Under the pieces are notes generated by a model that worked only from the letters and a program-made list of their open reading frames with translations, made no database searches and was not told the DNA's origin. From the IMG/VR virus record IMGVR_UViG_3300045996_001623, positions 1 to 55,770 of that record: DNA of 55,770 nt; one strand, written 5' to 3'. This DNA comes from a virus (Duplodnaviria > Caudoviricetes). A program made the translations under genes and the position numbers. Every line of letters begins with the position of its first letter. Positions within the stretch are counted from its first letter, which is position 1. Shown piece by piece: positions 1-55,770 of the stretch.

Positions 1-57
1 GGCGAGGTCTACACGTTGAAGCGCCTCGAAGGGCTCACCCCCGAGAAGTTGCGCTAA
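1..57 (+). CDS. 3' end of a CDS entering the window (GEVYTLKRLEGLTPEKLR*)
   Basis: Open frame 1 with GC3-rich codons ending in TAA at 55-57. Confidence 0.6.
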   Translation, partial: GEVYTLKRLEGLTPEKLR

Positions 58-60
58 CAT
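55..60 (+). promoter_or_regulatory. Putative -10 box (TAACAT) for the tRNA cluster, overlapping the upstream stop codon
   Basis: TANNNT followed by GTG after a 7-nt spacer, same geometry as other promoters in the window. Confidence 0.5.
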
Positions 61-67
61 CGCCGCC

Positions 68-100
68 GTGTTCCGATCATCGCTCTCCGAATCGGCCTGA
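68..100 (+). CDS. Putative leaderless micro-ORF MFRSSLSESA (leader peptide)
   Basis: GTG at predicted +1, 4 Ser codons among 10, TGA inside a palindrome abutting tRNA-Glu. Confidence 0.35.
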   Translation: MFRSSLSESA

Positions 101-113
101 CACCTGTCAGGCC
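94..113. repeat. Perfect 9-bp inverted repeat GGCCTGACA-CC-TGTCAGGCC overlapping the tRNA-Glu 5' end
   Basis: Read directly from sequence. Confidence 0.85.
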
Positions 114-180
114 CGTTCGTTCAGCGGTAGGACCACGCTCCCTCAAAGCGTTGACCGGGGTTCGATTCCCCGACGGGCCG
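110..180 (+). tRNA. tRNA-Glu(CTC), C33 variant, no encoded CCA
   Basis: Acceptor GGCCCGT/ACGGGCC, anticodon stem ACGCT/AGCGT, loop CCCTCAA, T arm CGGGG-TTCGATT-CCCCG. Confidence 0.88.
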
Positions 181-187
181 CCGCGTT

Positions 188-271
188 GGAGTGTGATCCT
201 GGAATGGTCTGGGGCCCGTTTCGAAAACGGTTCGGTGCTACGGCACAGGGGTTCGATTCCTCCGCACTCCG
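188..271 (+). tRNA. tRNA-Ser(CGA), 8/4 fold, long variable arm
   Basis: Acceptor GGAGTGTG/CGCACTCC (8 bp), T stem GGGG/CCTC (4 bp), loop TTCGAAA, V arm GTGC-TACG-GCAC, G discriminator. Confidence 0.88.
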
Positions 272-276
272 CTCTC

Positions 277-360
277 GGAAGGTGAACCCGGCACGGGCTG
301 GGCGCCCGTTGCTAGCGGGATGGCACCGTCAGGTGTGGGCTTCGATCGCTCCGCCTTCCG
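277..360 (+). tRNA. tRNA-Ser(GCT), 8/4 fold, long variable arm
   Basis: Acceptor GGAAGGTG/CGCCTTCC (8 bp), T stem GGGC/GCTC (4 bp), loop TTGCTAG, V arm GCACC-GTCA-GGTGT, G discriminator. Confidence 0.88.
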
Positions 361-369
361 CCGTGATGC

Positions 370-398
370 TTGCTATGCAAATCACATCGACGTAGTAT
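370..398 (+). promoter_or_regulatory. SigA-like promoter of the capsid gene
   Basis: TTGCTA-17 nt-TAGTAT; imperfect dyad GTGAT..ATCAC (363-385) overlaps the -35. Confidence 0.55.
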
Positions 399-494
399 CC
401 CCTGCTCAGAGCGACTGGGCAGAGCCCCGTACCTCGTGCCAGACCCACAGACGGTTCATCCACCGAGCACGAGAGTCGAAAGGGGCCATGCCGC

Positions 495-2519
495 ATGGAC
501 CAGTTCGCAGACCGGCTCGCCCGCATTGGGGACCTGAGCCCGGACGAAGTGGCGCAACTCGAAGCCGAGTTGGTCGCAGCGTTCGATCAGGCCGACAGTG
601 CAGGTGACGTCGACCTGATGCAGCAACTCGCCGAAGCGCTCGACAACGTCCGCGCCGCCAAGACAGCGACGCCCCCGGCTGCAACGCCGGAGGCCGCGCC
701 AGTCGCCGCCGCCGCTGAGACGCCCGTCGAGGACAAGCCGAGCGATCCGACCCCCGACGGCCAGCAGGCGCCCCCAGCGCCGCAGCCGGAGGTTTCCCCC
801 GAGCAGGCGCAGGCGCCAGTGCCGGAGCCGGACGGCACGCCCGTCCCGACCGAGCAGCCGCCCGCCGAGCCGGGACCGGGAGAGCCGAACGCCAACGTCG
901 TCCCCGAGCAGCCTGCCGAGCAGGTGCCCACCGCCGAGACCCAGCCGGTTGCCGTCGTCGTCGACGGCGATCCGACCCCGGTCATCGTCGAGGGCGAGCC
1001 CGTGGCCGAGGGCCAGCAGACGGCCGAGACCAACACACCAACCGAGGAAGGCGTTCAAAGCGCTCCCGACCAGCAGCAGGAGGAAGCCGTGGCAACCGAT
1101 GTGGTCACGCAGGAAGATGTTCCGGCGGCGAACAAGCCGGTCCCCGTGACCGCAAGCGCCGCGCCGTTCACCATCACGGCCGGGGGTGACATCCCCGGGT
1201 TCACGTCGGGCCAGAAGCTCGGCGACATGGACGAGGTCATCGACGCCCTGACGAAGAAGATCAACTCGATGCGGGGCGTCGGCGGCGACGGCGAGTACGT
1301 CGTCGTGGCGTCGCTTCGCCGGGACGACGACATGGTCCCCGAAGAGAAGATGCTTCGCAAGGGCGACCCCGAGGGCAACTCGGTGAAGATCCGGGAGTTC
1401 ATGCGGGCGAACGAGTCGATGGACTCCCTCGTCGCCGCCGGTTGGTGCGCCCCCCGCACCCCGCTGTACGACATCCCGGGCATCGGCACGTCGGACACCC
1501 CCGTCGCCGACAGCCTCCCGTCGTTCGGCGTGGACCGCGGTGGCATCATCTGGACGGAGCCGCCGTCCCTCGCCGGGGTCATCTCGTCGATGGGCTCGAA
1601 CGCCTTCGTGCGGTGGGTCCCGACGAACTCGGCGGGCACGATCTCGGTGACCGGCGTGTTCGGCAACACGGCGACGTCGCCGGTCGACACGAAGCCGTGC
1701 ATCGACATCGCCTGCGGTGTGGAGCGGTCCGCCGACCTCATCGCCATCCCGATGTGCCTCTGCTTCGACCTCCTGTCCAGCCGGACGAACCCGGAGTTCG
1801 TGAAGGCCGCGACCGACCTCGTCGGCGTCGCCCAGGCGCACTTCAAGGAGCAGTACCTGCTCGCCCAGATGTTCAGCGCCCCCGGCGTGTCGAACCTCGC
1901 CGGGACGATCGGTGACAGCGACATCCAGGTCGGCGTGGCCCGCGACTTCCTCGTCCAGGTCCGCCTGGTGGCGTCGCAGTTCCGCTGGCGGAACCGTCTG
2001 TCCCCGACGCAGCAGCTTCGGCTGTACGCCCCGGCGTGGCTCCGGGACGCGATCGCGGCGGACCTCACGCTGCAGGCGCCGGGCGAGAACACCATCTCGA
2101 CGTCGTACGCCGAGGTCGACGGCTACCTCGACGACCTCAACGTCGACGTGGTCTGGTACATCGACGACGTCCCGACGATGGCCGCGGGCACGCTCCCGGC
2201 CGGTCCGCAGGGCGCGACGACGGCGGCCAGCAACTTCGACAGCTACCTGGGCTTCGGCGCCACGGCGGAGTGGCTCCTGACCACGCCCGGCGTGTTCACC
2301 CGCCTCGATGGTGGCCAGGTCGACCTGGGTGTCGTGCGGACGAAGGAGGACGTCCAGAAGAACCGCTTCTGCGAGTTCTCCGAGACGTTCGAGACCGTCG
2401 CCTACATGGGCCCGCAGACGGCCGCCAATGCGTGGGCCGTCCGTGGCTCCACGCCGGTCAACGTCATCGGCGGCTACGCCCTGGGCGTCAACACGGCGGC
2501 TGGGGTCGTCGTCGAGTGA
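495..2519 (+). CDS. Major capsid (hexamer) protein with long acidic/Pro-rich N-terminal scaffold-like region
   Basis: Motif LVAAGWCAP..PLYD and C-terminal LDGGQVDLGVVRT..N..F.ETFE typical of cluster-B-like actinophage capsids. Confidence 0.9.
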   Translation: MDQFADRLARIGDLSPDEVAQLEAELVAAFDQADSAGDVDLMQQLAEALDNVRAAKTATPPAATPEAAPVAAAAETPVEDKPSDPTPDGQQAPPAPQPEVSPEQAQAPVPEPDGTPVPTEQPPAEPGPGEPNANVVPEQPAEQVPTAETQPVAVVVDGDPTPVIVEGEPVAEGQQTAETNTPTEEGVQSAPDQQQEEAVATDVVTQEDVPAANKPVPVTASAAPFTITAGGDIPGFTSGQKLGDMDEVIDALTKKINSMRGVGGDGEYVVVASLRRDDDMVPEEKMLRKGDPEGNSVKIREFMRANESMDSLVAAGWCAPRTPLYDIPGIGTSDTPVADSLPSFGVDRGGIIWTEPPSLAGVISSMGSNAFVRWVPTNSAGTISVTGVFGNTATSPVDTKPCIDIACGVERSADLIAIPMCLCFDLLSSRTNPEFVKAATDLVGVAQAHFKEQYLLAQMFSAPGVSNLAGTIGDSDIQVGVARDFLVQVRLVASQFRWRNRLSPTQQLRLYAPAWLRDAIAADLTLQAPGENTISTSYAEVDGYLDDLNVDVVWYIDDVPTMAAGTLPAGPQGATTAASNFDSYLGFGATAEWLLTTPGVFTRLDGGQVDLGVVRTKEDVQKNRFCEFSETFETVAYMGPQTAANAWAVRGSTPVNVIGGYALGVNTAAGVVVE

Positions 2520-2528
2520 TCTGACGAT

Positions 2529-2554
2529 GCCGGGCCACCTGCGGGTGGCCCGGC
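2529..2554 (+). terminator. GC hairpin after capsid gene
   Basis: GCCGGGCCACC-TGCG-GGTGGCCCGGC, 11-bp stem, no U tract. Confidence 0.6.
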
Positions 2555-2595
2555 CCGTTGGGTCTCATTAGGTACGAGCGACAGGAAGGACCGCG

Positions 2596-3573
2596 ATGGC
2601 AACCCGAGACGGTGCAGCCAGCATCCAGGGCGACATGATCCGTGTCACGCCCCTCAACCTCGATGGCACGATCGACACTTCGCGTCCGGTCCTGACGACC
2701 AACGGTTTCATCACCGCGTCGTTCGGCACCGAGTTCGAGGATGGCGACGAGATCACCGAGAAGGCCGCCGACGGCACGGTGTGCATCCAGTACAAGGCTG
2801 ACGACTCCCTCAAGGGCATCACGTTCAGCCTCTCGCTGTGCACCCCGGACCCGGAGTCGGCGGCCCTGATCGCAGGTGGCAAGATCATCTGCGCCGCCGC
2901 CGATGTGGTCGACGACGACGACAACGTGATCGTCAACGCCGGTGACGTCATCGGCTACTCGTCTCCGTCCGTCGGCGCCACGGTGGGCAACCCCGTGGCG
3001 ATCGAGGTCTGGTCGAAGGCGATCGTGAAGGGCAAGCCCGCCGGTGGCACCCCGTACTGGCACTGGGTGTTCCCGTACGTCCGTGTCCGCTACGACGGCG
3101 ACCGCGAGTTCTCGAACGGCGCGCTGTCGAACGAGTACTCGGGCACGGGGGTCGGCAACGACGCCCTGGCCGCGGCCGGGCTCGGCGGGGTCGGCGCCGA
3201 CTTCGTCACCTACAAGGGCGCTCTCGTCAACCCGTTCAGCTACGTCCGGTCGACCGCCAAGCCCGACATCTCGGGTGGTCACTGGTCCGGTGGTTCGGGC
3301 GGCCTGGGCGTGTTCGACAAGACGGCCGACAACTCGATCGGCTGCATCCCGCCGCTCGCGACGTCGGCGACGTCGGGCATCCCCGGCACGTGGAGCCCCG
3401 GCGGGTCGACGCTTCCGGCGTCGGTCGCTGCTCTGCAGTCGGCTTCGCCCGCCATCACGGCGTCGCCCACCACGGCGTGGACGACCGGTCAGTACGTCCA
3501 GACGGCCACGGCCGGAACGGGCGGACGGGCTTACTGGAACGGGACGGCGTGGGTCGCCGGTACCGCTCCCTGA
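2596..3573 (+). CDS. Major tail (tube) protein with C-terminal accessory domain
   Basis: IRVT.L..G..GFI..E.EDGDEI..K.ADG..C motif; C-terminal ASPTTAWTTGQYV..YWNGTAWVAG; SD AGGAAGG. Confidence 0.8.
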   Translation: MATRDGAASIQGDMIRVTPLNLDGTIDTSRPVLTTNGFITASFGTEFEDGDEITEKAADGTVCIQYKADDSLKGITFSLSLCTPDPESAALIAGGKIICAAADVVDDDDNVIVNAGDVIGYSSPSVGATVGNPVAIEVWSKAIVKGKPAGGTPYWHWVFPYVRVRYDGDREFSNGALSNEYSGTGVGNDALAAAGLGGVGADFVTYKGALVNPFSYVRSTAKPDISGGHWSGGSGGLGVFDKTADNSIGCIPPLATSATSGIPGTWSPGGSTLPASVAALQSASPAITASPTTAWTTGQYVQTATAGTGGRAYWNGTAWVAGTAP

Positions 3574-3598
3574 TCTCCTGACGGGGGAGAGCCACGTA

Positions 3599-3641
3599 CG
3601 GCCCTCCGACTCCTGCCGCAAGCACAGGGGTCGGGGGGCCG
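3599..3641 (+). terminator. Long GC hairpin after tail tube gene
   Basis: CGGCCCTCCGACTCCTG / CAGGGGTCGGGGGGCCG with G-U pairs. Confidence 0.65.
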
Positions 3642-3667
3642 TTGCGCGTCACCGCAGCTAGTACCTG

Positions 3668-3696
3668 TTGCGCTGACCCATATCGTGGTATACACT
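3668..3696 (+). promoter_or_regulatory. SigA-like promoter, leaderless start at 3703
   Basis: TTGCGC-17-TACACT then GTG after 6 nt. Confidence 0.65.
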
Positions 3697-3702
3697 CACG
3701 GC

Positions 3703-3918
3703 GTGACCCAGACCATGACGACCCCACGTGGCACCGTGATCCACCAGCACGACCACCCGACCCGACTGCAGGCTGCCGTGTGCCGCCGCCGTGGAGTCTT
3801 CACGACCGTCCTGCTCGACGCGTCCGCCCCGAACTACGAGGCTGCGCGGCAGGAGGCGATGGAGAAGTTCCCCGGTGTGCCGTTCACGGTCCCGCGTCTC
3901 GGTGAGGTCGTCTCGTGA
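3703..3918 (+). CDS. Hypothetical protein (MTQTMTTPRG...)
   Basis: Leaderless GTG; GTGA overlap with next gene. Confidence 0.65.
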   Translation: MTQTMTTPRGTVIHQHDHPTRLQAAVCRRRGVFTTVLLDASAPNYEAARQEAMEKFPGVPFTVPRLGEVVS

Positions 3919-4331
3919 CCACCGCCCCACTCCCCGATGAGGACACCATGACCACGACGACGAAGACCCCGACCGCCAAGCGGGCCACGAAGAAGAAGGC
4001 CGCTGCGCCGCGGCCCAGCAAGCCTGCGGCGACACCGAAGCCGATCTCCGAGGATCGGATGAACGACAACCTGCTCGCGATCCGGGCCATCGCCAAAGAG
4101 ATCGACCAGGCCCGCGAGGCCACCGACGCTCTCGTCGCGCGGTCCGATGCGCTGATCCGTGAGGCCGTCGATGACGGCGAGCGGTACCGGGACATCGCTG
4201 CGGCTGCCGGTCGGACAGTGCCGTGGGTGCAGATGTCGCTGCGTCGGGTCGCCGGTGTGTCGACGCATCCGGCGCAGCCGATCCCGGACACTCGCATCCG
4301 CAAGTCACGCCGCGCCGCCACCGCCGACTGA
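3915..4331 (+). CDS. HTH DNA-binding protein with Lys/Ala-rich N-terminus
   Basis: YRDIAAAAGRTVPWVQMSL helix-turn-helix pattern; alternative start 3948 with GAGGA SD. Confidence 0.65.
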   Translation: MTTAPLPDEDTMTTTTKTPTAKRATKKKAAAPRPSKPAATPKPISEDRMNDNLLAIRAIAKEIDQAREATDALVARSDALIREAVDDGERYRDIAAAAGRTVPWVQMSLRRVAGVSTHPAQPIPDTRIRKSRRAATAD

Positions 4332-4339
4332 TAGTCGGC

Positions 4340-4378
4340 TATACTCACGGTGTGGGTGTCACACCCACCTGCCACAAT
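4340..4378 (+). promoter_or_regulatory. Tandem -10 boxes (TATACT 4340, TGC-CACAAT 4370-4378) flanking palindrome GTGGGTGT-C-ACACCCAC
   Basis: Read directly; upstream of AAA gene. Confidence 0.55.
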
Positions 4379-4413
4379 CGACCAGACCCAGACCTGACCG
4401 GGAGATCCACCCA

Positions 4414-5370
4414 ATGTCCGAAACCGCTGCTGACTCGAAGATCGACCTGGTTGGTCTGTTCTGGTCGCCGCTTGCCCACTCCGTGAAGTTCGCTGACCTC
4501 CCGAAGGTCCTCGGCGATCCCACCGCGCCCGACGCGCAGAACGTCCCCGTGCAGCCCGTTCTGGACGAGCCGAAGGACTACCTGCGGCCCAACGGCGAGA
4601 TCTACGTGCCGCGCAAGCTGCAGGTCGGTGAGGTCACGATGCAGGACGTCACGTTCATCCGGCAGTCGCTCGACGCCGGGCTCACCGTGCTGCTCTACGG
4701 CGAGCCCGGCTGCGGCAAGACCGCTCTGGTCGAAGCTGCGTTCAGCGACGAACTCGTCACCGTGCAGGGCACCATCGAGACCGACAGCGCCGACTTCGTC
4801 GGGTCGTGGACCCAACAGCCGGACGGCACCTACCTGTGGGTCGACGGCCCGCTGCCCCACGCCATGGAGACCGGCAAGAAACTGCTGGTCGACGAGATCG
4901 CTCTGATCGACCCACGGGTCATGGCCGTCGTCTACGGCGTCATGGACGGCCGCGGCGAGTTGACCGTCACCCAGAACCCGCTGCGCGGCGTCGTGAAGGC
5001 GTCCCCCGGTTTCCAGGTGGTCGGCGCGTGCAACCCGAACGTGCCCGGCGCCCAGATGTCCGATGCTCTGCTGTCCCGCTTCGCGATCCACGTCGAGATG
5101 ACGACCGATTGGGCGCTCGCCCCGAAGCTGGGCTGCGGCTCGAAGATCATCCAGGTGTGCAAGTCGCTCAACGACAAGTACCGCAAGTCGGAGATGACGC
5201 AGGCCCCGCAGTTGCGGGAGATGATCCAGTACACGGCCGTCGCCGCGAAGTTCGGGGATGCGTTCGCTCTGCGGAACTTCCTGTCGCAGATCCGGCCGGA
5301 GAACCAGCCGGTCGCCAAGGCCGTCATCGAGGCCGTGTTCGGCACGACCGTCACCGGGCTGGTCATCTGA
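4414..5370 (+). CDS. MoxR-family AAA+ ATPase (CbbQ/NorQ/CobS-like)
   Basis: Walker A GEPGCGKT, Walker B LLVDEI, WVDGPL, ALLSRF; start reassigned to ATG 4414 after GGAG. Confidence 0.9.
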   Translation: MSETAADSKIDLVGLFWSPLAHSVKFADLPKVLGDPTAPDAQNVPVQPVLDEPKDYLRPNGEIYVPRKLQVGEVTMQDVTFIRQSLDAGLTVLLYGEPGCGKTALVEAAFSDELVTVQGTIETDSADFVGSWTQQPDGTYLWVDGPLPHAMETGKKLLVDEIALIDPRVMAVVYGVMDGRGELTVTQNPLRGVVKASPGFQVVGACNPNVPGAQMSDALLSRFAIHVEMTTDWALAPKLGCGSKIIQVCKSLNDKYRKSEMTQAPQLREMIQYTAVAAKFGDAFALRNFLSQIRPENQPVAKAVIEAVFGTTVTGLVI

Positions 5371-6257
5371 TGGGGCCGTGCTGCAACCACTGCGGCAGGC
5401 CGCTCGACCCGGACACGGGCTTCACGTTCTGCGACCCGTGTTTCAGCATTCTGCGCCACGCCACCGACGTCGACGAAGCGATCCTCGCTGAGGCCAAGGT
5501 CCGCCGCCGCGAAGCCGCCAGCCGCCGCGCTGCCACGTGGGGTGACGCCATGAAAGCCCTCGACGACGTCGCCGCTAAGACTGGCGGAGCCATCGGCGCT
5601 CTCGCCGACATGGCTGCCGCCGCCCTCACCCCCGACCCCGACCCAGACAAGGACCTTCTCACCATGACCGACACCACCGACGCCCCCGCCCTCCACACGC
5701 TCAACCGGTCCAACGGCGAGAAGCTGACCGCGCGCAACGCCGAAGAGGTCGCCGACCTCATCACGATCTGCGCCAAGGGCGACGCCACGAAGGACTTCAT
5801 GCAGAAGGCCCGCAACGGCGAGGGGACCGGCACGCTCGGCCTGTACGTCGAAGCGGTCGCGTTCAACGCTCACGGCAAGCCGATGTCGCACATGAAGTTC
5901 TTCGTCATCGGGGAGCACCTGTACGCCTACAACCGGCAGAACGGCGACACCCGGGCCAACTGGCGGCATCGGGTCGTGGCGAGCCTGGCGGACGCTCTGG
6001 GCGCCGTGCAGGCGGCTCTGGACAAGCCGTCGGTGAAGTTGTTCGGGCATCCGGTGATGGTCGAGTTGACGCCGGACGATCTGTCGGCGGTCGAGACGAA
6101 CCAGATGCCGCCGTCACGGTTCCGTGGCGAGTCGCGGATCGCCCGGTCGTTCGAGCGGTACGACTTCGATCCGGACACGGCGGTGGAGAGCCTGCCGGTC
6201 CCGTCGTCGCTGACGAAGATGCTGCGCACCCCGCAGTTCGTCACACCCCCCTTCTGA
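5370..6257 (+). CDS. Hypothetical protein with N-terminal CxxC..CxxC zinc finger; possible internal start at 5664
   Basis: TGATG coupling to AAA gene; continuous frame. Confidence 0.7.
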   Translation: MGPCCNHCGRPLDPDTGFTFCDPCFSILRHATDVDEAILAEAKVRRREAASRRAATWGDAMKALDDVAAKTGGAIGALADMAAAALTPDPDPDKDLLTMTDTTDAPALHTLNRSNGEKLTARNAEEVADLITICAKGDATKDFMQKARNGEGTGTLGLYVEAVAFNAHGKPMSHMKFFVIGEHLYAYNRQNGDTRANWRHRVVASLADALGAVQAALDKPSVKLFGHPVMVELTPDDLSAVETNQMPPSRFRGESRIARSFERYDFDPDTAVESLPVPSSLTKMLRTPQFVTPPF

Positions 6258-6264
6258 TACACAC

Positions 6265-6273
6265 TGCTATACT
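6265..6273 (+). promoter_or_regulatory. Extended -10 TGCTATACT, leaderless start 6280
   Basis: GTG after a 6-nt spacer. Confidence 0.7.
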
Positions 6274-6279
6274 GCTGTC

Positions 6280-8352
6280 GTGGACTCAGACCCAGACATC
6301 GACCAGGACGTCGCTGACGCCGTCGCAGAAGTCATCGCGACGATGCGCGCCATGCTCGTCCTGCCACCACATCTCACGAGCACGAACACCCATCTCGTCA
6401 AGCGGACCGCCGACCTCAACGTCGACAGCGCATCGAACCCGCTGGTCCGCATCTCGCGGAGCGGGCCGGGGGTACGCACCCATCTGACCGCACCGGTCGC
6501 CCACTACGTCGATAACGACGACATCCGGGTGCCGCCCGCCCCCGCCTGGTATCTGCCAGGGACGAACGACCTCTACATCCACGTCGACGCGGCCGGACTC
6601 ACCGGCAGCATCCCGGCGGTCGACGTGACCCGCCCGTGGAACGTCAAGGGGAAGGAAGCGGCGACGATCCTCGGTCTGCTGTGCCATGAGGCCGGGCACG
6701 CTGCGATCTCCGGCGACATGATCGAGGTCCAGAAGGAAGCGCCGCACCACGCCGACCTGCTCACCCTCATCGAAGAGATCCGGGTCGAGAACCAGGCCCT
6801 GCGCGCCTACCCGGAAGGCCGGGCGGGTCTGCGGGCGTCCATGGCAATCGTGTTGAAGAACCTGCCCGACGAGTTCGAGACGAAGGGCCACGTCGTCCGA
6901 GCGTGGACGATCTGCCACGGCCGCACCCTCGCCGGGATCTCCGACGAAGCCGAAACCAGCCAGATCGACGTCGCCGCCCGCACCCTGCTCACCGACGACG
7001 TCGTCGACGCCCTGACAGACCTGCTGCAGGAAGCGATCACGTTGAAGCTGAACTACGAGATCCACCGCAACCGCCTCATCAAGATCTGCGACGAGTGGAC
7101 GGAACTCGTCGGTGAGCCCGCCGAGACGACCGGTTGCGCGACGTGCGCACGGGAAGCGCAGCCCGGCGAGAAGACCGACAACGTCGGTGGTGGCGGCAAG
7201 TCCGACGAGGAAGGCGACGACGACGAAGCCGGTGACGGCGGCGGGGCCGACGGCGACGGTGAGGACGGTGAGCCCACCACGGCCGGAGAGAAGAACGGCG
7301 CCCACGATCACAGCGAGCCCGACCGGACCGACGCGGGCACGTGGGGCACCCCCGGCCAGGACAGCCTCATCGGCGACAACGAGGACATCGACTACCCCAA
7401 CAGGCTCACCGACGAGGACGCCGAACTCATGTCGATGCTCACCCGCAACCTGTCCGACCTGATGCAGGACGAATGGATGCGGGAACGGGACCACACGATC
7501 GAACTGGCCAACTCGCGGGAGTGGGCAGCGAAGATCTTCGGGAACACGACGACGTCCCGGATGCTGTCCCTCTACGACCCGAAGCCGGTCACCCGCCAGT
7601 CCGTTGTCCGTGTCGCAGGGGCCCTGTCGGCGCTGATGCTCCCGGCGATCTCGAAGACGGCGAAGGCCATGGTGATCCCGCCCGGCAAGCTGCGAGGCCG
7701 TGAAGCGGTCCGCCAGTCCGCCGAACGGGCCCAGGGTCGGATGACGACGGCGAAGCCGTGGGCCGGAACGGTCCGCCGCCACTCGTCGGCCCGTCCGCTC
7801 ATCGTCGGTGTCGCCACCGACACGTCCGGGTCGATGGGCTGGGCACAGTTGGCCGTCGCCGAGTTCGCGTTCGTGTTCGCCAACGCCGGGCATCGTGTCG
7901 GTGCCCGGACCGCTGCGGTCACGTTCGGTGATCGGGTCGTGCGGATCGCGCGGCCCGGCGAAGTGATGGCCCAGGTCGCCGAGAAGCCCGCCCATGACGG
8001 CTCAGAAGAGTTCGACAAGGCCATGGCCGCACTCGACGGGGTCCTGCACCTGACGGAGCCCAGCTACTCGGCTCGCATCCTGTTCATCGTCTCCGACGGG
8101 GCGTTCGTCATCGAAGGCGAGTCCGATCGGGCTGCTGAGTGGGTGCGGCGCATGGACAAGGTCGGGACGCACATCGTGTGGGTCACCGACGTCGGCGGTC
8201 CGCACTGGCTGGCCGGGATGAAGCTGGACCGGGTGTCGGTCCGGACGCTCGGCAAGCGGGGTCGGGAAGTCGCTCGGGTGCACGGCGAACGGCACGTGTA
8301 CTCGATGATGGAGGAAGAGGCCCTGCTGGCCATCGCTCACGACATCCGCTGA
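6280..8352 (+). CDS. Zincin-like metallopeptidase / acidic linker / vWA protein (CobT-like partner of MoxR ATPase)
   Basis: HEAGH plus EEIRVE, D/E/G-rich linker, MIDAS DTSGSM, VSDG. Confidence 0.88.
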   Translation: MDSDPDIDQDVADAVAEVIATMRAMLVLPPHLTSTNTHLVKRTADLNVDSASNPLVRISRSGPGVRTHLTAPVAHYVDNDDIRVPPAPAWYLPGTNDLYIHVDAAGLTGSIPAVDVTRPWNVKGKEAATILGLLCHEAGHAAISGDMIEVQKEAPHHADLLTLIEEIRVENQALRAYPEGRAGLRASMAIVLKNLPDEFETKGHVVRAWTICHGRTLAGISDEAETSQIDVAARTLLTDDVVDALTDLLQEAITLKLNYEIHRNRLIKICDEWTELVGEPAETTGCATCAREAQPGEKTDNVGGGGKSDEEGDDDEAGDGGGADGDGEDGEPTTAGEKNGAHDHSEPDRTDAGTWGTPGQDSLIGDNEDIDYPNRLTDEDAELMSMLTRNLSDLMQDEWMRERDHTIELANSREWAAKIFGNTTTSRMLSLYDPKPVTRQSVVRVAGALSALMLPAISKTAKAMVIPPGKLRGREAVRQSAERAQGRMTTAKPWAGTVRRHSSARPLIVGVATDTSGSMGWAQLAVAEFAFVFANAGHRVGARTAAVTFGDRVVRIARPGEVMAQVAEKPAHDGSEEFDKAMAALDGVLHLTEPSYSARILFIVSDGAFVIEGESDRAAEWVRRMDKVGTHIVWVTDVGGPHWLAGMKLDRVSVRTLGKRGREVARVHGERHVYSMMEEEALLAIAHDIR

Positions 8353-8361
8353 CCGTGCCGC

Positions 8362-8407
8362 CGCCAGCCCCTCTCAGGCGGGCACCTTGTGGGGAGGGGG
8401 GCTGGCG
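8362..8407 (+). terminator. 14-bp hairpin after vWA gene, covering SD of next gene
   Basis: CGCCAGCCCCTCTC / GAGGGGGGCTGGCG. Confidence 0.55.
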
Positions 8408-8911
8408 ATGGCGGGTGGGCGGAGCGGGCAGGCTCCACCTGGCAGACTACTGGCCGTGGCTGGCGATGTCGTGTTCGTCCCGGACCCGGCCGGATGGGCG
8501 CACGCGTTCAAGTCGGAGACCGGCCTGCTCGGCCGTTATATGTCGGACCTGACCACCGACGTCGCCGTCGCCGTCAAGTCGCAGGCGCCGGGGCCGGGGA
8601 AGCCGCCGATGAACCGGACCGGCATCTACTACGGCAAGGGCACCACCGAATCGACGATCGGGGCGAAGGTCGTCGCTGACGGGGTGTCTGAGATCGAGGG
8701 GCGGGTGTGGGCGATGCCGCACTACGTCAAGTTCGTCATCCACGGCACCGCCCCCCACCTGATCCTCCCGAAGAAGCCCGGTGGCCGGTTGAAGTTCTTC
8801 TGGGCGCGGAAGGGCAAGTTCATGTCGCTGCCCCACGTGAACCATCCGGGGACGATGGCGAACGACTTCCTGACGCGGGGGCTCCGCATCGGGTTCACCC
8901 TGAGCGCGTAA
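8408..8911 (+). CDS. HK97 gp10-like neck/tail-completion protein
   Basis: YVKFVIHGTAPH.I.PK..L.F.W..VNHPGT..N.FL motif. Confidence 0.7.
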   Translation: MAGGRSGQAPPGRLLAVAGDVVFVPDPAGWAHAFKSETGLLGRYMSDLTTDVAVAVKSQAPGPGKPPMNRTGIYYGKGTTESTIGAKVVADGVSEIEGRVWAMPHYVKFVIHGTAPHLILPKKPGGRLKFFWARKGKFMSLPHVNHPGTMANDFLTRGLRIGFTLSA

Positions 8912-8920
8912 CCTCGCCAC

Positions 8921-9802
8921 ATGCCCGTCGCCACACTCTCGACGTACGAAGACCTGTGGGTGCATCCCCAGGTCGTCGCCGCTCTCGGCGACGGGTTCAC
9001 CTACGTCGACATTGAGGCGTACGACCCGACGGTGGCCTACGCCGAATGCTCCCATGTCCTCGCCGGTGACGCCCCGTTCGGCGGGTACGTGTGGACGAAC
9101 GTCGCCTACGTCGAAGTCGGCGGACCCGGCCCGCTCACCCCGAACCAGGTTGTGTGGCAGCGCGACGACCTCCTGCTCGCCCAGCGGCTCCACCTGTACT
9201 CGGCGACGTCGCAGGCCACATGGATGCTCGACGCGCTCTCCCAGTTCCGGCTCCACGGCCAGGAGTTCTGGCAGGAGGACTACGCCGTCCATTCGTGCAC
9301 GATCCGGCTGCGTCGCTCGCCGGTCGAGTCGATCCATTCGGTCACCCGAGTGAAGCGCTGCAACGTCGTCACCGACGACGTCATCGACTGGTGCCACGAC
9401 TCGCAACAGACCGTGTCGGTGTGCTGCAACGGGGTGTCGTTCTACGGGTTCTCGTGCGGTTGCAGCGACAACGTCGTCCGGGTCATCTACACGATCGGGT
9501 CGAACCTGCCTCCCGGCACCGAAGGGCTCACCGCCTGGCTCGCCAACGAGTACGGCAAGGCCGCCGCCGGGAAGGCGTGCGCGCTGCCGGACCGGCTGTC
9601 GACGATCACCCGGCAAGGGGTGTCGTGGACGGTCGTCGACCCGCAGGACTACCTGACGAACAAGATGACCGGGATGGGCAAGGTCGACTCGTGGCTGGCC
9701 GCTGTCCGGCTCACGATGGGCGGCACCCTCATCGACCCGTTGCAGTCCCGCCGCCTGTTCTCCACCCGGCTCGACGCCCTGCCCGTCGTAGAGGCCACGT
9801 GA
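8921..9802 (+). CDS. Head-to-tail adaptor
   Basis: LANEYGKA..GKACALP.R.STITRQGVS..TG...VD.WL motif of actinophage adaptors; leaderless after TAACCT. Confidence 0.75.
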   Translation: MPVATLSTYEDLWVHPQVVAALGDGFTYVDIEAYDPTVAYAECSHVLAGDAPFGGYVWTNVAYVEVGGPGPLTPNQVVWQRDDLLLAQRLHLYSATSQATWMLDALSQFRLHGQEFWQEDYAVHSCTIRLRRSPVESIHSVTRVKRCNVVTDDVIDWCHDSQQTVSVCCNGVSFYGFSCGCSDNVVRVIYTIGSNLPPGTEGLTAWLANEYGKAAAGKACALPDRLSTITRQGVSWTVVDPQDYLTNKMTGMGKVDSWLAAVRLTMGGTLIDPLQSRRLFSTRLDALPVVEAT

Positions 9803-10215
9803 CCCCGCTCACGTTCGCCAGGAGCGTCGCGACGACGCTCGCCGCCCGTGGACTGCCCAACCCGGCCCACGGACAACTGGGGCCCATGGTGGTGCCCTGC
9901 GAAGGCACGTACGTCACGGTGATGACCCAGACGTATCAGGACCTCGGCGGGAACTGCGGACTCATCCAGATGGCCGACCTGATCATCGTCGCCGCCCGTG
10001 ACTGCTCGTTCGTCGCCAACGAGGACGGCACCACGAACTGGGAAGCCCAGGACGCCGTCTCCGCCAACCTGGACGCCGACACCCAGAAGATCCTCGCCTG
10101 GGCCGAGGCTGCCCGTGCCGACGCCGTCATCCGGACGTCGACCCCGTCGGCCAGCTTCCAGAACGACGGGGCGATCGCCCAGGTGACGGTCCTCGCCCAG
10201 CTTCCGGTCCCGTGA
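9799..10215 (+). CDS. Probable tail terminator / neck protein
   Basis: GTGA overlaps at both ends, size and position. Confidence 0.5.
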   Translation: MTPLTFARSVATTLAARGLPNPAHGQLGPMVVPCEGTYVTVMTQTYQDLGGNCGLIQMADLIIVAARDCSFVANEDGTTNWEAQDAVSANLDADTQKILAWAEAARADAVIRTSTPSASFQNDGAIAQVTVLAQLPVP

Positions 10216-11705
10216 GCGTCGCGCCGCCAATCGACATCGACTCCCTCTCCATCATGGAGAGGATCTCCCTGCTCGACCCGGACGAGCGCGACGACCTCAT
10301 CGGCGACTTCTCACCCGACGACCTCGCCGACCCCGAACTGTGGCTGCGCCCCGACCAGTTGCGGGCCTACCACGACGACGCGTCGACGGTCCTCATGTCC
10401 GCTGGCCGTGGCGCCGGGAAGACCCGAGTCGGGGCGTCATGGGTCAACGAGAAGGCCCGCTCAGAGCCGGGCTCGATCGGTCACCTGGTCGGCCGCACAG
10501 TTTCGGACGTCCGCGACGTCATGATCCAGGGGGAGTCCGGCATCCTCGCCGTCGCCGCCCCGTCGTTCAAGCCGGAGTACCACCCGTCGCTCCGCAAGCT
10601 GATCTGGCCCAACGGCAGCTACGCGATGACGTTCTCGTCGGAGGTCCCGTCCCAGCTTCGAGGCCCCCAGTCGCACTGGACATGGGTCGACGAGATGGCC
10701 GCCCTGAACCACCGGCCCGACGACTCCGGGCTGACCACGTGGGACCAGGTGCGGATCGGCACCCGTCTCGGCGCCCACCCGCAGATCTTCGTGACGACCA
10801 CCCCGAAGCGGGTCAAGGCCGTCCGGGAACTGTTCGCCCTGGCGAAGACCACGTCGAAGGTGTCGCAGCACGGCGCGTCGACGCTCGCCAACCGGGCCCA
10901 CCTGTCGCCCGAGTACCTGCAGAACCTGTGGGACCTGTACGCCGGGACAGCGCTCGAACGGCAGGAGTTGTACGGCGAACTCATCGACGTCGTCGAGGGC
11001 GCCCTGTGGCGGGGCACCGACATCGTCATCGCCGGAACCGACTTCCTGATCGGCGAGACCCGATCGGTCATCGGGGTCGACCCTGGCCTGACCACCGGCG
11101 GTGACGCCACCGGCATCGTGACCGTCCGGGCGTCGCAGGAACGGGCTATCACGATGCGTCGTGCGCTCGTCGTGGAGGACTGGACCGAGCCAGGGTTGGG
11201 CCCCGAGCAGTGGGCTGCCCGTGTCGTCACCGCCTGGCAGACCGAGCGGGACCTGACCGGCACCATCCCGATCATCGTCGCCGAGAAGAACGCCGGAGGC
11301 GAGATGGTCGCCTCCACCCTCGAAGGGCAGGCCGGGGCGAACGAACTGCCGATCACGCTCGTGCAAGCCATCCGGTCGAAGGCGGCGCGCGCCGAACCGA
11401 TCGTCCTCGCCTACCGCAAGCACCGGGTCCGGCACCTGACCGAGATGGAACTGCTGGTCGACGAACAGACGACGTGGGAACCGCCGACGCCCGGCATCTC
11501 GAAGGGGTCCGGCTGGTCGCCGAACCGGATCGACGCAATGGTCCTCGCCGCGACCACCCTGCTGGTCGACGACAGCCCGCTGCGCCGCTTCGGGAAACTC
11601 GGCGTCCAGGAGACCTCCGAAGTGCTGTCGGTCCCCACCGCACGCTGGCAACGAGACCGTGGCTCTCACGGCGGACGCATGCCTTGGCGGGAGGGCCGCG
11701 ACTAG
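10212..11705 (+). CDS. terL: Terminase large subunit
   Basis: AGRGAGKT Walker A, LRGPQ..WVDE Walker B, VTTTP, RNase H VIGVDP, AEKN.GG, SPNRIDA. Confidence 0.95.
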   Translation: MSVAPPIDIDSLSIMERISLLDPDERDDLIGDFSPDDLADPELWLRPDQLRAYHDDASTVLMSAGRGAGKTRVGASWVNEKARSEPGSIGHLVGRTVSDVRDVMIQGESGILAVAAPSFKPEYHPSLRKLIWPNGSYAMTFSSEVPSQLRGPQSHWTWVDEMAALNHRPDDSGLTTWDQVRIGTRLGAHPQIFVTTTPKRVKAVRELFALAKTTSKVSQHGASTLANRAHLSPEYLQNLWDLYAGTALERQELYGELIDVVEGALWRGTDIVIAGTDFLIGETRSVIGVDPGLTTGGDATGIVTVRASQERAITMRRALVVEDWTEPGLGPEQWAARVVTAWQTERDLTGTIPIIVAEKNAGGEMVASTLEGQAGANELPITLVQAIRSKAARAEPIVLAYRKHRVRHLTEMELLVDEQTTWEPPTPGISKGSGWSPNRIDAMVLAATTLLVDDSPLRRFGKLGVQETSEVLSVPTARWQRDRGSHGGRMPWREGRD

Positions 11706-11715
11706 CCTGCCGGGC

Positions 11716-11742
11716 ATGACAATGACCGAGACGGAAGCCTGA
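11716..11742 (+). CDS. Leaderless 8-codon minicistron MTMTETEA coupled to next gene
   Basis: ATG 7 nt after TAGCCT; TGA overlaps ATG 11742. Confidence 0.45.
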   Translation: MTMTETEA

Positions 11743-12137
11743 TGGGCGTCATCTCTGCACCCGCCCGCAAGGACATCTTCGTGATGTGGGAGCAGTACGG
11801 CGCGATCGGCAACGCCCGCATACAGCCCCGTGGCCGCATCTGGCTGCTCACCGACACGAACTCGCCAGACCCGGACATCGAGATCACATGCCGGATCGCT
11901 TGGAACCACCCGAGCACCGGCGCCGTCCAGTACGAGGACCTCGGCCCCATCTCGCAGGCCCGGATTCGGCCGAACAACTCGGCGGAGATCTGGCTGCAGT
12001 CCGGCGAGATCCTCACGTTCGTCGCCGCGCCGTGCGTGTGCGGCGCCGGAGCAGTCGGCCAGGCCCTGCCGGAGGACGGACGTATCTCGATGACGTACGT
12101 CAACATCTACGACCGGACGAAGGTCACCCTCGGATGA
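11742..12137 (+). CDS. Hypothetical protein
   Basis: Good codon bias, ATGA overlap downstream. Confidence 0.7.
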   Translation: MGVISAPARKDIFVMWEQYGAIGNARIQPRGRIWLLTDTNSPDPDIEITCRIAWNHPSTGAVQYEDLGPISQARIRPNNSAEIWLQSGEILTFVAAPCVCGAGAVGQALPEDGRISMTYVNIYDRTKVTLG

Positions 12138-12310
12138 CCCAGGCTCAGGTTGCGATGGCGGCGCTCATCGCCATCCTCATCGGCTCGTCCGTCGCCCTGT
12201 TCATCGTCGAACGGAACTCTCCGGCGTGGACGTTCGCAGGGTTCGGCCTGTTCGGCTTCGTGCTGCTGCTCTCCATGATCCTCGCCGACGCCCGCCCGAA
12301 GGCCCGGTAG
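12134..12310 (+). CDS. Small 2-TM membrane protein
   Basis: Two hydrophobic stretches; start reassigned to ATG 12134. Confidence 0.65.
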   Translation: MTQAQVAMAALIAILIGSSVALFIVERNSPAWTFAGFGLFGFVLLLSMILADARPKAR

Positions 12311-13183
12311 ATGTCCGACGTCCCCCCCGAGCAACCGCCTCCGCCGCTCCCTCCGCCGGAGCCGCCGCAGGCCGAAGCGCAGGACGCCGCTCAGGCGCGG
12401 GACCAGATCGAAGGCGCCGCCAAGGCCCTGTTCGTCGCAGCGCTCATCTGGATCGCCCTGCACGACGGCGACGACGACGAGCCGGGTGAGAACTCGCTGA
12501 TCCGCAAGGCGGCCCGCCGCCTGGCGACGTCGATGCTCCGGCACCGGCAGAAGCAATCGGCGTCGAAGGTGCCGCCGCTGCGGGGGGAGGCCCGGCAACG
12601 GTGGATCGACGACCGCACCGACGAAGCCGTGAAGGTGGCGTTGCGTGACGCCCGCCGCCACTACACCACGGTCGCCGCCCGAGTACGCCGGGAGAAGCCC
12701 GACGCTTCCGACCGGCAGGTCCGTCAGACGTTCAGGCTCGACATCCCGTGGTCCGAAGCGGCCGGGCGCACAGCGGCGACGAGGCTCGCGGCGCAGACGG
12801 CGATGGGGATGCGTGAGGAAGTCGAGGCGCTGACCGGGGCGAAGCACCGGCTGCTGTGGGTGTCACGGGGCGACCCGAAGGTGCGGACGTTGCATCGGGA
12901 GCTACACGGCCGGACCCGGCCACCGGGCACCCCGTTCCACACGTGGCAGACCGGCGAGTCGTTGGAGTATCCGGGTGATCCGTCGGCGCCGCTCGACCAG
13001 GTCATCAACTGTCGCTGCGCGCTGCTGCTCGTCCCGGCACGGGAGGCTGCGTACGCAGAGCAGGTGTTCAACGTGCCGCCCGGCGACTTCGATGTGCCGA
13101 TGGCTGCGTCGGGGCCGTTCATCCCAGATCCTGCCGATACGCAGGCATGGGAGGATCTGCGGGCCGAACTGAAACAGGGGTAG
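12311..13183 (+). CDS. MuF-like minor head protein
   Basis: WVSRGDPKVR..H..LHG..YPGDP..VINCRC. Confidence 0.85.
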   Translation: MSDVPPEQPPPPLPPPEPPQAEAQDAAQARDQIEGAAKALFVAALIWIALHDGDDDEPGENSLIRKAARRLATSMLRHRQKQSASKVPPLRGEARQRWIDDRTDEAVKVALRDARRHYTTVAARVRREKPDASDRQVRQTFRLDIPWSEAAGRTAATRLAAQTAMGMREEVEALTGAKHRLLWVSRGDPKVRTLHRELHGRTRPPGTPFHTWQTGESLEYPGDPSAPLDQVINCRCALLLVPAREAAYAEQVFNVPPGDFDVPMAASGPFIPDPADTQAWEDLRAELKQG

Positions 13184-13192
13184 CACACTGCG

Positions 13193-13211
13193 GTACACGG
13201 TGCTATACTGC
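13193..13211 (+). promoter_or_regulatory. Conserved promoter GTACACGGTGCTATACTGC (identical at 45478-45496), leaderless start 13217
   Basis: 19-bp exact repeat containing extended -10. Confidence 0.8.
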
Positions 13212-13216
13212 AAGTC

Positions 13217-14368
13217 GTGACCGAGACCCAGATCCTCTGCAACGAGTGCGGCGACACCGGCTTCGTGCCCCCGTTCATGGACCGGTGCTCCTGCAAGCAC
13301 AAGCCCGGGGTGCCGTCCGGCGACTCCATCGCCACCATCACCGGCGACATCGAGGTCGGCCCGCCCGTCTACACCGGCACGTCGGCCGCTGTCGCATGGG
13401 TCGACTACGACCACAAGTCGAAGTCGTGGAAGACGGTCCCCGCCCCGGCGAACGCCGACGAGATCCTGGCCGACGCCAAGGCTCGCCACGATGGCCCCCG
13501 CCCGCTCGTCGGGTCGACCGCCATCGCCGCGGCCGTCGCCGCCGCCCCGAAGAAGAAGATCGGCGCCAAGCCCGGCGAGAAGGTCATCAGCGCCGCCCAG
13601 GTGAACCTGCTGGACAGCTTGGTCGCAGAGCGCGATGCCGCCCACCCGGTCGTGGCTGAGTACCTGCAGGAACTCAGCGATCACACCGACGCCGGAGCGA
13701 TGATGTCCGCCAAGAACGCGTCGCAGTGGATCACGAAGATCATGGCGGTCGGCAAGGACGCCACGAAGCCCGCCGCCGAGAAGTCGAACAAGTACGACGG
13801 GTCCTGCAAGGACTGCGGCGGCCCGGTCCCGGCCGGAGCGGGCGTCATCCGTCAGGTCGTCCCCGGCGGCAAGTGGACGACGTTCCACAAGCCCGGCAAC
13901 TGCCTCAACGCTCTCGAAGCCGCCGCCCTGATGGCTGACAAGGTCACCGAGCCCGGCCTGTACCGGTTCGTCACGAGCCTCGCCACCGAGGTCTACCGGG
14001 TCCGCTGGAACCAGTCGAAGACCCGCCTCTATGGCGAACTCGTCGTCCCGCACGCCGCTGACGACACTGACGGCGAGGAAGGCCACGGTCACGTCGAGTT
14101 CCTCTACAACGGCAAGGCCTTGTCGTTCCTGCGGGCCTCCGACAAGCTGACCTGGCAGGAAGCCCGCGAGTTCGGCGCCCTGTACGGCACCTGCGTCGCC
14201 TGCGGTCGCAGCCTCGAAGACCCCCGCTCGGTCGTCCAGGGGTACGGCCCGAAGTGCGCCGACAACAACGGTTGGCCCACCGTCACCGCCAAGCAGGCCA
14301 AGGCCATCATCGCCGAAGAGACCACCTGGGAGGCCGTGATCAGCGACCTGGGGGTCCTGACCCCGTAA
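13217..14368 (+). CDS. Multi-zinc-finger protein with C-terminal DUF6011-like domain
   Basis: CNECG, CKDCG, CVACGRSLEDPRSV..GYGPKC. Confidence 0.75.
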   Translation: MTETQILCNECGDTGFVPPFMDRCSCKHKPGVPSGDSIATITGDIEVGPPVYTGTSAAVAWVDYDHKSKSWKTVPAPANADEILADAKARHDGPRPLVGSTAIAAAVAAAPKKKIGAKPGEKVISAAQVNLLDSLVAERDAAHPVVAEYLQELSDHTDAGAMMSAKNASQWITKIMAVGKDATKPAAEKSNKYDGSCKDCGGPVPAGAGVIRQVVPGGKWTTFHKPGNCLNALEAAALMADKVTEPGLYRFVTSLATEVYRVRWNQSKTRLYGELVVPHAADDTDGEEGHGHVEFLYNGKALSFLRASDKLTWQEAREFGALYGTCVACGRSLEDPRSVVQGYGPKCADNNGWPTVTAKQAKAIIAEETTWEAVISDLGVLTP

Positions 14369-14378
14369 TCTCTCGGGC

Positions 14379-14783
14379 GTGCCAGTTGTTTCGACCATCT
14401 GGGCGCCCAGCGATGCGACCCCGATCTGTGGGCCGGGCGCCCCTGCGGTAGTCCTCTCACAACCGCTCGAAGCCAACCTGGTCGTCTACCGGGGTGACTC
14501 CGGGCGGTTCCGCGTCTCCGTCACCGAAGAGGGCTCGAACGTCGACCTGAGCACCGCCGTGTGGGACGCCGACATCCGCGCGACGTTCGATGACACCGCC
14601 GTGCTCGGCACGATGACCGTCACCCTCGTCGACGCGTTCACGGTCGAGATCTTCCTGCCCGCCGCCGTGTCCACCGCCCTTCCGCCCGCCGGTGGGGTGT
14701 GGGACCTGCAGATGACCCTTGACGGCGACGTCACGACCCTCCTACGTGGAACGGTCACCGTCGACAAGGATGTGTCCCGGTGA
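14379..14783 (+). CDS. Minor tail protein (BppU-N/Ig-like adaptor)
   Basis: L.VYRGD..WDLQMT..TLLRG.V.V..DV.R pattern; leaderless after TAATCT. Confidence 0.65.
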
Positions 14784-15232
14784 GCGACACCTACGTCCCC
14801 CACATCACGGTCCCGCTGCGCCGCTACGCCGGGATCGTCGGCCCCACGGGCCCCACCGGGCCTGCAGGGCCCGCAGGAGGCCCCACCGGGCCGACAGGCC
14901 CCACCGGCCCCGCGGGAGGCCCCACGGGCCCCACCGGGCCGACAGGCGGCTCAGGTCCGGCCGGTCCGACCGGTCCCGGAGTTCCATCAGGTGGTTCCGT
15001 CGGTCAGGTCGTCGTCAAGACCGGCGTCGGCGACTACGTCACCGGGTGGGGCGCCGACCCCGCCGCCGCGCTTTCCAACCACGCCGTCGACTCCACGAAC
15101 GTGCACGGCATCGCCGACACCGCACTGCTCGTCCTCAACGGCGGCAACGTCTCCACGGTTCGCCAACTGTCCCAGGCCGCGTACGACGCCATCACGACCA
15201 AAGACCCGACGACTCTCTACATCATCACCTGA
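14780..15232 (+). CDS. Collagen-like fibre protein
   Basis: GPT/GPA triplets; C-terminal [20 protein letters not shown] fibre motif. Confidence 0.8.
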
Positions 15233-15244
15233 GAAAGGCGATCC

Positions 15245-15649
15245 ATGGCCATCAAGTACTCCGTCGCGGTGCGCACAGCGCAGGCGTCGGCGCTCATCAC
15301 GGAAGCGGGGACCGGCTGCATCCTGCGGATCTACACCGGTTCGCAGCCCGCCAACGTCGCCACCGCCGCGTCCGGCACCCTGCTGGCCCAGTTGACGATC
15401 GCGGGTGCTCTGGGCACCGCGTCGGCTGGGGCGGTCACGCTCGGCACGGTCACGGCGGACTCGTCCGCTGACGCCGCCGGCGCGGTCGGCTGGTTCCGCA
15501 TCTTCAAGTCGGACGGCACCACGGCGGTCGTCGACGGCTCGGCCACCGTGTCGGGTGGCGGCGGTGACCTCCAACTGTCGGCGGCTTCGACCACGGTCGG
15601 CGCGACGGTGTCGGTCACTTCCGGCACCATCACCATGGGCTCCGCCTGA
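15245..15649 (+). CDS. Probable virion/tail protein
   Basis: LRIYTGSQPA..TLLA.L..GWFRI..DG pattern; position among fibre genes. Confidence 0.65.
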   Translation: MAIKYSVAVRTAQASALITEAGTGCILRIYTGSQPANVATAASGTLLAQLTIAGALGTASAGAVTLGTVTADSSADAAGAVGWFRIFKSDGTTAVVDGSATVSGGGGDLQLSAASTTVGATVSVTSGTITMGSA

Positions 15650-15662
15650 TCCGTCGTCCCTG

Positions 15663-18600
15663 ATGCCCGAACTGCGTCACGGCATGGCCGTGCCGACCGC
15701 GATGCGCGTCGGCACGGCCCCAGTGCTCGCGGCGTATTTCGGCGCGTTCCAGATCTGGCCGACCGTCGGCGGGATCATCGCTGTCATCTCGGCCACGTCG
15801 GGTGACTCGGTAGCGGTCATCGAAGGGACGGTGATCGGTCCGCCGGTGACCGGCACGATCACGGCGACGTCGGGCAACTCGACCGCCTCGATCATCGGTG
15901 CGGTCGGCGACAACATCTCCGGCATCCTCGATGCCTCGTCGGGTGACTCGGTCGGCGTGCTCGCCGGTGCCGTTGCCATGGGCGGCACCGTCGTCGCGAC
16001 GTCCGGGGACTCGACGGCGGTCATCGTCGGAGTGCTCGCCATCTCCGGCACCATCGTCGCGACGTCCGGCGATTCGACGGCGGACATCGTCGGTTCGCTC
16101 GGCGACAACGTGTCCGGCGTCCTCGAAGCCACGTCCGGGGACTCGCAGGGGTTCATCGCCGGGGACGTGGCCTACAGCGGGGTGCTCGCCGCGACGTCGG
16201 GCGACTCCACGGCGTTCATCGACGCGATCATGTCGCTCGCCGGAATCCTGTCGGCCACGTCGGGTGACTCGACCGCTTCGATCGACGGGGTCACCGCCAT
16301 CCCAGGCACGCTCGCTGGGACGTCGGGCGACTCGACCGGCACCTTCGCCGGGTCGGTCACGGTCATCGGGGTCATGACCGCCACGTCGGACGACTCGACC
16401 GCGGTCATCGTCGGCGCGCTGGCCATCACCGGCACCATCTCCGCTACGTCCGGTGATTCGACAGCGGTCATCACCGGGTCGCTCGGCAGCAACGTGTCCG
16501 GCACCCTCGACGCCACATCGGGCGACTCGACAGCGGTCATGTCCGGCGACATCGGGCTCACCGCCCAGATCGTCGCCACGTCCGGCGACTCGACCGCCGC
16601 CATCACCGGCGAGGTTGCCCTGTCCGGCACCGTCGTCGCCACGTCGGGCGATTCGACCGCCTCGATCACCGGCACCATCTCGGCGACCGCCTTCCCGTCG
16701 ATCGGGGCCAGCAACTCCGAGTCCGGCACAGCGATGGGCACGCAGGCCATCAACATGCCGACCGGCATCACCGCCGGGAACCTGCTGCTGGCGATCGCGA
16801 CGAACGACAACCCGTCGACCACGAACATGACCCCGTCGACCGGGTGGACAGCGATCCACAGCCAGGTGCAGGGCTCGAACGTGTTGAAGCTGGCCGTGAT
16901 GGCCCGCATGGCAGACGGCGGCGCGAACGACAACCTGACGATCACCGGCGCCGCCCAGGACTACTGCGTCACCACCCACCGCATCGTCGACCACGGCGCG
17001 GTCAACGTCGCAGACATCACTGTCGGGTCCGCTGTCGGCACGACCGGTAACGCCGACCCGCCGAACGTCGACGCCGGGGCGGCCCGCCACTTCCTGTGGC
17101 TCACCGCCGCCGCGGTCGACGCCACCACCGGCAACACGATCACCGGCGTCCCCACCGGGTACACCCAGGTCGGCACCACGCTCACATCGGCTTCGTCGAC
17201 GTCGTCGTGTCTGCTCGCCGTCGCCCAGAAGACCGCCGACACCCAGACGGAGAACCCGGGCACGTTCACGAACACGAGCCGCCCGTGGATCGGTGTCACC
17301 ATCGGCATCCCGAAGGACCCGGCCCCGTCGCTCACCGGCACCATCTCGGCCACGTCCGGCGACAGCACGTCCACCATCACCGGCGCCGTCGCCCTGTCCG
17401 GCACGCTCACCGGCACGTCGGGCGACTCGACGGCGACGATCACCGGCGACGTGATGGAGAACCCGTTCGACGACTTCAACCGGGCCGACAACGCCTCGCT
17501 GGGCACCCCGTGGACGATCCGGAACACCGGCACCACGACCAACATGCGGATCACCAGCAACCGGGCCGTGCCCGGCGCTGACACGCAGGACTCCACGATG
17601 CAGTACGGCACCTACGTGCACGACGACACCGGGTACGTCCAGGCGAAGGTCCGCTGCGACAACGGGTTCGCAGGCATCCAGGCGCTGATCACGCTGCCGT
17701 TCCGCAACGAAGTCGAGATGATCATTCACCCGGACGGCGAGTTCCGGATCGTGGAGCACAACAACGGCACCGAAGTCGTCCTCGACTCGGCGACGGGGGC
17801 CGGAGACATCGAGTACCTGCTGCGCATGGAATGGGAGATCGTCGGGTCGACCACCACGCTGCGCGGTTACGTTGACGGGGTCCTCACCCTCGAAGGGACG
17901 ACCGGGAACCACATCACGCCCGGCAACGTCGGCATCTCGTCGTACCGGCAGGGCGGCACCCTCTACTTCGACGACTTCGAAGCCGGGGTGCTCGTCCCGC
18001 CCGTCCTGACCCCGCCAGGCGTCCCGACCGGGCTCACCGCCACCGCAGGCGACGGCCAGGTCAGCCTGACATGGTCCGCCCCCGGCTCGAACGGCGGCTC
18101 CGCCATCACCGACTACCAGGTGCAGTGGCGCACCACTGCCGGGCCCGGGTCGTGGAACACGTTCTCCGACGGGACCTCCACGGCGACATCGGCGACGGTC
18201 ACCGGCCTCACGAACGGCACCAGCTACGACTTCCAGGTCGCTGCCATCAACGCCATCGGCACCGGCTCGTTCTCCGCGACCGACACCGAAACCCCGGTGT
18301 CTGCCGGGTCGCCGGTCGTCTACAAGGGCGGCTGGGGCGGAGAGTGGACCGGCACCACCGTCACGTTCTCGCTGCCCGGCACCGCCGCCGTCGGTGACAC
18401 CGTCATCTACTTCCTCACGTCGGAAGCGGTCTCCGGCGCGACGATCACGGCGGTCCCGACCGGCACCACCCGGCTCGACGGCGTCTCGTCGACCGCCAAT
18501 GCCGAAGTCAGCGACGGAGGCAGCAACAGCTTCAAGCAGTTCGCCTACATCCAGACGCTGGCCTCTGGGTTCGACCCGACGCCGTCGTTCACGTTCTCGA

Positions 18601-18929
18601 CAAGCGTCTACGCGAACCTGGTGTGCCACCTGCTCGAAGGCGACGTCAACGCCTCTAGCTGGGTGTCGCTGAACGAATCCGTCAACGCGGGCAGCGTCCG
18701 CATGCCCGCCGTCACCGTCCCGGCGAACGGGCTGGCGGTCGGCACCGTCGCCAGCTACCAGAACGGCCGGGCGAGCGCCGCCGCGAACTGGACGGCCGCC
18801 ACCGGTGGCGACAACCGTGGCATCCTCCGCCGCTCGACAACGACCGCCACCCAGGAACTTGCCTCCGGGTTCATCTCGGCGGGCGACGCCGACTGGATCT
18901 CGATAGCGGTCCTGCTCGTCGGCGCCTGA
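15663..18929 (+). CDS. Large tail fibre/adhesin with 16 ATSGDSTA-type repeats, lectin-like and FN3 domains
   Basis: Repeats visible; FN3 PGVPTGLTATAGDGQVSLTW..GLTNGTSYDFQVAA.N; start reassigned to 15663. Confidence 0.85.
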   Translation: MPELRHGMAVPTAMRVGTAPVLAAYFGAFQIWPTVGGIIAVISATSGDSVAVIEGTVIGPPVTGTITATSGNSTASIIGAVGDNISGILDASSGDSVGVLAGAVAMGGTVVATSGDSTAVIVGVLAISGTIVATSGDSTADIVGSLGDNVSGVLEATSGDSQGFIAGDVAYSGVLAATSGDSTAFIDAIMSLAGILSATSGDSTASIDGVTAIPGTLAGTSGDSTGTFAGSVTVIGVMTATSDDSTAVIVGALAITGTISATSGDSTAVITGSLGSNVSGTLDATSGDSTAVMSGDIGLTAQIVATSGDSTAAITGEVALSGTVVATSGDSTASITGTISATAFPSIGASNSESGTAMGTQAINMPTGITAGNLLLAIATNDNPSTTNMTPSTGWTAIHSQVQGSNVLKLAVMARMADGGANDNLTITGAAQDYCVTTHRIVDHGAVNVADITVGSAVGTTGNADPPNVDAGAARHFLWLTAAAVDATTGNTITGVPTGYTQVGTTLTSASSTSSCLLAVAQKTADTQTENPGTFTNTSRPWIGVTIGIPKDPAPSLTGTISATSGDSTSTITGAVALSGTLTGTSGDSTATITGDVMENPFDDFNRADNASLGTPWTIRNTGTTTNMRITSNRAVPGADTQDSTMQYGTYVHDDTGYVQAKVRCDNGFAGIQALITLPFRNEVEMIIHPDGEFRIVEHNNGTEVVLDSATGAGDIEYLLRMEWEIVGSTTTLRGYVDGVLTLEGTTGNHITPGNVGISSYRQGGTLYFDDFEAGVLVPPVLTPPGVPTGLTATAGDGQVSLTWSAPGSNGGSAITDYQVQWRTTAGPGSWNTFSDGTSTATSATVTGLTNGTSYDFQVAAINAIGTGSFSATDTETPVSAGSPVVYKGGWGGEWTGTTVTFSLPGTAAVGDTVIYFLTSEAVSGATITAVPTGTTRLDGVSSTANAEVSDGGSNSFKQFAYIQTLASGFDPTPSFTFSTSVYANLVCHLLEGDVNASSWVSLNESVNAGSVRMPAVTVPANGLAVGTVASYQNGRASAAANWTAATGGDNRGILRRSTTTATQELASGFISAGDADWISIAVLLVGA

Positions 18930-18970
18930 GTCCGGGGTAGCCCTGGACAGGGCGGGTACGGTAACGAGCA

Positions 18971-19315
18971 GTGGACATCCCCCGCTCCGTCGTCTCAGTC
19001 GATGAGGCCGCGGCGCGCGTCGAAGCGGCGGTCAAGGCGAAACTGGTCCGGTCGTTCACCGAACTGGTCGACGCCACCGACGTCGCCGTTGAGACGCTCG
19101 TGTCGATCGCGATGCACGGACGTCGGGAAGAGGCCAGGGTGCAGGCGGCGAAGGAGATCCTGGACCGGTCGGGACTCACGCCGGAGATCCGCATTTCGAT
19201 CGACAACGTCGGGTCGGAGCGGGAGGCCCGCCTGGCCGAACTGCGCATGAAGTTGGACCGGATGAAGACGTCGATCAACACGCCGATCGAGGTCGGCGAA
19301 GGGAAGACCGCATGA
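18971..19315 (+). CDS. Small helical protein, possible terminase small subunit
   Basis: RVQAAKEILDRSG motif; upstream of portal. Confidence 0.45.
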   Translation: MDIPRSVVSVDEAAARVEAAVKAKLVRSFTELVDATDVAVETLVSIAMHGRREEARVQAAKEILDRSGLTPEIRISIDNVGSEREARLAELRMKLDRMKTSINTPIEVGEGKTA

Positions 19316-19650
19316 ACCTGCCCCTGGCCACCGTCATCGTGTTGGCGTTCGTCGCCGAGCGCCTGGCGATGATCGTCGCCATCGACAAGGTCGGCGATCC
19401 GCTCCGCAAGTTCCTGTACCGCAAGCAAGGCGAGTGGGGGAAGAAGGGCCGGTGGCTGCACTACCTGTTCACCTGCCCGTTCTGCCTGTCCGTGTATTTC
19501 TCGGCGGCGGCGGTGCTCTGGTGGGTGTGGCTGGTCCTCCCGGCCTGGCCCGGCTTCGGGTTCGTGCTGCTCATGATCGGCGCCGTCGCAGGAGCGTCCC
19601 GGCTGATGGTCTCGGCCGACATGACGGCCCACAAGTACGTGGAGCAGTAG
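19312..19650 (+). CDS. DUF1360-like membrane protein
   Basis: LFTCPFCLSVY between TM helices; precedes portal. Confidence 0.7.
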   Translation: MNLPLATVIVLAFVAERLAMIVAIDKVGDPLRKFLYRKQGEWGKKGRWLHYLFTCPFCLSVYFSAAAVLWWVWLVLPAWPGFGFVLLMIGAVAGASRLMVSADMTAHKYVEQ

Positions 19651-19662
19651 CGTTGCGCCGCA

Positions 19663-21303
19663 ATGGCGTTCTTCCGTGATGTCGAGACAGGAGCACAGGT
19701 CGACAGTGGCGGCCCGCGCTTCCTGCCCGCCTACGACGCTCCACGCCCGATCGTCGGGGCCGGGCAACGCCTGAACCTGTCGAAGCGCGGCGGGGAACGA
19801 GTTGACAAGCGAGACGCCGCCGAGTGGCAGAAGGCCGCGTGGCGGTTCTTCGAGCAGATCGGCGAGGTCCACTACGCCTTCAACCTGATCGGCCAGGTGT
19901 GCTCACGGGTGCGGCTGTACCCGGCGATCGTCGCCGCGGCGAACGAGACACCGGTCCACGTCGACCAGTGGCTCGAAAACATGGCGGACAAGGGCAACAC
20001 CGACCGTGCCCGCCGCGTCGGGGACATCGCCAAGGACCTCGTCGCCGACCTCACCGAGAACACTCGTGGCCGCACATCCGGTCTGATGCGCACCATGGCG
20101 ATGAACTTCGGGGTGCCCGGCGAGGTCTACCTGGCCCACAACAAGAAGGGCAGCGAGTGGCTCGTCTGCTCGACCGAAGAGATCAGCCCGCAGAACAACC
20201 AGTGGCGGATTCGTCGTAGCCGACAGCAAGGCGGCGCCGGGGTCGGCAAGGACATCATGTTGCCCGGCGACGCCTACGTCGCCCGGCTGTGGCGCACCCA
20301 CCCCCGCTACACCGATGAGCCGGACTCGTCGATGCTCGGCGTGCTCGACCAGTGCGAGCAACTGGTCCTGCTCGACCAGGCGATGCGCGCCATGGCCCGC
20401 CGGGCGATGAACGCCGGACTCGTGTTCATCCCGAACGGCATCACCGCGTTCTCGTCGGAGGACAAGGAAGATTCCATCGCCGACTCGATCGCGGCGTCGG
20501 CGTTGCAGGCCGTCGAGTCCGAAGCTGCCCTGTCGACCGTGACCCCGAAGGTGCTGACCGGCCCACCGGAACTCGGCAACTTCATCAAGTGGATCGAACT
20601 GACCAAGGCCGTCGACCCGAACCTGGCCGCCGCCGCCCAGAAGCTGCTCGAACGCATCCTCGTCGGCATCGACATCCCGAAGGACGTCGTCAAGGGGCTC
20701 GCTGAGGTCAAGTTCGCCAACGCCATCGTCATCGACGACGACCTGTACCGGGCCCACATCGAGCCGCTCGTGCTGCTCATCGTCGACGCCCTGACGGAGG
20801 TCTACCTGCAGCCCCTCCTGTTGAAGGGCCTGAGCGACGAGGCCGACCAGAAGATCGCCAAGCGGATGGTGATGTGGGCGGACACGTCCAGCATCGTCAC
20901 CCGGCCCGACAAGTCGCAGGCCGCCAACGAGGGCTACGACAAGATGCTGCTGTCGGCCACGGCGTGGCGGCAGTCCCGTGGGTTCTCCGAGACCGACGCT
21001 CCGAAGCCGGACGAACTCATCCGCCGTCTCGCGATCGAGAAGGCGTCGATCCCGCCGGAGATGGCCACCGTCATGCTCCACTCGATCGACCCCGAGTTCT
21101 TCGACACGGCCGCCGCAGCGAACGCCGAAGAGTCCGGCATCCCCAACGACGTCTCCGCATTGCTCGATGAACAGCCCGGAGAGGCGCCGCAGGAGCCCGC
21201 GGCGGCGGACAGGACCCGAACGCCGATGGAAAGCGCTCAGGGCCCGCTGCAGGGCGGAGAGATCACGCCGGGCGGCAACCTGCCCCCGGTCCCCGCCCGC
21301 TGA
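19663..21303 (+). CDS. Portal protein
   Basis: WQ..AW..IGE..YA....SRVRLY, R.WR.HP, AGL.F.P, HIEP motifs of cluster-B-like portals. Confidence 0.88.
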   Translation: MAFFRDVETGAQVDSGGPRFLPAYDAPRPIVGAGQRLNLSKRGGERVDKRDAAEWQKAAWRFFEQIGEVHYAFNLIGQVCSRVRLYPAIVAAANETPVHVDQWLENMADKGNTDRARRVGDIAKDLVADLTENTRGRTSGLMRTMAMNFGVPGEVYLAHNKKGSEWLVCSTEEISPQNNQWRIRRSRQQGGAGVGKDIMLPGDAYVARLWRTHPRYTDEPDSSMLGVLDQCEQLVLLDQAMRAMARRAMNAGLVFIPNGITAFSSEDKEDSIADSIAASALQAVESEAALSTVTPKVLTGPPELGNFIKWIELTKAVDPNLAAAAQKLLERILVGIDIPKDVVKGLAEVKFANAIVIDDDLYRAHIEPLVLLIVDALTEVYLQPLLLKGLSDEADQKIAKRMVMWADTSSIVTRPDKSQAANEGYDKMLLSATAWRQSRGFSETDAPKPDELIRRLAIEKASIPPEMATVMLHSIDPEFFDTAAAANAEESGIPNDVSALLDEQPGEAPQEPAAADRTRTPMESAQGPLQGGEITPGGNLPPVPAR

Positions 21304-21304
21304 C

Positions 21305-21370
21305 GGCGCGGCGCCTCCCGGCCGCTCTGGAGGCGAGAATGGTTTCTACAACGGGTGGGAGACGCCGCGC
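21305..21370 (-). ncRNA. Putative ~65-nt structured small RNA
   Basis: 14-bp plus 5-bp helices with G-U pairs only on minus strand; -10 TAATGT (21383-21378) places +1 at helix start. Confidence 0.4.
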
Positions 21371-21377
21371 GCCTGGA

Positions 21378-21422
21378 ACATTAGCGCCTATGCGGTAGCG
21401 GTTACCGCACCGGCGCTAGTGT
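21378..21422. promoter_or_regulatory. 45-bp imperfect palindrome giving outward -10 boxes on both strands
   Basis: ACATTAGCGCC..TGCGGTA-GCGGT-TACCGCA..GGCGCTAGTGT; + TAGTGT precedes leaderless GTG 21429. Confidence 0.6.
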
Positions 21423-21428
21423 CGTGGC

Positions 21429-21743
21429 GTGGACCTAGACCAGCCCGTAGACCCGGACGTAGACGCAGACAGCCAGAGCACGTTGCTCGGCGTCGTACAG
21501 CCCCCAGAGCCGACCGTTCCGTCGTACGACGAAGCGATCCGCACCGCCCTGGCCACCGTGCAAGCGGACCTCGTGCGGCTCCGGGCTCAACGCCGGGACG
21601 ATGATCGGGAAGGCTTGGCGGAGATCGCTCGCATGAAGCGCGACCTCATCGCCCGCCGCAAGGCGACGAACAGCGACATCGCTGAACTCGTCGCCGAGCA
21701 GAAGCGCATCGCTGCGCTCGTCCGCGTGCTCGACAAGCAGTAG
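21429..21743 (+). CDS. Hypothetical coiled-coil protein
   Basis: Leaderless GTG, heptad-like helix. Confidence 0.65.
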   Translation: MDLDQPVDPDVDADSQSTLLGVVQPPEPTVPSYDEAIRTALATVQADLVRLRAQRRDDDREGLAEIARMKRDLIARRKATNSDIAELVAEQKRIAALVRVLDKQ

Positions 21744-21790
21744 CGACTACGATCCCGGGCACCAGACCCGGAGAAAGACGAAGACTCAAC

Positions 21791-22132
21791 ATGGTCAAGA
21801 CGTTCAAGGGCTTCACCCCCGCGGAGCCCGTCACCTTCGACATGGAGTCTCCGGATGGAAGCAGGAAGATCACGGTGCGGTGCAAGCCCGTCGCCGGATC
21901 ACTGTTCCTCGACTTCATGTCCCGGGCCGAGTCGATGGAGAACTTCGCCGCGATGGCAATCGCCGTCAAGGACATCCTCAACGCCGCCATCGCCGACGAG
22001 GACATCGAAGCCTTCTGGGCGTTCGCAGACGATCCCGCCAACGGCGTCACGCTCGACGTGCTCTCCGAGATCTCAGGGTTCCTGGCGGAGTCGTTCGCTG
22101 GTGACCGCCCTACGGTGCCTCGACCAGTCTGA
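21791..22132 (+). CDS. Tail assembly chaperone (G)
   Basis: Position before tape measure, ends GDRPT; -10 TACGAT at 21748. Confidence 0.75.
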   Translation: MVKTFKGFTPAEPVTFDMESPDGSRKITVRCKPVAGSLFLDFMSRAESMENFAAMAIAVKDILNAAIADEDIEAFWAFADDPANGVTLDVLSEISGFLAESFAGDRPTVPRPV

Positions 22133-22437
22133 TCTCCTGGCTGATCGAGGACAACTGGATCGAAGCCGCAGGGGAGTACGCGTTCTACAACCGGGGTGCC
22201 TGGCTCGGCGACGTCGAAGCTGGGCGCCTGGTGGAGATCGCGTACTTCCTGGCGAAGCGGCAGATCCTCGGTGGAGTAGTGCAGAAGGAAGTCGCCGCTG
22301 CGCGCGACAAGGCTCTGTCGCGGCTCGACTCGACCCTCGAAACGGCAGGCGTGGACGAAGGGTCCGGTCTGCCGTCGTGGGTGGTGAACTCGGGCATCGG
22401 CCCGGCGGATGGGACATCGCCGTTCGACGAGATGTAG
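22108..22437 (+). CDS. Tail assembly chaperone extension (T), probably reached by -1 frameshift
   Basis: -1 frame open 22105-22437 without a start codon until 22231. Confidence 0.55.
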   Translation, partial: PYGASTSLISWLIEDNWIEAAGEYAFYNRGAWLGDVEAGRLVEIAYFLAKRQILGGVVQKEVAAARDKALSRLDSTLETAGVDEGSGLPSWVVNSGIGPADGTSPFDEM

Positions 22438-22440
22438 CCG

Positions 22441-25400
22441 ATGGCTGCTGAACTGATCGGCACCGCCTATGTGCGGATCAAGGCGATCACATCCGGGCTG
22501 GCGTCGGACATCTCGGACGGGTTGGATCGTGGCGTTCGTGACGCACGGGCGGACACGGACCGGTCCGGTCGGATGCTCGGTGATGACCTCGGTGAGGCCG
22601 TCACTGAGGGCTTCGCGGACAACCTGGGTGACGGCGGCATCGCCGACGTTGTTGAAGATGCGCTCGACGCCCCGGAGGTTCAGCGCACGTCGGAGCGTGG
22701 CGGCGGCAGGATGGCCGCTTCGCTCCGGCGTGGCGTCGAACGGGAGAACCGGCGCCGGAACCCGTTCTCGTCGCTGCTGACGTCGCTCGAACGGATCGGC
22801 GATGCGATCCCGACCGGTGGGGTCAAGCTGTGGGGCACCCTGTTCTCCCCGCAGATCGTGCAGGCGTTCGCGCCGCTCATCTCGTCCACCATCACTGGGC
22901 TGACCGCCGGGCTCGGGTTCCTCACGGAGGCCGCTGCCGGGGCCGGTGCAGCCTTGCTCGGCGCGGCCACGGTCGCGATCCCAGGGTTCGCTGTCCTGCT
23001 GTCGGCGCTGATGGCCGACACCGAAGAGTTGGAGAACTTCAAGGAGGCCGCGAAGGGGCTCCTGGCCCCGTGGCGGCAGGTGGCCGTCGCTACGCAGCGC
23101 ACCCTTCTGCCGGGGCTCGAAGGTGCCCTGGACGCCATGCAGAGCCTCGTGCCTCTGTTCACCGAGTTCGGCAGTCAGATCGGTCGGATCGCTGGTGACG
23201 TCGCGTTCTTCGGGGCGCACATCCTCACGAGCGAACGGAACCTCGGCGCGCTGGCCGACATCCTGTCCGTGTCGGAGAGCGCCTGGCAGAAGATGGGCGA
23301 CGCCGCGCTGGCCGTGGTCGACGGGATCTTCCCGTTCCTGGCCGCCGCCGCGCCGCTCGGCGACCGGCTCGCCGGGGCTTTCCAGCGGATGGCGGAACGG
23401 TTCCGTGACTTCGCGATCGCCGGGTACGAGACCGGCACCCTCGCCGAGACCTTCGACCGCTGGGCGGACCGGCTGTCGCAGGTGGTCGACATCGTCGGGA
23501 ACCTCGCCGGGGCCTTGTGGAACGTCCTGACGATCGGGGCTGACAACGCCCAGAACATCTTCGACCGCATCCAGGAGGTCACGCAGGGCTGGCAGGACTT
23601 CACGAACAGCGTCGCCGGGCAGAACGCCATCCAGGCGTGGTACGACCGGTCGAAGCCGTTGCTGTCCGAGATCTGGGGCCTGCTCGGCGACATCTCGAAC
23701 ATCTTCATCCGGCCGCTGATCTTCTCCGACGACGAGTCGACGTCGGCCGCCACCGAGTTCGTGCGGACCCTGCGCGACGACTGGCTGCCCGTCCTCGGTG
23801 AACTGTCTCGGTCCCTGTCCGGCCAGGGTCTCGGCGAGGCCCTGGGTCGGCTGGCCGACTCGTTCATCGGGCTGCTCGACAGCCTCGCCGGGTCCGGCAC
23901 CCTGTCCTCGACGATCGAGACCCTGGCTGGGGCGATGGACCTGATGGCCGGGGCCTTGGAGAACCCGATCTTCCAGACCATCACGCCGTACCTGTTCACC
24001 ATGCTCGGCGTGTTGAAGGGCCTGTCGATCCTCGCCGGACCGTTGCGCCTGCTCGTCCCCGTGCTCAACGGGGTCGCCGGAGCGTTCACGCTGATGGCTG
24101 GGGGCACCGCGATCGGGGTGCTCGCCGCCGCCATCGGCGCGCTCGCCATCTCAGTCGGCGCCGTCTACATCGCCTTCCAGAACTGGGACACCATCCTCGG
24201 CTGGCTCGAAGAGGGCTACGAGTGGTTCTCGAAACTGTCGGGCCCCGTGCAGATCCTCGCCGGAGTGCTCGGCGGGCTCGTCGTGCTGACCAACCCGCTC
24301 GGCCTGTTCGCGACAGCCGTGCTCGGCATCACCGCAGCGTTGAAGAACCTGGCCGCCATCGGCGAGTTCTTCTCCGGCGTCGGGGACACCATCGCCGAGT
24401 TCTTCTCCGGAATCGGGGACGCCGTCGTCGGGCTGCCCGAGACCCTTGGGCGGGTCGTCGATTCGATCGGGGAGGCCCTGTCTGGGCTGCCGTCCCGGCT
24501 CGGCGCGCTGGCCACCGAACTGCCCGACGCCCTGTCCGACGCGCTCGTCGGCGGCATGCGGGCCCTGCCCAACCTGATCCTCGACGGGCTCGGCGGGCTC
24601 GGCGAACTGGGCGGCACCCTGCTCGGGCTGATCGCTGAGGGCCTGCAGGAAGGGCTGCCACGGCTGGCCGAGTTCTTCACGTCGCTGCCGGGCTACATCC
24701 TCGACTTCATCGGCAACGTCGCCTCGACCATCGTGCCGGTCGGCTTGCAGATCCTCGGGTTCCTCGTGCAGGGACTCGTCCAGGCGTTGCCGCGCGTCGC
24801 AGCCTTCTTCATCGCGCTGCCGTTCCGCATCCTCACCCTGCTGCGCCGCGGCATCGCCGAGATGATCCAACTGGGCATCGAGATGATCGTCGGGCTCGTG
24901 CAGGGGTTCATCGCCGCGCTGCCGCGCATCATCAACTGGTTCCAGGCTCTGCCTGGCAACATCGTCAGCTTCATCGGGGACGCCAGTAACTGGCTGCGTG
25001 AGACCGGCAACCGGGTCCTGCTCGGCCTGCTCGCCGGGCTGCAGTCCACCCTCACCACCATCGGCACCTGGTTCCTGAACCTGCCCAGCTACATCGCGTC
25101 GTGGACGTCGTCGGCTGCGTCGTGGCTCGTCGAGACCGGTGGGCTGCTCATCCAAGGTCTGCTGTCCGGCATCCAGACCGTGTGGGGTTCCGTCAACGAG
25201 TTCTTCGCCGGGGCCCCCGCCGCGATCCTCGCTGCGCTCGGCGACTTCTTCGGCACCATCTGGGCTGGGGTGTCGGCTGGGGCCGCGGCGTTCCTGTCGA
25301 ACGTCGACCTGTGGGTCGGCGAGGTCATCGTGTTCTTCGCCGGGCTTCCCGGCCGGGCCATCTCCGCCGTCGGCGATCTCGGCGGGGCCATCTGGGGAGC

Positions 25401-26202
25401 CATCTCAGGCGGCTTCGCGACGGCCCTGGCGAACATCTCGACGTGGGTGTCCGACGCCTGGGCCAAGCTGGCCGACTTCGCGACGCAGGCCCCCGGCAAG
25501 GTTGGGTCGTTCGTCACCGGGCTCGCCTCCAAGATCGGCGAGGGCACGTCGGCCGCCTTCTCGAAGATCAACGAGTGGGTGTCCGACGCCTGGACCCGGT
25601 TCTCGACGTGGGCCGGTGAGGTCCCGAACAAGGTGGCGTCGGTCGTCACATCGCTGCCCGCCAAGATCGGCGAGGCCACCGCCGCCGCCCTGTCGAAGAT
25701 CAAGGAATGGGTCACGAACGGGCTCTCCGAGATCGGCCGGTTCGTGTCCGGGCTGCCCGGCAAGCTGGCCGGGGCCGCAGGCGACCTCGCCTCCGGCATG
25801 TATAACGCTTTGAAGAACGCATGGAACTCGGCGGCACGACGGCTGTCCGTCACCGTCGACCTGCCCGGCCCGTTCGGCTCCATGACGTTCGGTGTGCCCA
25901 CGTTCGCTCTCGGCGGCATCATCCCCGGCAGCATCGGCGGCACCATGCTGATCGCCGGTGAAGGCGGACGGTCCGAAGCGATCGTCCCCATGGAACGGCC
26001 GTCACGGGCCCTGGCGATCATGCAGGAAGCCGGGCTCGACCGGCTCGTGTTGGAGGCGTACCTGGGCCGTCTCGTGACCGGCTCGACGACCACGGGAGAC
26101 GTCACGATGCTCCGGATCGACAACGCCGTCATCGCTCAGCCCGTCGATGCCGACATGCTCGCCCAGAAGACCGCCAGCGCCTACCGTCGGTTGTCGTCAT
26201 GA
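22441..26202 (+). CDS. Tape measure protein
   Basis: 1253 aa, IGTAYVRI N-terminus, W/F-periodic repeats, C-terminal FALGG..AGEGG.SEAIVP. Confidence 0.95.
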   Translation: MAAELIGTAYVRIKAITSGLASDISDGLDRGVRDARADTDRSGRMLGDDLGEAVTEGFADNLGDGGIADVVEDALDAPEVQRTSERGGGRMAASLRRGVERENRRRNPFSSLLTSLERIGDAIPTGGVKLWGTLFSPQIVQAFAPLISSTITGLTAGLGFLTEAAAGAGAALLGAATVAIPGFAVLLSALMADTEELENFKEAAKGLLAPWRQVAVATQRTLLPGLEGALDAMQSLVPLFTEFGSQIGRIAGDVAFFGAHILTSERNLGALADILSVSESAWQKMGDAALAVVDGIFPFLAAAAPLGDRLAGAFQRMAERFRDFAIAGYETGTLAETFDRWADRLSQVVDIVGNLAGALWNVLTIGADNAQNIFDRIQEVTQGWQDFTNSVAGQNAIQAWYDRSKPLLSEIWGLLGDISNIFIRPLIFSDDESTSAATEFVRTLRDDWLPVLGELSRSLSGQGLGEALGRLADSFIGLLDSLAGSGTLSSTIETLAGAMDLMAGALENPIFQTITPYLFTMLGVLKGLSILAGPLRLLVPVLNGVAGAFTLMAGGTAIGVLAAAIGALAISVGAVYIAFQNWDTILGWLEEGYEWFSKLSGPVQILAGVLGGLVVLTNPLGLFATAVLGITAALKNLAAIGEFFSGVGDTIAEFFSGIGDAVVGLPETLGRVVDSIGEALSGLPSRLGALATELPDALSDALVGGMRALPNLILDGLGGLGELGGTLLGLIAEGLQEGLPRLAEFFTSLPGYILDFIGNVASTIVPVGLQILGFLVQGLVQALPRVAAFFIALPFRILTLLRRGIAEMIQLGIEMIVGLVQGFIAALPRIINWFQALPGNIVSFIGDASNWLRETGNRVLLGLLAGLQSTLTTIGTWFLNLPSYIASWTSSAASWLVETGGLLIQGLLSGIQTVWGSVNEFFAGAPAAILAALGDFFGTIWAGVSAGAAAFLSNVDLWVGEVIVFFAGLPGRAISAVGDLGGAIWGAISGGFATALANISTWVSDAWAKLADFATQAPGKVGSFVTGLASKIGEGTSAAFSKINEWVSDAWTRFSTWAGEVPNKVASVVTSLPAKIGEATAAALSKIKEWVTNGLSEIGRFVSGLPGKLAGAAGDLASGMYNALKNAWNSAARRLSVTVDLPGPFGSMTFGVPTFALGGIIPGSIGGTMLIAGEGGRSEAIVPMERPSRALAIMQEAGLDRLVLEAYLGRLVTGSTTTGDVTMLRIDNAVIAQPVDADMLAQKTASAYRRLSS

Positions 26203-27878
26203 CGTACCCAGTGGACTGGCCAGAGCCCGGCAAGATGCACTTCCGGCTCGTCAACGACCGGCTCGGTCGTCTCGACCTGGACCCCGAATCCGGCTACGTC
26301 GTCACCGCCTACGACCTCGGGCATCCGGAGGTCCGCGAGGTCCGCGTCCCGAACTCGCTCGACAACGGCTCGTTCGACAACACCCGCTACTACGGGGCGC
26401 GGGCGATCACGCTCGACGTCACGTTGAAGCCGCACACCGGTGTCGGGCCGACCACCGGGTTCATCGCGTCCGAAGCCCAACTCCGGGACCGGTTGAAGGC
26501 ATTCACGAACCCCGGGGTCCGGTCGTCGCTGCTGCTGTCCGAGCACCAGGACAACCGGGTGAAGCAAGCCCTGATCCGCGGCGCCGATATGTCCGGCGGG
26601 GTGTTCCGGGAGAACTACAACAAGATGTCGGTGTCGTGGGTGGCGCCCCGTGGGGTGCTGCTCTCCTACGACCGTCGCTGCTACCCGTTCTCGTTCGGCT
26701 CGGACACGTCCGACACCCAGACCATCACGATCCTCAACGAGGGCAGCGCCGAGTCGCATTGGATCGCCACCCTGTCCGGTGAAGCGGTGAAGCCCAGGCT
26801 GATCCTGAACGGCACCCAGGTCCTCCAACTCGACTACACGTCGGCGGCCGGAGACACCATCGTCATCGACTCGTTCTCACGGACCGTGACGATCAATGGC
26901 ACCCAGGTCGGCTTCAAGTACGTCGCCGACAACGCCGCGTGGTTCCAGATCCCGCCCGGCGTGTCCGAACTCACCATCGAGCAGGACACGTACACGGTGG
27001 AGGGCTACCCGTACGCCTACTGGCAGGGCACCGCCAACGTCTACCGCGACAACTTCGACCGGGCCAACGGCACCCTCGGCTCCGGGTGGACCGTCGCCAA
27101 CCCGCGGCCGTCGACGAACCTGAACGTCGAACCGGCCATCATCGACAAGGTCGCCGTCACCCCGCGTGACGCGGGCACGGGCAGCGTCGAGACCCGCAAC
27201 TACCACCGGCTCACCACCCCGCTCGCTGCGGGCACCCAGTACGTCGAGTTCGAGGTCCAGAACTTCTACCAGTGGCCCGACGAACTCACCGGCGGCACGG
27301 GCCCGGTGATGACCGCCAACGTGGAGGCGTACACCCAGATGAACACCAGCAACCTCGCGGCGCAAGCCGTGAAGCTGGTGTACGACATCGCCAACCGGCG
27401 CATCACCTACTCCCTGTTCCGCTACAACACGGCAGGAGCGGCGCAGACCCCGATCGCCACCGGCAACATCCCGTGGCCGCTGTCGTCGCTCAACCGGCCC
27501 GCCCGCTTCAAGCTGGAATCCACCGCCGCCGGGGTCAACACCCTGTGGATGAACGGGCAACAGATCGTGCAGGCCACCCAGTCCAGCCCGCCCGCCGGGA
27601 CGTTCGCCGGGTACTCGCTCCACTGGCGAGCGACCGACACCGTCGCCGCGACCGCCCCCCGACTGAACTTCTTCGAGGCCGGAGGCCCACCGACCGGATC
27701 GCCGCTGCAGACCGCCCCCGACTTCACGAACTGGGCGACCCCGCCCGGCACCACCCCACCGAACAACCCGCCGCCCGTCGGCCGCCCACCGTGGGCGTGG
27801 ACCACGAGCGTCGACCCAGGCACCGGTCTCCCCGGCCGCCTCAACATCTCGTTCTGCTACTACGACCAGTTCCTCTGA
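26199..27878 (+). CDS. Distal tail (Dit) protein with inserted lectin-like domain
   Basis: Follows TMP; G.R.ITL, WFQIPPG.SEL; insertion starting RDNFDRANG. Confidence 0.8.
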   Translation: MTYPVDWPEPGKMHFRLVNDRLGRLDLDPESGYVVTAYDLGHPEVREVRVPNSLDNGSFDNTRYYGARAITLDVTLKPHTGVGPTTGFIASEAQLRDRLKAFTNPGVRSSLLLSEHQDNRVKQALIRGADMSGGVFRENYNKMSVSWVAPRGVLLSYDRRCYPFSFGSDTSDTQTITILNEGSAESHWIATLSGEAVKPRLILNGTQVLQLDYTSAAGDTIVIDSFSRTVTINGTQVGFKYVADNAAWFQIPPGVSELTIEQDTYTVEGYPYAYWQGTANVYRDNFDRANGTLGSGWTVANPRPSTNLNVEPAIIDKVAVTPRDAGTGSVETRNYHRLTTPLAAGTQYVEFEVQNFYQWPDELTGGTGPVMTANVEAYTQMNTSNLAAQAVKLVYDIANRRITYSLFRYNTAGAAQTPIATGNIPWPLSSLNRPARFKLESTAAGVNTLWMNGQQIVQATQSSPPAGTFAGYSLHWRATDTVAATAPRLNFFEAGGPPTGSPLQTAPDFTNWATPPGTTPPNNPPPVGRPPWAWTTSVDPGTGLPGRLNISFCYYDQFL

Positions 27879-27885
27879 GGTTCCG

Positions 27886-29316
27886 ATGCCCCGTGTTACC
27901 GATTCCAGCTACCCGTCGTTCGGCGCAGGCGACCTCGACGACGACGACGTCGCGCTGATCGTCAAGGACAACGAGGTCGGCCGCGCCGACCGTGCAGCGA
28001 TGCGGGACTGGCTGCGCACCGACGCCGCGATCCGCACCCTGATCGGCCAGACCCTCGTCCCCGGCAACGGCGTCCAGATCACCCCGGACGGGGCGACGCT
28101 GACCCTGACCATCAACGTCAACATCGGCGGCGGCGAAGACATCGAATGGATCAACGGCGCCGGGCCCGTCGTCACCGCCCCGAACGGAACCAAGTACCGG
28201 CTCGGCGTGTCGAACGCCGGAGCGCTCACCCTCACCGCGCTCGGTGCTGTCGCCACCACCCCGAAGACCGGGTTCGCCACCGGCACTGTCTGGTCGACGC
28301 CGCTGTCGACCGACCACAACCTGATGTCGTCGATCGCTCCGGCCGGGTTCGTCCGCTCGGACTTCTCGTGGAAGGTGGTGCAGCCGAACAACGCCGGAGA
28401 GTTCATCTGGACCACCTACGACGCCCGCATCGCCGCGACGAACGCTGTCGGCATGAAGACGCTCGCCATGCTCGGCTACTCGCCTGGCTGGGCCAACGGC
28501 GGCAACACCCTCGACGACAAGTTCCCGCCCGCCGTCGGGTTCACCGACGAATGGCAGGAGTACTGCCGTCGCTTCGCTGAGCGGTACATCCCGCAGGGGG
28601 TTCGCCACTTCGAACTGTGGAACGAGCCCAACCTGCAGCGGTTCTGGAAGCCCGCCCCGAACGTCGCCGACTACGTCAACCGGGTCCTCATCCCCGGCGC
28701 CGCAGGGCTGCGCGCCGCCGCCACCGCCGCAGGCGTCACCATCACCGTCATCACGGCCGGGACCGCCCCGGCGCTCAACGGCACGAACGTCGACCCGCGC
28801 ACCTGGTACACCGGCGTCTACTCGAACGGCGGCAAGAACCACTTCGACGCCATCGGTCACCACCCGTACACGTGGCCGTTCCCTCCCGGCCAGGACTCGC
28901 ACATCCCGCCCGGCTCGTTCTCGCCGAACCAGTGGAACACGATGATCCAGACCCTGGCGATCCGCCAGACGATGCTGACCAACACCGACGGGGCGAAGAA
29001 GATCTGGGCGACCGAAGTCGGCGCCCCGTCGCGCGACGCAGCGCCGACGTACCCGACGACCGGTCACCAGAACTTCGTGTCGCACACCACGCTCGCCACC
29101 CGCATCAACGAGATCACCGACTACTGGTACGCCCTGCCGTCCGGCAGCGACCTCGGCTGGGCCGGGCCGATCATCTGGTACCAGCACCGCAACCAGTCGG
29201 CGGAGCCGCTCGGGACGAACACCGAAGGCGGGTTCGGCATCGTCTACAACTCGGGCACCGACAAGCCGAACGGGGTCCGGGCCGCGCTCACCGCCAAGTT
29301 CGCGCAGTACGCATGA
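27886..29316 (+). CDS. Tail-associated clan GH-A glycoside hydrolase (GH5/GH39-like)
   Basis: VRSDFSW, ELWNEPN acid/base, FDAIGHHPY, IWATEVG nucleophile; N-terminal APNGTKYRLGVSNAG phage tail motif. Confidence 0.85.
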   Translation: MPRVTDSSYPSFGAGDLDDDDVALIVKDNEVGRADRAAMRDWLRTDAAIRTLIGQTLVPGNGVQITPDGATLTLTINVNIGGGEDIEWINGAGPVVTAPNGTKYRLGVSNAGALTLTALGAVATTPKTGFATGTVWSTPLSTDHNLMSSIAPAGFVRSDFSWKVVQPNNAGEFIWTTYDARIAATNAVGMKTLAMLGYSPGWANGGNTLDDKFPPAVGFTDEWQEYCRRFAERYIPQGVRHFELWNEPNLQRFWKPAPNVADYVNRVLIPGAAGLRAAATAAGVTITVITAGTAPALNGTNVDPRTWYTGVYSNGGKNHFDAIGHHPYTWPFPPGQDSHIPPGSFSPNQWNTMIQTLAIRQTMLTNTDGAKKIWATEVGAPSRDAAPTYPTTGHQNFVSHTTLATRINEITDYWYALPSGSDLGWAGPIIWYQHRNQSAEPLGTNTEGGFGIVYNSGTDKPNGVRAALTAKFAQYA

Positions 29317-29317
29317 C

Positions 29318-31156
29318 ATGGCAGAACTTCTCGACCAGAACGGGGCCCCGCTCCTAGACCAGAACGACCTGCCCCTCACCGACCTGCTCGGTGCCACCCC
29401 GCCCCCTCCGGGCGGCGGCGGCACCGGCGGCGGCGGAGGGGTTGAGGTCGGGCCTGACCCGTTCGACTGGTCCCCGCTCGAAGAAGAGAAGCACGTCTGG
29501 CGGGTCGCGATCATCACCGGCGGCGAAGCCTGGCACCTGCCCCAGTACTCCGGGATCTCGCTCACCCTGACCCACGACGGCGTCCGGGCGTCCATCGAGA
29601 TCCCGACCGACGTCGTGGCGATCGGCTACATCCGGGACCTCGTCTCCGACCTGATCTACTACCGCGACGACGTCGAGATGTACCGGCTCCGCGTCGTCGA
29701 CAGCGAAGACATCGTCGGCCGGGACGGGTCGATGGTCCGGTTCGAGTGCGTCAGCTACGAGCACCTGTTGAAGCGGCGCATCCTCCGTGAGGACCGCATC
29801 CTCACCGACGAGGACATCGACGCTGCCTGGTGGCTGATCTCGTACACCCAGGCGTTCCACTCGTTGGGGATCACCCGTGGAACCCTCACCCCCGGCGTCT
29901 CCCGGCAACGGACCCTGTCCGCAGGCACCGACATCAACACGGCGATCAACGACTTCGCGATCGCCGACGGCGGGTTCGACTGGTGGATCGACTCGCAGCT
30001 TCGGTTCTGGGCGGCGAAGCCACGGCGTGGTGTCGAACTGGACATCGACTGGCTCGTCGGCGGCCAGGTCGCCGAGATGCAGCGCCTCTCCCCGATCGAG
30101 GACTACGCCTCGGTGATCCTCGCCACCGGCGCCACCGGTGAGACCCGCATCCCGGACGGGGCCGGAGGCGAGACGGTGTACCCGCCGCCGCCGCCGCAAC
30201 TCGTCCAGTCCCCGTCGATGCCGTTCGGGCTGTGGGAGACCGCCGTCAGCTACTCCGATGTGGTCACGGCGGGGTCGCTGCTCACGAAGGCGAACTGGAA
30301 CCTGCTCGACAAGGGCAACATCCGGCCGACGTACAAGCTGACCCTCGAACCTGGCACCTGGCATCCGGGCATCCATCTCGGCGACGTCGTCCGGCTCCGT
30401 GTCGTCATCCCGCCGCGGGTCGACATCAAGGTCCCCATCCGCATCGAAGAGATGCAGATTGAGTGCTCCACGGACGGGTCCGAGACCGTGACGATGTCGG
30501 TGCGCGCGGAGGAACCCGAGACGTTCGTGACGCCATCGCCGATCGGGCCGATCCCGACGGTGCCGCTGGCTGACCCGAACGGCAAGACGGTGCAGCGCAG
30601 GCGGCTCTCAGGGACCGATGAGATGGCGTCAGTCATGAGGTCCCTCCACGAGCGCCTGCAGGCCCAGGAGAGGGCCCCAGGGCCCACTCCGGAGATCTGG
30701 GTGCCGTACACGGTGGCGTGGTACACGGACGGCTCAGCGATCGTTATGGGCGCCACGACCCTGCAGGGCTGGTACCGGAAGTCCGGCAAGGCCGTCGACT
30801 ACCGCATCGCGATGAACGTCGGCGCCGGATGGGGCGGCGGAACGCAACGGTGGTCGTTCTCTCTGCCGTTCCCGGCCGCCTCCGCGGCGGAAGGCGGGTT
30901 CGAGCAGGATGACGGCACCGTGAAGCTGTGGTGTGCGCTGGGCAACATGATCGGCTTCCCGCACATCCCAGCGACCAGCACCCGCGTGTACCCGCTCGCC
31001 CCGCAGAACGCGACGTCGCAGTTGTACGACTTCGTCCGGAACGCCGACGCCTCCGCAGCGGCCGGGACCGGCATTCCGAACATCCCGGGCTACTACACGT
31101 TCGAGAACCCGGGCCGGAACCTGATCATCTCCGGGACCTACATCGCCGCTGTGTGA
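29318..31156 (+). CDS. Baseplate hub / minor tail protein (ReqiPepy6 gp37-like) with C-terminal fibre domain
   Basis: GFDWWID, LGDVVRL..RIEE; C-terminal GWYRK.GK..FSLPFPA. Confidence 0.75.
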   Translation: MAELLDQNGAPLLDQNDLPLTDLLGATPPPPGGGGTGGGGGVEVGPDPFDWSPLEEEKHVWRVAIITGGEAWHLPQYSGISLTLTHDGVRASIEIPTDVVAIGYIRDLVSDLIYYRDDVEMYRLRVVDSEDIVGRDGSMVRFECVSYEHLLKRRILREDRILTDEDIDAAWWLISYTQAFHSLGITRGTLTPGVSRQRTLSAGTDINTAINDFAIADGGFDWWIDSQLRFWAAKPRRGVELDIDWLVGGQVAEMQRLSPIEDYASVILATGATGETRIPDGAGGETVYPPPPPQLVQSPSMPFGLWETAVSYSDVVTAGSLLTKANWNLLDKGNIRPTYKLTLEPGTWHPGIHLGDVVRLRVVIPPRVDIKVPIRIEEMQIECSTDGSETVTMSVRAEEPETFVTPSPIGPIPTVPLADPNGKTVQRRRLSGTDEMASVMRSLHERLQAQERAPGPTPEIWVPYTVAWYTDGSAIVMGATTLQGWYRKSGKAVDYRIAMNVGAGWGGGTQRWSFSLPFPAASAAEGGFEQDDGTVKLWCALGNMIGFPHIPATSTRVYPLAPQNATSQLYDFVRNADASAAAGTGIPNIPGYYTFENPGRNLIISGTYIAAV

Positions 31157-31180
31157 CCTGCGGGCGCGTAGCATCCTGCC

Positions 31181-32026
31181 ATGCGCTCGATCGTGAAGGC
31201 GCCCGCACTGCGCGAGGCGAAGCACAGCCTGGTCAACGTCGGGAACGTCGTCAACACCGGCGACAACCGGTGGGAGGACGGGGTCGTGTTCACGCCGGTG
31301 GGCTGCCCGACCGTGTTCGGCCACATCCCGATCTGCGTGTCAGAGGACAAGTCGCCGTACTACGACTGCCCGCCCCCGGTCGAAGCCACCCCGTACCTGC
31401 TCGAAGTCGGCCTGCAGTGGTCGACGATGGACCTCGGTGTCGACCCGAAGGAGATGCTCGAAGACGCACTCCGGTTCGGGACATCCAGCGTCCTCGAACG
31501 GCTCTCCACCAGCGGCATCGCCGACGTCGCCGGAGCAACCCCGCTCACCCTGCCGGTCCGGGCCGGGACCGTCGTCACCGGCGGGGTCGTCGGCCGGGTC
31601 ATGGCCGGGGCCACCGCCCCTCCCACCCTCGCCTCCGCTCTCGACGTCGGCGGCACCCACACCACCGCCCAACAGGCCATCGGCGCTCTCGAAGCGAAGC
31701 TGCTCGACTCCGGCGACCACATCCCCGGTTCCGGCACGATCCTCATGTCGGCGTACACGGCGGCGACGTCGAACGGTGCGCTCGTCCGGGACTCGGACGG
31801 CAACCTGCGCACCCTCGCCACCGACTCGCTCGTCGTCGTCGGCAACATCGCGGCGCAGGGCACGATCTACGGGGTCGTCGGCGACATCGACGTGTACCTC
31901 GGGGACATCATCAACGTCGAGTTCACCGACCGGGCGAAGAACGAGTGGATCGGCCGGGCGGAGCGCCGGGCCATCGCCGTGTGGAACCCGTGCGTGGCGT
32001 TCAAGTCGTCCTACACCGCGGCCTGA
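31181..32026 (+). CDS. Second capsid protein (probable pentamer protein)
   Basis: SL..V...RWEDGV.F.P.GC and DR..NE...AER...WNPC resemble the gene normally next to this capsid type; leaderless after TAGCAT 31169. Confidence 0.65.
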   Translation: MRSIVKAPALREAKHSLVNVGNVVNTGDNRWEDGVVFTPVGCPTVFGHIPICVSEDKSPYYDCPPPVEATPYLLEVGLQWSTMDLGVDPKEMLEDALRFGTSSVLERLSTSGIADVAGATPLTLPVRAGTVVTGGVVGRVMAGATAPPTLASALDVGGTHTTAQQAIGALEAKLLDSGDHIPGSGTILMSAYTAATSNGALVRDSDGNLRTLATDSLVVVGNIAAQGTIYGVVGDIDVYLGDIINVEFTDRAKNEWIGRAERRAIAVWNPCVAFKSSYTAA

Positions 32027-32073
32027 CCCTGCTCACCGCCTACAATGGCGGGTAAGACCCAGACGGAAGGAAC

Positions 32074-32583
32074 ATGATGACGAAGCCAGAGGCCCACTCC
32101 GTGCGTGACGGAGCGACCCGCGAGATCCGGTTCACCGGAGTTCTGCTCGCTGAGGTCTCGTCCCGCCACAACGCAGGACCTCGTTGGACGGAGCTACGTC
32201 TGTTCCGCACCGAAGCCGGGTCGTACGTGTTGGAGAAGGTCGGGGTGTCCGTCGTCGTTCACACTCCCGGCTGCCCCAACATTCTGGGCAACCTCCCCCG
32301 TTTCCAGGAGGCCCACCCTGGCGCCGACCCGGCCGACGGGAACTGGTGGTTCTGCGAAGTGTGCGGCGATCAGGCCGTGCGCGGTGACATCACCCGGCTG
32401 CTCGTGGAGACGAACCGGTACTGGGCGACGATCGCGGAGGACCCCGCTCTGATCGTCGACGCTCTGTACCGTCGGAAGAACGGGGCCCGGTCGATGATGC
32501 GGGTGTCGCTCGACCTGCTCAACGAGGCCAGCAAGGCCGACCCGAAGATCGCTGACGTCTACCAGGCCGAGTTCGTCCTATAG
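32074..32583 (+). CDS. Hypothetical phage protein
   Basis: -10 TACAAT 32041, SD GAAGGA; PRWTELRLFRT..G.YVL motif. Confidence 0.75.
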   Translation: MMTKPEAHSVRDGATREIRFTGVLLAEVSSRHNAGPRWTELRLFRTEAGSYVLEKVGVSVVVHTPGCPNILGNLPRFQEAHPGADPADGNWWFCEVCGDQAVRGDITRLLVETNRYWATIAEDPALIVDALYRRKNGARSMMRVSLDLLNEASKADPKIADVYQAEFVL

Positions 32584-32657
32584 TGGGCGACGGATCGGGT
32601 GCCCGGAGACCGGGGCTCGCAGTCCCTCCCAACCACATCGTTCAGGAGGAACTGCTG

Positions 32658-32921
32658 ATGTCCGTCACCGCCCGCTTCTACGTCGCTGAGATGACCCACC
32701 GGTCGTACGACCCGGATGCCGCTGAGATCACGTTGAAGCCCGCCTACAACAACGGGTCGGGCAACGAGGCGTGGGCGAAGGCGACGCCGTCCGGCGAGAT
32801 GAAGCTGCAGGTCCAGAACCATCCGGCCGTCCAGTTCTTCGCCGAGGCGATGCGGGACCGTCGAGATCTGCACATCACGTTCGACTACGTGGCCGCTGAG
32901 GACGAAGCCCCAGCGGCCTGA
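32658..32921 (+). CDS. Hypothetical conserved protein
   Basis: SD AGGAGG; N..WAKATPSG motif; start reassigned. Confidence 0.75.
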   Translation: MSVTARFYVAEMTHRSYDPDAAEITLKPAYNNGSGNEAWAKATPSGEMKLQVQNHPAVQFFAEAMRDRRDLHITFDYVAAEDEAPAA

Positions 32922-32924
32922 TCG

Positions 32925-33365
32925 TCAGGGCAGCGTGGCGCCGCAGATGCGGCACATCGTCAGGTCGGCGGCGAGGTCGATGGCTCCGTGGCCGTGCTCG
33001 TCGGTGTGCGGGCACAGTTCGCGCCGCCCGGCAGAGCGCCCGGTCTCCAACGCCCCGGCGAACCAGGCAAGCATCGTGGCGACGTCCGGGCAGATGCCGT
33101 GGGTGCTGACACGCTCCCCGCCGAACTGGTGGACGAACGCCTCGGCCCACTCCATGGCGTCCGTCGTGGACGTGAGGCGGTTCATGTTGGCGCCCCACCG
33201 CCCCTCGGCGTCCCGGCTGTAGCCGAACTCCGCCTCGGCGGAGAGGGCTTCGATGTCGGCGTCGGTGAGGACATTGCCAGTGGCCGTGACCATCTGGTCC
33301 TCGGCGTCCTGGTCGGCGCGTGCCTGGGCTTCCCAGTCGGTGTCAAACGGGTCGTGGTTCATCAA
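32925..33365 (-). CDS. Hypothetical protein
   Basis: 4-nt overlap with ERF gene, codon bias. Confidence 0.65.
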   Translation of the reverse strand: MMNHDPFDTDWEAQARADQDAEDQMVTATGNVLTDADIEALSAEAEFGYSRDAEGRWGANMNRLTSTTDAMEWAEAFVHQFGGERVSTHGICPDVATMLAWFAGALETGRSAGRRELCPHTDEHGHGAIDLAADLTMCRICGATLP

Positions 33366-34048
33366 AACGGCTCTTCATCTCCTGGTGGCGGGGTCTGCTG
33401 CTCGATCTCAGTGAGCAGGACGTTCAGGTAGCCCTCGACCTCGTCCAGCCACTCCGCGTCCTCGAACAGGGCCTTGCCGGACAGCTTCTTCCCGGCCGAC
33501 GTCGCCCATGCCTTCGTCTCGGCCTTGTATCGCTCCGAGAGGCCCCCGAGCGTGGTCAGGACGGCGTCGATGCGGTCGGGGCGGGTATCGCGCGGTGCGG
33601 GCCGCTCTGGGGCTGCTGGGGGCGCCTTGGCGGCTGCGTGGCCGTCGTCGTCTTCGGTGGCCAGGTTGCAGATCGACAGGATCGAGTAGCGGCGCGCGTA
33701 GCTGATAGCCGACCCGACGTTCTGCGGGGTGCCACCGGCGGGCTTGATGTAGAGCGGCGGGAACCGGAGCCACTCGCCGGACTCGTGGAAGAAGGTGGTG
33801 GAGACGCCGACCTCGGTGGCGGTCTGCGACATGACGAGACCGTGGTCGGCCAGCTTCGGGCGGACCTCGTCGAGGACCTGGCTGAGGGTGGCGTACTTGT
33901 AGCGCATCGGTCCGGCTTCGACCTTGGCGTCGAACGTGATGTCCTTCATCGTCTTCAACGCCTTCACGAAGGCGCTGATCACTTCGACGCTGCCGCTGCT
34001 GGTGGTCCAGGTGAACGGGTCGACGGTGGTCGGTTCTGGGTCTGGCAT
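33362..34048 (-). CDS. erf: ERF-family ssDNA annealing protein
   Basis: YKYATL..V...L..HGL, Q..GSAISYARRYS...EDDDG; leaderless ATG 34048. Confidence 0.9.
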   Translation of the reverse strand: MPDPEPTTVDPFTWTTSSGSVEVISAFVKALKTMKDITFDAKVEAGPMRYKYATLSQVLDEVRPKLADHGLVMSQTATEVGVSTTFFHESGEWLRFPPLYIKPAGGTPQNVGSAISYARRYSILSICNLATEDDDGHAAAKAPPAAPERPAPRDTRPDRIDAVLTTLGGLSERYKAETKAWATSAGKKLSGKALFEDAEWLDEVEGYLNVLLTEIEQQTPPPGDEEPF

Positions 34049-34054
34049 GCCGTC

Positions 34055-34118
34055 AGTATAGGGCGCTATCCGTTCTTCGGGCAAGGGGTTGACGACCTGC
34101 CGTATGGTCCGTTATAGT
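34055..34118. promoter_or_regulatory. Back-to-back SigA promoters, both leaderless
   Basis: Minus TTGCCC-18-TATACT to ATG 34048; plus TTGACG-18-TATAGT to ATG 34126. Confidence 0.75.
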
Positions 34119-34125
34119 GATCCCC

Positions 34126-34464
34126 ATGACACAGACAGAGACGCCCGCACCGGGCACGCTCGCCACCTACGGCATCGGCTCCGACCGATACGCCATGGTC
34201 GTCGTCGCCACTGAGCGCAACGGCCGCACCCTCCTGGTCGACTGGCTCTCCAACGTCGAGGACTCCTGCGGCGACGGTCCGTGGACCGCAGAGCAGATCG
34301 CCGACCACGTCGCCCAGCGCCGGGCCGCCGAGCGCGGCGCCCGGTTCGGTGAGGCGTTCAAGCGGTTCACCCGTCGCACCCACGGCGTCTACATCCTGCA
34401 GGGCCAGACGTACGGCAGCCTCCGCCTTGGCGTGGCCGACGACTACCGAGACCCGGGCTTCTGA
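34126..34464 (+). CDS. Hypothetical phage protein
   Basis: GSDRYA..LG...YRDP.F; leaderless. Confidence 0.75.
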   Translation: MTQTETPAPGTLATYGIGSDRYAMVVVATERNGRTLLVDWLSNVEDSCGDGPWTAEQIADHVAQRRAAERGARFGEAFKRFTRRTHGVYILQGQTYGSLRLGVADDYRDPGF

Positions 34465-34679
34465 TGCCCGTATACACGCCGGACACCCCGAAGTACGACA
34501 TCGAGGTCCGGCTGACCGACGAGTGCCCCAACGCATGGGCGATCCTCGCTCACGTCGACGAAGCCCTTCGCAAGCACGGGGTCAGCGTCGAAGAACGTAA
34601 GGCGGTGATGAAGCAGGCGATGGACGGGGACTACGACCACTTGCTGTGGTTCGTGTCCTGCATGGTCTTCGTCACCTAG
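34464..34679 (+). CDS. Hypothetical phage protein
   Basis: TGATG coupling; NAWAI..V..AL..GDYDHLL. Confidence 0.75.
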   Translation: MPVYTPDTPKYDIEVRLTDECPNAWAILAHVDEALRKHGVSVEERKAVMKQAMDGDYDHLLWFVSCMVFVT

Positions 34680-35620
34680 ATCCCCCCGGCCCTCAGTCCT
34701 GCGTCGGCTGCGAGCGCTTCGAACGCCTCGTCCCAACAGTCGGGCTGCGTCCAGTACAACGTCCGGTCGATCCGGCGCGCCGCCAGCCGATACGTCGATC
34801 CTGCGGCGCTCAGATCGCCCTGAGCGATGTAGAGGCGGGTCAGGTCGCACCACGGCTCCCGGCGGGCCGGTAGCTCGCCCACGGCCTTCCACAGCCACCG
34901 CTCCGGGTCGTCGTCGATCGCCGCCAGGATGCGGAACGCCTCGCAGCGGTCCGGTTCCCACGTCGCGAACGACAGGAACCGCATCATCTCCGCCCGGCAC
35001 TCCGGGTAGCGCCCGGCGTAGAACAACTGGCGGGCGAAGTAGAACGCCATCCGCTCATCGCCCGGGTACTCGGCGACGGCGTCGGTGAGGGTCTGCAGGT
35101 CGGTGCCGTAGTGCGGCTTCGGCCCTTCGATCGGCCAGTGATGCACGGTGGCGTCGATGTCGACGAAGGCGGTGGGTCCAACGAGCAGTTCGTGGGTCGG
35201 GTACCGCCACCGCAGGCCGTGACGCGCGTGGATGTAGGACCGCCACATCTCACCCCAGCCGGGACCGTGGTTCACGACGTGGGTCCGGTACCGGCAGATC
35301 CTGGGGTCGTACGCCTCGCCGATCGCGGTGTGCCAGCCATCGGTGATGGTCTCGTCGGCGTCGAGCCGCATGACGACGTCGATGTCTTCGGGCACCAGCG
35401 CGAGCGCAGCGTTCAGGGCGTCGTCGAAGCGGAACGGTCGGAACGCGGCGCAGTGCACTTCGATGTCGAGGTCGACCAACGCTTCGATCGTGCCGTCCGA
35501 AGACCCGGTGTCGAGCACCACAACGTAGTCGGCGTGCTGCACGGAACGGGCCCACCGTTCGACGTGCGGTTCCTCGTTCCGCATGATGGCGTAGACGGCG
35601 ATGGCGGGCATTCCGGTCAT
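34676..35620 (-). CDS. GT2 glycosyltransferase with TPR-like C-terminus
   Basis: I.RNEE, VVLDTGSSDGT, FDDA.N.AL, LDADE, HE; SD GGAGGA. Confidence 0.9.
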   Translation of the reverse strand: MTGMPAIAVYAIMRNEEPHVERWARSVQHADYVVVLDTGSSDGTIEALVDLDIEVHCAAFRPFRFDDALNAALALVPEDIDVVMRLDADETITDGWHTAIGEAYDPRICRYRTHVVNHGPGWGEMWRSYIHARHGLRWRYPTHELLVGPTAFVDIDATVHHWPIEGPKPHYGTDLQTLTDAVAEYPGDERMAFYFARQLFYAGRYPECRAEMMRFLSFATWEPDRCEAFRILAAIDDDPERWLWKAVGELPARREPWCDLTRLYIAQGDLSAAGSTYRLAARRIDRTLYWTQPDCWDEAFEALAADAGLRAGGI

Positions 35621-35661
35621 GGTGCGAGGTCCTCCGCGGATTGCGTGCGATGATGTCCGGC

Positions 35662-35895
35662 ATGCCAGACACGACGGTCGTGCTCAACCAGATGACCAAG
35701 GCGTCGCAGGATGCGCATGCCGCTCTCGATGCGTGGATGAACGATGCAGGCGGGGACCCGCAGGACGTCGACCAGAAGGTGCAGACGTACCGGACGCTGC
35801 GTCAACAGTGGCTGCTGCTGAACCAGCCGGTGATGCCCGACAACGCTGAGGGTCCGCCTCCGTCGGAGCCGCCGGGCCCCGAAGAGGATCTCTGA
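35662..35895 (+). CDS. Hypothetical protein
   Basis: Codon bias; fills gap between minus-strand genes. Confidence 0.55.
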   Translation: MPDTTVVLNQMTKASQDAHAALDAWMNDAGGDPQDVDQKVQTYRTLRQQWLLLNQPVMPDNAEGPPPSEPPGPEEDL

Positions 35896-35897
35896 CG

Positions 35898-36131
35898 TCA
35901 CCCCTTGCGGGCTTCGTCGACCCGCTGAGAGATCACTGACAGGCACTCCGGCGTGTCGGCGTACCAGGTGCGGATCGAGCGCTGCAGGAACTCCGGCAGG
36001 TCCTCGAACGGCATGCCGACCAGGAGGTCGAGAGCGTCGTCGCCGTACTGCTCGGTGCGCTCGTACTCGGTGCGGATGTCGCCCGGGTCGGTGCTGGTGT
36101 GGATCGAGCGGATCGGACCGGTCTGTGTCAT
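35898..36131 (-). CDS. Hypothetical protein (MTQTG...)
   Basis: Leaderless after TTGACT-16-TATACT (36166-36139). Confidence 0.7.
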   Translation of the reverse strand: MTQTGPIRSIHTSTDPGDIRTEYERTEQYGDDALDLLVGMPFEDLPEFLQRSIRTWYADTPECLSVISQRVDEARKG

Positions 36132-36154
36132 GACCCGCAGTATAGCGGTCTATG

Positions 36155-36400
36155 TCAACGAGTCAACTGGTCCAGGTAGTCCCGGACGCCCTTCGCCGCC
36201 AGCGAGTTCATTGACACCCCACGCGCCTCGGCCACGTCCCGGAGCCTGTCGGCGACGTCCTGGGGCAGCCGAATGTGGATCATGTTCGGGTAGTTCTGCC
36301 GGGCCTTCACCTGACAGTCCCGTGAGCAGTACACCTGGCGGCGGCCCCGGCCCTTCTGCTCGAACTCGGCGTCGCAGCCGTCCCGCTTACACGTCGTCAT
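36155..36400 (-). CDS. Zinc-finger plus ribbon-helix-helix DNA-binding protein
   Basis: C...GC..F..GR...YCSRDC and IHIRLPQDVADRL...A..RGVSMNSL. Confidence 0.8.
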   Translation of the reverse strand: MTTCKRDGCDAEFEQKGRGRRQVYCSRDCQVKARQNYPNMIHIRLPQDVADRLRDVAEARGVSMNSLAAKGVRDYLDQLTR

Positions 36401-36680
36401 GGTCAGCTTCGACGGCGTCGTGCCAGGCCCGACCGGACCGGACAGCGTCGACCTCGGCGATCGCCGCCCGATAGCGGTCGATGACGGTCCGGATCGCTTC
36501 CATCTCATCGGCGGTGTAGCGGCGGGATCGGCCCGAGCCCGGCGTGTTCGTCTCGTCGCCGAGCAGGATCACCCCCGTCCGCAGCCAGTAGTCGAGCACG
36601 CGGAACGAGATCCCGGTGTGTTCGAGGACGTCGCGGGTGCTGAACAGCCGCTCGCCCGGCTTCGTCTGTGTCATCGTCAT
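36387..36680 (-). CDS. MerR-type HTH DNA-binding protein
   Basis: FST.DV...TGISFRVLDYW.RTG..GSG..RRYT. Confidence 0.85.
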   Translation of the reverse strand: MTMTQTKPGERLFSTRDVLEHTGISFRVLDYWLRTGVILLGDETNTPGSGRSRRYTADEMEAIRTVIDRYRAAIAEVDAVRSGRAWHDAVEADHDDV

Positions 36681-36694
36681 GCCTCGCAGACCTC

Positions 36695-37012
36695 TCAGTC
36701 AGGAGAGTCGTCGTGGTCCCAACTCCACCGGCGTAGCCCCGCAGCTACAGCATCGGCAGGGTTGGCGTCTTTCCAGTTGTGATGTCCCCGGCAGAGCACC
36801 TGGACGTTGTCGTCCTCCAAGTGTCCGCCGGGCCGTCCGCTTCGCAAGATGATCTCGTCGACGTCGAGCGGCCCCCAGCACCGCACCCCGCCAACCCCCG
36901 GCGCCTCGCACCGGAAGCCCGCCCGTCGCAGCGCCCGTTCGCGCACAGCGTCCCGTTCCTCACGCTCTGCGCGCCGCTTGTCTGACATCGGCCGGATTCG
37001 GCCCCGCTTCAC
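36695..37012 (-). CDS. HNH endonuclease-like protein
   Basis: CE..C...DVDE..RS..GG...DNVQVLCRGHH; GTGA overlap. Confidence 0.75.
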   Translation of the reverse strand: MKRGRIRPMSDKRRAEREERDAVRERALRRAGFRCEAPGVGGVRCWGPLDVDEIILRSGRPGGHLEDDNVQVLCRGHHNWKDANPADAVAAGLRRWSWDHDDSPD

Positions 37013-37281
37013 GGCGCCGCCCGGTCCAGCTTCTCGACCGCCGCGATCGCGATCGCAGCACACTCGATCAGGAGACGACGCGCATCGACCGCCGCGGCGG
37101 CCGACGAGTTCGACAACTCGACGGCACGCCGGGCGATCAGCCAACCGAAGTCCTCCACCGGATGCGCGTCGTCGTGCTCCGGCGTCCAACCGTGAAGGTC
37201 CTGCTGCCGCTGCCGTTCGACCAGCAACTCGGCGAGGACCAGCCGGGTGGCGTTCGTGTCGACGAAATGCTCAGTCGACAC
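37009..37281 (-). CDS. Hypothetical phage protein
   Basis: ERQRQ..GWTPEHDD.H motif. Confidence 0.75.
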   Translation of the reverse strand: MSTEHFVDTNATRLVLAELLVERQRQQDLHGWTPEHDDAHPVEDFGWLIARRAVELSNSSAAAAVDARRLLIECAAIAIAAVEKLDRAAP

Positions 37282-37438
37282 TCAGGACTGCGCTTTCACG
37301 GTGCCGCTCGTCGGTCTGCCCGAGCGTGAACAGGGCGCCGCAGTCAGAGCAGGCCAGAAGCGCAGACGCGGCGAACGGTCCGTCGGCGGGCACAGCGAAC
37401 AGGAGCAGGGTGCCAGTGCACTCCAAGAGCTTGCTCAT
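37271..37438 (-). CDS. Small hypothetical protein (55 aa, not in ORF track)
   Basis: ATGA overlap with upstream gene; CSDC. Confidence 0.5.
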   Translation of the reverse strand: MSKLLECTGTLLLFAVPADGPFAASALLACSDCGALFTLGQTDERHRESAVLSVD

Positions 37439-38082
37439 CTGTCATCACCATGGTCCTCGTACACCACGTTATCAAGGTCGGCGTCCCCCGTGTGAGCGGA
37501 ATCCACAGGATGGGGGACAACGTCTTCCACGGGCTGTGAGGACTCGGTAGGGGCGGGTTTCCTGGGCTTTCGGTTCTTCGCCCGCAGCCCGCCCCGCCCG
37601 ATCAGCGTCTCGCCGTAGACGACCTTGTGCCTTGTCCCCTCGGACTTGGGGACAACCTGGCGGAGCGCGGTGACGTTCCACTTCGACGATGTGGCGCCGG
37701 GCCCGCATGCTGGGAGGACCTTGCGGAGGACGTCGGCCGGGATGGCGGCGGTCAGTTCGCCGGTCTCGGTGTCGATCATCGGGGTCGACAGGTCGGTGAT
37801 GACTCCGTCGCCGTCCCACTGGTGCGACGTCTCGGTCTGGCGGTGCACGGTGATGGTGCCGTCCCTGGTCAGGGCGGTGAACTCGTCGGGGATGCGATGG
37901 CCGAGCACGATGCCGTGGTCGCGGCGCAGGATCGACAGGTCGGTGATGAGCCGGTCCAGGCGGTGCCACACTTCGACGGACGCGTCGACGTCGCCACGGC
38001 CCCATTCGCGGGGGTCGGTGGTGAGCATCGACAGGCGGACGGAGATCTCGTCCAGCTTGTCGGCCATCTCCTGCGGCGTCAT
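37435..38082 (-). CDS. Hypothetical protein
   Basis: Start reassigned to ATG 38082 (ATGA overlap). Confidence 0.7.
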   Translation of the reverse strand: MTPQEMADKLDEISVRLSMLTTDPREWGRGDVDASVEVWHRLDRLITDLSILRRDHGIVLGHRIPDEFTALTRDGTITVHRQTETSHQWDGDGVITDLSTPMIDTETGELTAAIPADVLRKVLPACGPGATSSKWNVTALRQVVPKSEGTRHKVVYGETLIGRGGLRAKNRKPRKPAPTESSQPVEDVVPHPVDSAHTGDADLDNVVYEDHGDDR

Positions 38083-38291
38083 CGCTGCGGTCTCCCGCAC
38101 TTGCCGACCAGGTCCTCCCTGTCGGCGAACGGGCCGAACGGGGATGCGCAGTGCCAGTACCAGCCGCCGTAGACCTCGGCCGTGGAGTCCCAGACCCGCT
38201 CGTTGCCGGGCAGGGTCTCGTGCAGGTACAGGGCCAGCGACTTCCGCAGCGGACGCCCGCAGTGCTCGCACGTCGCCCTCGTCGCCCTCAT
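38079..38291 (-). CDS. Small CxxC protein
   Basis: ATGA overlaps. Confidence 0.6.
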   Translation of the reverse strand: MRATRATCEHCGRPLRKSLALYLHETLPGNERVWDSTAEVYGGWYWHCASPFGPFADREDLVGKCGRPQR

Positions 38292-38476
38292 GATCGGGCG
38301 TCCATGTCGGGGCCCTGGACGTGAGCGACGGCCGTGGCTTCAAGGTGGGCGGCCACAGCCTGGTTCAGCCTCACGTAAGCGCCTCTGGTCGGCCTGCCAG
38401 ACATCTCGCGCTGGTGCAGTTCCACGGCAGCGGCGATGACCACGTTCCCGGTGGCGACGCCCTGCGGATAGCCCAT
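38288..38476 (-). CDS. Hypothetical protein
   Basis: Leaderless after TGT-TACCGT (38491-38483). Confidence 0.6.
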   Translation of the reverse strand: MGYPQGVATGNVVIAAAVELHQREMSGRPTRGAYVRLNQAVAAHLEATAVAHVQGPDMDARS

Positions 38477-38513
38477 GCTGTAACGGTAACAGGTGGGTGT
38501 CGCAGTGAGGGGC

Positions 38514-38549
38514 GAATAGCCCCGGTCTCTCCATCGACCGGGGCTATTC
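38514..38549. terminator. Perfect 14-bp hairpin
   Basis: GAATAGCCCCGGTC / GACCGGGGCTATTC just after 38555 stop. Confidence 0.75.
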
Positions 38550-38554
38550 CGCGG

Positions 38555-38974
38555 TCACGGGGCGATGCGTTCGATCGTCCGGCCGTCTTCGCCGAGCAGC
38601 CAGGCCCGGGTCACGAGGTACCACGACGTCTCGCCGCGGTAGACGACCTCGATCAGCTTGACGTTCAGGTCGTAGTGCCGGGTGGACAGCGTTGCCCCGC
38701 TGGTCTGCGTCGGCGTCATCCCGCCACCCGTGACGGTGGTGTCCAGGGTGAAGTTCCTCGGGGACGGTTCCCACGTCTGGTCGACGTGGTTCCGGCAATC
38801 GAGGACGTCGGAATCGAACTGCGGCCAGGTCGCCAGGATCTCGTCGGCGTCGGTGACGACGTTGACCCGGATGAAGTCCGCCGGAGCGAAGATCGTGGTG
38901 TCGTCGATCACCCGGTGGATGCCGTCCTGCTCGTCTTCGACGGACCGCGTGAAGTGAACCTTCAACGTGAACAT
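38555..38974 (-). CDS. Hypothetical protein
   Basis: SD GAAAGG; -10 TAACGT at 39037-39032. Confidence 0.7.
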   Translation of the reverse strand: MFTLKVHFTRSVEDEQDGIHRVIDDTTIFAPADFIRVNVVTDADEILATWPQFDSDVLDCRNHVDQTWEPSPRNFTLDTTVTGGGMTPTQTSGATLSTRHYDLNVKLIEVVYRGETSWYLVTRAWLLGEDGRTIERIAP

Positions 38975-39034
38975 GCTCTCTGCCTTTCTGTCTTCCGTGC
39001 CCGGACCTCGCGGTAACCGAGTCAGCCTCGAACG

Positions 39035-39238
39035 TTAGACGATCGGGCCTTCGAAGCGGCGATGGTCGGTCTCGGCGACGTGCCGGTCCTCCGACGCTGC
39101 GGTCTCGAACACCGTGCCGCACGTGACACACCGGGTCCAGTACGGGCCCTTCGCCGTTCGGCGTGTCGTACGGGTCCTACCGGCCTTCACGGTGATGCCC
39201 AGGGCGCGGGCTTCCGCCTCGGTCAGCCGCGCGGCCAT
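39035..39238 (-). CDS. Small C2H2-like zinc-finger protein
   Basis: CVTCG..F......H....H. Confidence 0.65.
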   Translation of the reverse strand: MAARLTEAEARALGITVKAGRTRTTRRTAKGPYWTRCVTCGTVFETAASEDRHVAETDHRRFEGPIV

Positions 39239-39426
39239 CGCCGAGCCGGGTCCTCGCCGACGGGGAGCGCCAGGATGCGGGTCTCGAACCCGGAGCGTCG
39301 CAGCCGGTCCTGGCGGACCACGACCTCGTTCGCTGCGTCGTGCCCGGCCATGTCAGGGAACAGGCACACCCACCGGTTCACGCCCTTCGCCCACGCCCAC
39401 ACGGCGTAGCGGTCAGAAGTCCTCAT
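39223..39426 (-). CDS. Hypothetical protein
   Basis: Fills operon gap. Confidence 0.5.
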   Translation of the reverse strand: MRTSDRYAVWAWAKGVNRWVCLFPDMAGHDAANEVVVRQDRLRRSGFETRILALPVGEDPARRWPRG

Positions 39427-40372
39427 CGCGCCGGTCCAGGTGGCGGAGCGTCGCGCCGAGCGCCTTCGACACCATCGCCGACGCCCCCAGGGGCTGCTCG
39501 CCACGCTGCACGGGCTCCAAGGCGGCCGGGGCCCGCTGGAAGCTGCGGGGCTCGTCAGGGACGCCCTGCAGGGCCAGTGAGCCGTGGGTGTCATGCAACA
39601 GGCGCGATCCGATGGCCTGCAGCGACGCCAGGGCGCGGGCGTGGTCGCCACGGAACTCGCGGACCACTTCGGTGTACGACGTCACCCAGACCTCGCGGAT
39701 CGGGTCGAACGTCCCGATCCGTTCGATCACTTCGGCGGCGTAGACCGGGTTCGGGTTGAACGGCTTGCCGAGTTCCCGGCCGTACATGGCCCGGAACTCG
39801 TCGGCGGCGATCTGCATGCCCTCGGCGACCGACACCCGCCGCGGTGGCGGCTGGTCCGGGTCCTGCCGGGTCGACGGCTTGCATGGCTGCGGCATCGGGT
39901 ACTCGGCGGACATCTCCCCGGACCGGTCCTGCGACAGGTCGTTGTGCAGGTCGGCGAGCGACGTTCCGGCCAGCCACCGCTCCCACTTGTCGCCGCCCTC
40001 CATGTAGATCGACGACAGGAACGGGTTGCACAGGTTGCACGGCTTGCGCAGCGAGTCCTTCCCGATCACCCAGCCCGATCCGTTGCAACCCTTCATCGGG
40101 ACGCCCTGAGCGGCGAGCGCTTCGGCGACTCGCATCTCCCGTTCGGTCGTGACGATCGGGTGGTGCCGGTAGGCGTCGAGCACGACGGGCAGCGACGGCT
40201 TGAACCCGCCCTTCCAGTTCTGCGCGAAGTCGGTGCAGACGTCCATCATCGCTGCGGCGTTGTCGGCTTCCCGCATGAACGAGCGGACGTACGTGGCGAT
40301 GGCCTGCTCGTTGAACCCGCCGAGCCCTCCCACGAGGACCCCCACGGCTTGCATTGCTTCGTCCTCGGTCAC
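39413..40372 (-). CDS. Hypothetical protein, replication-linked by position
   Basis: C.G.GWV..PC..CNP; GTGA overlap. Confidence 0.7.
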   Translation of the reverse strand: MTEDEAMQAVGVLVGGLGGFNEQAIATYVRSFMREADNAAAMMDVCTDFAQNWKGGFKPSLPVVLDAYRHHPIVTTEREMRVAEALAAQGVPMKGCNGSGWVIGKDSLRKPCNLCNPFLSSIYMEGGDKWERWLAGTSLADLHNDLSQDRSGEMSAEYPMPQPCKPSTRQDPDQPPPRRVSVAEGMQIAADEFRAMYGRELGKPFNPNPVYAAEVIERIGTFDPIREVWVTSYTEVVREFRGDHARALASLQAIGSRLLHDTHGSLALQGVPDEPRSFQRAPAALEPVQRGEQPLGASAMVSKALGATLRHLDRRDEDF

Positions 40373-40533
40373 GCCTCGGCCCCTTCCCGCAGCGCCCTCT
40401 CGGCCTTCGGCCAGCGCTTGTTGACGTTGTCCACCAGTTCGAGCCTGGGGTGTGGCCCGAGCGGGAGCCGAAGCACCCATCCCATGAGTTCCCGGACTGC
40501 GTCGTGGAGTTCGTCGATCTCGTCATTGGTCAT
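40369..40533 (-). CDS. Small hypothetical protein (54 aa, not in ORF track)
   Basis: 4-nt overlaps at both ends; SD AGGA. Confidence 0.6.
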   Translation of the reverse strand: MTNDEIDELHDAVRELMGWVLRLPLGPHPRLELVDNVNKRWPKAERALREGAEA

Positions 40534-41285
40534 GTCGTTGGTCCTGTCTGGGTCTCGCGCAGCAGTCGCCGCGCCCGGTCCATGATGTCATTCGATTCGC
40601 GTTGCGCAACAGGCGGCGGGTTCGCCTCCCATCGGCTCCGGTTGAGCCACGTCGTCGGGTGGGGCACCTTGTCCGGCTCGTTCTTCGCCGTCCAGTAGTC
40701 CAGCCACTTCTGCAGCCCGCCCTCGGCGGCAGCCTTGTCGGCGTCGGTGAGCCGCTCGAACGCTCGGGATGCCTGGGCCTTGTCGATCGCTCTCGGGTAC
40801 TGCTTCCACCACGCCTCGAACCGTGGCGTGTACTCCTGCGCCTTCCCCCGCTTGCGGGGGCTAGGGGGACTCTCGTTGTTCTTGCTCTCTCTGTCTTGCT
40901 CTCTCTCGTGGGTCACCGGTGAACCGGGGGGTGGGTCACCGGTGACCTGGGGGGCCCCCTCACAGATGACCCCCGGGTCACGGGTGAACCGGGGGTCAAA
41001 TGGGGCGTCGCCTGCCAAGTGGTAGAGGTTCGGAAGCTGCGATCCGTCGTCGCCGCGACGCTGCTCAACGCGGAGCGCACCGACCTCGACGAGCCGTTCG
41101 ACGCAGCGCTTCGCTGTCGGCCTGGACTTGCCGATGCGGTCGGCGATGGTGCCGAGTGAGGGGCGGATCTCGTTGCCGTAGCGGGCGAGGACACCGAAGG
41201 TGCGGACGTCGTCACCGGTCAGGTCTGGGTGGTACAGGACCCACTCCGGGATCGCTGCGAACTTGTAGCCGAGTGAGACGGTCAT
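40530..41285 (-). CDS. Replication initiator (N-terminal wHTH, lambda-O/replisome-organiser-like)
   Basis: PS..TIA..IG.SR.T.KR...L...G; C-terminal FE.WW..YPR..DK..A..PHPTTWLN..RWE. Confidence 0.85.
   Translation of the reverse strand: MTVSLGYKFAAIPEWVLYHPDLTGDDVRTFGVLARYGNEIRPSLGTIADRIGKSRPTAKRCVERLVEVGALRVEQRRGDDGSQLPNLYHLAGDAPFDPRFTRDPGVICEGAPQVTGDPPPGSPVTHEREQDRESKNNESPPSPRKRGKAQEYTPRFEAWWKQYPRAIDKAQASRAFERLTDADKAAAEGGLQKWLDYWTAKNEPDKVPHPTTWLNRSRWEANPPPVAQRESNDIMDRARRLLRETQTGPTT
40910..40990. repeat. Iteron-like repeats GGGTCACCGGTGA(A)CC inside initiator gene (putative ori)
   Basis: Copies at 40910, 40933, 40975 and a degenerate copy at 40958; adjacent pyrimidine tract 40870-40907. Confidence 0.7.
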
Positions 41286-41311
41286 CGGGCGCCCTTTCGA
41301 GCATGTAACTC

Positions 41312-41340
41312 TGGATATACGGCGGCTGCCCTGCTACGAT
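41312..41340 (+). promoter_or_regulatory. Promoter of antisense RNA
   Basis: TGGATA-17-TACGAT with TG extension. Confidence 0.6.
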
Positions 41341-41347
41341 GGGGTCC

Positions 41348-41437
41348 ACTTCGGGACAGACCTCGCAGGCGGGTAGCAACGCCTCGGTCGTGTTCTGGCT
41401 CCATCCCACTCGCCGGGGGTGGAGCGCGTCCCGGAGT
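41348..41437 (+). ncRNA. Putative 90-nt three-way-junction RNA antisense to initiator leader
   Basis: P1 41348-57/41428-37, P2 41359-89, P3 41398-407/41416-25; +1 equals first paired base. Confidence 0.5.
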
Positions 41438-41463
41438 ATGGCACTCGTCGCCCGGCGTGTCGA
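41435..41463 (-). promoter_or_regulatory. Promoter of replication operon
   Basis: TCGACA-17-CATACT with TG extension. Confidence 0.6.
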
Positions 41464-41514
41464 CATTCCGTCACACGAATGTCATGGACAACGGGAAGTA
41501 CAACACGTTATAGT
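41462..41514 (+). promoter_or_regulatory. Dyad GACATTC-N8-GAATGTC and rightward promoter TGGACA-18-TATAGT (leaderless 41522)
   Basis: Read directly; dyad lies between divergent -35 boxes. Confidence 0.6.
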
Positions 41515-41521
41515 TCAGGTC

Positions 41522-41698
41522 GTGAGCAAGACCCAGAAGCCCGTCCCCACCAAGCGGGGCACCCACGGCCGCGTCGGCATGACGCTGGCACAAGTCGCCG
41601 CCGAGCACATCGCAGAAGCCGCACTCACCCGCAACGAAGATGGCGACATCATCGACGCCAACGGCAAGAACTGGGGCAAGACGGGGGCGGGCAAGTGA
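41522..41698 (+). CDS. Hypothetical protein
   Basis: Leaderless GTG. Confidence 0.6.
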   Translation: MSKTQKPVPTKRGTHGRVGMTLAQVAAEHIAEAALTRNEDGDIIDANGKNWGKTGAGK

Positions 41699-41877
41699 AG
41701 TGCTGCCACAACGTCCTCCGCAACGGCTACTGGACCGGCCGCCGCTGCAGCCGGGACGCCACCACCGCCGTCCAAGTCGGGCCCGGCGCCGACCTCAGCA
41801 AGACCGGCAACCGACTCCGCGCCGAAGGCGAGGAAGTCCCCATGTGCGCCCAGCACGCCAGGAAGTTCGACAAGTGA
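41695..41877 (+). CDS. Small Cys/His protein
   Basis: GTGA overlaps; C..G.RC..CAQH. Confidence 0.6.
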   Translation: MKCCHNVLRNGYWTGRRCSRDATTAVQVGPGADLSKTGNRLRAEGEEVPMCAQHARKFDK

Positions 41878-42035
41878 CCACTCTCGACATCGCCACCCTC
41901 GGCGCCGCAGCCCTCACCGGCTACGTCATCTGGCGCCAGTACCTCCGCCCGATCTGGGTGAACCGCCGCCAGCCGCTCTACGAGCCGCGCATCACCGAGC
42001 CGTGGGTCAACCCGAAGGTCCGCTGGCCGTCGTGA
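41874..42035 (+). CDS. Small membrane protein
   Basis: GTGA overlaps, one TM helix. Confidence 0.55.
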   Translation: MTTLDIATLGAAALTGYVIWRQYLRPIWVNRRQPLYEPRITEPWVNPKVRWPS

Positions 42036-42166
42036 AGAACACCGCCAAGTGCCCGCACTGCGGGCAGACCGTCCGCACCGTCAAGTACAAGGGCGTGCGC
42101 ATGCTGGCCGGGCACGACCACCCGGACGGCGGCATGTGCCAGGGCGCTTACACGAGGCCGACATGA
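42032..42166 (+). CDS. Small zinc-ribbon protein (44 aa)
   Basis: CPHCG..H..C; overlaps at both ends. Confidence 0.55.
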   Translation: MKNTAKCPHCGQTVRTVKYKGVRMLAGHDHPDGGMCQGAYTRPT

Positions 42167-42279
42167 CCGGCGACCCGTTGTTCCCCGACCAGGGACCGGG
42201 GACGGTCGACCCGTCGCTGCTGACACCGATCGCCTTCCTGATGATCCTGCTCTGGGCTCTCGGGACGATGCCCGGTTGA
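42163..42279 (+). CDS. Small membrane protein
   Basis: ATGA overlap, hydrophobic C-terminus. Confidence 0.45.
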   Translation: MTGDPLFPDQGPGTVDPSLLTPIAFLMILLWALGTMPG

Positions 42280-42304
42280 CGACGACCGCATAGCCCGATA
42301 TACT
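42276..42304 (+). promoter_or_regulatory. SigA promoter followed by CAGAC-rich leader
   Basis: TTGACG-17-TATACT. Confidence 0.75.
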
Positions 42305-42339
42305 CCACTCGACCAGACACAGACCGACAGGACCAGACC

Positions 42340-43107
42340 ATGTGGATCATCTCCAAGGGCAGCTTCGTCTCCCTGGTACAGCACCAGGACGACAGCACGA
42401 AGCTTCGAGCCCGAGCCCGCACCAGGGCCCATCTCATCAAGATCTTCCCCGACGCCACCATCGAGGATCTCGGCGTCAACGCCCCCGACTACCGGTGGCA
42501 CGCCAACGTCGACCGTGCCGATGCCGCCGCCAAGGTCGCCCAGACCGTCATGGACGTCGACTACACGTCGCACGTGAAGGAGGCCGTTACCGGTGGTCAC
42601 GGCCCCGGCGCCGACCACCAGTTCTACTCGGCCATGATGCAGTGCTGGCGGGCCCTCAACACGCTGCAGGATCGCGGGCGGCCCGCCGCCAACTACGGCT
42701 ACGGCGGGTCCCGCGGTGGCTCGCAGGGCGCTCTGTGGCCCAGGGATGACTACGCCCTGTGGCCCGACCTGGACACCGAGCCCGAGCCCGGTGCGAGGAT
42801 CACGAAGCTGTCCGACAGCATCGCCGCTCGCATGACCGGCGACTTCCGCCACCAGCAGGATCTCGCCAACGAAGAGTACGAGATCCAGTGGGATGGCGAC
42901 CCTGACGCAGGTGACGAGGTCATCACGTCAACGGATGGCCGGTACACGCTCATGTACGTGTCGAAGGCCACCGACGACACCGACGACTGGGGTGAGTGGC
43001 GGATCTTGTGCGTCGACGAGAGCGCTGTGCTCGAAGGGTTCGAGGACATCGAGGACGCCGAGCACTTCGTGGAGCAGTACGAGGCCGGAGAGGTTGAGTG
43101 GGTCTGA
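42340..43107 (+). CDS. Hypothetical phage protein
   Basis: MWI...F.S.V..L..RAR...DY.W. Confidence 0.8.
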   Translation: MWIISKGSFVSLVQHQDDSTKLRARARTRAHLIKIFPDATIEDLGVNAPDYRWHANVDRADAAAKVAQTVMDVDYTSHVKEAVTGGHGPGADHQFYSAMMQCWRALNTLQDRGRPAANYGYGGSRGGSQGALWPRDDYALWPDLDTEPEPGARITKLSDSIAARMTGDFRHQQDLANEEYEIQWDGDPDAGDEVITSTDGRYTLMYVSKATDDTDDWGEWRILCVDESAVLEGFEDIEDAEHFVEQYEAGEVEWV

Positions 43108-43736
43108 TGGACGTCAAGCCGAAGTACCAGGACTACCAGCAGTTCAAGCGGTCGTGGAAGCTGAACCTTTCGAAGACCGACTACACGTCGCCGCAGGCGA
43201 TGCACCTGCGCATCCGCCGATTGAAGACCGGGGCCCGGGGCGGCTACCTGTTCAAGGTCGCCCCCTACGCCGCTCCGACCAAGACCGCAGACGGGTTCTC
43301 CCCGGTCGGCTACAAGCGTCTCGGCGAGGCGATCGACCACATCTGGCAGTTGCAGTACGTGACCGGCGGACCGGTCGGCGCCGAGCCCCGCCCCGAGCCC
43401 CGCGGCGACAACATCGGGTTCGAGCCGATGAAGGGCGACGAACTGTGGCGCCACTACGAGGACCCCGGCCAGCCCACCCGGCTGATGTACGTGTCCGCCG
43501 ACGTCGTCGTGGTCCGCGCGGGCGGCCACGACAAGTCGATGACCCGCAAGGTGTTCGACGCCGAGTACGTGCGACACATCCCGTTCAAGGTGCTGTACCC
43601 GCACGACATCTGGTGCGACTCGTGCGGCGAGATCCACCCGGCCAACCCCGACCACTACGACGGCGACGACGACTGCGTCCCCCGCAACTGGCGACGCATC
43701 TTCATCGAGAGCTACGACGAGAACGAGACCTTCTGA
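43107..43736 (+). CDS. Hypothetical protein
   Basis: TGATG coupling. Confidence 0.7.
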   Translation: MDVKPKYQDYQQFKRSWKLNLSKTDYTSPQAMHLRIRRLKTGARGGYLFKVAPYAAPTKTADGFSPVGYKRLGEAIDHIWQLQYVTGGPVGAEPRPEPRGDNIGFEPMKGDELWRHYEDPGQPTRLMYVSADVVVVRAGGHDKSMTRKVFDAEYVRHIPFKVLYPHDIWCDSCGEIHPANPDHYDGDDDCVPRNWRRIFIESYDENETF

Positions 43737-44428
43737 TGGACACCCCACACGAAACCACCGAGATCATCGTCAACGAGCGCGGCGACGAGACCCACCCGTC
43801 GTGGGTGGCGATCCGCGCCAACCGTGTCTCGCACTCCGGGCCCGGCAAACGCCTCCACGACTCCGAGATCCGCCACCAGCACTACGTGATCGTCACCGTG
43901 CGCCGGTTGAGCCGGAAGCGTGACCTGCACCGCGACTGGCACTTCGAGTACGGGGTGCCGCTCGTCGAGATGTCGATGTCGATGGCCCAGTGGGGTGCGT
44001 TCGTGTCGTCGTTCGGGCAGGGCACCGGCGTGCCGGTCACTCTCGACTGGTACGGGCCGGAGAACTACGTGCCGGGTGAGCCCACCGAGGCGGATTCCCG
44101 GCTGGCTCTGTCGGCCGCCGAGGTTCAGAAGCAGACCGCCAAGTCGATCGACGCCGTCGAATCCGCGCTCGCCGACGTGCTGGAAGCGTTCGACGCCGGA
44201 GTCTCGAAGAAGGCGCTGCGCGAGAAGCTGAACGCTCTGACGGCCCGTGTCCGCAACATGCCCGCCAACGCCAAGTTCGCCGCCGACTCGCTCACCGAGC
44301 ACACCGAGGCTGTCGTCACGAAGGCCCGGTTCGACATCGAAGCGATGGTCGCCCAGCACGCCGAGACCCTGGGTCTCAACGCCGCCGACATCGCCGACTC
44401 TCTCGCGATCGGGTCGGGCGATGTCTGA
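43736..44428 (+). CDS. Hypothetical phage protein
   Basis: TGATG coupling; E..MS.AQW..FVSS..G.GVP.TL. Confidence 0.75.
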   Translation: MDTPHETTEIIVNERGDETHPSWVAIRANRVSHSGPGKRLHDSEIRHQHYVIVTVRRLSRKRDLHRDWHFEYGVPLVEMSMSMAQWGAFVSSFGQGTGVPVTLDWYGPENYVPGEPTEADSRLALSAAEVQKQTAKSIDAVESALADVLEAFDAGVSKKALREKLNALTARVRNMPANAKFAADSLTEHTEAVVTKARFDIEAMVAQHAETLGLNAADIADSLAIGSGDV

Positions 44429-44678
44429 CCTGGTCGTTGTCGAGTACGCCCTGGTGTTCGACCCCGCCGACGAGAACGACCGGCCCATGATGTGGACCGG
44501 CAGCGGCTGGGACTCGTGGCCCGCCAACGACCCCGAGCAGGGCGGGCGCGGCCCGTGGGGCATCCCTGCCGTCAACTCGCATCCGGTCAGGGTCGTGAAG
44601 CGCACCGTGACCTACAGCGACTGGGGCCCCTGCCCAGACCCCGAACCCCCCTACGTCCCAGACCAGGAGTCCCCATGA
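44421..44678 (+). CDS. Hypothetical protein
   Basis: Operon continuity. Confidence 0.6.
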   Translation: MSDLVVVEYALVFDPADENDRPMMWTGSGWDSWPANDPEQGGRGPWGIPAVNSHPVRVVKRTVTYSDWGPCPDPEPPYVPDQESP

Positions 44679-44974
44679 GCACGTTCACCCGCATCGAGCG
44701 CATCGAGCGCTACATCGACTTCGCCGTCGAAGTCCCGACCGTACCCGCCGAGGTCGCCAAGATGTTCCGTGCCGCCGAGGCCGAGTGTCAGGCCCTGGGT
44801 GGCCGGGTCGACGTCGACGACTGGTGCATCGTGACGGTCACCGACACGCATCTCGTGTTCACGATCAAGGTGACCGTCCCCGAGCGCGCGGCGCACGTCC
44901 GGTTCAACGGTGGTGCCGCGATCGCCGACGTCATCGCCGGAGCCACCGACGGCACGCTCACGGTGGACGTCTGA
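44675..44974 (+). CDS. Hypothetical protein
   Basis: SD AGGAG, ATGA overlap. Confidence 0.7.
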   Translation: MSTFTRIERIERYIDFAVEVPTVPAEVAKMFRAAEAECQALGGRVDVDDWCIVTVTDTHLVFTIKVTVPERAAHVRFNGGAAIADVIAGATDGTLTVDV

Positions 44975-44975
44975 C

Positions 44976-45476
44976 GTGGAAGCCTCCATCCGAATCTTCC
45001 GCACCATCTTCGAGGACTACGGCGACCCGCTCGTCGACATCACCGTCCCCGACCTTCGCGTCCAGATGCGCAAGGGCCCCCGTGCCGGGACGACGTGCAC
45101 GGTGCGGTCCCGGCTGATCCACGAGGACGGGTCGTACGCCACCGACTTCGAGCACGACGGCGCCTCAACGTTCTTCCTCGAACTGGGGGTGCTGGACCAG
45201 CAGATCATCTCGGAGGACTGGATCGAGGTCATCGGTGTGCTGCTCGAAGCCCGGTCGTGGGAGCCGCAGTTCGTTCGGGCGAAGCACGAGGACGAGGGTG
45301 GTGGGCCGTGGGACGGCGCCCGCAAGTGTGAGTACTGCGTGGCCCCACCGAAGGGGGACGGGGAGCATTGGATGGTGGAGCATTACCTGCCCCCGAAGTG
45401 CCCGTCGATCCGGGCGGAGACGGGCAAGCACCTGTCGGTGTACGGCCGGTTCGTCGTCATCCGCTGGACACCGTGA
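44976..45476 (+). CDS. Hypothetical protein
   Basis: Codon bias, operon continuity. Confidence 0.65.
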   Translation: MEASIRIFRTIFEDYGDPLVDITVPDLRVQMRKGPRAGTTCTVRSRLIHEDGSYATDFEHDGASTFFLELGVLDQQIISEDWIEVIGVLLEARSWEPQFVRAKHEDEGGGPWDGARKCEYCVAPPKGDGEHWMVEHYLPPKCPSIRAETGKHLSVYGRFVVIRWTP

Positions 45477-45477
45477 C

Positions 45478-45496
45478 GTACACGGTGCTATACTGC
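45478..45496 (+). promoter_or_regulatory. Second copy of GTACACGGTGCTATACTGC, leaderless start 45502
   Basis: Exact repeat of 13193-13211. Confidence 0.8.
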
Positions 45497-45501
45497 CTGT
45501 C

Positions 45502-45771
45502 ATGACCAAGACCTACACGCTCACCCTGATGGACGACTCCGGCGAGATCCTGAACGTCGTTCAGTCGCCCGTCCTGCCCCGCTTCGCCCACGTCATCCAC
45601 CACAGCCCCGAAGCGGGCACGCTCGTCATGTCCGACGAGCCGGAGGTCGAAGTGCCGGACGCCACGGCGATCGTCGTCACGTTCGCCCGGATCGCGTCCG
45701 CTGTCCATGTCGCTGCGGATGAGGGGGTGCAGGAAGAGCGGTCGGCGTTGTTCGTCCGTGTCCGTGCGTGA
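45502..45771 (+). CDS. Hypothetical protein
   Basis: Leaderless ATG. Confidence 0.7.
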   Translation: MTKTYTLTLMDDSGEILNVVQSPVLPRFAHVIHHSPEAGTLVMSDEPEVEVPDATAIVVTFARIASAVHVAADEGVQEERSALFVRVRA

Positions 45772-45777
45772 CACGGG

Positions 45778-45805
45778 TTGACATTCCCGTACACATCGCT
45801 ATACT
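45778..45805 (+). promoter_or_regulatory. SigA promoter, leaderless start 45813
   Basis: TTGACA-16-TATACT with GTACAC in spacer. Confidence 0.75.
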
Positions 45806-45812
45806 CACGAAC

Positions 45813-46433
45813 ATGATCCAGACCGAGACGTTCCAGCCCCCCAAGCGCCGCCGCGGGCGCGCCTTCTCCCTCAGCCTGTTCCTCGCCGCAGGCGGCGGGC
45901 TCATGCAGCAGTGCGCCCCCATGCCCACCGCCGCCCCCGCCACGTACGCCACCGTCGTCGTCGGTGACAGCATCACCGCCGACGCCAAGGACGAACTCGC
46001 CACCCAGAAGGACATCTACGTCGATGGCATCTGGGGCCGTGGGATCGACTCCAACGCCGGTGGCCACACCTTCCCCACGCTCCGCACCGCCGTCGCCGCA
46101 GCCGCCAAGAAGGTCAAGCCGCAGGGCTGGCTCGTCATCCAGGACGACGGCGGCGAAGGGGTCACCACCCCCGAGTTCGTCAAGTACGTCACCGACCTGC
46201 TCCCCGACGACCGCTGCCTGGCCTGGGTGTCCCCGTCGAACGACACGACCGGCGCCGCCTGGCTGGCCGACTCGCAGGCCGCCGTCACCGCTGGCCTGCT
46301 CGACCAGCCGTGCAACGCCTACATCGACTGGTACACGGTGTCGCACGAGCAGGGCGTCCTCCACGACGGTCTGCACGCCAACCAGGACGGCCAGTGGCTC
46401 TACAACCACCTGATCTGGACGACCGTCCGATGA
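45813..46433 (+). CDS. Secreted SGNH/GDSL-family esterase
   Basis: RRRGR plus hydrophobic signal; VGDSIT, IDW, DGLH.N..G. Confidence 0.8.
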   Translation: MIQTETFQPPKRRRGRAFSLSLFLAAGGGLMQQCAPMPTAAPATYATVVVGDSITADAKDELATQKDIYVDGIWGRGIDSNAGGHTFPTLRTAVAAAAKKVKPQGWLVIQDDGGEGVTTPEFVKYVTDLLPDDRCLAWVSPSNDTTGAAWLADSQAAVTAGLLDQPCNAYIDWYTVSHEQGVLHDGLHANQDGQWLYNHLIWTTVR

Positions 46434-47632
46434 GCCGCCCGAACGAGTGGTCCGGGCTCGCCCCGGCAGTCGACGCCCACCTGTCGCTGTGGGCCCACCG
46501 TGATCGCGCCATCCAGTTCGCCAACGCCTTCGACGAGACCCGCCACCACGACGACTTCGCCCGGTGGATCAACACGGTGCCCGGCCTGTCGTGGACCAAG
46601 TTCGCAGCCTCGTACGGCGTCATCGGTGAGAACGGCGCCCCCATGGCTGACATCCTGACCCTCGACGGCGAGACGATCTCCGGGCGTGAGCAGATGCGCG
46701 CCGACCATGCCGCGATCCAGAAAGGGGTGTCCCTCGCCCAGCACGAGCACGAGATGCTCGCCCGCGGCGTCTCCCACTACGTGTCGGCCGAGGTCGTCGC
46801 CGAGATCTCTGAGGCGGCCAGCCTGGCGCACAACGAACCGATCTACGACACGGACGTGTTCACCCCGCACGGGTTCGCTGTGCTGGAAACCCCTGCCGTC
46901 TTCTCGGACCTGCACCCGTACACCGGTGAGCCGTCCGACATCGAAGTGCACATTCGGGCGGTCGGCTGGACGCTGATCGACCGTGTCGGCACCACCACCC
47001 CAGGCGACCTGGCGTTGAAGCCCGGCGTCATGGTGTTCCTCTACACCACCCGTGACGACTTCACGAACGGCTACTTCCGGACGTGCATCGACAACGGCAT
47101 CGAACCGCCCTACGGCCCCGAGGTCGTCGAGGACGGGTTCATCCCGATGGAGGTTCTGTCCTGGCAGTTCGGACGTCCGTGGGACACCCGGCCGGGCGCC
47201 TTCGCTCACATCCCTGGCACCGTCCCCTCGACGGTCGGGGAGCAGCGTCGCTGGTTCTACGCCTTCCAACGGCTGATGTGGCAACGGATCATCGTCCCGC
47301 AACGTGCATCGACGAACCGTCAGACGGCGCGCCGCTGGGAGCGTGACACGCAGGGCCGCAAGCCGGTCCTGGACTACACCGTGCTCCGTCTCCGCCGCGC
47401 TGTCGACCCGAACTACGAGCCGACCGGCACCGGCGCCCCACTCGAACACCGGGTCAAGGTGCGCGGTCACTGGAAGTTCGTGTACCTGCCCGGCAGCGGC
47501 ATCCCGGCCCGCGACGAGAACGGCGCCCAGATCCCCGAGTCGCACCGGTGGATGTGGATTGAGGCGCACTGGAAGGGCCCGGAGGACGGCCCGGTCGGCG
47601 CGATGGAGTGGGCAACGGCGGTGATCCGATGA
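46430..47632 (+). CDS. Hypothetical phage protein
   Basis: C-terminal VRGHW..WI..HWKGP..P motif; ATGA overlap. Confidence 0.8.
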   Translation: MSRPNEWSGLAPAVDAHLSLWAHRDRAIQFANAFDETRHHDDFARWINTVPGLSWTKFAASYGVIGENGAPMADILTLDGETISGREQMRADHAAIQKGVSLAQHEHEMLARGVSHYVSAEVVAEISEAASLAHNEPIYDTDVFTPHGFAVLETPAVFSDLHPYTGEPSDIEVHIRAVGWTLIDRVGTTTPGDLALKPGVMVFLYTTRDDFTNGYFRTCIDNGIEPPYGPEVVEDGFIPMEVLSWQFGRPWDTRPGAFAHIPGTVPSTVGEQRRWFYAFQRLMWQRIIVPQRASTNRQTARRWERDTQGRKPVLDYTVLRLRRAVDPNYEPTGTGAPLEHRVKVRGHWKFVYLPGSGIPARDENGAQIPESHRWMWIEAHWKGPEDGPVGAMEWATAVIR

Positions 47633-47820
47633 GGCGCCACCACGCCAAGGTCGTTCTGCGCACCATCGAAGGCGTCCCGTGGAAGTGGGAAGCACGCTGT
47701 ACGTGCGGCTGGATCGCACAGTCCTGGGCGTGGGACCGCACCCGCCAGGGCGGCTACGGGCCCGGCGAGACCGGCGGGGCTCTGCCGATGGCACTCGATC
47801 ATGTGGGGCGTGCCCGATGA
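47629..47820 (+). CDS. Small zinc-binding protein
   Basis: ARCTCGW..H; ATGA overlaps. Confidence 0.6.
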   Translation: MRRHHAKVVLRTIEGVPWKWEARCTCGWIAQSWAWDRTRQGGYGPGETGGALPMALDHVGRAR

Positions 47821-47945
47821 GCCGTCATCGGCCCGGCAGCCCCGAGTACCAGCGCCGAACGAACCTCATCGGGCTGGCCAGCGTCTGCGCCCTGTTGGCG
47901 TCGCTGGTCATCAAGATCATCCTGATCGTGGGGATGATCCGATGA
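47817..47945 (+). CDS. Small membrane protein
   Basis: ATGA overlaps, TM helix. Confidence 0.55.
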   Translation: MSRHRPGSPEYQRRTNLIGLASVCALLASLVIKIILIVGMIR

Positions 47946-48076
47946 GGCGCCGTGAGCACGACTGGGTGGACTGGGAGACCCGGGCTCGCCGTGAACTGCG
48001 GGTGTCGCTCGGCATCGGCATCGCCGGTGTTCTGCTGTCAGCAGCGTCGATCATCCTGAACCTGGCGTCCCGATGA
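47942..48076 (+). CDS. Small membrane protein
   Basis: ATGA overlaps, TM helix. Confidence 0.55.
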   Translation: MRRREHDWVDWETRARRELRVSLGIGIAGVLLSAASIILNLASR

Positions 48077-48252
48077 GCCAGAACGTGATCGAAGAGGCCA
48101 TCGTCGCCGGGTACGTCGTCGCGGCGCTCCGCAACGGCGCCAGCGAAGTCCCCAGGGACAGCGCCATGGTCGCCGACGCCCTCCGCATCGCGCGAGCGAA
48201 CCCGGACCTGTACCCGATCCTCTCGAAGTACGACCAGGGCGCCCCGCCGTGA
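48073..48252 (+). CDS. Hypothetical protein (59 aa)
   Basis: 4-nt overlaps at both ends. Confidence 0.6.
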   Translation: MSQNVIEEAIVAGYVVAALRNGASEVPRDSAMVADALRIARANPDLYPILSKYDQGAPP

Positions 48253-48389
48253 TCGACTGGACCGACGAACCGGTGCTCGCCGAGCACCTGTACGAACGTG
48301 CCCGCATCAACGAGGCGTTCGACCGAGCACGGGTCCGCATCCTGGGCCCGTACGACTGGGCCCGCGAGCCCGATGGAGAGTGGACCTGA
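48249..48389 (+). CDS. Hypothetical protein (46 aa)
   Basis: Overlaps at both ends. Confidence 0.55.
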   Translation: MIDWTDEPVLAEHLYERARINEAFDRARVRILGPYDWAREPDGEWT

Positions 48390-48730
48390 TGGCGTTCTAC
48401 CGCTACCTCGAAGTGCGAGACGACGACGACGGGATCTTCAACATTCCGCCCGGGTCGATCTTCGTGAAGCAGACCCCGATCGGCGACCTGCTGCTGCTGA
48501 TCCCGGTCACCGATCTGCCAGGGCCCGGCCCGCAGCCGGTGACCGTCCACGAGGACGGCACCATCACCGGCCACATCGGCGTCAAAGATAAGCGTCCACA
48601 CTCGCGGGCCTGCGGCATTCGGCCGCACGACCACGGGCCCGAGTGTCACGGGAACTGCCCAACCTGCCACGGCAGCCTCATTGACGACGGGTCCGCCCCG
48701 ACCGTCCCGATCGAGTCGCTCGACCCGTGA
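48389..48730 (+). CDS. Hypothetical Cys/His-rich protein
   Basis: PHSRACGI..HDHG..C..NCPTC. Confidence 0.65.
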   Translation: MAFYRYLEVRDDDDGIFNIPPGSIFVKQTPIGDLLLLIPVTDLPGPGPQPVTVHEDGTITGHIGVKDKRPHSRACGIRPHDHGPECHGNCPTCHGSLIDDGSAPTVPIESLDP

Positions 48731-48996
48731 TCTGCCCGGCCTGCTCCGGCCACGTCGACGAAGCCCTCACCCCGTCCGGGCGCATCCCGCCGCAGGACTG
48801 GGACCCCGTCGTGTGCTTCCACTGCGGCGCCCTCGCCGTCATCGACCACGTCGTTCCCGGCCACCTACGCAACCCGTCGACGAACGACATCGACGCATGG
48901 CAGAGTGATAGCCGTCTGGCGCGCCTGCTCGACCTGCAGCAAGCCGCCATGCGGCGGACCAACACCGAGACCCAAGATGGAGACCAGACCACATGA
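48727..48996 (+). CDS. Zinc-finger protein
   Basis: CPAC..CFHC. Confidence 0.65.
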   Translation: MICPACSGHVDEALTPSGRIPPQDWDPVVCFHCGALAVIDHVVPGHLRNPSTNDIDAWQSDSRLARLLDLQQAAMRRTNTETQDGDQTT

Positions 48997-49475
48997 CCAC
49001 TGACAGCACCCTGTTCGACGCGCCTGCCGACATCCCCGCCCTGCCCTACGCCGGGACGTCCGGCCATTCGGGCTCTGAGACGTCCAGGGAGCGCGCAACA
49101 CGTGCCGACCGCACCGGACTCACCGGGGAACGCGATCGGCTCACCCTGGACGAACTGAGAGAGCGAGGATCGGACGGCCTGACCTGGGTCGAACTCGCCC
49201 GAGCCCAGAACCTTCACCACGGCGAAGCGTCCGCCGTCCTGTCCCGACTCCACCAGGTCGGCCGGATCTCCCGACTCACCGAGCGGCGCGACCGCTGCCA
49301 GGTGTACGTCCTCAACCGGCACGTCAACGGCCGGGACCTGTCGGCGTTCCGACCGAACGTGTCCCGCAGCAAGGTCCTCGACCTGCTCGACGAGATCGAC
49401 CAGAAGCTGTCGGTCAACAACGTCGTCGACGCCCGCCGCGTCATCCGTGAGGCCCGCAAGCTGTACGACGCCTGA
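48993..49475 (+). CDS. Winged-HTH DNA-binding protein
   Basis: GLTWVELA....HHGEASAVLSRLH..G.I.R. Confidence 0.7.
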   Translation: MTTDSTLFDAPADIPALPYAGTSGHSGSETSRERATRADRTGLTGERDRLTLDELRERGSDGLTWVELARAQNLHHGEASAVLSRLHQVGRISRLTERRDRCQVYVLNRHVNGRDLSAFRPNVSRSKVLDLLDEIDQKLSVNNVVDARRVIREARKLYDA

Positions 49476-50083
49476 TGCTCCGCTACACGGTCCGGCCGTT
49501 GACGCCGGAAGCACTCACCCGCATGTCAGGCAAGGGCAGCGAGCACTCGCCGTTCCGGTCGACATGGTCGGCGACCGAGCAACTGCTGGACCGTGAAGTG
49601 CGCGCCCTGGGAGGCCGCAACGTCGTCATCATGGCCGACTGCTCCGAAGCTGACCTGCGTCTCGACGGGCAGCTACGAGCGAACGCCCGCCCGGCCACCC
49701 CACGCTGCGCGGTGGCGTTCGAGTCCCGCAAGGGGCCGCTCATGTTCGCCTGCGGCCGGTACCGCACCTGGCAGGACAACGTCCGGGCGATCGCCCTGGG
49801 GCTCGAAGCGCTCCGCAAGATCGACCGGTACGGCATCGTCGCCACCGACGAGCAGTACACCGGGTTCCGTGCCATCGGCACCGGCCAACACCCGGACTGG
49901 GCCGAGACGCTCGCCACCTACTCCGGGTTGTCGCCCGAGCAGGTGATTGAGGACGTGACGTTCGCCTACCGCCGCGCGGCGCGTGCGACGCACCCGGACA
50001 CTGGTGGTACGCACGAAGCGTATATCGCAGTGAAGCAAGCGTTTGACCTTGCAACGACGAGCAGGAGTACCGCCCATGTCTGA
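49475..50083 (+). CDS. J-domain (DnaJ-like) protein
   Basis: C-terminal AYRRAARATHPDTGG; N-terminal WQDN.RAIALGLEALR..DRYG. Confidence 0.85.
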   Translation: MLRYTVRPLTPEALTRMSGKGSEHSPFRSTWSATEQLLDREVRALGGRNVVIMADCSEADLRLDGQLRANARPATPRCAVAFESRKGPLMFACGRYRTWQDNVRAIALGLEALRKIDRYGIVATDEQYTGFRAIGTGQHPDWAETLATYSGLSPEQVIEDVTFAYRRAARATHPDTGGTHEAYIAVKQAFDLATTSRSTAHV

Positions 50084-50360
50084 TCTGCTGCCCCGGCCAA
50101 CCGAGGTCGTCGACCACGACCACGAGTTCGACGGCCCCCCCGACGTCGGGATGGTGCGCATGTGCATCGACCGGCGCTGCCACTACGTCGCTGTGGGCAC
50201 CGGTGACTCATGGAGAGACCCGACACCGATCGAGCAGACGAACATCACCCTGTTCATGTGGAACGAAGTGATCATCGCCGAAGCCATGCAGATCGTCCAC
50301 GGCCGCGAAGCGGGCCTGCGTCGCGCCCGGTACCTGCTCGGACACGACTGCGACGGCTAG
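50076..50360 (+). CDS. Hypothetical protein
   Basis: SD AGGAG. Confidence 0.65.
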   Translation: MSDLLPRPTEVVDHDHEFDGPPDVGMVRMCIDRRCHYVAVGTGDSWRDPTPIEQTNITLFMWNEVIIAEAMQIVHGREAGLRRARYLLGHDCDG

Positions 50361-50641
50361 GGGTTCTCGAACCCTGCCGCTTCGGCTTCGGCGCCCTTCT
50401 GCGCGGCGTGGTTGCCGAGGGTCAGAGCGATGATCGACAGGATGACGGTCTCCAACGACGTCACCTTCACGAACAACTCGAAGTCGAGCAGGAAGTACGC
50501 GGCGACGTTCGGCGGGGTGAGCAGGATGAGCCACATCCACTTCGCCAGGCGGTTCCGTCCAGCGGAACGCCGGGCCGCTGCGGCTTTCATGTCGCGTTCG
50601 TCTTCGCTCACCGCAGCGACCGTACCCGGAACATCCATCAA
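50357..50641 (-). CDS. Small membrane protein
   Basis: Two hydrophobic segments; convergent stop shares CTAG. Confidence 0.55.
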   Translation of the reverse strand: MMDVPGTVAAVSEDERDMKAAAARRSAGRNRLAKWMWLILLTPPNVAAYFLLDFELFVKVTSLETVILSIIALTLGNHAAQKGAEAEAAGFENP

Positions 50642-50673
50642 ACATAGGTTTCATAGGCAGCTATAATCGGGCT

Positions 50674-51060
50674 ATGCCAGACCCGAGACCCGCCCCCGAG
50701 ATGGTGTACCCCGACGACGAAGCCCTCCGCGTGGAGGCGCTCGCGATCCGCACGGCGCACGACCCGGAACACCAGAAGGACAACGGCTACGAACGCTGCG
50801 CCCTCTGCCACTTCACCCGGCACCCGTGCGACGCGTTCGACATGGCCGACCAAGTCCTCACCCTGCTCAACCGCATCGCTGCCCCGGCCGTAGACCCGGT
50901 GCAGATCGCGCGAGCGCTTGCCGTGAAGGCCACGAATGCCGCCGATGTCACCGTCGACGACCTGATCCTCACCCTCGTCGCCGACGTGCTGCTGATCTCG
51001 TCCGGCGCCATGCCGATCGACGCTTACGAACAGGGGACCGCCAGTGCCGAACCATCCTGA
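50674..51060 (+). CDS. Hypothetical protein
   Basis: Leaderless after TATAAT 50662; H..CALC..HPC. Confidence 0.7.
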   Translation: MPDPRPAPEMVYPDDEALRVEALAIRTAHDPEHQKDNGYERCALCHFTRHPCDAFDMADQVLTLLNRIAAPAVDPVQIARALAVKATNAADVTVDDLILTLVADVLLISSGAMPIDAYEQGTASAEPS

Positions 51061-51415
51061 GCCGCCCGGCGAGATCTGCTGCTGGCCCCGCTGCGCCATC
51101 CTCGCCACCCACAAGATCGGCGAAGAGGCCCCCGTCCACTTCCACAACATGACCGCCTACCTGTGCTGCACCCACATGCAGATGCTCGGCATGGACTGCG
51201 ACGACTACCCGTACGCCGAAGCGCTCACGGACCCGTCCGAAGCGATCCGCCGCGCCTATGACGACTTCCGACGGGCCCGCGGCGTCATCATGGGCACGCT
51301 CCCCGCCGAGGAAGCGATCCGCCGCGCCCGTGGCGGGGAGCGCGACGACATGATCCAGCCGCCGCCGGAACCTCGCCGACTCACCCCTGTGAAGAATCTG
51401 CCCGACGACACTTGA
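51044..51415 (+). CDS. Hypothetical protein
   Basis: Codon bias, Cys motifs. Confidence 0.6.
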   Translation: MPNHPEPPGEICCWPRCAILATHKIGEEAPVHFHNMTAYLCCTHMQMLGMDCDDYPYAEALTDPSEAIRRAYDDFRRARGVIMGTLPAEEAIRRARGGERDDMIQPPPEPRRLTPVKNLPDDT

Positions 51416-51864
51416 CACCGTTGGACGGAAGCGTCCTTCGAATAGGTGTGAGAGAGCTACCGCCCATCAGCCTCGACGGGTTCGCCCCGTCCTGGGGAGA
51501 CTTCGAGCACACCTGGGGCCCGCCCGTCCTCCACGACGGCGAGCCGTGGCAGGCCAACCAGTACCACTGCGAGATCCTGGGCCGCTACGACCACGACTAC
51601 CTGGGCGCCCACCTGTACGTCCAGGTCTGGGACTACGCCCAACAGGGCGAGCCGGACCAGCGTTGGCAGTACCTGCTGCTGCTCCACCGCCCGAAGCGGT
51701 ACGTCGACGACGCCGACCTGATCGTCGGCACCGGCTGGGACTGGGTGATCCGCAACGAGTGGCCGGTCGCCAAGTTCGGTCGCCCTCCCACGTTCGCCGA
51801 GGTCGGCGCTGACGTGGACCTGTGGCTGCAATGCCCGGAGGTCCTCCGTTTCATCATCGAGTGA
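51412..51864 (+). CDS. Hypothetical protein (start may be GTG 51448)
   Basis: Codon bias. Confidence 0.65.
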   Translation: MTPLDGSVLRIGVRELPPISLDGFAPSWGDFEHTWGPPVLHDGEPWQANQYHCEILGRYDHDYLGAHLYVQVWDYAQQGEPDQRWQYLLLLHRPKRYVDDADLIVGTGWDWVIRNEWPVAKFGRPPTFAEVGADVDLWLQCPEVLRFIIE

Positions 51865-51917
51865 TGCCAGGCTAGGAGGGTCCGACAACCCCCCAAGCCT
51901 GCAGGAGCCACCGCCCG

Positions 51918-53366
51918 ATGATGTCCCGATTTCGCCGTGTCCTGATGGTCGGCGCCATGGTCTGCGTAGCCGCAGCCTGCACGCCTCCGGCCGCCGCACA
52001 CGACTCCGGCACCACCGACTACCAGGTCACCGCCGCCGACGTCGCCGGTTCGTCGACCTCCGCTGACTGGGTGCTGATCGCCCGAGCGATCGTCGCCCGC
52101 GACCACGACGGCGCCACCCTCACCACCGCCGAGGCCAACGACTTCGCCGCCTACCTGCAGCGCGCCAACCGGATCTCCGCTCCGCAGGTCGACACCCTGG
52201 TCGACTACCGGCCGAACCGGGTCCCCGCCGGAACCCCGCCGACGACCACGACGCTGCCCGCCACGACGACCACAGGAGCGCCGACATCTACAAGCACGAC
52301 TACGACGACCACGGTTGCGGCCACCACCACTGTGTCCGCGACGACGACCACGGTCCCTGCTGCCACCACTACGACGGCTGCCCCCACGACAACGGCCCCG
52401 GCGACGACCACGACGATCCCGGCTCCGCCCACGTCGACGATCCCGACGTCCAGCGGTGACTTCATCGAGGACTTCGCTTCGCCCGCATCGGTCGACCGGT
52501 TCGTGTGGGAGCAGTCCCACGGCGGCGTAGACCCGTTCCCCCGCACCGACCAGCCCCGCGAGTGGCAAGCCGACCATGACACGATGTGCGGCGCCCCTCC
52601 CACCCTGCGCACCGTCCACCTGCACGGCTCCGGCGGCTACTCCGGGCCCGGCCCGATCGCTACGGCGACCGGCGACAACGCGTTCTGGTGCGCCCCCGGC
52701 GCCGAGGCAGCGAAGGGGCACGTGATGACGTCGACGGTCCTCACCGCGTACGGCCACATCGACTTCTCCCCGGCGCGCAGCTTCACGAACGTCCGCCAGA
52801 TCTGCTGGGACATGAACCGCTCCGACCTGGGTGGCCGCAAGTGGTGGCAGGTGTCGATCATCCCCGAGGCCGCCTTCCAGGCCAACGGCGGCCATCTCGA
52901 CTACGTCCGCCCGAACCTCGAAGGTGACGGCAACGTCGCCGGAGGCTCCCACGTCCTGCCGCTGAACGCGTTCCAACTGTCCACGTTCCGCACCGAGAAC
53001 GTCTTCTCGCGTGGCGACGGAGTCAAGGCATCCGCCGGGTCCGAAGGCGCCGATCTGTCCTGGGCTGGCGGTGAGGCGTTCTGGAAGCCTGCGAGCGACC
53101 GCGCGAACCGGTACCGGCACTGCCTGACCGAGTCCGCCGCCGGTGTCACGTTGACGATGGTCGACCATCGCGGCACCGCTGACCCGTCCGACGATGACCC
53201 GTGGACGCAGAACATGGGCACCAACTTCCACATCCCGCAGGGCGCGGTGCGGGTCATCTTCCAGGACGTCACCTACGACTCGATCAAGGGTGACTTCGAG
53301 CGGGGCGGCGCGCCGCTGAACACGAACACCTGGCACGTCGACAACATCCTCATCGACGTCGCCTGA
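51918..53366 (+). CDS. Probable lipoprotein with Thr-rich linker and C-terminal beta-rich domain
   Basis: Basic N-terminus, hydrophobic core, VAAA-C lipobox, poly-Thr tract. Confidence 0.75.
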   Translation: MMSRFRRVLMVGAMVCVAAACTPPAAAHDSGTTDYQVTAADVAGSSTSADWVLIARAIVARDHDGATLTTAEANDFAAYLQRANRISAPQVDTLVDYRPNRVPAGTPPTTTTLPATTTTGAPTSTSTTTTTTVAATTTVSATTTTVPAATTTTAAPTTTAPATTTTIPAPPTSTIPTSSGDFIEDFASPASVDRFVWEQSHGGVDPFPRTDQPREWQADHDTMCGAPPTLRTVHLHGSGGYSGPGPIATATGDNAFWCAPGAEAAKGHVMTSTVLTAYGHIDFSPARSFTNVRQICWDMNRSDLGGRKWWQVSIIPEAAFQANGGHLDYVRPNLEGDGNVAGGSHVLPLNAFQLSTFRTENVFSRGDGVKASAGSEGADLSWAGGEAFWKPASDRANRYRHCLTESAAGVTLTMVDHRGTADPSDDDPWTQNMGTNFHIPQGAVRVIFQDVTYDSIKGDFERGGAPLNTNTWHVDNILIDVA

Positions 53367-53404
53367 ACCCCGAGGAACCACACCGCTGTAACTACGATGG
53401 TGTG

Positions 53405-53782
53405 ATGGAATCCGCCCACCCCCCGCTGCCCCAGCCGCCGGTAGCGGCGAAAGTCGCCCGGCCCCGTCGTCGTCGACGCCTGGGCCGCCGCCTCCCCGCC
53501 GTGACGTTCGCCGCCGCAGCCGCACTTGGCTCGTGCACCCCGACCGTGATGGACGTCTACGAGTACGGCGCTCAGAACCGCAACGCCCAGGTCATCTACA
53601 ACCACAACGGCACCGGCCGGAACTACACCGGCGCCTCCGGCGGCGTCTCGTTCGACACGTGCTGGTGGATTCTCATTCAGCGGCTCGACGACTACAAGGC
53701 GTCGCACGCCTGCCAGGTCAACCACGAGTGGATTCCTGGGTCGCTCGGCACCATCGACCTGACCCATGACGGAACCCCCTGA
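53405..53782 (+). CDS. Probable lipoprotein (Arg-rich, possibly Tat signal)
   Basis: RRRRRLGRR..AAALGS-C; leaderless after TACGAT 53393. Confidence 0.6.
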   Translation: MESAHPPLPQPPVAAKVARPRRRRRLGRRLPAVTFAAAAALGSCTPTVMDVYEYGAQNRNAQVIYNHNGTGRNYTGASGGVSFDTCWWILIQRLDDYKASHACQVNHEWIPGSLGTIDLTHDGTP

Positions 53783-53978
53783 CTCGGCCGACGACCCTGA
53801 GTGGTCGTCGGCCGAGGCGCTTTCCGAAGCGGCCGTGAACCTGATCGACTTCATGTCGTACGTCTGGGAGGAACAGACCGACGCCCTGCAGAAGCACCCT
53901 CTGGTCAGGGTGTTCCGCATCGCCGAGTCGGTCACGCTGTGCATCCTGAGCCGGGTGGAGCGCCTGCTGCCTCACTGA
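53766..53978 (+). CDS. Hypothetical protein
   Basis: Codon bias. Confidence 0.55.
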   Translation: MTEPPDSADDPEWSSAEALSEAAVNLIDFMSYVWEEQTDALQKHPLVRVFRIAESVTLCILSRVERLLPH

Positions 53979-54030
53979 ATCAGGGGACAAGGGATGGTAT
54001 TTCGGGGCGGGGTCCGCGCATCATGACCGC

Positions 54031-54318
54031 GTGCCGACTGATCCGGTCAGTCTGGCGCTGCTGGCCGCGGGCATCCTGTCGGCTGTGTGGGCGCTGCTAC
54101 ACGGCGCGGGTTCACCGCGGAACGACCCGCCGTGCACCGAGATGACGGCCGCCGATCACGAGCAATGCGCCGCCGATCTGCTCGAACAAGCCCGCCGTGA
54201 ATGGGGCACGAAGGTGCCGACGATGCTCGCCCAGCGCGCCCAGGCACATGCCCAGCTTGCAGCTTCGTTACGAATCGCCGATCAGACGGCTCATAACGAG
54301 ACAACCACCTGCTCGTAA
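54031..54318 (+). CDS. Hypothetical membrane-anchored protein
   Basis: N-terminal TM; AQAHAQLA motif. Confidence 0.55.
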   Translation: MPTDPVSLALLAAGILSAVWALLHGAGSPRNDPPCTEMTAADHEQCAADLLEQARREWGTKVPTMLAQRAQAHAQLAASLRIADQTAHNETTTCS

Positions 54319-54335
54319 CCGTTACAGTACGCGGC

Positions 54336-55271
54336 GTGAATCACATGACCCAGACCAAGACTTGGCTGACCCGCATCATCGCGGGCACCGCCCTCGCCGC
54401 CGCCACCGTCACGGTGACAGCGGGAGTCGTCTCCGCCCACGACCTCGCCGCTGACTGCGACGGCGTCACCGTCAACTACAGCCCGCTCACCGGCCCCGGC
54501 GGTTCGCCCGTCATCGCCGACACCGGGTTCACGTCCTGGGAGGACCTGGGGACCACCACGGTCACCGGCTACCAGAACAACGGCACCGAAGGCCCGAAGA
54601 CGGCGTCCCGACCGCCCGCCTGCGAGTCGCCCGGCAAGGTGACGATCTGCCACTATCCGCCCGGCAACCCCGACAACCCGCAGACCATCGAGATCGCCGA
54701 GTCCGCCTGGGAGGCCCACCAGGCCAAGCACGCCCGCGATGGCGGCCACGACACCGAGGGGCCCTGCCCGCAGGTGACGACGACTACGACCACGGAGCCG
54801 GAAGGCGACGACGGCACAACGACGACCACGGTGGCCGACACGACGACCACGGTGGCTGACACGACCACGACTGCTCCGGCCGACACCACGACGACCGTCG
54901 TCGACGGCACGACTACGACCGTTGCGGATGCGACGACCACGACCACCGAGGCCGCAGCGACCACCACGACCGTCGCCCCGACCGACACCGTCCCCGAGCC
55001 GCCCACCGCGGCGCCGCCCACTGGCGCCACGGTCACCGTCTACGTCTGCGCTGACTTCCGAGGGAACTGGGAACTCGCCGCCGAGTGGGTCGTCTTCTAC
55101 CAGTCGGTAGGCCGCCCGGATCTCGCCGCCGCCCTCGACGGCTGCGACAACCGCACGGTCGGTGGCAGCCTGCCCTCGACAGGCGGGTACGCCACCGGCT
55201 GGACCTCGCTGATCGCCCTCGTAGCGCTCATCGCTGGCAGCGTCCTGCTCGTCGTCCGCCGCCGTGCGTAG
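54336..55271 (+). CDS. LPXTG sortase-type cell-wall-anchored protein
   Basis: Signal peptide (VSA-H), KVTICH.PPGNP.N..TI..A..AH domain, Thr-rich stalk, LPSTG + TM + RRR. Confidence 0.85.
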   Translation: MNHMTQTKTWLTRIIAGTALAAATVTVTAGVVSAHDLAADCDGVTVNYSPLTGPGGSPVIADTGFTSWEDLGTTTVTGYQNNGTEGPKTASRPPACESPGKVTICHYPPGNPDNPQTIEIAESAWEAHQAKHARDGGHDTEGPCPQVTTTTTTEPEGDDGTTTTTVADTTTTVADTTTTAPADTTTTVVDGTTTTVADATTTTTEAAATTTTVAPTDTVPEPPTAAPPTGATVTVYVCADFRGNWELAAEWVVFYQSVGRPDLAAALDGCDNRTVGGSLPSTGGYATGWTSLIALVALIAGSVLLVVRRRA

Positions 55272-55280
55272 CATCCGTTC

Positions 55281-55770
55281 ATGCCGCTCGACCTGACGAA
55301 CCTCCCGAAAGTCGACTGGGTCAAGAGCCCAGTCGACGATCGGGACAACCTGTACCTGATCCGGTCGGTGCTCCGACCCGAAGCCGTCGAAGAGCCCGCC
55401 CCGACCCGGCCGAAGCTGCACGCCGGACCGTACGTCCGGATCGACCAAGGCCAGGAAGGGGCGTGCGTCGGCTTCGCTGTCGCCAATGACCTGCTTGGCT
55501 CACCGGTCCGTGTCCGCCCTCCCGGCTACGACAAGGCCCGCACGAAGGTCGACGTCGCCAACGCGTTCGCTCAGGCCCTGTTCGTCGCCGCGCGACGCGA
55601 CCACGACGAATGGGTCGGCGAGAACTACGACGGCACGTCGGTTCGGGCAGGGATGCTCGCCGCCCGTGCCGCCGGGTACATCGGCGAGTTCCGGTGGATC
55701 AGAAGCGCCGACGATCTGCGCCGCACCATCCACCAGGTCGGCCCGGTCATCATCGGTATCCCGTGGACGT
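55281..55770 (+). CDS. Papain-like (C1) cysteine peptidase, truncated by window end (absent from ORF track)
   Basis: DQGQEGACVGFA, DEW.GENYDGTSVRAG, GPVIIGIPW; leaderless ATG after TAGCAT. Confidence 0.8.
   Translation, partial: MPLDLTNLPKVDWVKSPVDDRDNLYLIRSVLRPEAVEEPAPTRPKLHAGPYVRIDQGQEGACVGFAVANDLLGSPVRVRPPGYDKARTKVDVANAFAQALFVAARRDHDEWVGENYDGTSVRAGMLAARAAGYIGEFRWIRSADDLRRTIHQVGPVIIGIPWT

Follow-up and report, generated by a model that had tools for sequence, protein, structure and literature searches.

Tandem AGAC repeats, an apparent signal under selection at message 5′ ends in an uncultured soil phage lineage

Short tandem AGAC repeats were found to follow almost every strong predicted promoter of an uncultured soil phage and its relatives, whether the sequence is coding or non-coding, and they therefore resemble a signal under selection at the 5′ end of phage messages. 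The whole stretch of DNA analysed (the window) is a 55.8 kb fragment with 68% GC, from a record that is 72% complete; it was compared with the genome of a relative, G001 (record 85% complete). The repeat unit is (C/A)C-AGAC-(C/A)C, in 2–5 copies mostly 6 nt apart; 24 of 39 successive AGAC pairs have the 6-bp spacing. Gene starts were taken from a home-made gene caller (82 called genes in the window), and transcription starts are throughout predictions from promoter-like hexamers; the sequence turned up in no RNA run. An earlier, sequence-only reading had offered three options, namely a binding site for an RNA-binding factor, a translation enhancer and an initially transcribed signal; the evidence leans to an RNA-level, translation-related role.

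The exact tandem motif AGACNNAGAC occurs at 12 sites in the window, while 100 dinucleotide shuffles gave a mean of 1.6 and at most 5. These sites include 4384, 6288, 32055, 34133, 40546 (−), 42315, 45820, and 54352. CAGAC overall is rarer in the window than expected (112 vs 155). Of the 82 called genes, 9 have an AGAC that begins exactly 7 nt past the initial base of their start codon, where about 0.6 would be expected from the same-phase rate in gene bodies (Poisson, 2 × 10−8). Is the signal a product of common codon pairs, as the sequence-only reading itself had cautioned? Gene bodies hold 152 AGACs, with 148 expected from synonymous-codon shuffles, and 2 tandem sites, with 1.6 expected. Since gene bodies match the shuffles, codon pairs fail to explain the signal. 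The repeats had also been said to lie always on the sense strand; this is true of 11 of the 12 exact sites in the window, the one at 55038–55047 being antisense, and of 18/18 in G001, judged against home-made gene calls.

Hexamers of the −10-like form TA[TC]ANT occur only 15 times in the window, both strands counted. A sense-strand AGAC lies within 24 nt downstream of 12 of them, where about 1 would be expected by chance (per-site chance 0.07; P = 4 × 10−12), which bears out the earlier claim that the motif lies just after predicted starts. In G001, AGAC is directly downstream of 14 of 25 −10-like hexamers. AGAC is the top 4-mer in the 30 nt after the window hexamers (20 vs 1.24 expected) and ranks first among all 4-mers in two genomes; ACAC and CACA were found 5 times each after hexamers (about 1 expected). 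Of 38 sites, 20 have their first AGAC 14–15 nt past the −10 and 6 have it 7–8 nt past; the AGAC offsets peak at 7–8, 14–15, and 20–21. At leadered promoters, the array begins at the predicted start, 7–8 nt after the −10, while in leaderless genes the AGAC units follow ATGACC, one hexamer later. Arrays placed 16–46 nt from the −10, or downstream of a 5′ hairpin, also occur (L125, L135, L009). A two-hexamer scan (−35 and −10, 16–18 bp apart) found 8 sites in 32000–51999, with 1.2 expected, and the motif is present at 7 of them. The spacing there is that of sigma-70/sigma-A type promoters, and some promoters are near consensus, such as TTGACA-16-TATACT with 11/12 matches. The same scan of 1–20000 gave no site; four TATACT-type sites in that region are without a good −35. 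The promoter-like site at 41463–41435 (−) has no AGAC motif.

In predicted leaderless genes, the repeat is read as the first codons. On the plus strand, this was found at 3691–3713 (TACACT 3691–3696, GTG 3703, AGAC 3710–3713, VTQT), 13204–13227 (TATACT, GTG 13217, AGAC 13224–13227, VTETQ), 34113–34142 (TTGACG-18-TATAGT, ATG 34126, AGACAGAGAC 34133–34142, MTQTET), 41509–41532 (TGGACA-18-TATAGT, GTG 41522, AGAC 41529–41532, VSKTQ), 45489–45512 (TGGACA-18-TATACT, ATG 45502, AGAC 45509–45512, MTKT), and 45800–45829 (TTGACA-16-TATACT, ATG 45813, AGACCGAGAC 45820–45829, MIQTET). On the minus strand, the cases are 34040–34060 (TATACT 34060–34055, ATG 34048 of the Erf gene, AGAC 34043–34040, MPDPE) and 36121–36144 (TTGACT-16-TATACT, ATG 36131, AGAC 36124–36121, MTQT). 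At three more plus-strand sites the repeat also follows a start codon: 6268–6297 (TATACT, GTG 6280, AGACCCAGAC 6288–6297, in the frame GAC-CCA-GAC), whose orthologues in relatives are leadered; 50662–50689 (TATAAT, ATG 50674, AGAC 50679 and 50686, MPDPRP frame); and 54323–54361 (TACAGT, GTG 54336 or ATG 54345, AGACCAAGAC 54352–54361).

Other plus-strand arrays lie in leaders or upstream of genes. The leader of the major capsid gene (429–452; ATG 495) has GTACCTC, 5 nt and AGACCCACAGAC, and GTACYTC followed by AGAC is also found upstream of the capsid gene in 3 relatives. At 4340–4393, TATACT (4340–4345) is followed by a hairpin or palindrome (4349–4369), CACAAT, and AGACCCAGAC at 4384–4393, which lies in the 5′UTR of an AAA-ATPase gene (ATG 4414). 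The 5′UTR at 32041–32064 has TACAAT and AGACCCAGAC (32055–32064), then GGAAGGA and ATG 32074; that at 42299–42338 has TTGACG-17-TATACT, AGACACAGAC (42315–42324), and AGAC (42335–42338) before ATG 42340. The AGAC clusters within 21461–21785 (21461–21470; 21764 and 21776–21785), upstream of the genes at 21483 and 21791, are without a strict −10 hexamer. All coordinates of the sequence-only reading hold: CAGAC was confirmed at 440–444, 448–452, 4383–4393, 21763, 32060, 42314/42320/42334, 41357, 5644, 40546–40550 (−), 44659, and 48985, and the N-termini MTQT, MIQTET, MTETQ, MSKTQ, MPDP, and MDSDPD are as it described.

Relative to start codons, the arrays range from −54 to +16 and occur on either side, and a same-strand start is close by for 13 of the 16 window arrays and 16 of the 17 G001 arrays. 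For five arrays, the 70 nt upstream contain no TANNNT; these stand 12–39 nt ahead of operon-internal start codons, beside Shine-Dalgarno-like purine runs. Three are in G001 (9465, 86341 (−), and 33825 (−)). Of the two in the window, the one at 40546–40555 (−) is AGACCCAGAC, which lies within the 3′-terminal part of the gene for the replication initiator and precedes the ATG of the following gene by 22 nt, and the one at 48981–48989 (+) is AGACCAGAC within the upstream gene, 12 nt before ATG 48993. Exact AGACNNAGAC sites inside upstream genes number 3, with about 0.38 expected (P = 0.007). Among genes without a promoter-like hexamer, AGAC is enriched at −40 to −1 (23 vs 7.6 in the window, 31 vs 13.2 in G001) and shows no enrichment at +4 to +33. 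The motif was also found in the structural module.

The same architecture is shared by a syntenic relative of 96.6 kb, by three phage contigs of a MAG and by several small contigs; the motif is present in the window, G001, the G005 phage contigs, L123–L125, L121, and L009. Between phages with protein identities of only 32–77%, orthologous promoters retain the motif, while the sequence separating it from the −10 differs, and the AGAC copy number varies from 2 to 5 between orthologues. At the Erf promoter, the motif nucleotides are coding in the window (ATGCCAGACCCAGAA) and 5′UTR in G001; they are kept across such a coding/non-coding switch at both the Erf and the 6280-type promoters. In codons 2–6 of 25 leaderless candidates, Thr is encoded by ACC 23 times, ACA 16, ACG 4, and ACT 4, against genome-wide shares of 55%, 6%, 37%, and 2%, respectively; ACA is up (P = 4 × 10−9) and ACG down (P = 8 × 10−6), which is an avoidance of G and a preference for A at the silent position. 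Thus, because the motif occurs in 5′UTRs and in two reading frames, survives the coding/non-coding switch and skews synonymous Thr codons, selection acts on its nucleotides rather than on the peptide. The sequence-only reading had reached this conclusion from the frames and UTRs.

In samples of two candidate host genomes, the hosts being guessed, none of the intergenic −10-like hexamers has the motif (0/11 and 0/16). The pattern TATANT-N6-8-RTG-N4-AGAC was found in 1/10 and 1/14 cases in the bacteria G004 and G006, in 6/10 and 8/10 in the phages, and in none of about 56 matches on the G005 contigs once the three phage contigs were set aside. The two Solirubrobacterales hits came from a scan for this AGAC pattern itself, and a comparison of the motif with 16S rRNA in two Solirubrobacterales genomes gave no useful complementarity. 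In five distantly related cultured phages, the AGAC pattern is no commoner than a reversed-pattern control.

The first 25 nt of the predicted transcripts have a mean unpaired probability of 0.68 (n = 38), compared with 0.42 for 206 intragenic windows (P = 2 × 10−15), and the AGAC positions are predicted to be more unpaired (0.72) than the rest of the same 90-nt transcripts (0.52). The result is partly compositional, since gene-body AGACs are also predicted to be nearly as unpaired (0.63, n = 31, P = 0.2). The predicted structure is a C/A-rich single-stranded tract, as in CA/ACA-type enhancers. Such ACA and CA-rich tracts enhance translation without strict positioning, and the CA-repeat effect rises with repeat number, as described in PMC3879156 and PMC5934652. 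As these sources describe them, they are short, unstructured C/A-rich tracts near the start site, like the AGAC arrays, and they work upstream of the Shine-Dalgarno sequence or downstream of a leaderless start, which fits the array positions. These enhancers and standby tails are known from enterobacteria and phage MS2 model systems; in contrast, AGAC, a putative enhancer unit, has an invariant G and a 6-nt period and is tied to the promoters of one uncultured high-GC phage lineage.

The repeats may form a putative 5′ RNA platform, single-stranded and poor in G, that helps ribosomes to load in the way of CA/ACA enhancers, a reading that I hold at somewhat below even chance. I infer that they act as RNA and on translation, and that some component reads the invariant AGAC. 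They would be a cis-element of 5′-proximal phage mRNA, a G-poor, C/A-rich, unpaired tract of 2–5 units. Host sigma-A-type promoters (gcTATACT, some with TTGACN) would transcribe the tract as the first 10–30 nt of the message, and the tract would promote translation initiation of the first cistron. In leaderless messages (5′-AUGACC-NAGACC-NAGAC), it would lie just downstream of the 5′-terminal start codon, and in leadered messages at the extreme 5′ end, just upstream of a GAAAGG/GGAGG Shine-Dalgarno sequence; in both it would be a platform on which ribosomes load or stand by, in the manner of CA-repeat and ACA enhancers. The flexible position, the promoterless arrays, the predicted unpairedness, the Thr skew, the copy-number variation and the coding/non-coding switch speak for a role in translation. 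Against it, a purely compositional enhancer would not need the invariant-G specificity of AGAC, the tie to the −10 hexamer is equally expected of a transcription-level element, and the lack of the motif in the bacterial samples, which stand for guessed hosts, is unexpected if the host ribosome prefers it; the missing 16S rRNA complementarity and the nearly unpaired gene-body AGACs also count against it.

The tie to promoters would also suit tandem double-stranded DNA sites of a phage regulator, such as a ribbon-helix-helix (RHH) or HTH protein, which at +1 to +20 of nearly all strong promoters would switch them off (or on) jointly as a stoperator-like roadblock. The 6-bp direct-repeat spacing with variable copy number, the arrays directly after hexamers in both genomes and at 7 of the 8 two-hexamer sites, and an orientation that follows transcription are consistent with such operators, and the window encodes an Arc-like RHH protein (36155–36400, −) and a MerR-like HTH protein (36387–36680, −), the latter conserved in G001. 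I nevertheless regard operators as unlikely. The five operon-internal arrays lack a promoter-like hexamer, a tblastn search of G001 with the RHH protein gave nothing at E < 1e-5, and the preference for A/C over G at the silent position after AGAC suits unpaired RNA better. The motif-free promoter-like site would fit a regulator's own promoter but is a single case. Stoperators of Cluster A mycobacteriophages, the L5 repressor sites, are present in many asymmetric copies oriented with transcription near gene boundaries, each a single 13-bp site bound by the immunity repressor of a temperate phage. The AGAC sites share the asymmetry and the genome-wide orientation with transcription, in the window and in G001. 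They differ in being a tandem 6-nt repeat for which part of the evidence points to RNA, and PHROGs/Pfam searches of the window, a 72% complete record, found no integrase and no CI-like or recognisable immunity repressor; G001 has one small HTH_3 protein.

Alternatively, a phage-encoded or hijacked host protein would bind the repeats as RNA and stabilise messages, give termination resistance or allow selective translation during host message shut-off. The RNA-level evidence applies equally here, and the sequence specificity of AGAC, its confinement to one phage lineage and its scarcity in G004, G006, and the non-phage G005 contigs agree with it. This too seems rather improbable: no candidate RNA-binding protein was found, some phage transcription units are without the repeats, and the hosts whose messages would lack the tag are guesses. 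Nut (lambda N) and put (HK022) are RNA sites transcribed just downstream of phage promoters, as the AGAC repeats are, but they act via stem-loops at two promoters per genome, while the AGAC repeats follow a dozen or more promoters. The nut/boxA analogy of the sequence-only reading is unsupported, because the repeats are predicted to be unpaired; a nut/put-type antitermination RNA was rejected for lack of a predicted stem-loop, and an Rfam search of the window found tRNA only. The central proposal of that reading was a candidate 'self' mRNA tag. In its boldest form, tandem AGAC hexamers would mark phage messages in a sequence-specific way for a factor encoded by the phage, or for a ribosome or RNA polymerase that the phage has modified, so that leaderless and leadered transcripts would be favoured (translated, stabilised, elongated) during host shut-down; this would be a tag for 'self' mRNA in a prokaryotic virus. 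The absence of the motif from promoter-proximal regions of the two guessed-host samples speaks for a tag and the motif-free site at 41463–41435 (−) against it; I consider it unlikely. It is still less likely that the repeats act on the DNA/RNA hybrid during initiation and set the start site or speed escape from very strong promoters. Arrays that begin at the predicted start, the offset peaks, the near-consensus promoters and the array at 4384, which may follow the second −10-like CACAAT, kept in L136, agree with such an effect, but the distant, hairpin-shielded and promoterless arrays do not, and a mechanism by which a 6-nt repeat is sensed in promoter escape is not known. That the repeats have no function and are by-products of codon pairs (GAG/AAG/CAG + ACC), a favoured MT(Q/E/K)T N-terminus or recent promoter-cassette duplication is hardly credible. 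In its favour, gene-body AGACs are mostly in one codon phase (132/175), and MT- N-termini are common in high-GC Gram-positive bacteria; the 4-mer ranking, the shuffles, the 5′UTR sites in addition to two frames, and the conservation at orthologous promoters and across coding/non-coding switches contradict it.

The start-associated sequence (SAS) of Cluster K mycobacteriophages is a 13-bp site, GGGATAGGAGCCC, that contains the Shine-Dalgarno sequence, stands 3–7 bp before the start codon and is limited to non-structural genes; a role in translation initiation has been proposed, with its function still open (PMC3203893). As described there, SAS/ESAS resemble the AGAC repeats as short asymmetric repeats in many copies, in one cluster and one orientation, adjoining gene starts, conserved before unrelated genes and rare in host genomes. 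The AGAC repeats have no Shine-Dalgarno sequence, are placed at the 5′ end of the transcript or past a leaderless start codon, and occur in the structural module too. Identity with SAS, as it is described in that source, was rejected, AGAC-N2-AGAC differing in sequence and placement. The same source names stoperators as 13-bp transcription-regulating sites (PMC3203893).

Should the proposed role be right, the repeats would provide a small, transferable element of 10–20 nt that boosts both leaderless and leadered expression in high-GC bacteria. Leaderless translation is common in these bacteria and poorly understood. If a dedicated factor reads the repeats, the phage would have a novel means of coordinating or privileging its transcriptome as a whole. 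Either way, the motif makes promoters and first cistrons of an uncultured soil phage lineage easy to recognise from sequence and, like the SAS of Cluster K, shows that phage lineages evolve private start-associated signals.

The sequence-only reading had proposed that AGAC repeats just downstream of predicted transcription starts form a phage 'self-mRNA' tag, and every AGAC or CAGAC site that it listed is present in the window. AGACNNAGAC occurs 12 times in the window against a mean of 1.6 and a maximum of 5 in 100 dinucleotide shuffles, and CAGAC overall is under-represented (112 versus 155 expected). The repeats were said to lie always on the sense strand; 11 of the 12 AGACNNAGAC sites are sense to the local gene and one is not. 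The gene set used here comprises 82 genes from my own GC3/codon-score caller, on which the gene starts depend, and all transcription starts are predictions. The -10-like hexamer TA[TC]ANT is found only 15 times on both strands of the window, 14 of these between called genes, and a sense-strand AGAC lies entirely inside the next 24 nt after 12 of the 15 (chance per site 0.07, P 4e-12). As for the three exceptions, AGACCCAGAC follows the hexamer at 4340 at a distance of 38 nt, on the far side of a hairpin; the first AGAC after the hexamer at 54323 is 23 nt away, past the GTG at 54336; and the hexamer at 32579 is intragenic. When all 4-mers were ranked, with no motif chosen beforehand, AGAC was the most enriched in the 30 nt after TA[TC]ANT (20 versus 1.24 from gene bodies, P 6e-18).

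An independent two-hexamer scan of 32000-51999 gave eight sigma-70-like sites against 1.2 in shuffles, seven of them array-bearing. At the eighth (41463-41435, minus strand), AGAC is absent as far as the ATG at 41285; some 150 nt separate this sole two-hexamer site without AGAC repeats from the replication-initiator gene downstream (40530-41285, minus strand). The same scan of 1-20000 gave no site, and the four TATACT-type sites there are less certain promoters because they have no good -35. Array promoters of the right arm (32000-51999) have good -35 hexamers and those of the structural left arm (1-20000) lack them, which suggests two promoter classes with common downstream AGAC repeats in the window.

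It had also been cautioned that common codon pairs could generate AGAC. This does not account for the signal: from codon 11 onward, synonymous-codon shuffles reproduce the gene-body counts of the window (AGAC, 152 versus 148; AGACNNAGAC, 2 versus 1.6) and of G001, a viral relative (235 versus 261; 5 versus 4.3). Nine of the 82 genes have an AGAC that starts 7 nt after the first base of the start codon, where the gene-body rate for that codon phase predicts about 0.6. In +4 to +33, AGAC is not in excess in genes that lack a -10-like hexamer within 80 nt (9 versus 5.5; 15 versus 9.6). Therefore, it is promoter-proximal, apparently leaderless genes that account for the excess after the start codon. 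Avoidance of the complement GTCT was considered from its gene-body counts (93 versus 134, 134 versus 245), but was dropped because its ranks among all 4-mers are no higher than 30th (of 222) and 15th (of 241). AGAC itself is not avoided.

Collections of viral, metagenome, and genome sequences were scanned for relatives by pattern and by protein anchors. G001 is a viral contig of 96.6 kb (65.6% GC) syntenic with the window, with matches (32-72% identity) to 33 of the window's proteins. There are also small related contigs (L123, L124, L125, L121, and L009) and three contigs (C81, C287, and C443; L134-L136) in G005, a Thermomicrobiales-labelled MAG, whose capsid, tail, ATPase, tape measure, Erf, and replication proteins are 28-63% identical to those of the window. 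In G001, AGAC lies within 24 nt after 14 of 25 TA[TC]ANT hexamers and is again the top 4-mer after them (28 versus 1.85, P 1e-23). TATACT-type sites followed by 2-5 AGAC units are found in G001, the small contigs, and the G005 phage contigs. In the part of G001 without a window counterpart lie three ORFs (12425-16387, 17445-19955, and 21423-28226): two, of 1320 aa and 2267 aa, match nothing in Pfam, and the third encodes an 836-aa protein with a kinase domain of Zeta_toxin-like type.

At orthologous promoters, the repeats are kept while all of the surroundings have changed. The Erf recombinase gene of the window (33362-34048, minus strand) is leaderless and starts ATG-CCA-GAC-CCA-GAA, encoding MPDPE. 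In G001, the same nucleotides are 5′UTR; the promoter-proximal GTG frame ends after nine codons, and the Erf gene starts at a downstream ATG after GAAAGCAGG. The gene starting at 6280 is apparently leaderless in the window, and its counterparts are leadered in G001, L123, and L135. The number of units in the 5′UTR of the AAA ATPase gene (4414-5370 in the window) is two in the window, four in G001 and L123, and five in L125. Chance, codon-pair, and peptide-level explanations are excluded by the 4-mer ranking, the synonymous shuffles, and this switch between coding sequence and 5′UTR.

The anatomy of the arrays was examined by pooling 38 promoter-like sites; these come from the window, G001, the three G005 contigs, and L125, six sequences that represent four phages. 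In 20 of the 38 sites, the first AGAC lies 14-15 nt past the -10 hexamer, giving the leaderless form TATACT-N7-ATGACC-NAGAC; in six, it lies 7-8 nt past the -10, at the predicted start, giving the leadered form TATACT-N6/7-AGACCCAGAC-GAAAGG...ATG. Successive AGACs are spaced by 6 nt in 24 of 39 pairs, and the repeat unit is (C/A)C-AGAC-(C/A)C. At least two units within 14 nt are present at 23 of the 38 sites and at least three units at seven. The ATGACC of the leaderless genes, a start codon plus a Thr codon, looks like a first, degenerate unit.

An ATA(C) block is conserved 7-9 nt upstream of the -10 (1.2-1.9 bits). This ATA(C)/TACAC spacer block reads ATAC-N5/6-TATACT, for example at 6256-6262, 13192-13198, and 45477-45483 of the window and also in G001; it could extend the promoter or serve as a site for a factor. 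Upstream of the AAA ATPase gene, the TATACT at 4340 and the AGAC repeats are separated by a strong hairpin or DNA palindrome of the GGTG.GGGTG...CACCCACC type (4349-4369). Hairpins of this type recur in L124, L135, L136, and L009; in the window and L136, a conserved CACAAT comes next, perhaps a second -10. Ahead of the major capsid protein gene (495-2519), the leader has GTACYTC and then AGAC 5-16 nt later, with no nearby TATACT-type hexamer, in four lineages (window 429-452; G001 39666; L134; L009 2911). This GTACYTC may mark a processing site or promoters of another class; GTACCTC as a distinct late-promoter motif was rejected, being too frequent in coding sequence. GC-rich hairpins after gene ends at 32590-32625 and 38480-38530 (minus strand) carry AGAC in or beside the loop (cccggAGACcgggg), probably by coincidence.

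The window is a linear, full IMG/VR record of 55,770 bp with an estimated completeness of 72% (CheckV), 66-70% GC along its length, and a single tRNA, tRNA-Glu(CTC), at 110-182. By PHROGs and Pfam, also the source of the capsid, AAA ATPase, Erf, replication-initiator, RHH, and HTH assignments, it encodes a major tail protein (2596-3573), a large terminase (10212-11705), a portal (19663-21303), and a tape measure protein (22441-26202). The gene order is unusual (495-21303), with the capsid and major tail genes upstream of those for the AAA ATPase, large terminase, and portal, and promoter-like sites are dispersed across this structural module. No close cultured phage was found by megablast with window 1-20000; the best protein matches are the capsid and portal proteins of large Arthrobacter, Microbacterium, and Gordonia phages (31-37% identical). 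The phage protein encoded at 54345-55271 has, at its C-terminus, a cell-wall anchor motif of the LPXTG type (Pfam Gram_pos_anchor, E 1e-4), which implies a sortase-bearing Gram-positive host; a peptidase-like gene follows and runs past the window's end.

Is the element found outside this lineage? Five cultured distant relatives have no excess of AGACNNAGAC sites over reversed-pattern controls (Forza 12/10, GMA2 15/9, Mimi 6/15, DSL-LC01 11/10, and A3Wally 12/12). Matches to TATANT-N6-8-RTG were scanned for an AGAC four bases past the start codon; this is so in 6 of 10 in the window, 8 of 10 in G001, 1 of 10 in G004, 1 of 14 in G006, and 3 of 61 in G005, all three on the phage contigs. G004 and G006 are Solirubrobacterales genomes that were picked up by scanning for this same pattern. 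In 400 kb of G006, none of the -10-like hexamers between genes (11) is followed by AGAC within 24 nt, nor is any of 16 in 223 kb (20 contigs) of G005, and AGAC is not enriched in either (0 versus 0.7 and 1 versus 1.0). G005 and G006 are candidate hosts only. G005 (8.1 Mb, no 16S match) contains the three contigs, each made up wholly of phage DNA of this lineage; this DNA may have been mis-binned, and co-binning is only a hint to the host. The sequencing runs listed for window 32001-42000 are all DNA and labelled soil metagenomes. Four DNA runs show 15 substitutions in 32001-52000 and none within the repeats, which is uninformative since only about 0.1 was expected there.

At which level would the repeats act? 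Regular 6-bp repeats at +1 to +20 of nearly all strong promoters, in a window with genes for an Arc-like RHH protein (36155-36400, minus strand) and a MerR-like HTH protein (36387-36680, minus strand), would fit a tandem DNA operator bound by a phage regulator. This is unlikely, as arrays without a promoter exist and G001 has no conserved RHH. Arrays distant from a promoter or without one are where an effect during initial transcription fails, despite the register of the array with the predicted start, and I regard it as very improbable. The boldest option of the sequence-only reading, an RNA tag recognised by a dedicated factor, fits the AGAC specificity and the restriction to one lineage but appears doubtful, with no factor found in scans of the window and G001. 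The window proteins (PHROGs 82/82, Pfam 65/82) and 95 of 146 G001 proteins yielded no match to a sigma factor, an RNA polymerase, or a domain that binds RNA; PDB sequence searches with four conserved proteins of unknown function and an Atlas search with the product of 42340-43107 gave no match.

Several results rather point to RNA and translation initiation, and not the promoter, as the level of action. Five arrays, with the 70 nt before them free of TANNNT hexamers, lie 12-39 nt ahead of operon-internal start codons and beside SD-like purine runs. Three exact sites lie inside upstream genes against about 0.38 expected (P 0.007), and AGAC is in threefold excess in -40 to -1 of genes without promoter-like hexamers. 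Arrays are sometimes behind a 5′ hairpin yet still ahead of the SD, and the predicted 5′ ends are unusually unstructured (0.68 versus 0.42). At the silent position after AGAC, C or A is preferred and G is avoided; among Thr codons at positions 2-6 of 25 leaderless candidates, ACA accounts for 16 of 47 (6% genome-wide) and ACG for 4 of 47 (37%). There is precedent in passages of PMC3879156, on ACA motifs, and PMC5934652, on CA tails as standby sites: C/A-rich tracts enhance translation position-independently and by copy number, upstream of the SD or downstream of a leaderless start. Because of these promoter-less arrays, upstream enrichment, arrays behind hairpins, unstructured 5′ ends, silent positions, and precedent, I tentatively favour the possibility, somewhat short of probable, that the AGAC array would serve as a 5′ ribosome-loading platform on the phage mRNA, acting in translation initiation. 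Against ribosome loading, the signal is AGAC-specific beyond mere CA-richness, most arrays are in a fixed register with the -10, the sampled bacteria make no use of AGAC near promoters, and gene-body AGAC is predicted to be nearly as unpaired. Pairing with 16S rRNA was rejected, as both Solirubrobacterales 16S genes have an ordinary 3′ end; GTCT is only internal, at 296 in one and at 296, 1026, and 1296 in the other.

Among known systems, CA/ACA enhancers and standby sites are the closest functional analogues of the AGAC repeats. At the genomic level, the nearest counterpart is the Start-Associated Sequence of Cluster K mycobacteriophages, described in a passage of PMC3203893 as lineage-private, asymmetric, start-linked, and of unknown function. 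The AGAC repeats share its lineage-privacy, asymmetry, and start linkage, but lie outside that family because the sequence and placement differ. Stoperators have an orientation bias in common with the repeats but are single 13-bp repressor sites, while nut and put sites differ in being structured RNAs. Searches of article text on actinobacteriophage leaderless promoters and conserved initially transcribed motifs found no description of the AGAC element, and of 234 papers containing the literal 10-mer, the 10 listed treat unrelated topics. With the mechanism standing as a candidate only, the AGAC repeats are a new form among the known start-associated signals: a genuine cis-element, under selection and shared across the lineage, located where phage transcripts are predicted to begin.

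Follow-up and report, generated by a model that had tools for sequence, protein, structure and literature searches.

The question raised by this locus is why the leader of a phage replication initiator gene should contain a predicted promoter that points against the gene and is followed at once by a stretch predicted to fold into a structured RNA. The locus is a 238-bp divergent region of an IMG/VR virus record of 55,770 bp. The window analysed here is the whole of this record, with an estimated completeness of 72% and a G+C content of about 68%. A sequence-only reading had proposed an antisense control of replication and, possibly, a plasmid-like prophage state. The antisense part of this proposal is favoured by the initiator assignment, the class of the -10 box, the conservation and the fold, whereas the plasmid-like state found no support in the analysis. 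On balance, we lean towards the plus-strand RNA being a cis-encoded antisense (counter-transcribed) RNA that, together with convergent transcription, would lower the output of the rep operon.

Genomic context of the divergent region

The gene blocks of the window have been delimited by codon-position GC content and PHROG matches. These blocks and the features around the divergent region are the following:

110-182, tRNA-Glu
495-32921, plus strand, virion gene block (major head, portal, terminase, tape measure)
32925-41285, minus strand, leftward block (Erf-like annealing protein, glycosyltransferase, HNH proteins, MerR-type HTH protein and ORFans)
40530-41285, minus strand, replication initiator gene (rep), 251 aa (PHROG 270, PHROG 391)
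41286-41523, divergent region of 238 bp that separates the leftward replication operon from the rightward genes
41524-41700, plus strand, first rightward gene, 59 aa (ORF list, codon-position GC)
GTG 41524 onward, plus strand, rightward block, genes mostly without family

The 251-aa initiator is encoded by the first gene of the leftward block. The 59-aa product of the first rightward gene had no match in PHROG or Pfam, and a DNA search of 40400-42200 against cultured phages gave no matches. As had been noted before, neither an integrase nor par genes were named among the scanned ORFs of this record, which is about 72% complete, and the same holds for a repressor, most ORFs of the right arm being without family.

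Predicted promoters in the divergent region

A promoter scan of positions 40000-43000, with a reporting threshold of 9/12 matches, found three promoter-like sites, against 0.2 expected from shuffles. The features of the region are the following:

41292-41297, minus strand, Shine-Dalgarno-like AAAGGG, 6 nt 5' of ATG 41285 (sequence reading)
41312-41340, plus strand, predicted antisense promoter, TGGATA (41312-41317), 17-nt spacer and TACGAT (41335-41340) (motif class, conservation)
41348-41437, plus strand, predicted three-way-junction RNA, 90 nt (folding of both strands)
41463-41435, minus strand, rep operon promoter TCGACA-17-CATACT, TG-extended, 9/12 (promoter scan)
41462-41483, perfect dyad GACATTC-N8-GAATGTC, candidate operator
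41485-41514, plus strand, main rightward promoter TGGACA-18-TATAGT, 10/12, 9 nt before GTG 41524 (promoter scan)

The rep promoter had been described as TCGACA-17-CATACT with a leader of about 140 nt, in agreement with the site located here, from which transcription is predicted to start at about 41428 (7-8 nt past the -10 box) and to give a leader of about 143 nt up to ATG 41285. The dyad was also found where it had been placed, between the divergent -35 boxes of rep and of the rightward promoter (TGGACA); it overlaps the former and abuts the latter. It is the sole perfect copy in the window, which holds one further site with three mismatches. The stronger rightward promoter at 41485-41514 was absent from the sequence-only reading.

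The proposed plus promoter TGGATA-17-TACGAT is present and its -10 box carries a TGn extension (TGCTACGAT, 41332-41340, plus strand), but it reaches 8/12 by manual count, below the scan threshold of 9, and was not listed by the scan. The pattern TGNTACGAT matches the window once, at the TGCTACGAT site, with 0.47 matches expected. This predicted promoter falls within the rep leader, with 47 nt separating it from the rep start codon, and the spacing seen at the other copies of the motif in the window would place the start of its transcript at 41347/41348, where helix P1 begins. The sense and antisense promoter motifs of the window face each other, 103 nt apart.

The extended -10 class of this site, TGnTAnnnT, is under-represented in the window, with 6 copies on both strands against 10.28 expected. 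A start codon (GTG or ATG) begins 7-8 nt after the -10 box, leaving a gap of 6-7 nt, in four of the five other copies, which are the following:

6265-6273, plus strand, TGCTATACT, before an ORF of 690 aa
13201-13209, plus strand, TGCTATACT, before an ORF of 383 aa
45486-45494, plus strand, TGCTATACT, before an ORF of 89 aa
38483-38491, minus strand, TGTTACCGT, before an ORF of 62 aa

The three identical plus-strand copies are each preceded by ACAC/ACACGG, and some of them fall inside the virion gene block; only short ORFs follow the fifth copy (37466, minus strand). Leaderless transcripts are common in Actinobacteria, and the copies located before start codons are probably promoters of leaderless mRNAs, judging by their position. 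As four of the five other copies immediately precede start codons, TGnTAnnnT appears to be a real promoter type of this phage, and the plus-strand -10 box gains plausibility as a promoter from belonging to a class that the phage uses elsewhere.

A terminator scan of 40000-43000 found none after the junction on the plus strand, the lone terminator-like site being at 40654-40677, and for this reason the plus transcript may read into the rightward genes.

Predicted structure of the proposed antisense RNA

The three-way junction that had been read at 41348-41437 was obtained on the plus strand as both the MFE and the centroid fold; helices P1 and P3 have 10 bp each and P2 is interrupted. The plus-strand fold has an energy of -48.7 kcal/mol (z -3.62, with 1/200 shuffles as good), versus -38.9 kcal/mol (z -1.96) for the minus strand of the same 90 nt. 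Since the plus fold is better in both energy and z, the view that G-U pairs favour the plus strand holds in the window. The junction persists when a context of 193 nt (41348-41540) is folded. On the plus RNA alone can the whole junction form, because the 3' arm of P1 contains the predicted rep start (about 41428). The overlap of the two transcripts, first estimated at about 80 nt, comes to about 81 nt, and the junction RNA would be complementary to the leader over this length. The ribosome site AAAGGG (41292-41297) is outside this RNA, and the structure around the rep start codon is weak in the window (-18.7 kcal/mol, a value computed with T for U that could shift by up to 1.9).

The fold of the window by itself is only moderately unusual: in a sample of 400 random 90-nt windows of the record, 9 are at least as stable (-48.7 kcal/mol) on the better of their two strands, and in 59 the strands differ by 9.8 kcal/mol or more. 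It is through its conservation in relatives that the fold rises above the chance level. An Rfam search of 40000-43000 did not assign the element to a family: six matches with E up to 10 were returned, all below gathering and none of them in 41286-41523. A riboswitch or a known sRNA has been rejected on this basis.

Conservation of the element in related loci

Relatives were found by peptide-pattern scans, which yielded one viral, nine metagenome and two genome loci (L002 and L003 being the same contig). A noncoding stretch precedes the rep operon in eight loci: the window, L003, L004, L005, L007, L008, L009 and L012. The Rep proteins of these loci are 44-58% identical to that of the window.

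On the antisense strand TGnTAnnnT is present in 7/8 loci, the distance between its 5' end and the first start codon being 24-47 nt; in the eighth, L007, TACGAT is kept and TG is absent. The background of this motif is 17 matches per 170,596 strand-positions, the seven antisense ones included. The sites of L003 (TGATACGAT) and L005 (TGTTAAGTT) show three differences, all at degenerate positions of the motif. No such motif was found within 150 nt in L006, L010 and L011, where rep directly follows a coding gene, or in the distant L013. This conservation speaks in favour of the plus promoter proposed for the window. A sense extended -10 faces the antisense motif at a distance of 85-97 nt in L008, L009 and L012, and the face-to-face transcripts would overlap by about 65 nt in L003, as compared with about 81 nt in the window.

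The z scores of the interval between the promoters on both strands are the following:

Window, antisense -3.62, sense -1.96
L003, antisense -3.35, sense -1.13
L005, antisense -3.27, sense -2.18
L004, antisense -3.71, sense -2.95
L008, antisense -3.30, sense -2.75
L009, antisense -2.23, sense -1.01
L012, antisense -2.54, sense -0.18
L007, antisense -4.57, sense -3.83

The antisense strand of this interval folds better than shuffles in all eight loci, and its z is more negative than that of the sense strand in every one of them. Free energy favours the antisense strand in 7/8 loci, by 0.8 to 9.5 kcal/mol, with L004 favouring the sense strand by 0.9 kcal/mol, and the pairs that are possible on one strand only (21 antisense, 14 sense) are not decisive. 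By the energies and the G-U counts the two strands differ only weakly, and the sign test on the eight loci is suggestive rather than strong because they amount to about five independent lineages.

Pairing and the promoter motif are conserved among the relatives, and the arm sequences are not. A three-way junction was also obtained for L008, in which the core of P2 is common with the window and the sequences of P1 and P3 are different. A single hairpin of 12-14 bp followed by a G/U-rich tail is found in L003, L004 and L005; by manual count this tail does not satisfy the T-run rule for terminators. At the end of the sense leader, L008 and L012 have a hairpin of about 9 bp in which the Shine-Dalgarno sequence is enclosed. 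The gene upstream of the rep operon has the same direction as rep in L003, L005 and L012, and for this reason these loci offer no gene for the antisense promoter to express; the neighbour on the antisense-promoter side in L012 is an HTH-rich protein. In L007 a divergent gene for a tail-tube-like protein (PF25595, 8.6e-7) is located on that side, and the contigs of L004, L008 and L009 end too early to show the neighbour gene.

With a covariance model derived from the window sequence only, L008 was recovered at the corresponding position (20.8 bits, E 0.029), L009 and L012 were missed, and nothing besides L008 was better than E 0.5. The MAFFT alignments of these divergent elements had the -10 motifs and helices out of register and were left out of the covariation counts. 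RNAalifold applied to one MAFFT alignment gave an 8-pair hairpin only. Pattern scans of viral contigs gave no matches to a 22-nt stretch of P1/P2 (exact pattern) or to TGCTACNNTCGATCTCGGTCG, and 22 stretches with GAGTCGCCNNTNATCGCGC, a pattern that fits L004 only; none of these stretches has an extended -10 in the 120 nt before it. The pattern TGCTACRMT-gap-TCGNAGGCG was found in 108 stretches of viral contigs, which were taken as chance matches, with no Rep relatives among them (tblastn, five Rep proteins, 121 loci).

The initiator and its in-gene iterons

The assignment of the leftward gene as a replication initiator is supported by the match to PHROG 270, 'replication initiation protein' (9.5e-35), besides that to PHROG 391, 'O-like' (4.4e-9). 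The protein consists of an N-terminal winged HTH, a linker whose coding portion bears iterons, and a C-terminal domain. The Pfam matches are to winged HTH domains and are weak, none being better (HTH at residues 21-79), and comparison of the Rep family profile with solved structures also gave weak wHTH matches, at E 0.35 or worse. The family is rare, with 18 proteins among 5.8 billion. The nearest matches in cultured phages are 26-42% identical, and those of full length belong to Arthrobacter and Gordonia phages (27-31% identity, 'RepA-like replication initiator' or HTH proteins); the plasmid-borne matches among those listed are HTH proteins with 24-35% identity.

The repeats found within rep by repeat search, and the corresponding iteron regions of three relatives, are the following:

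40908-40930, 40931-40953 and 40973-40995, window, three iterons of 23 nt
40880-40906, window, two 13-nt TCTTGCTCTCTCT repeats beside the iterons
3299-3409, iteron region of L003
607-674, iteron region of L008
457-524, iteron region of L004

Both kinds of repeats in the window are located in the linker-coding portion of the gene. The layout of the iterons is kept in the three relatives examined (three repeats of 21-24 nt, 23-24 nt apart), and their sequences differ from one relative to another and from the window. In these four loci each of the tandem iterons (21-24 nt) contains an internal palindrome, and the short repeated A/T-richer stretch beside them encodes an invariant EREQ.NES peptide; the rep gene of L003 has an additional pair of 15-nt repeats. 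An N-terminal DNA-binding domain, iterons within the gene and then an A/T-richer stretch are the marks of lambda-O-type initiators, and all of them were found here. The initiator is lambda-O-like and does not belong to a plasmid Rep family known to be controlled by ctRNAs. The iteron region at 40880-40995 is probably the origin, and it looks like a lambda-type in-gene origin with co-varying specificity; a likely origin position is thus indicated for a rare initiator family. With the iterons inside rep, the origin can be explained without the structured intergenic element. A role of the RNA as replication primer has been rejected, since its transcription would lead away from the iterons.

Discussion

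According to the mechanism proposed, the rep promoter (41463-41435, minus strand) would give an mRNA whose leader measures about 143 nt, and the TGCTACGAT promoter inside this leader would fire in the opposite direction from about 41347/41348. The antisense transcript would start with the 90-nt junction, which has full complementarity with the rep leader over about 81 nt, and antisense pairing together with the collision of convergent polymerases would hold down the initiator and the genes behind it. As this RNA would be made from each genome copy, repression would be proportional to copy number. Cleavage of the duplex, a refolding that hides the ribosome site and premature termination are candidate ways in which pairing may lower Rep. 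The positions of the promoters, the fold and their conservation rest on sequence and comparison; the synthesis of the RNA, its pairing with the leader and the resulting decrease of Rep are our inference.

The plus promoter could instead be a second, upstream promoter of the rightward genes, with the junction as the 5' UTR of their mRNA (a stabilising one, for example) and the overlap with the rep leader either incidental or acting by promoter interference alone. No terminator-like site is found from 41437 to GTG 41524, the junction is retained in the fold of 41348-41540, and L007 does have a divergent tail-tube-like gene on that side (PF25595, 8.6e-7). However, a stronger promoter (10/12) already lies 9 nt before GTG 41524, and the motif is kept in L003, L005 and L012 although the neighbour gene runs the other way, which makes this explanation unlikely. 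It is also rather improbable that the structure works in the sense strand, as a rep mRNA leader acting as stability element, attenuator or protein-controlled translation site, with the antisense -10 otherwise employed. The antisense z is the more negative in all eight loci, the leader cannot form P1 since the predicted rep start lies inside its 3' arm, and the retention of TGnTAnnnT with substitutions at degenerate positions only would be left unexplained. These points outweigh the sense z scores of -1.96 in the window, -2.95 in L004, -2.75 in L008 and -3.83 in L007, the leader-end hairpin of L008 and L012 (about 9 bp) with the Shine-Dalgarno sequence in it, and the sense-strand hairpin followed by a U-rich stretch in L003.

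Very little probability is given to an element acting as DNA, that is, a set of operators or a part of the origin whose inverted repeats bind Rep or a repressor. The region is rich in inverted repeats, the perfect dyad adjoins it, and initiators often repress their own promoters; however, the iterons lie inside rep in the window, L003, L008 and L004 and are unlike the P1-P3 arms by reading of the sequences, and the arm sequences vary among relatives that keep the pairing and the promoter motif. The last explanation considered was chance, by which a GC-rich intergenic stretch would simply fold well beside a promoter-like hexamer, as suggested by the 9/400 random 90-nt windows that fold as well on one strand and by the 0.47 matches to TGNTACGAT expected in the window. 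The recurrence of the antisense extended -10, the facing sense promoter and the structured interval in 7-8 of the 8 loci, with Rep proteins just 44-58% identical to that of the window, renders chance highly improbable.

Taken as a cis-antisense RNA, the element can be compared with the ctRNAs that control plasmid rep genes, such as pT181 RNAI/II, pIP501 RNAIII, pMV158 RNAII, R1 CopA and those of the corynebacterial pGA1/pCG1 type. Like them, it has an opposite-strand promoter inside the rep leader, firing against it, and the RNA predicted in silico is small, folded, non-coding, complementary to the leader and encoded on every copy of the replicon. It differs from them in that a discrete short transcript is not delimited by a terminator, none being found after 41437 on the plus strand, in that the RNA is a three-way junction instead of one or two stem-loops and leaves the ribosome site uncovered, and in that the initiator is lambda-O-like with in-gene iterons and not a plasmid Rep. 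Face-to-face promoters are also known from the switches between lysis and lysogeny of coliphages 186 and P2, which operate by transcriptional interference with no need of a folded RNA. The promoters of the window likewise fire toward each other over a short overlap, but the interval between them is consistently structured and the target is the replication operon.

In phage lambda, the oop RNA overlaps the end of cII and not the O leader, and it has a terminator. The predicted antisense RNA of the window, by contrast, overlaps the leader of the initiator itself, and it shows no sequence or fold similarity to oop, Rfam being without match in 41286-41523. Olszewski et al. (2014, PMC3985674) describe the convergent pO/oop promoter upstream of O as lowering transcription from pR, and lambda resembles the window in having a phage replication module with the origin in the initiator gene and a convergent promoter just upstream. 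For extrachromosomal mycobacteriophage prophages, RepA-dependent and RNA-based origins have been described, and an origin within repA, as in lambda O, has been suggested, in the passages of Wetzel et al. (2020, PMC7157519). The RepA-like initiator of these phages is, as in the window, transcribed opposite to the structural genes, but according to the same passages they carry parABS, and their non-coding RNA is proposed to initiate replication, whereas transcription of that of the window would lead away from the iterons. Those passages of PMC7157519 give no description of an antisense control of repA. A literature search brought up no account of antisense control of a RepA-like or O-like initiator in an actinobacteriophage. 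An antisense RNA has reportedly been found for repA of phage N15. To our knowledge, antisense control of initiators is textbook matter for plasmids and is little documented for phages outside lambda oop.

By analogy, the system of the window would work like ctRNA control and like lambda pO/oop, and by sequence it is in neither family. It is possible, and put forward as a tentative proposal, that it represents an undescribed class of structured cis-antisense RNAs, transcribed from face-to-face extended -10 promoters and providing a plasmid-like gene-dosage brake on lambda-O-type initiators of high-GC phages. The three-way-junction form of the window and L008 may perhaps also serve as a protein or ligand platform by which replication is linked with host state. 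If the antisense reading is true, this element would be a compact, conserved RNA regulator of phage DNA replication in Actinobacteria-like hosts and an RNA family new to Rfam, and it might be used as a part for controlling copy number in phage-derived vectors.

Other features of the record and of the related loci

The virion genes of the window stand in an unusual order: major head (495-2519), then large terminase (10212-11705), then small terminase and portal (18971-21303). The record may be permuted or mosaic. In L009 (331-618) and L012 (2714-3000) the operon has a small gene (about 95 aa, no family) ahead of rep, and the antisense promoter sits before this gene and not before rep. A stretch located about 130-190 nt downstream of the antisense promoter is shared by L008 (1-110), L009 (about 100-200) and L012 (2480-2570). 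It consists of a GC-rich hairpin, GGAACGACCCCCGG..., followed by a CTACTCCGGGGGTGT-like sequence, and may serve either as a terminator for both directions or as a site of the attachment type.
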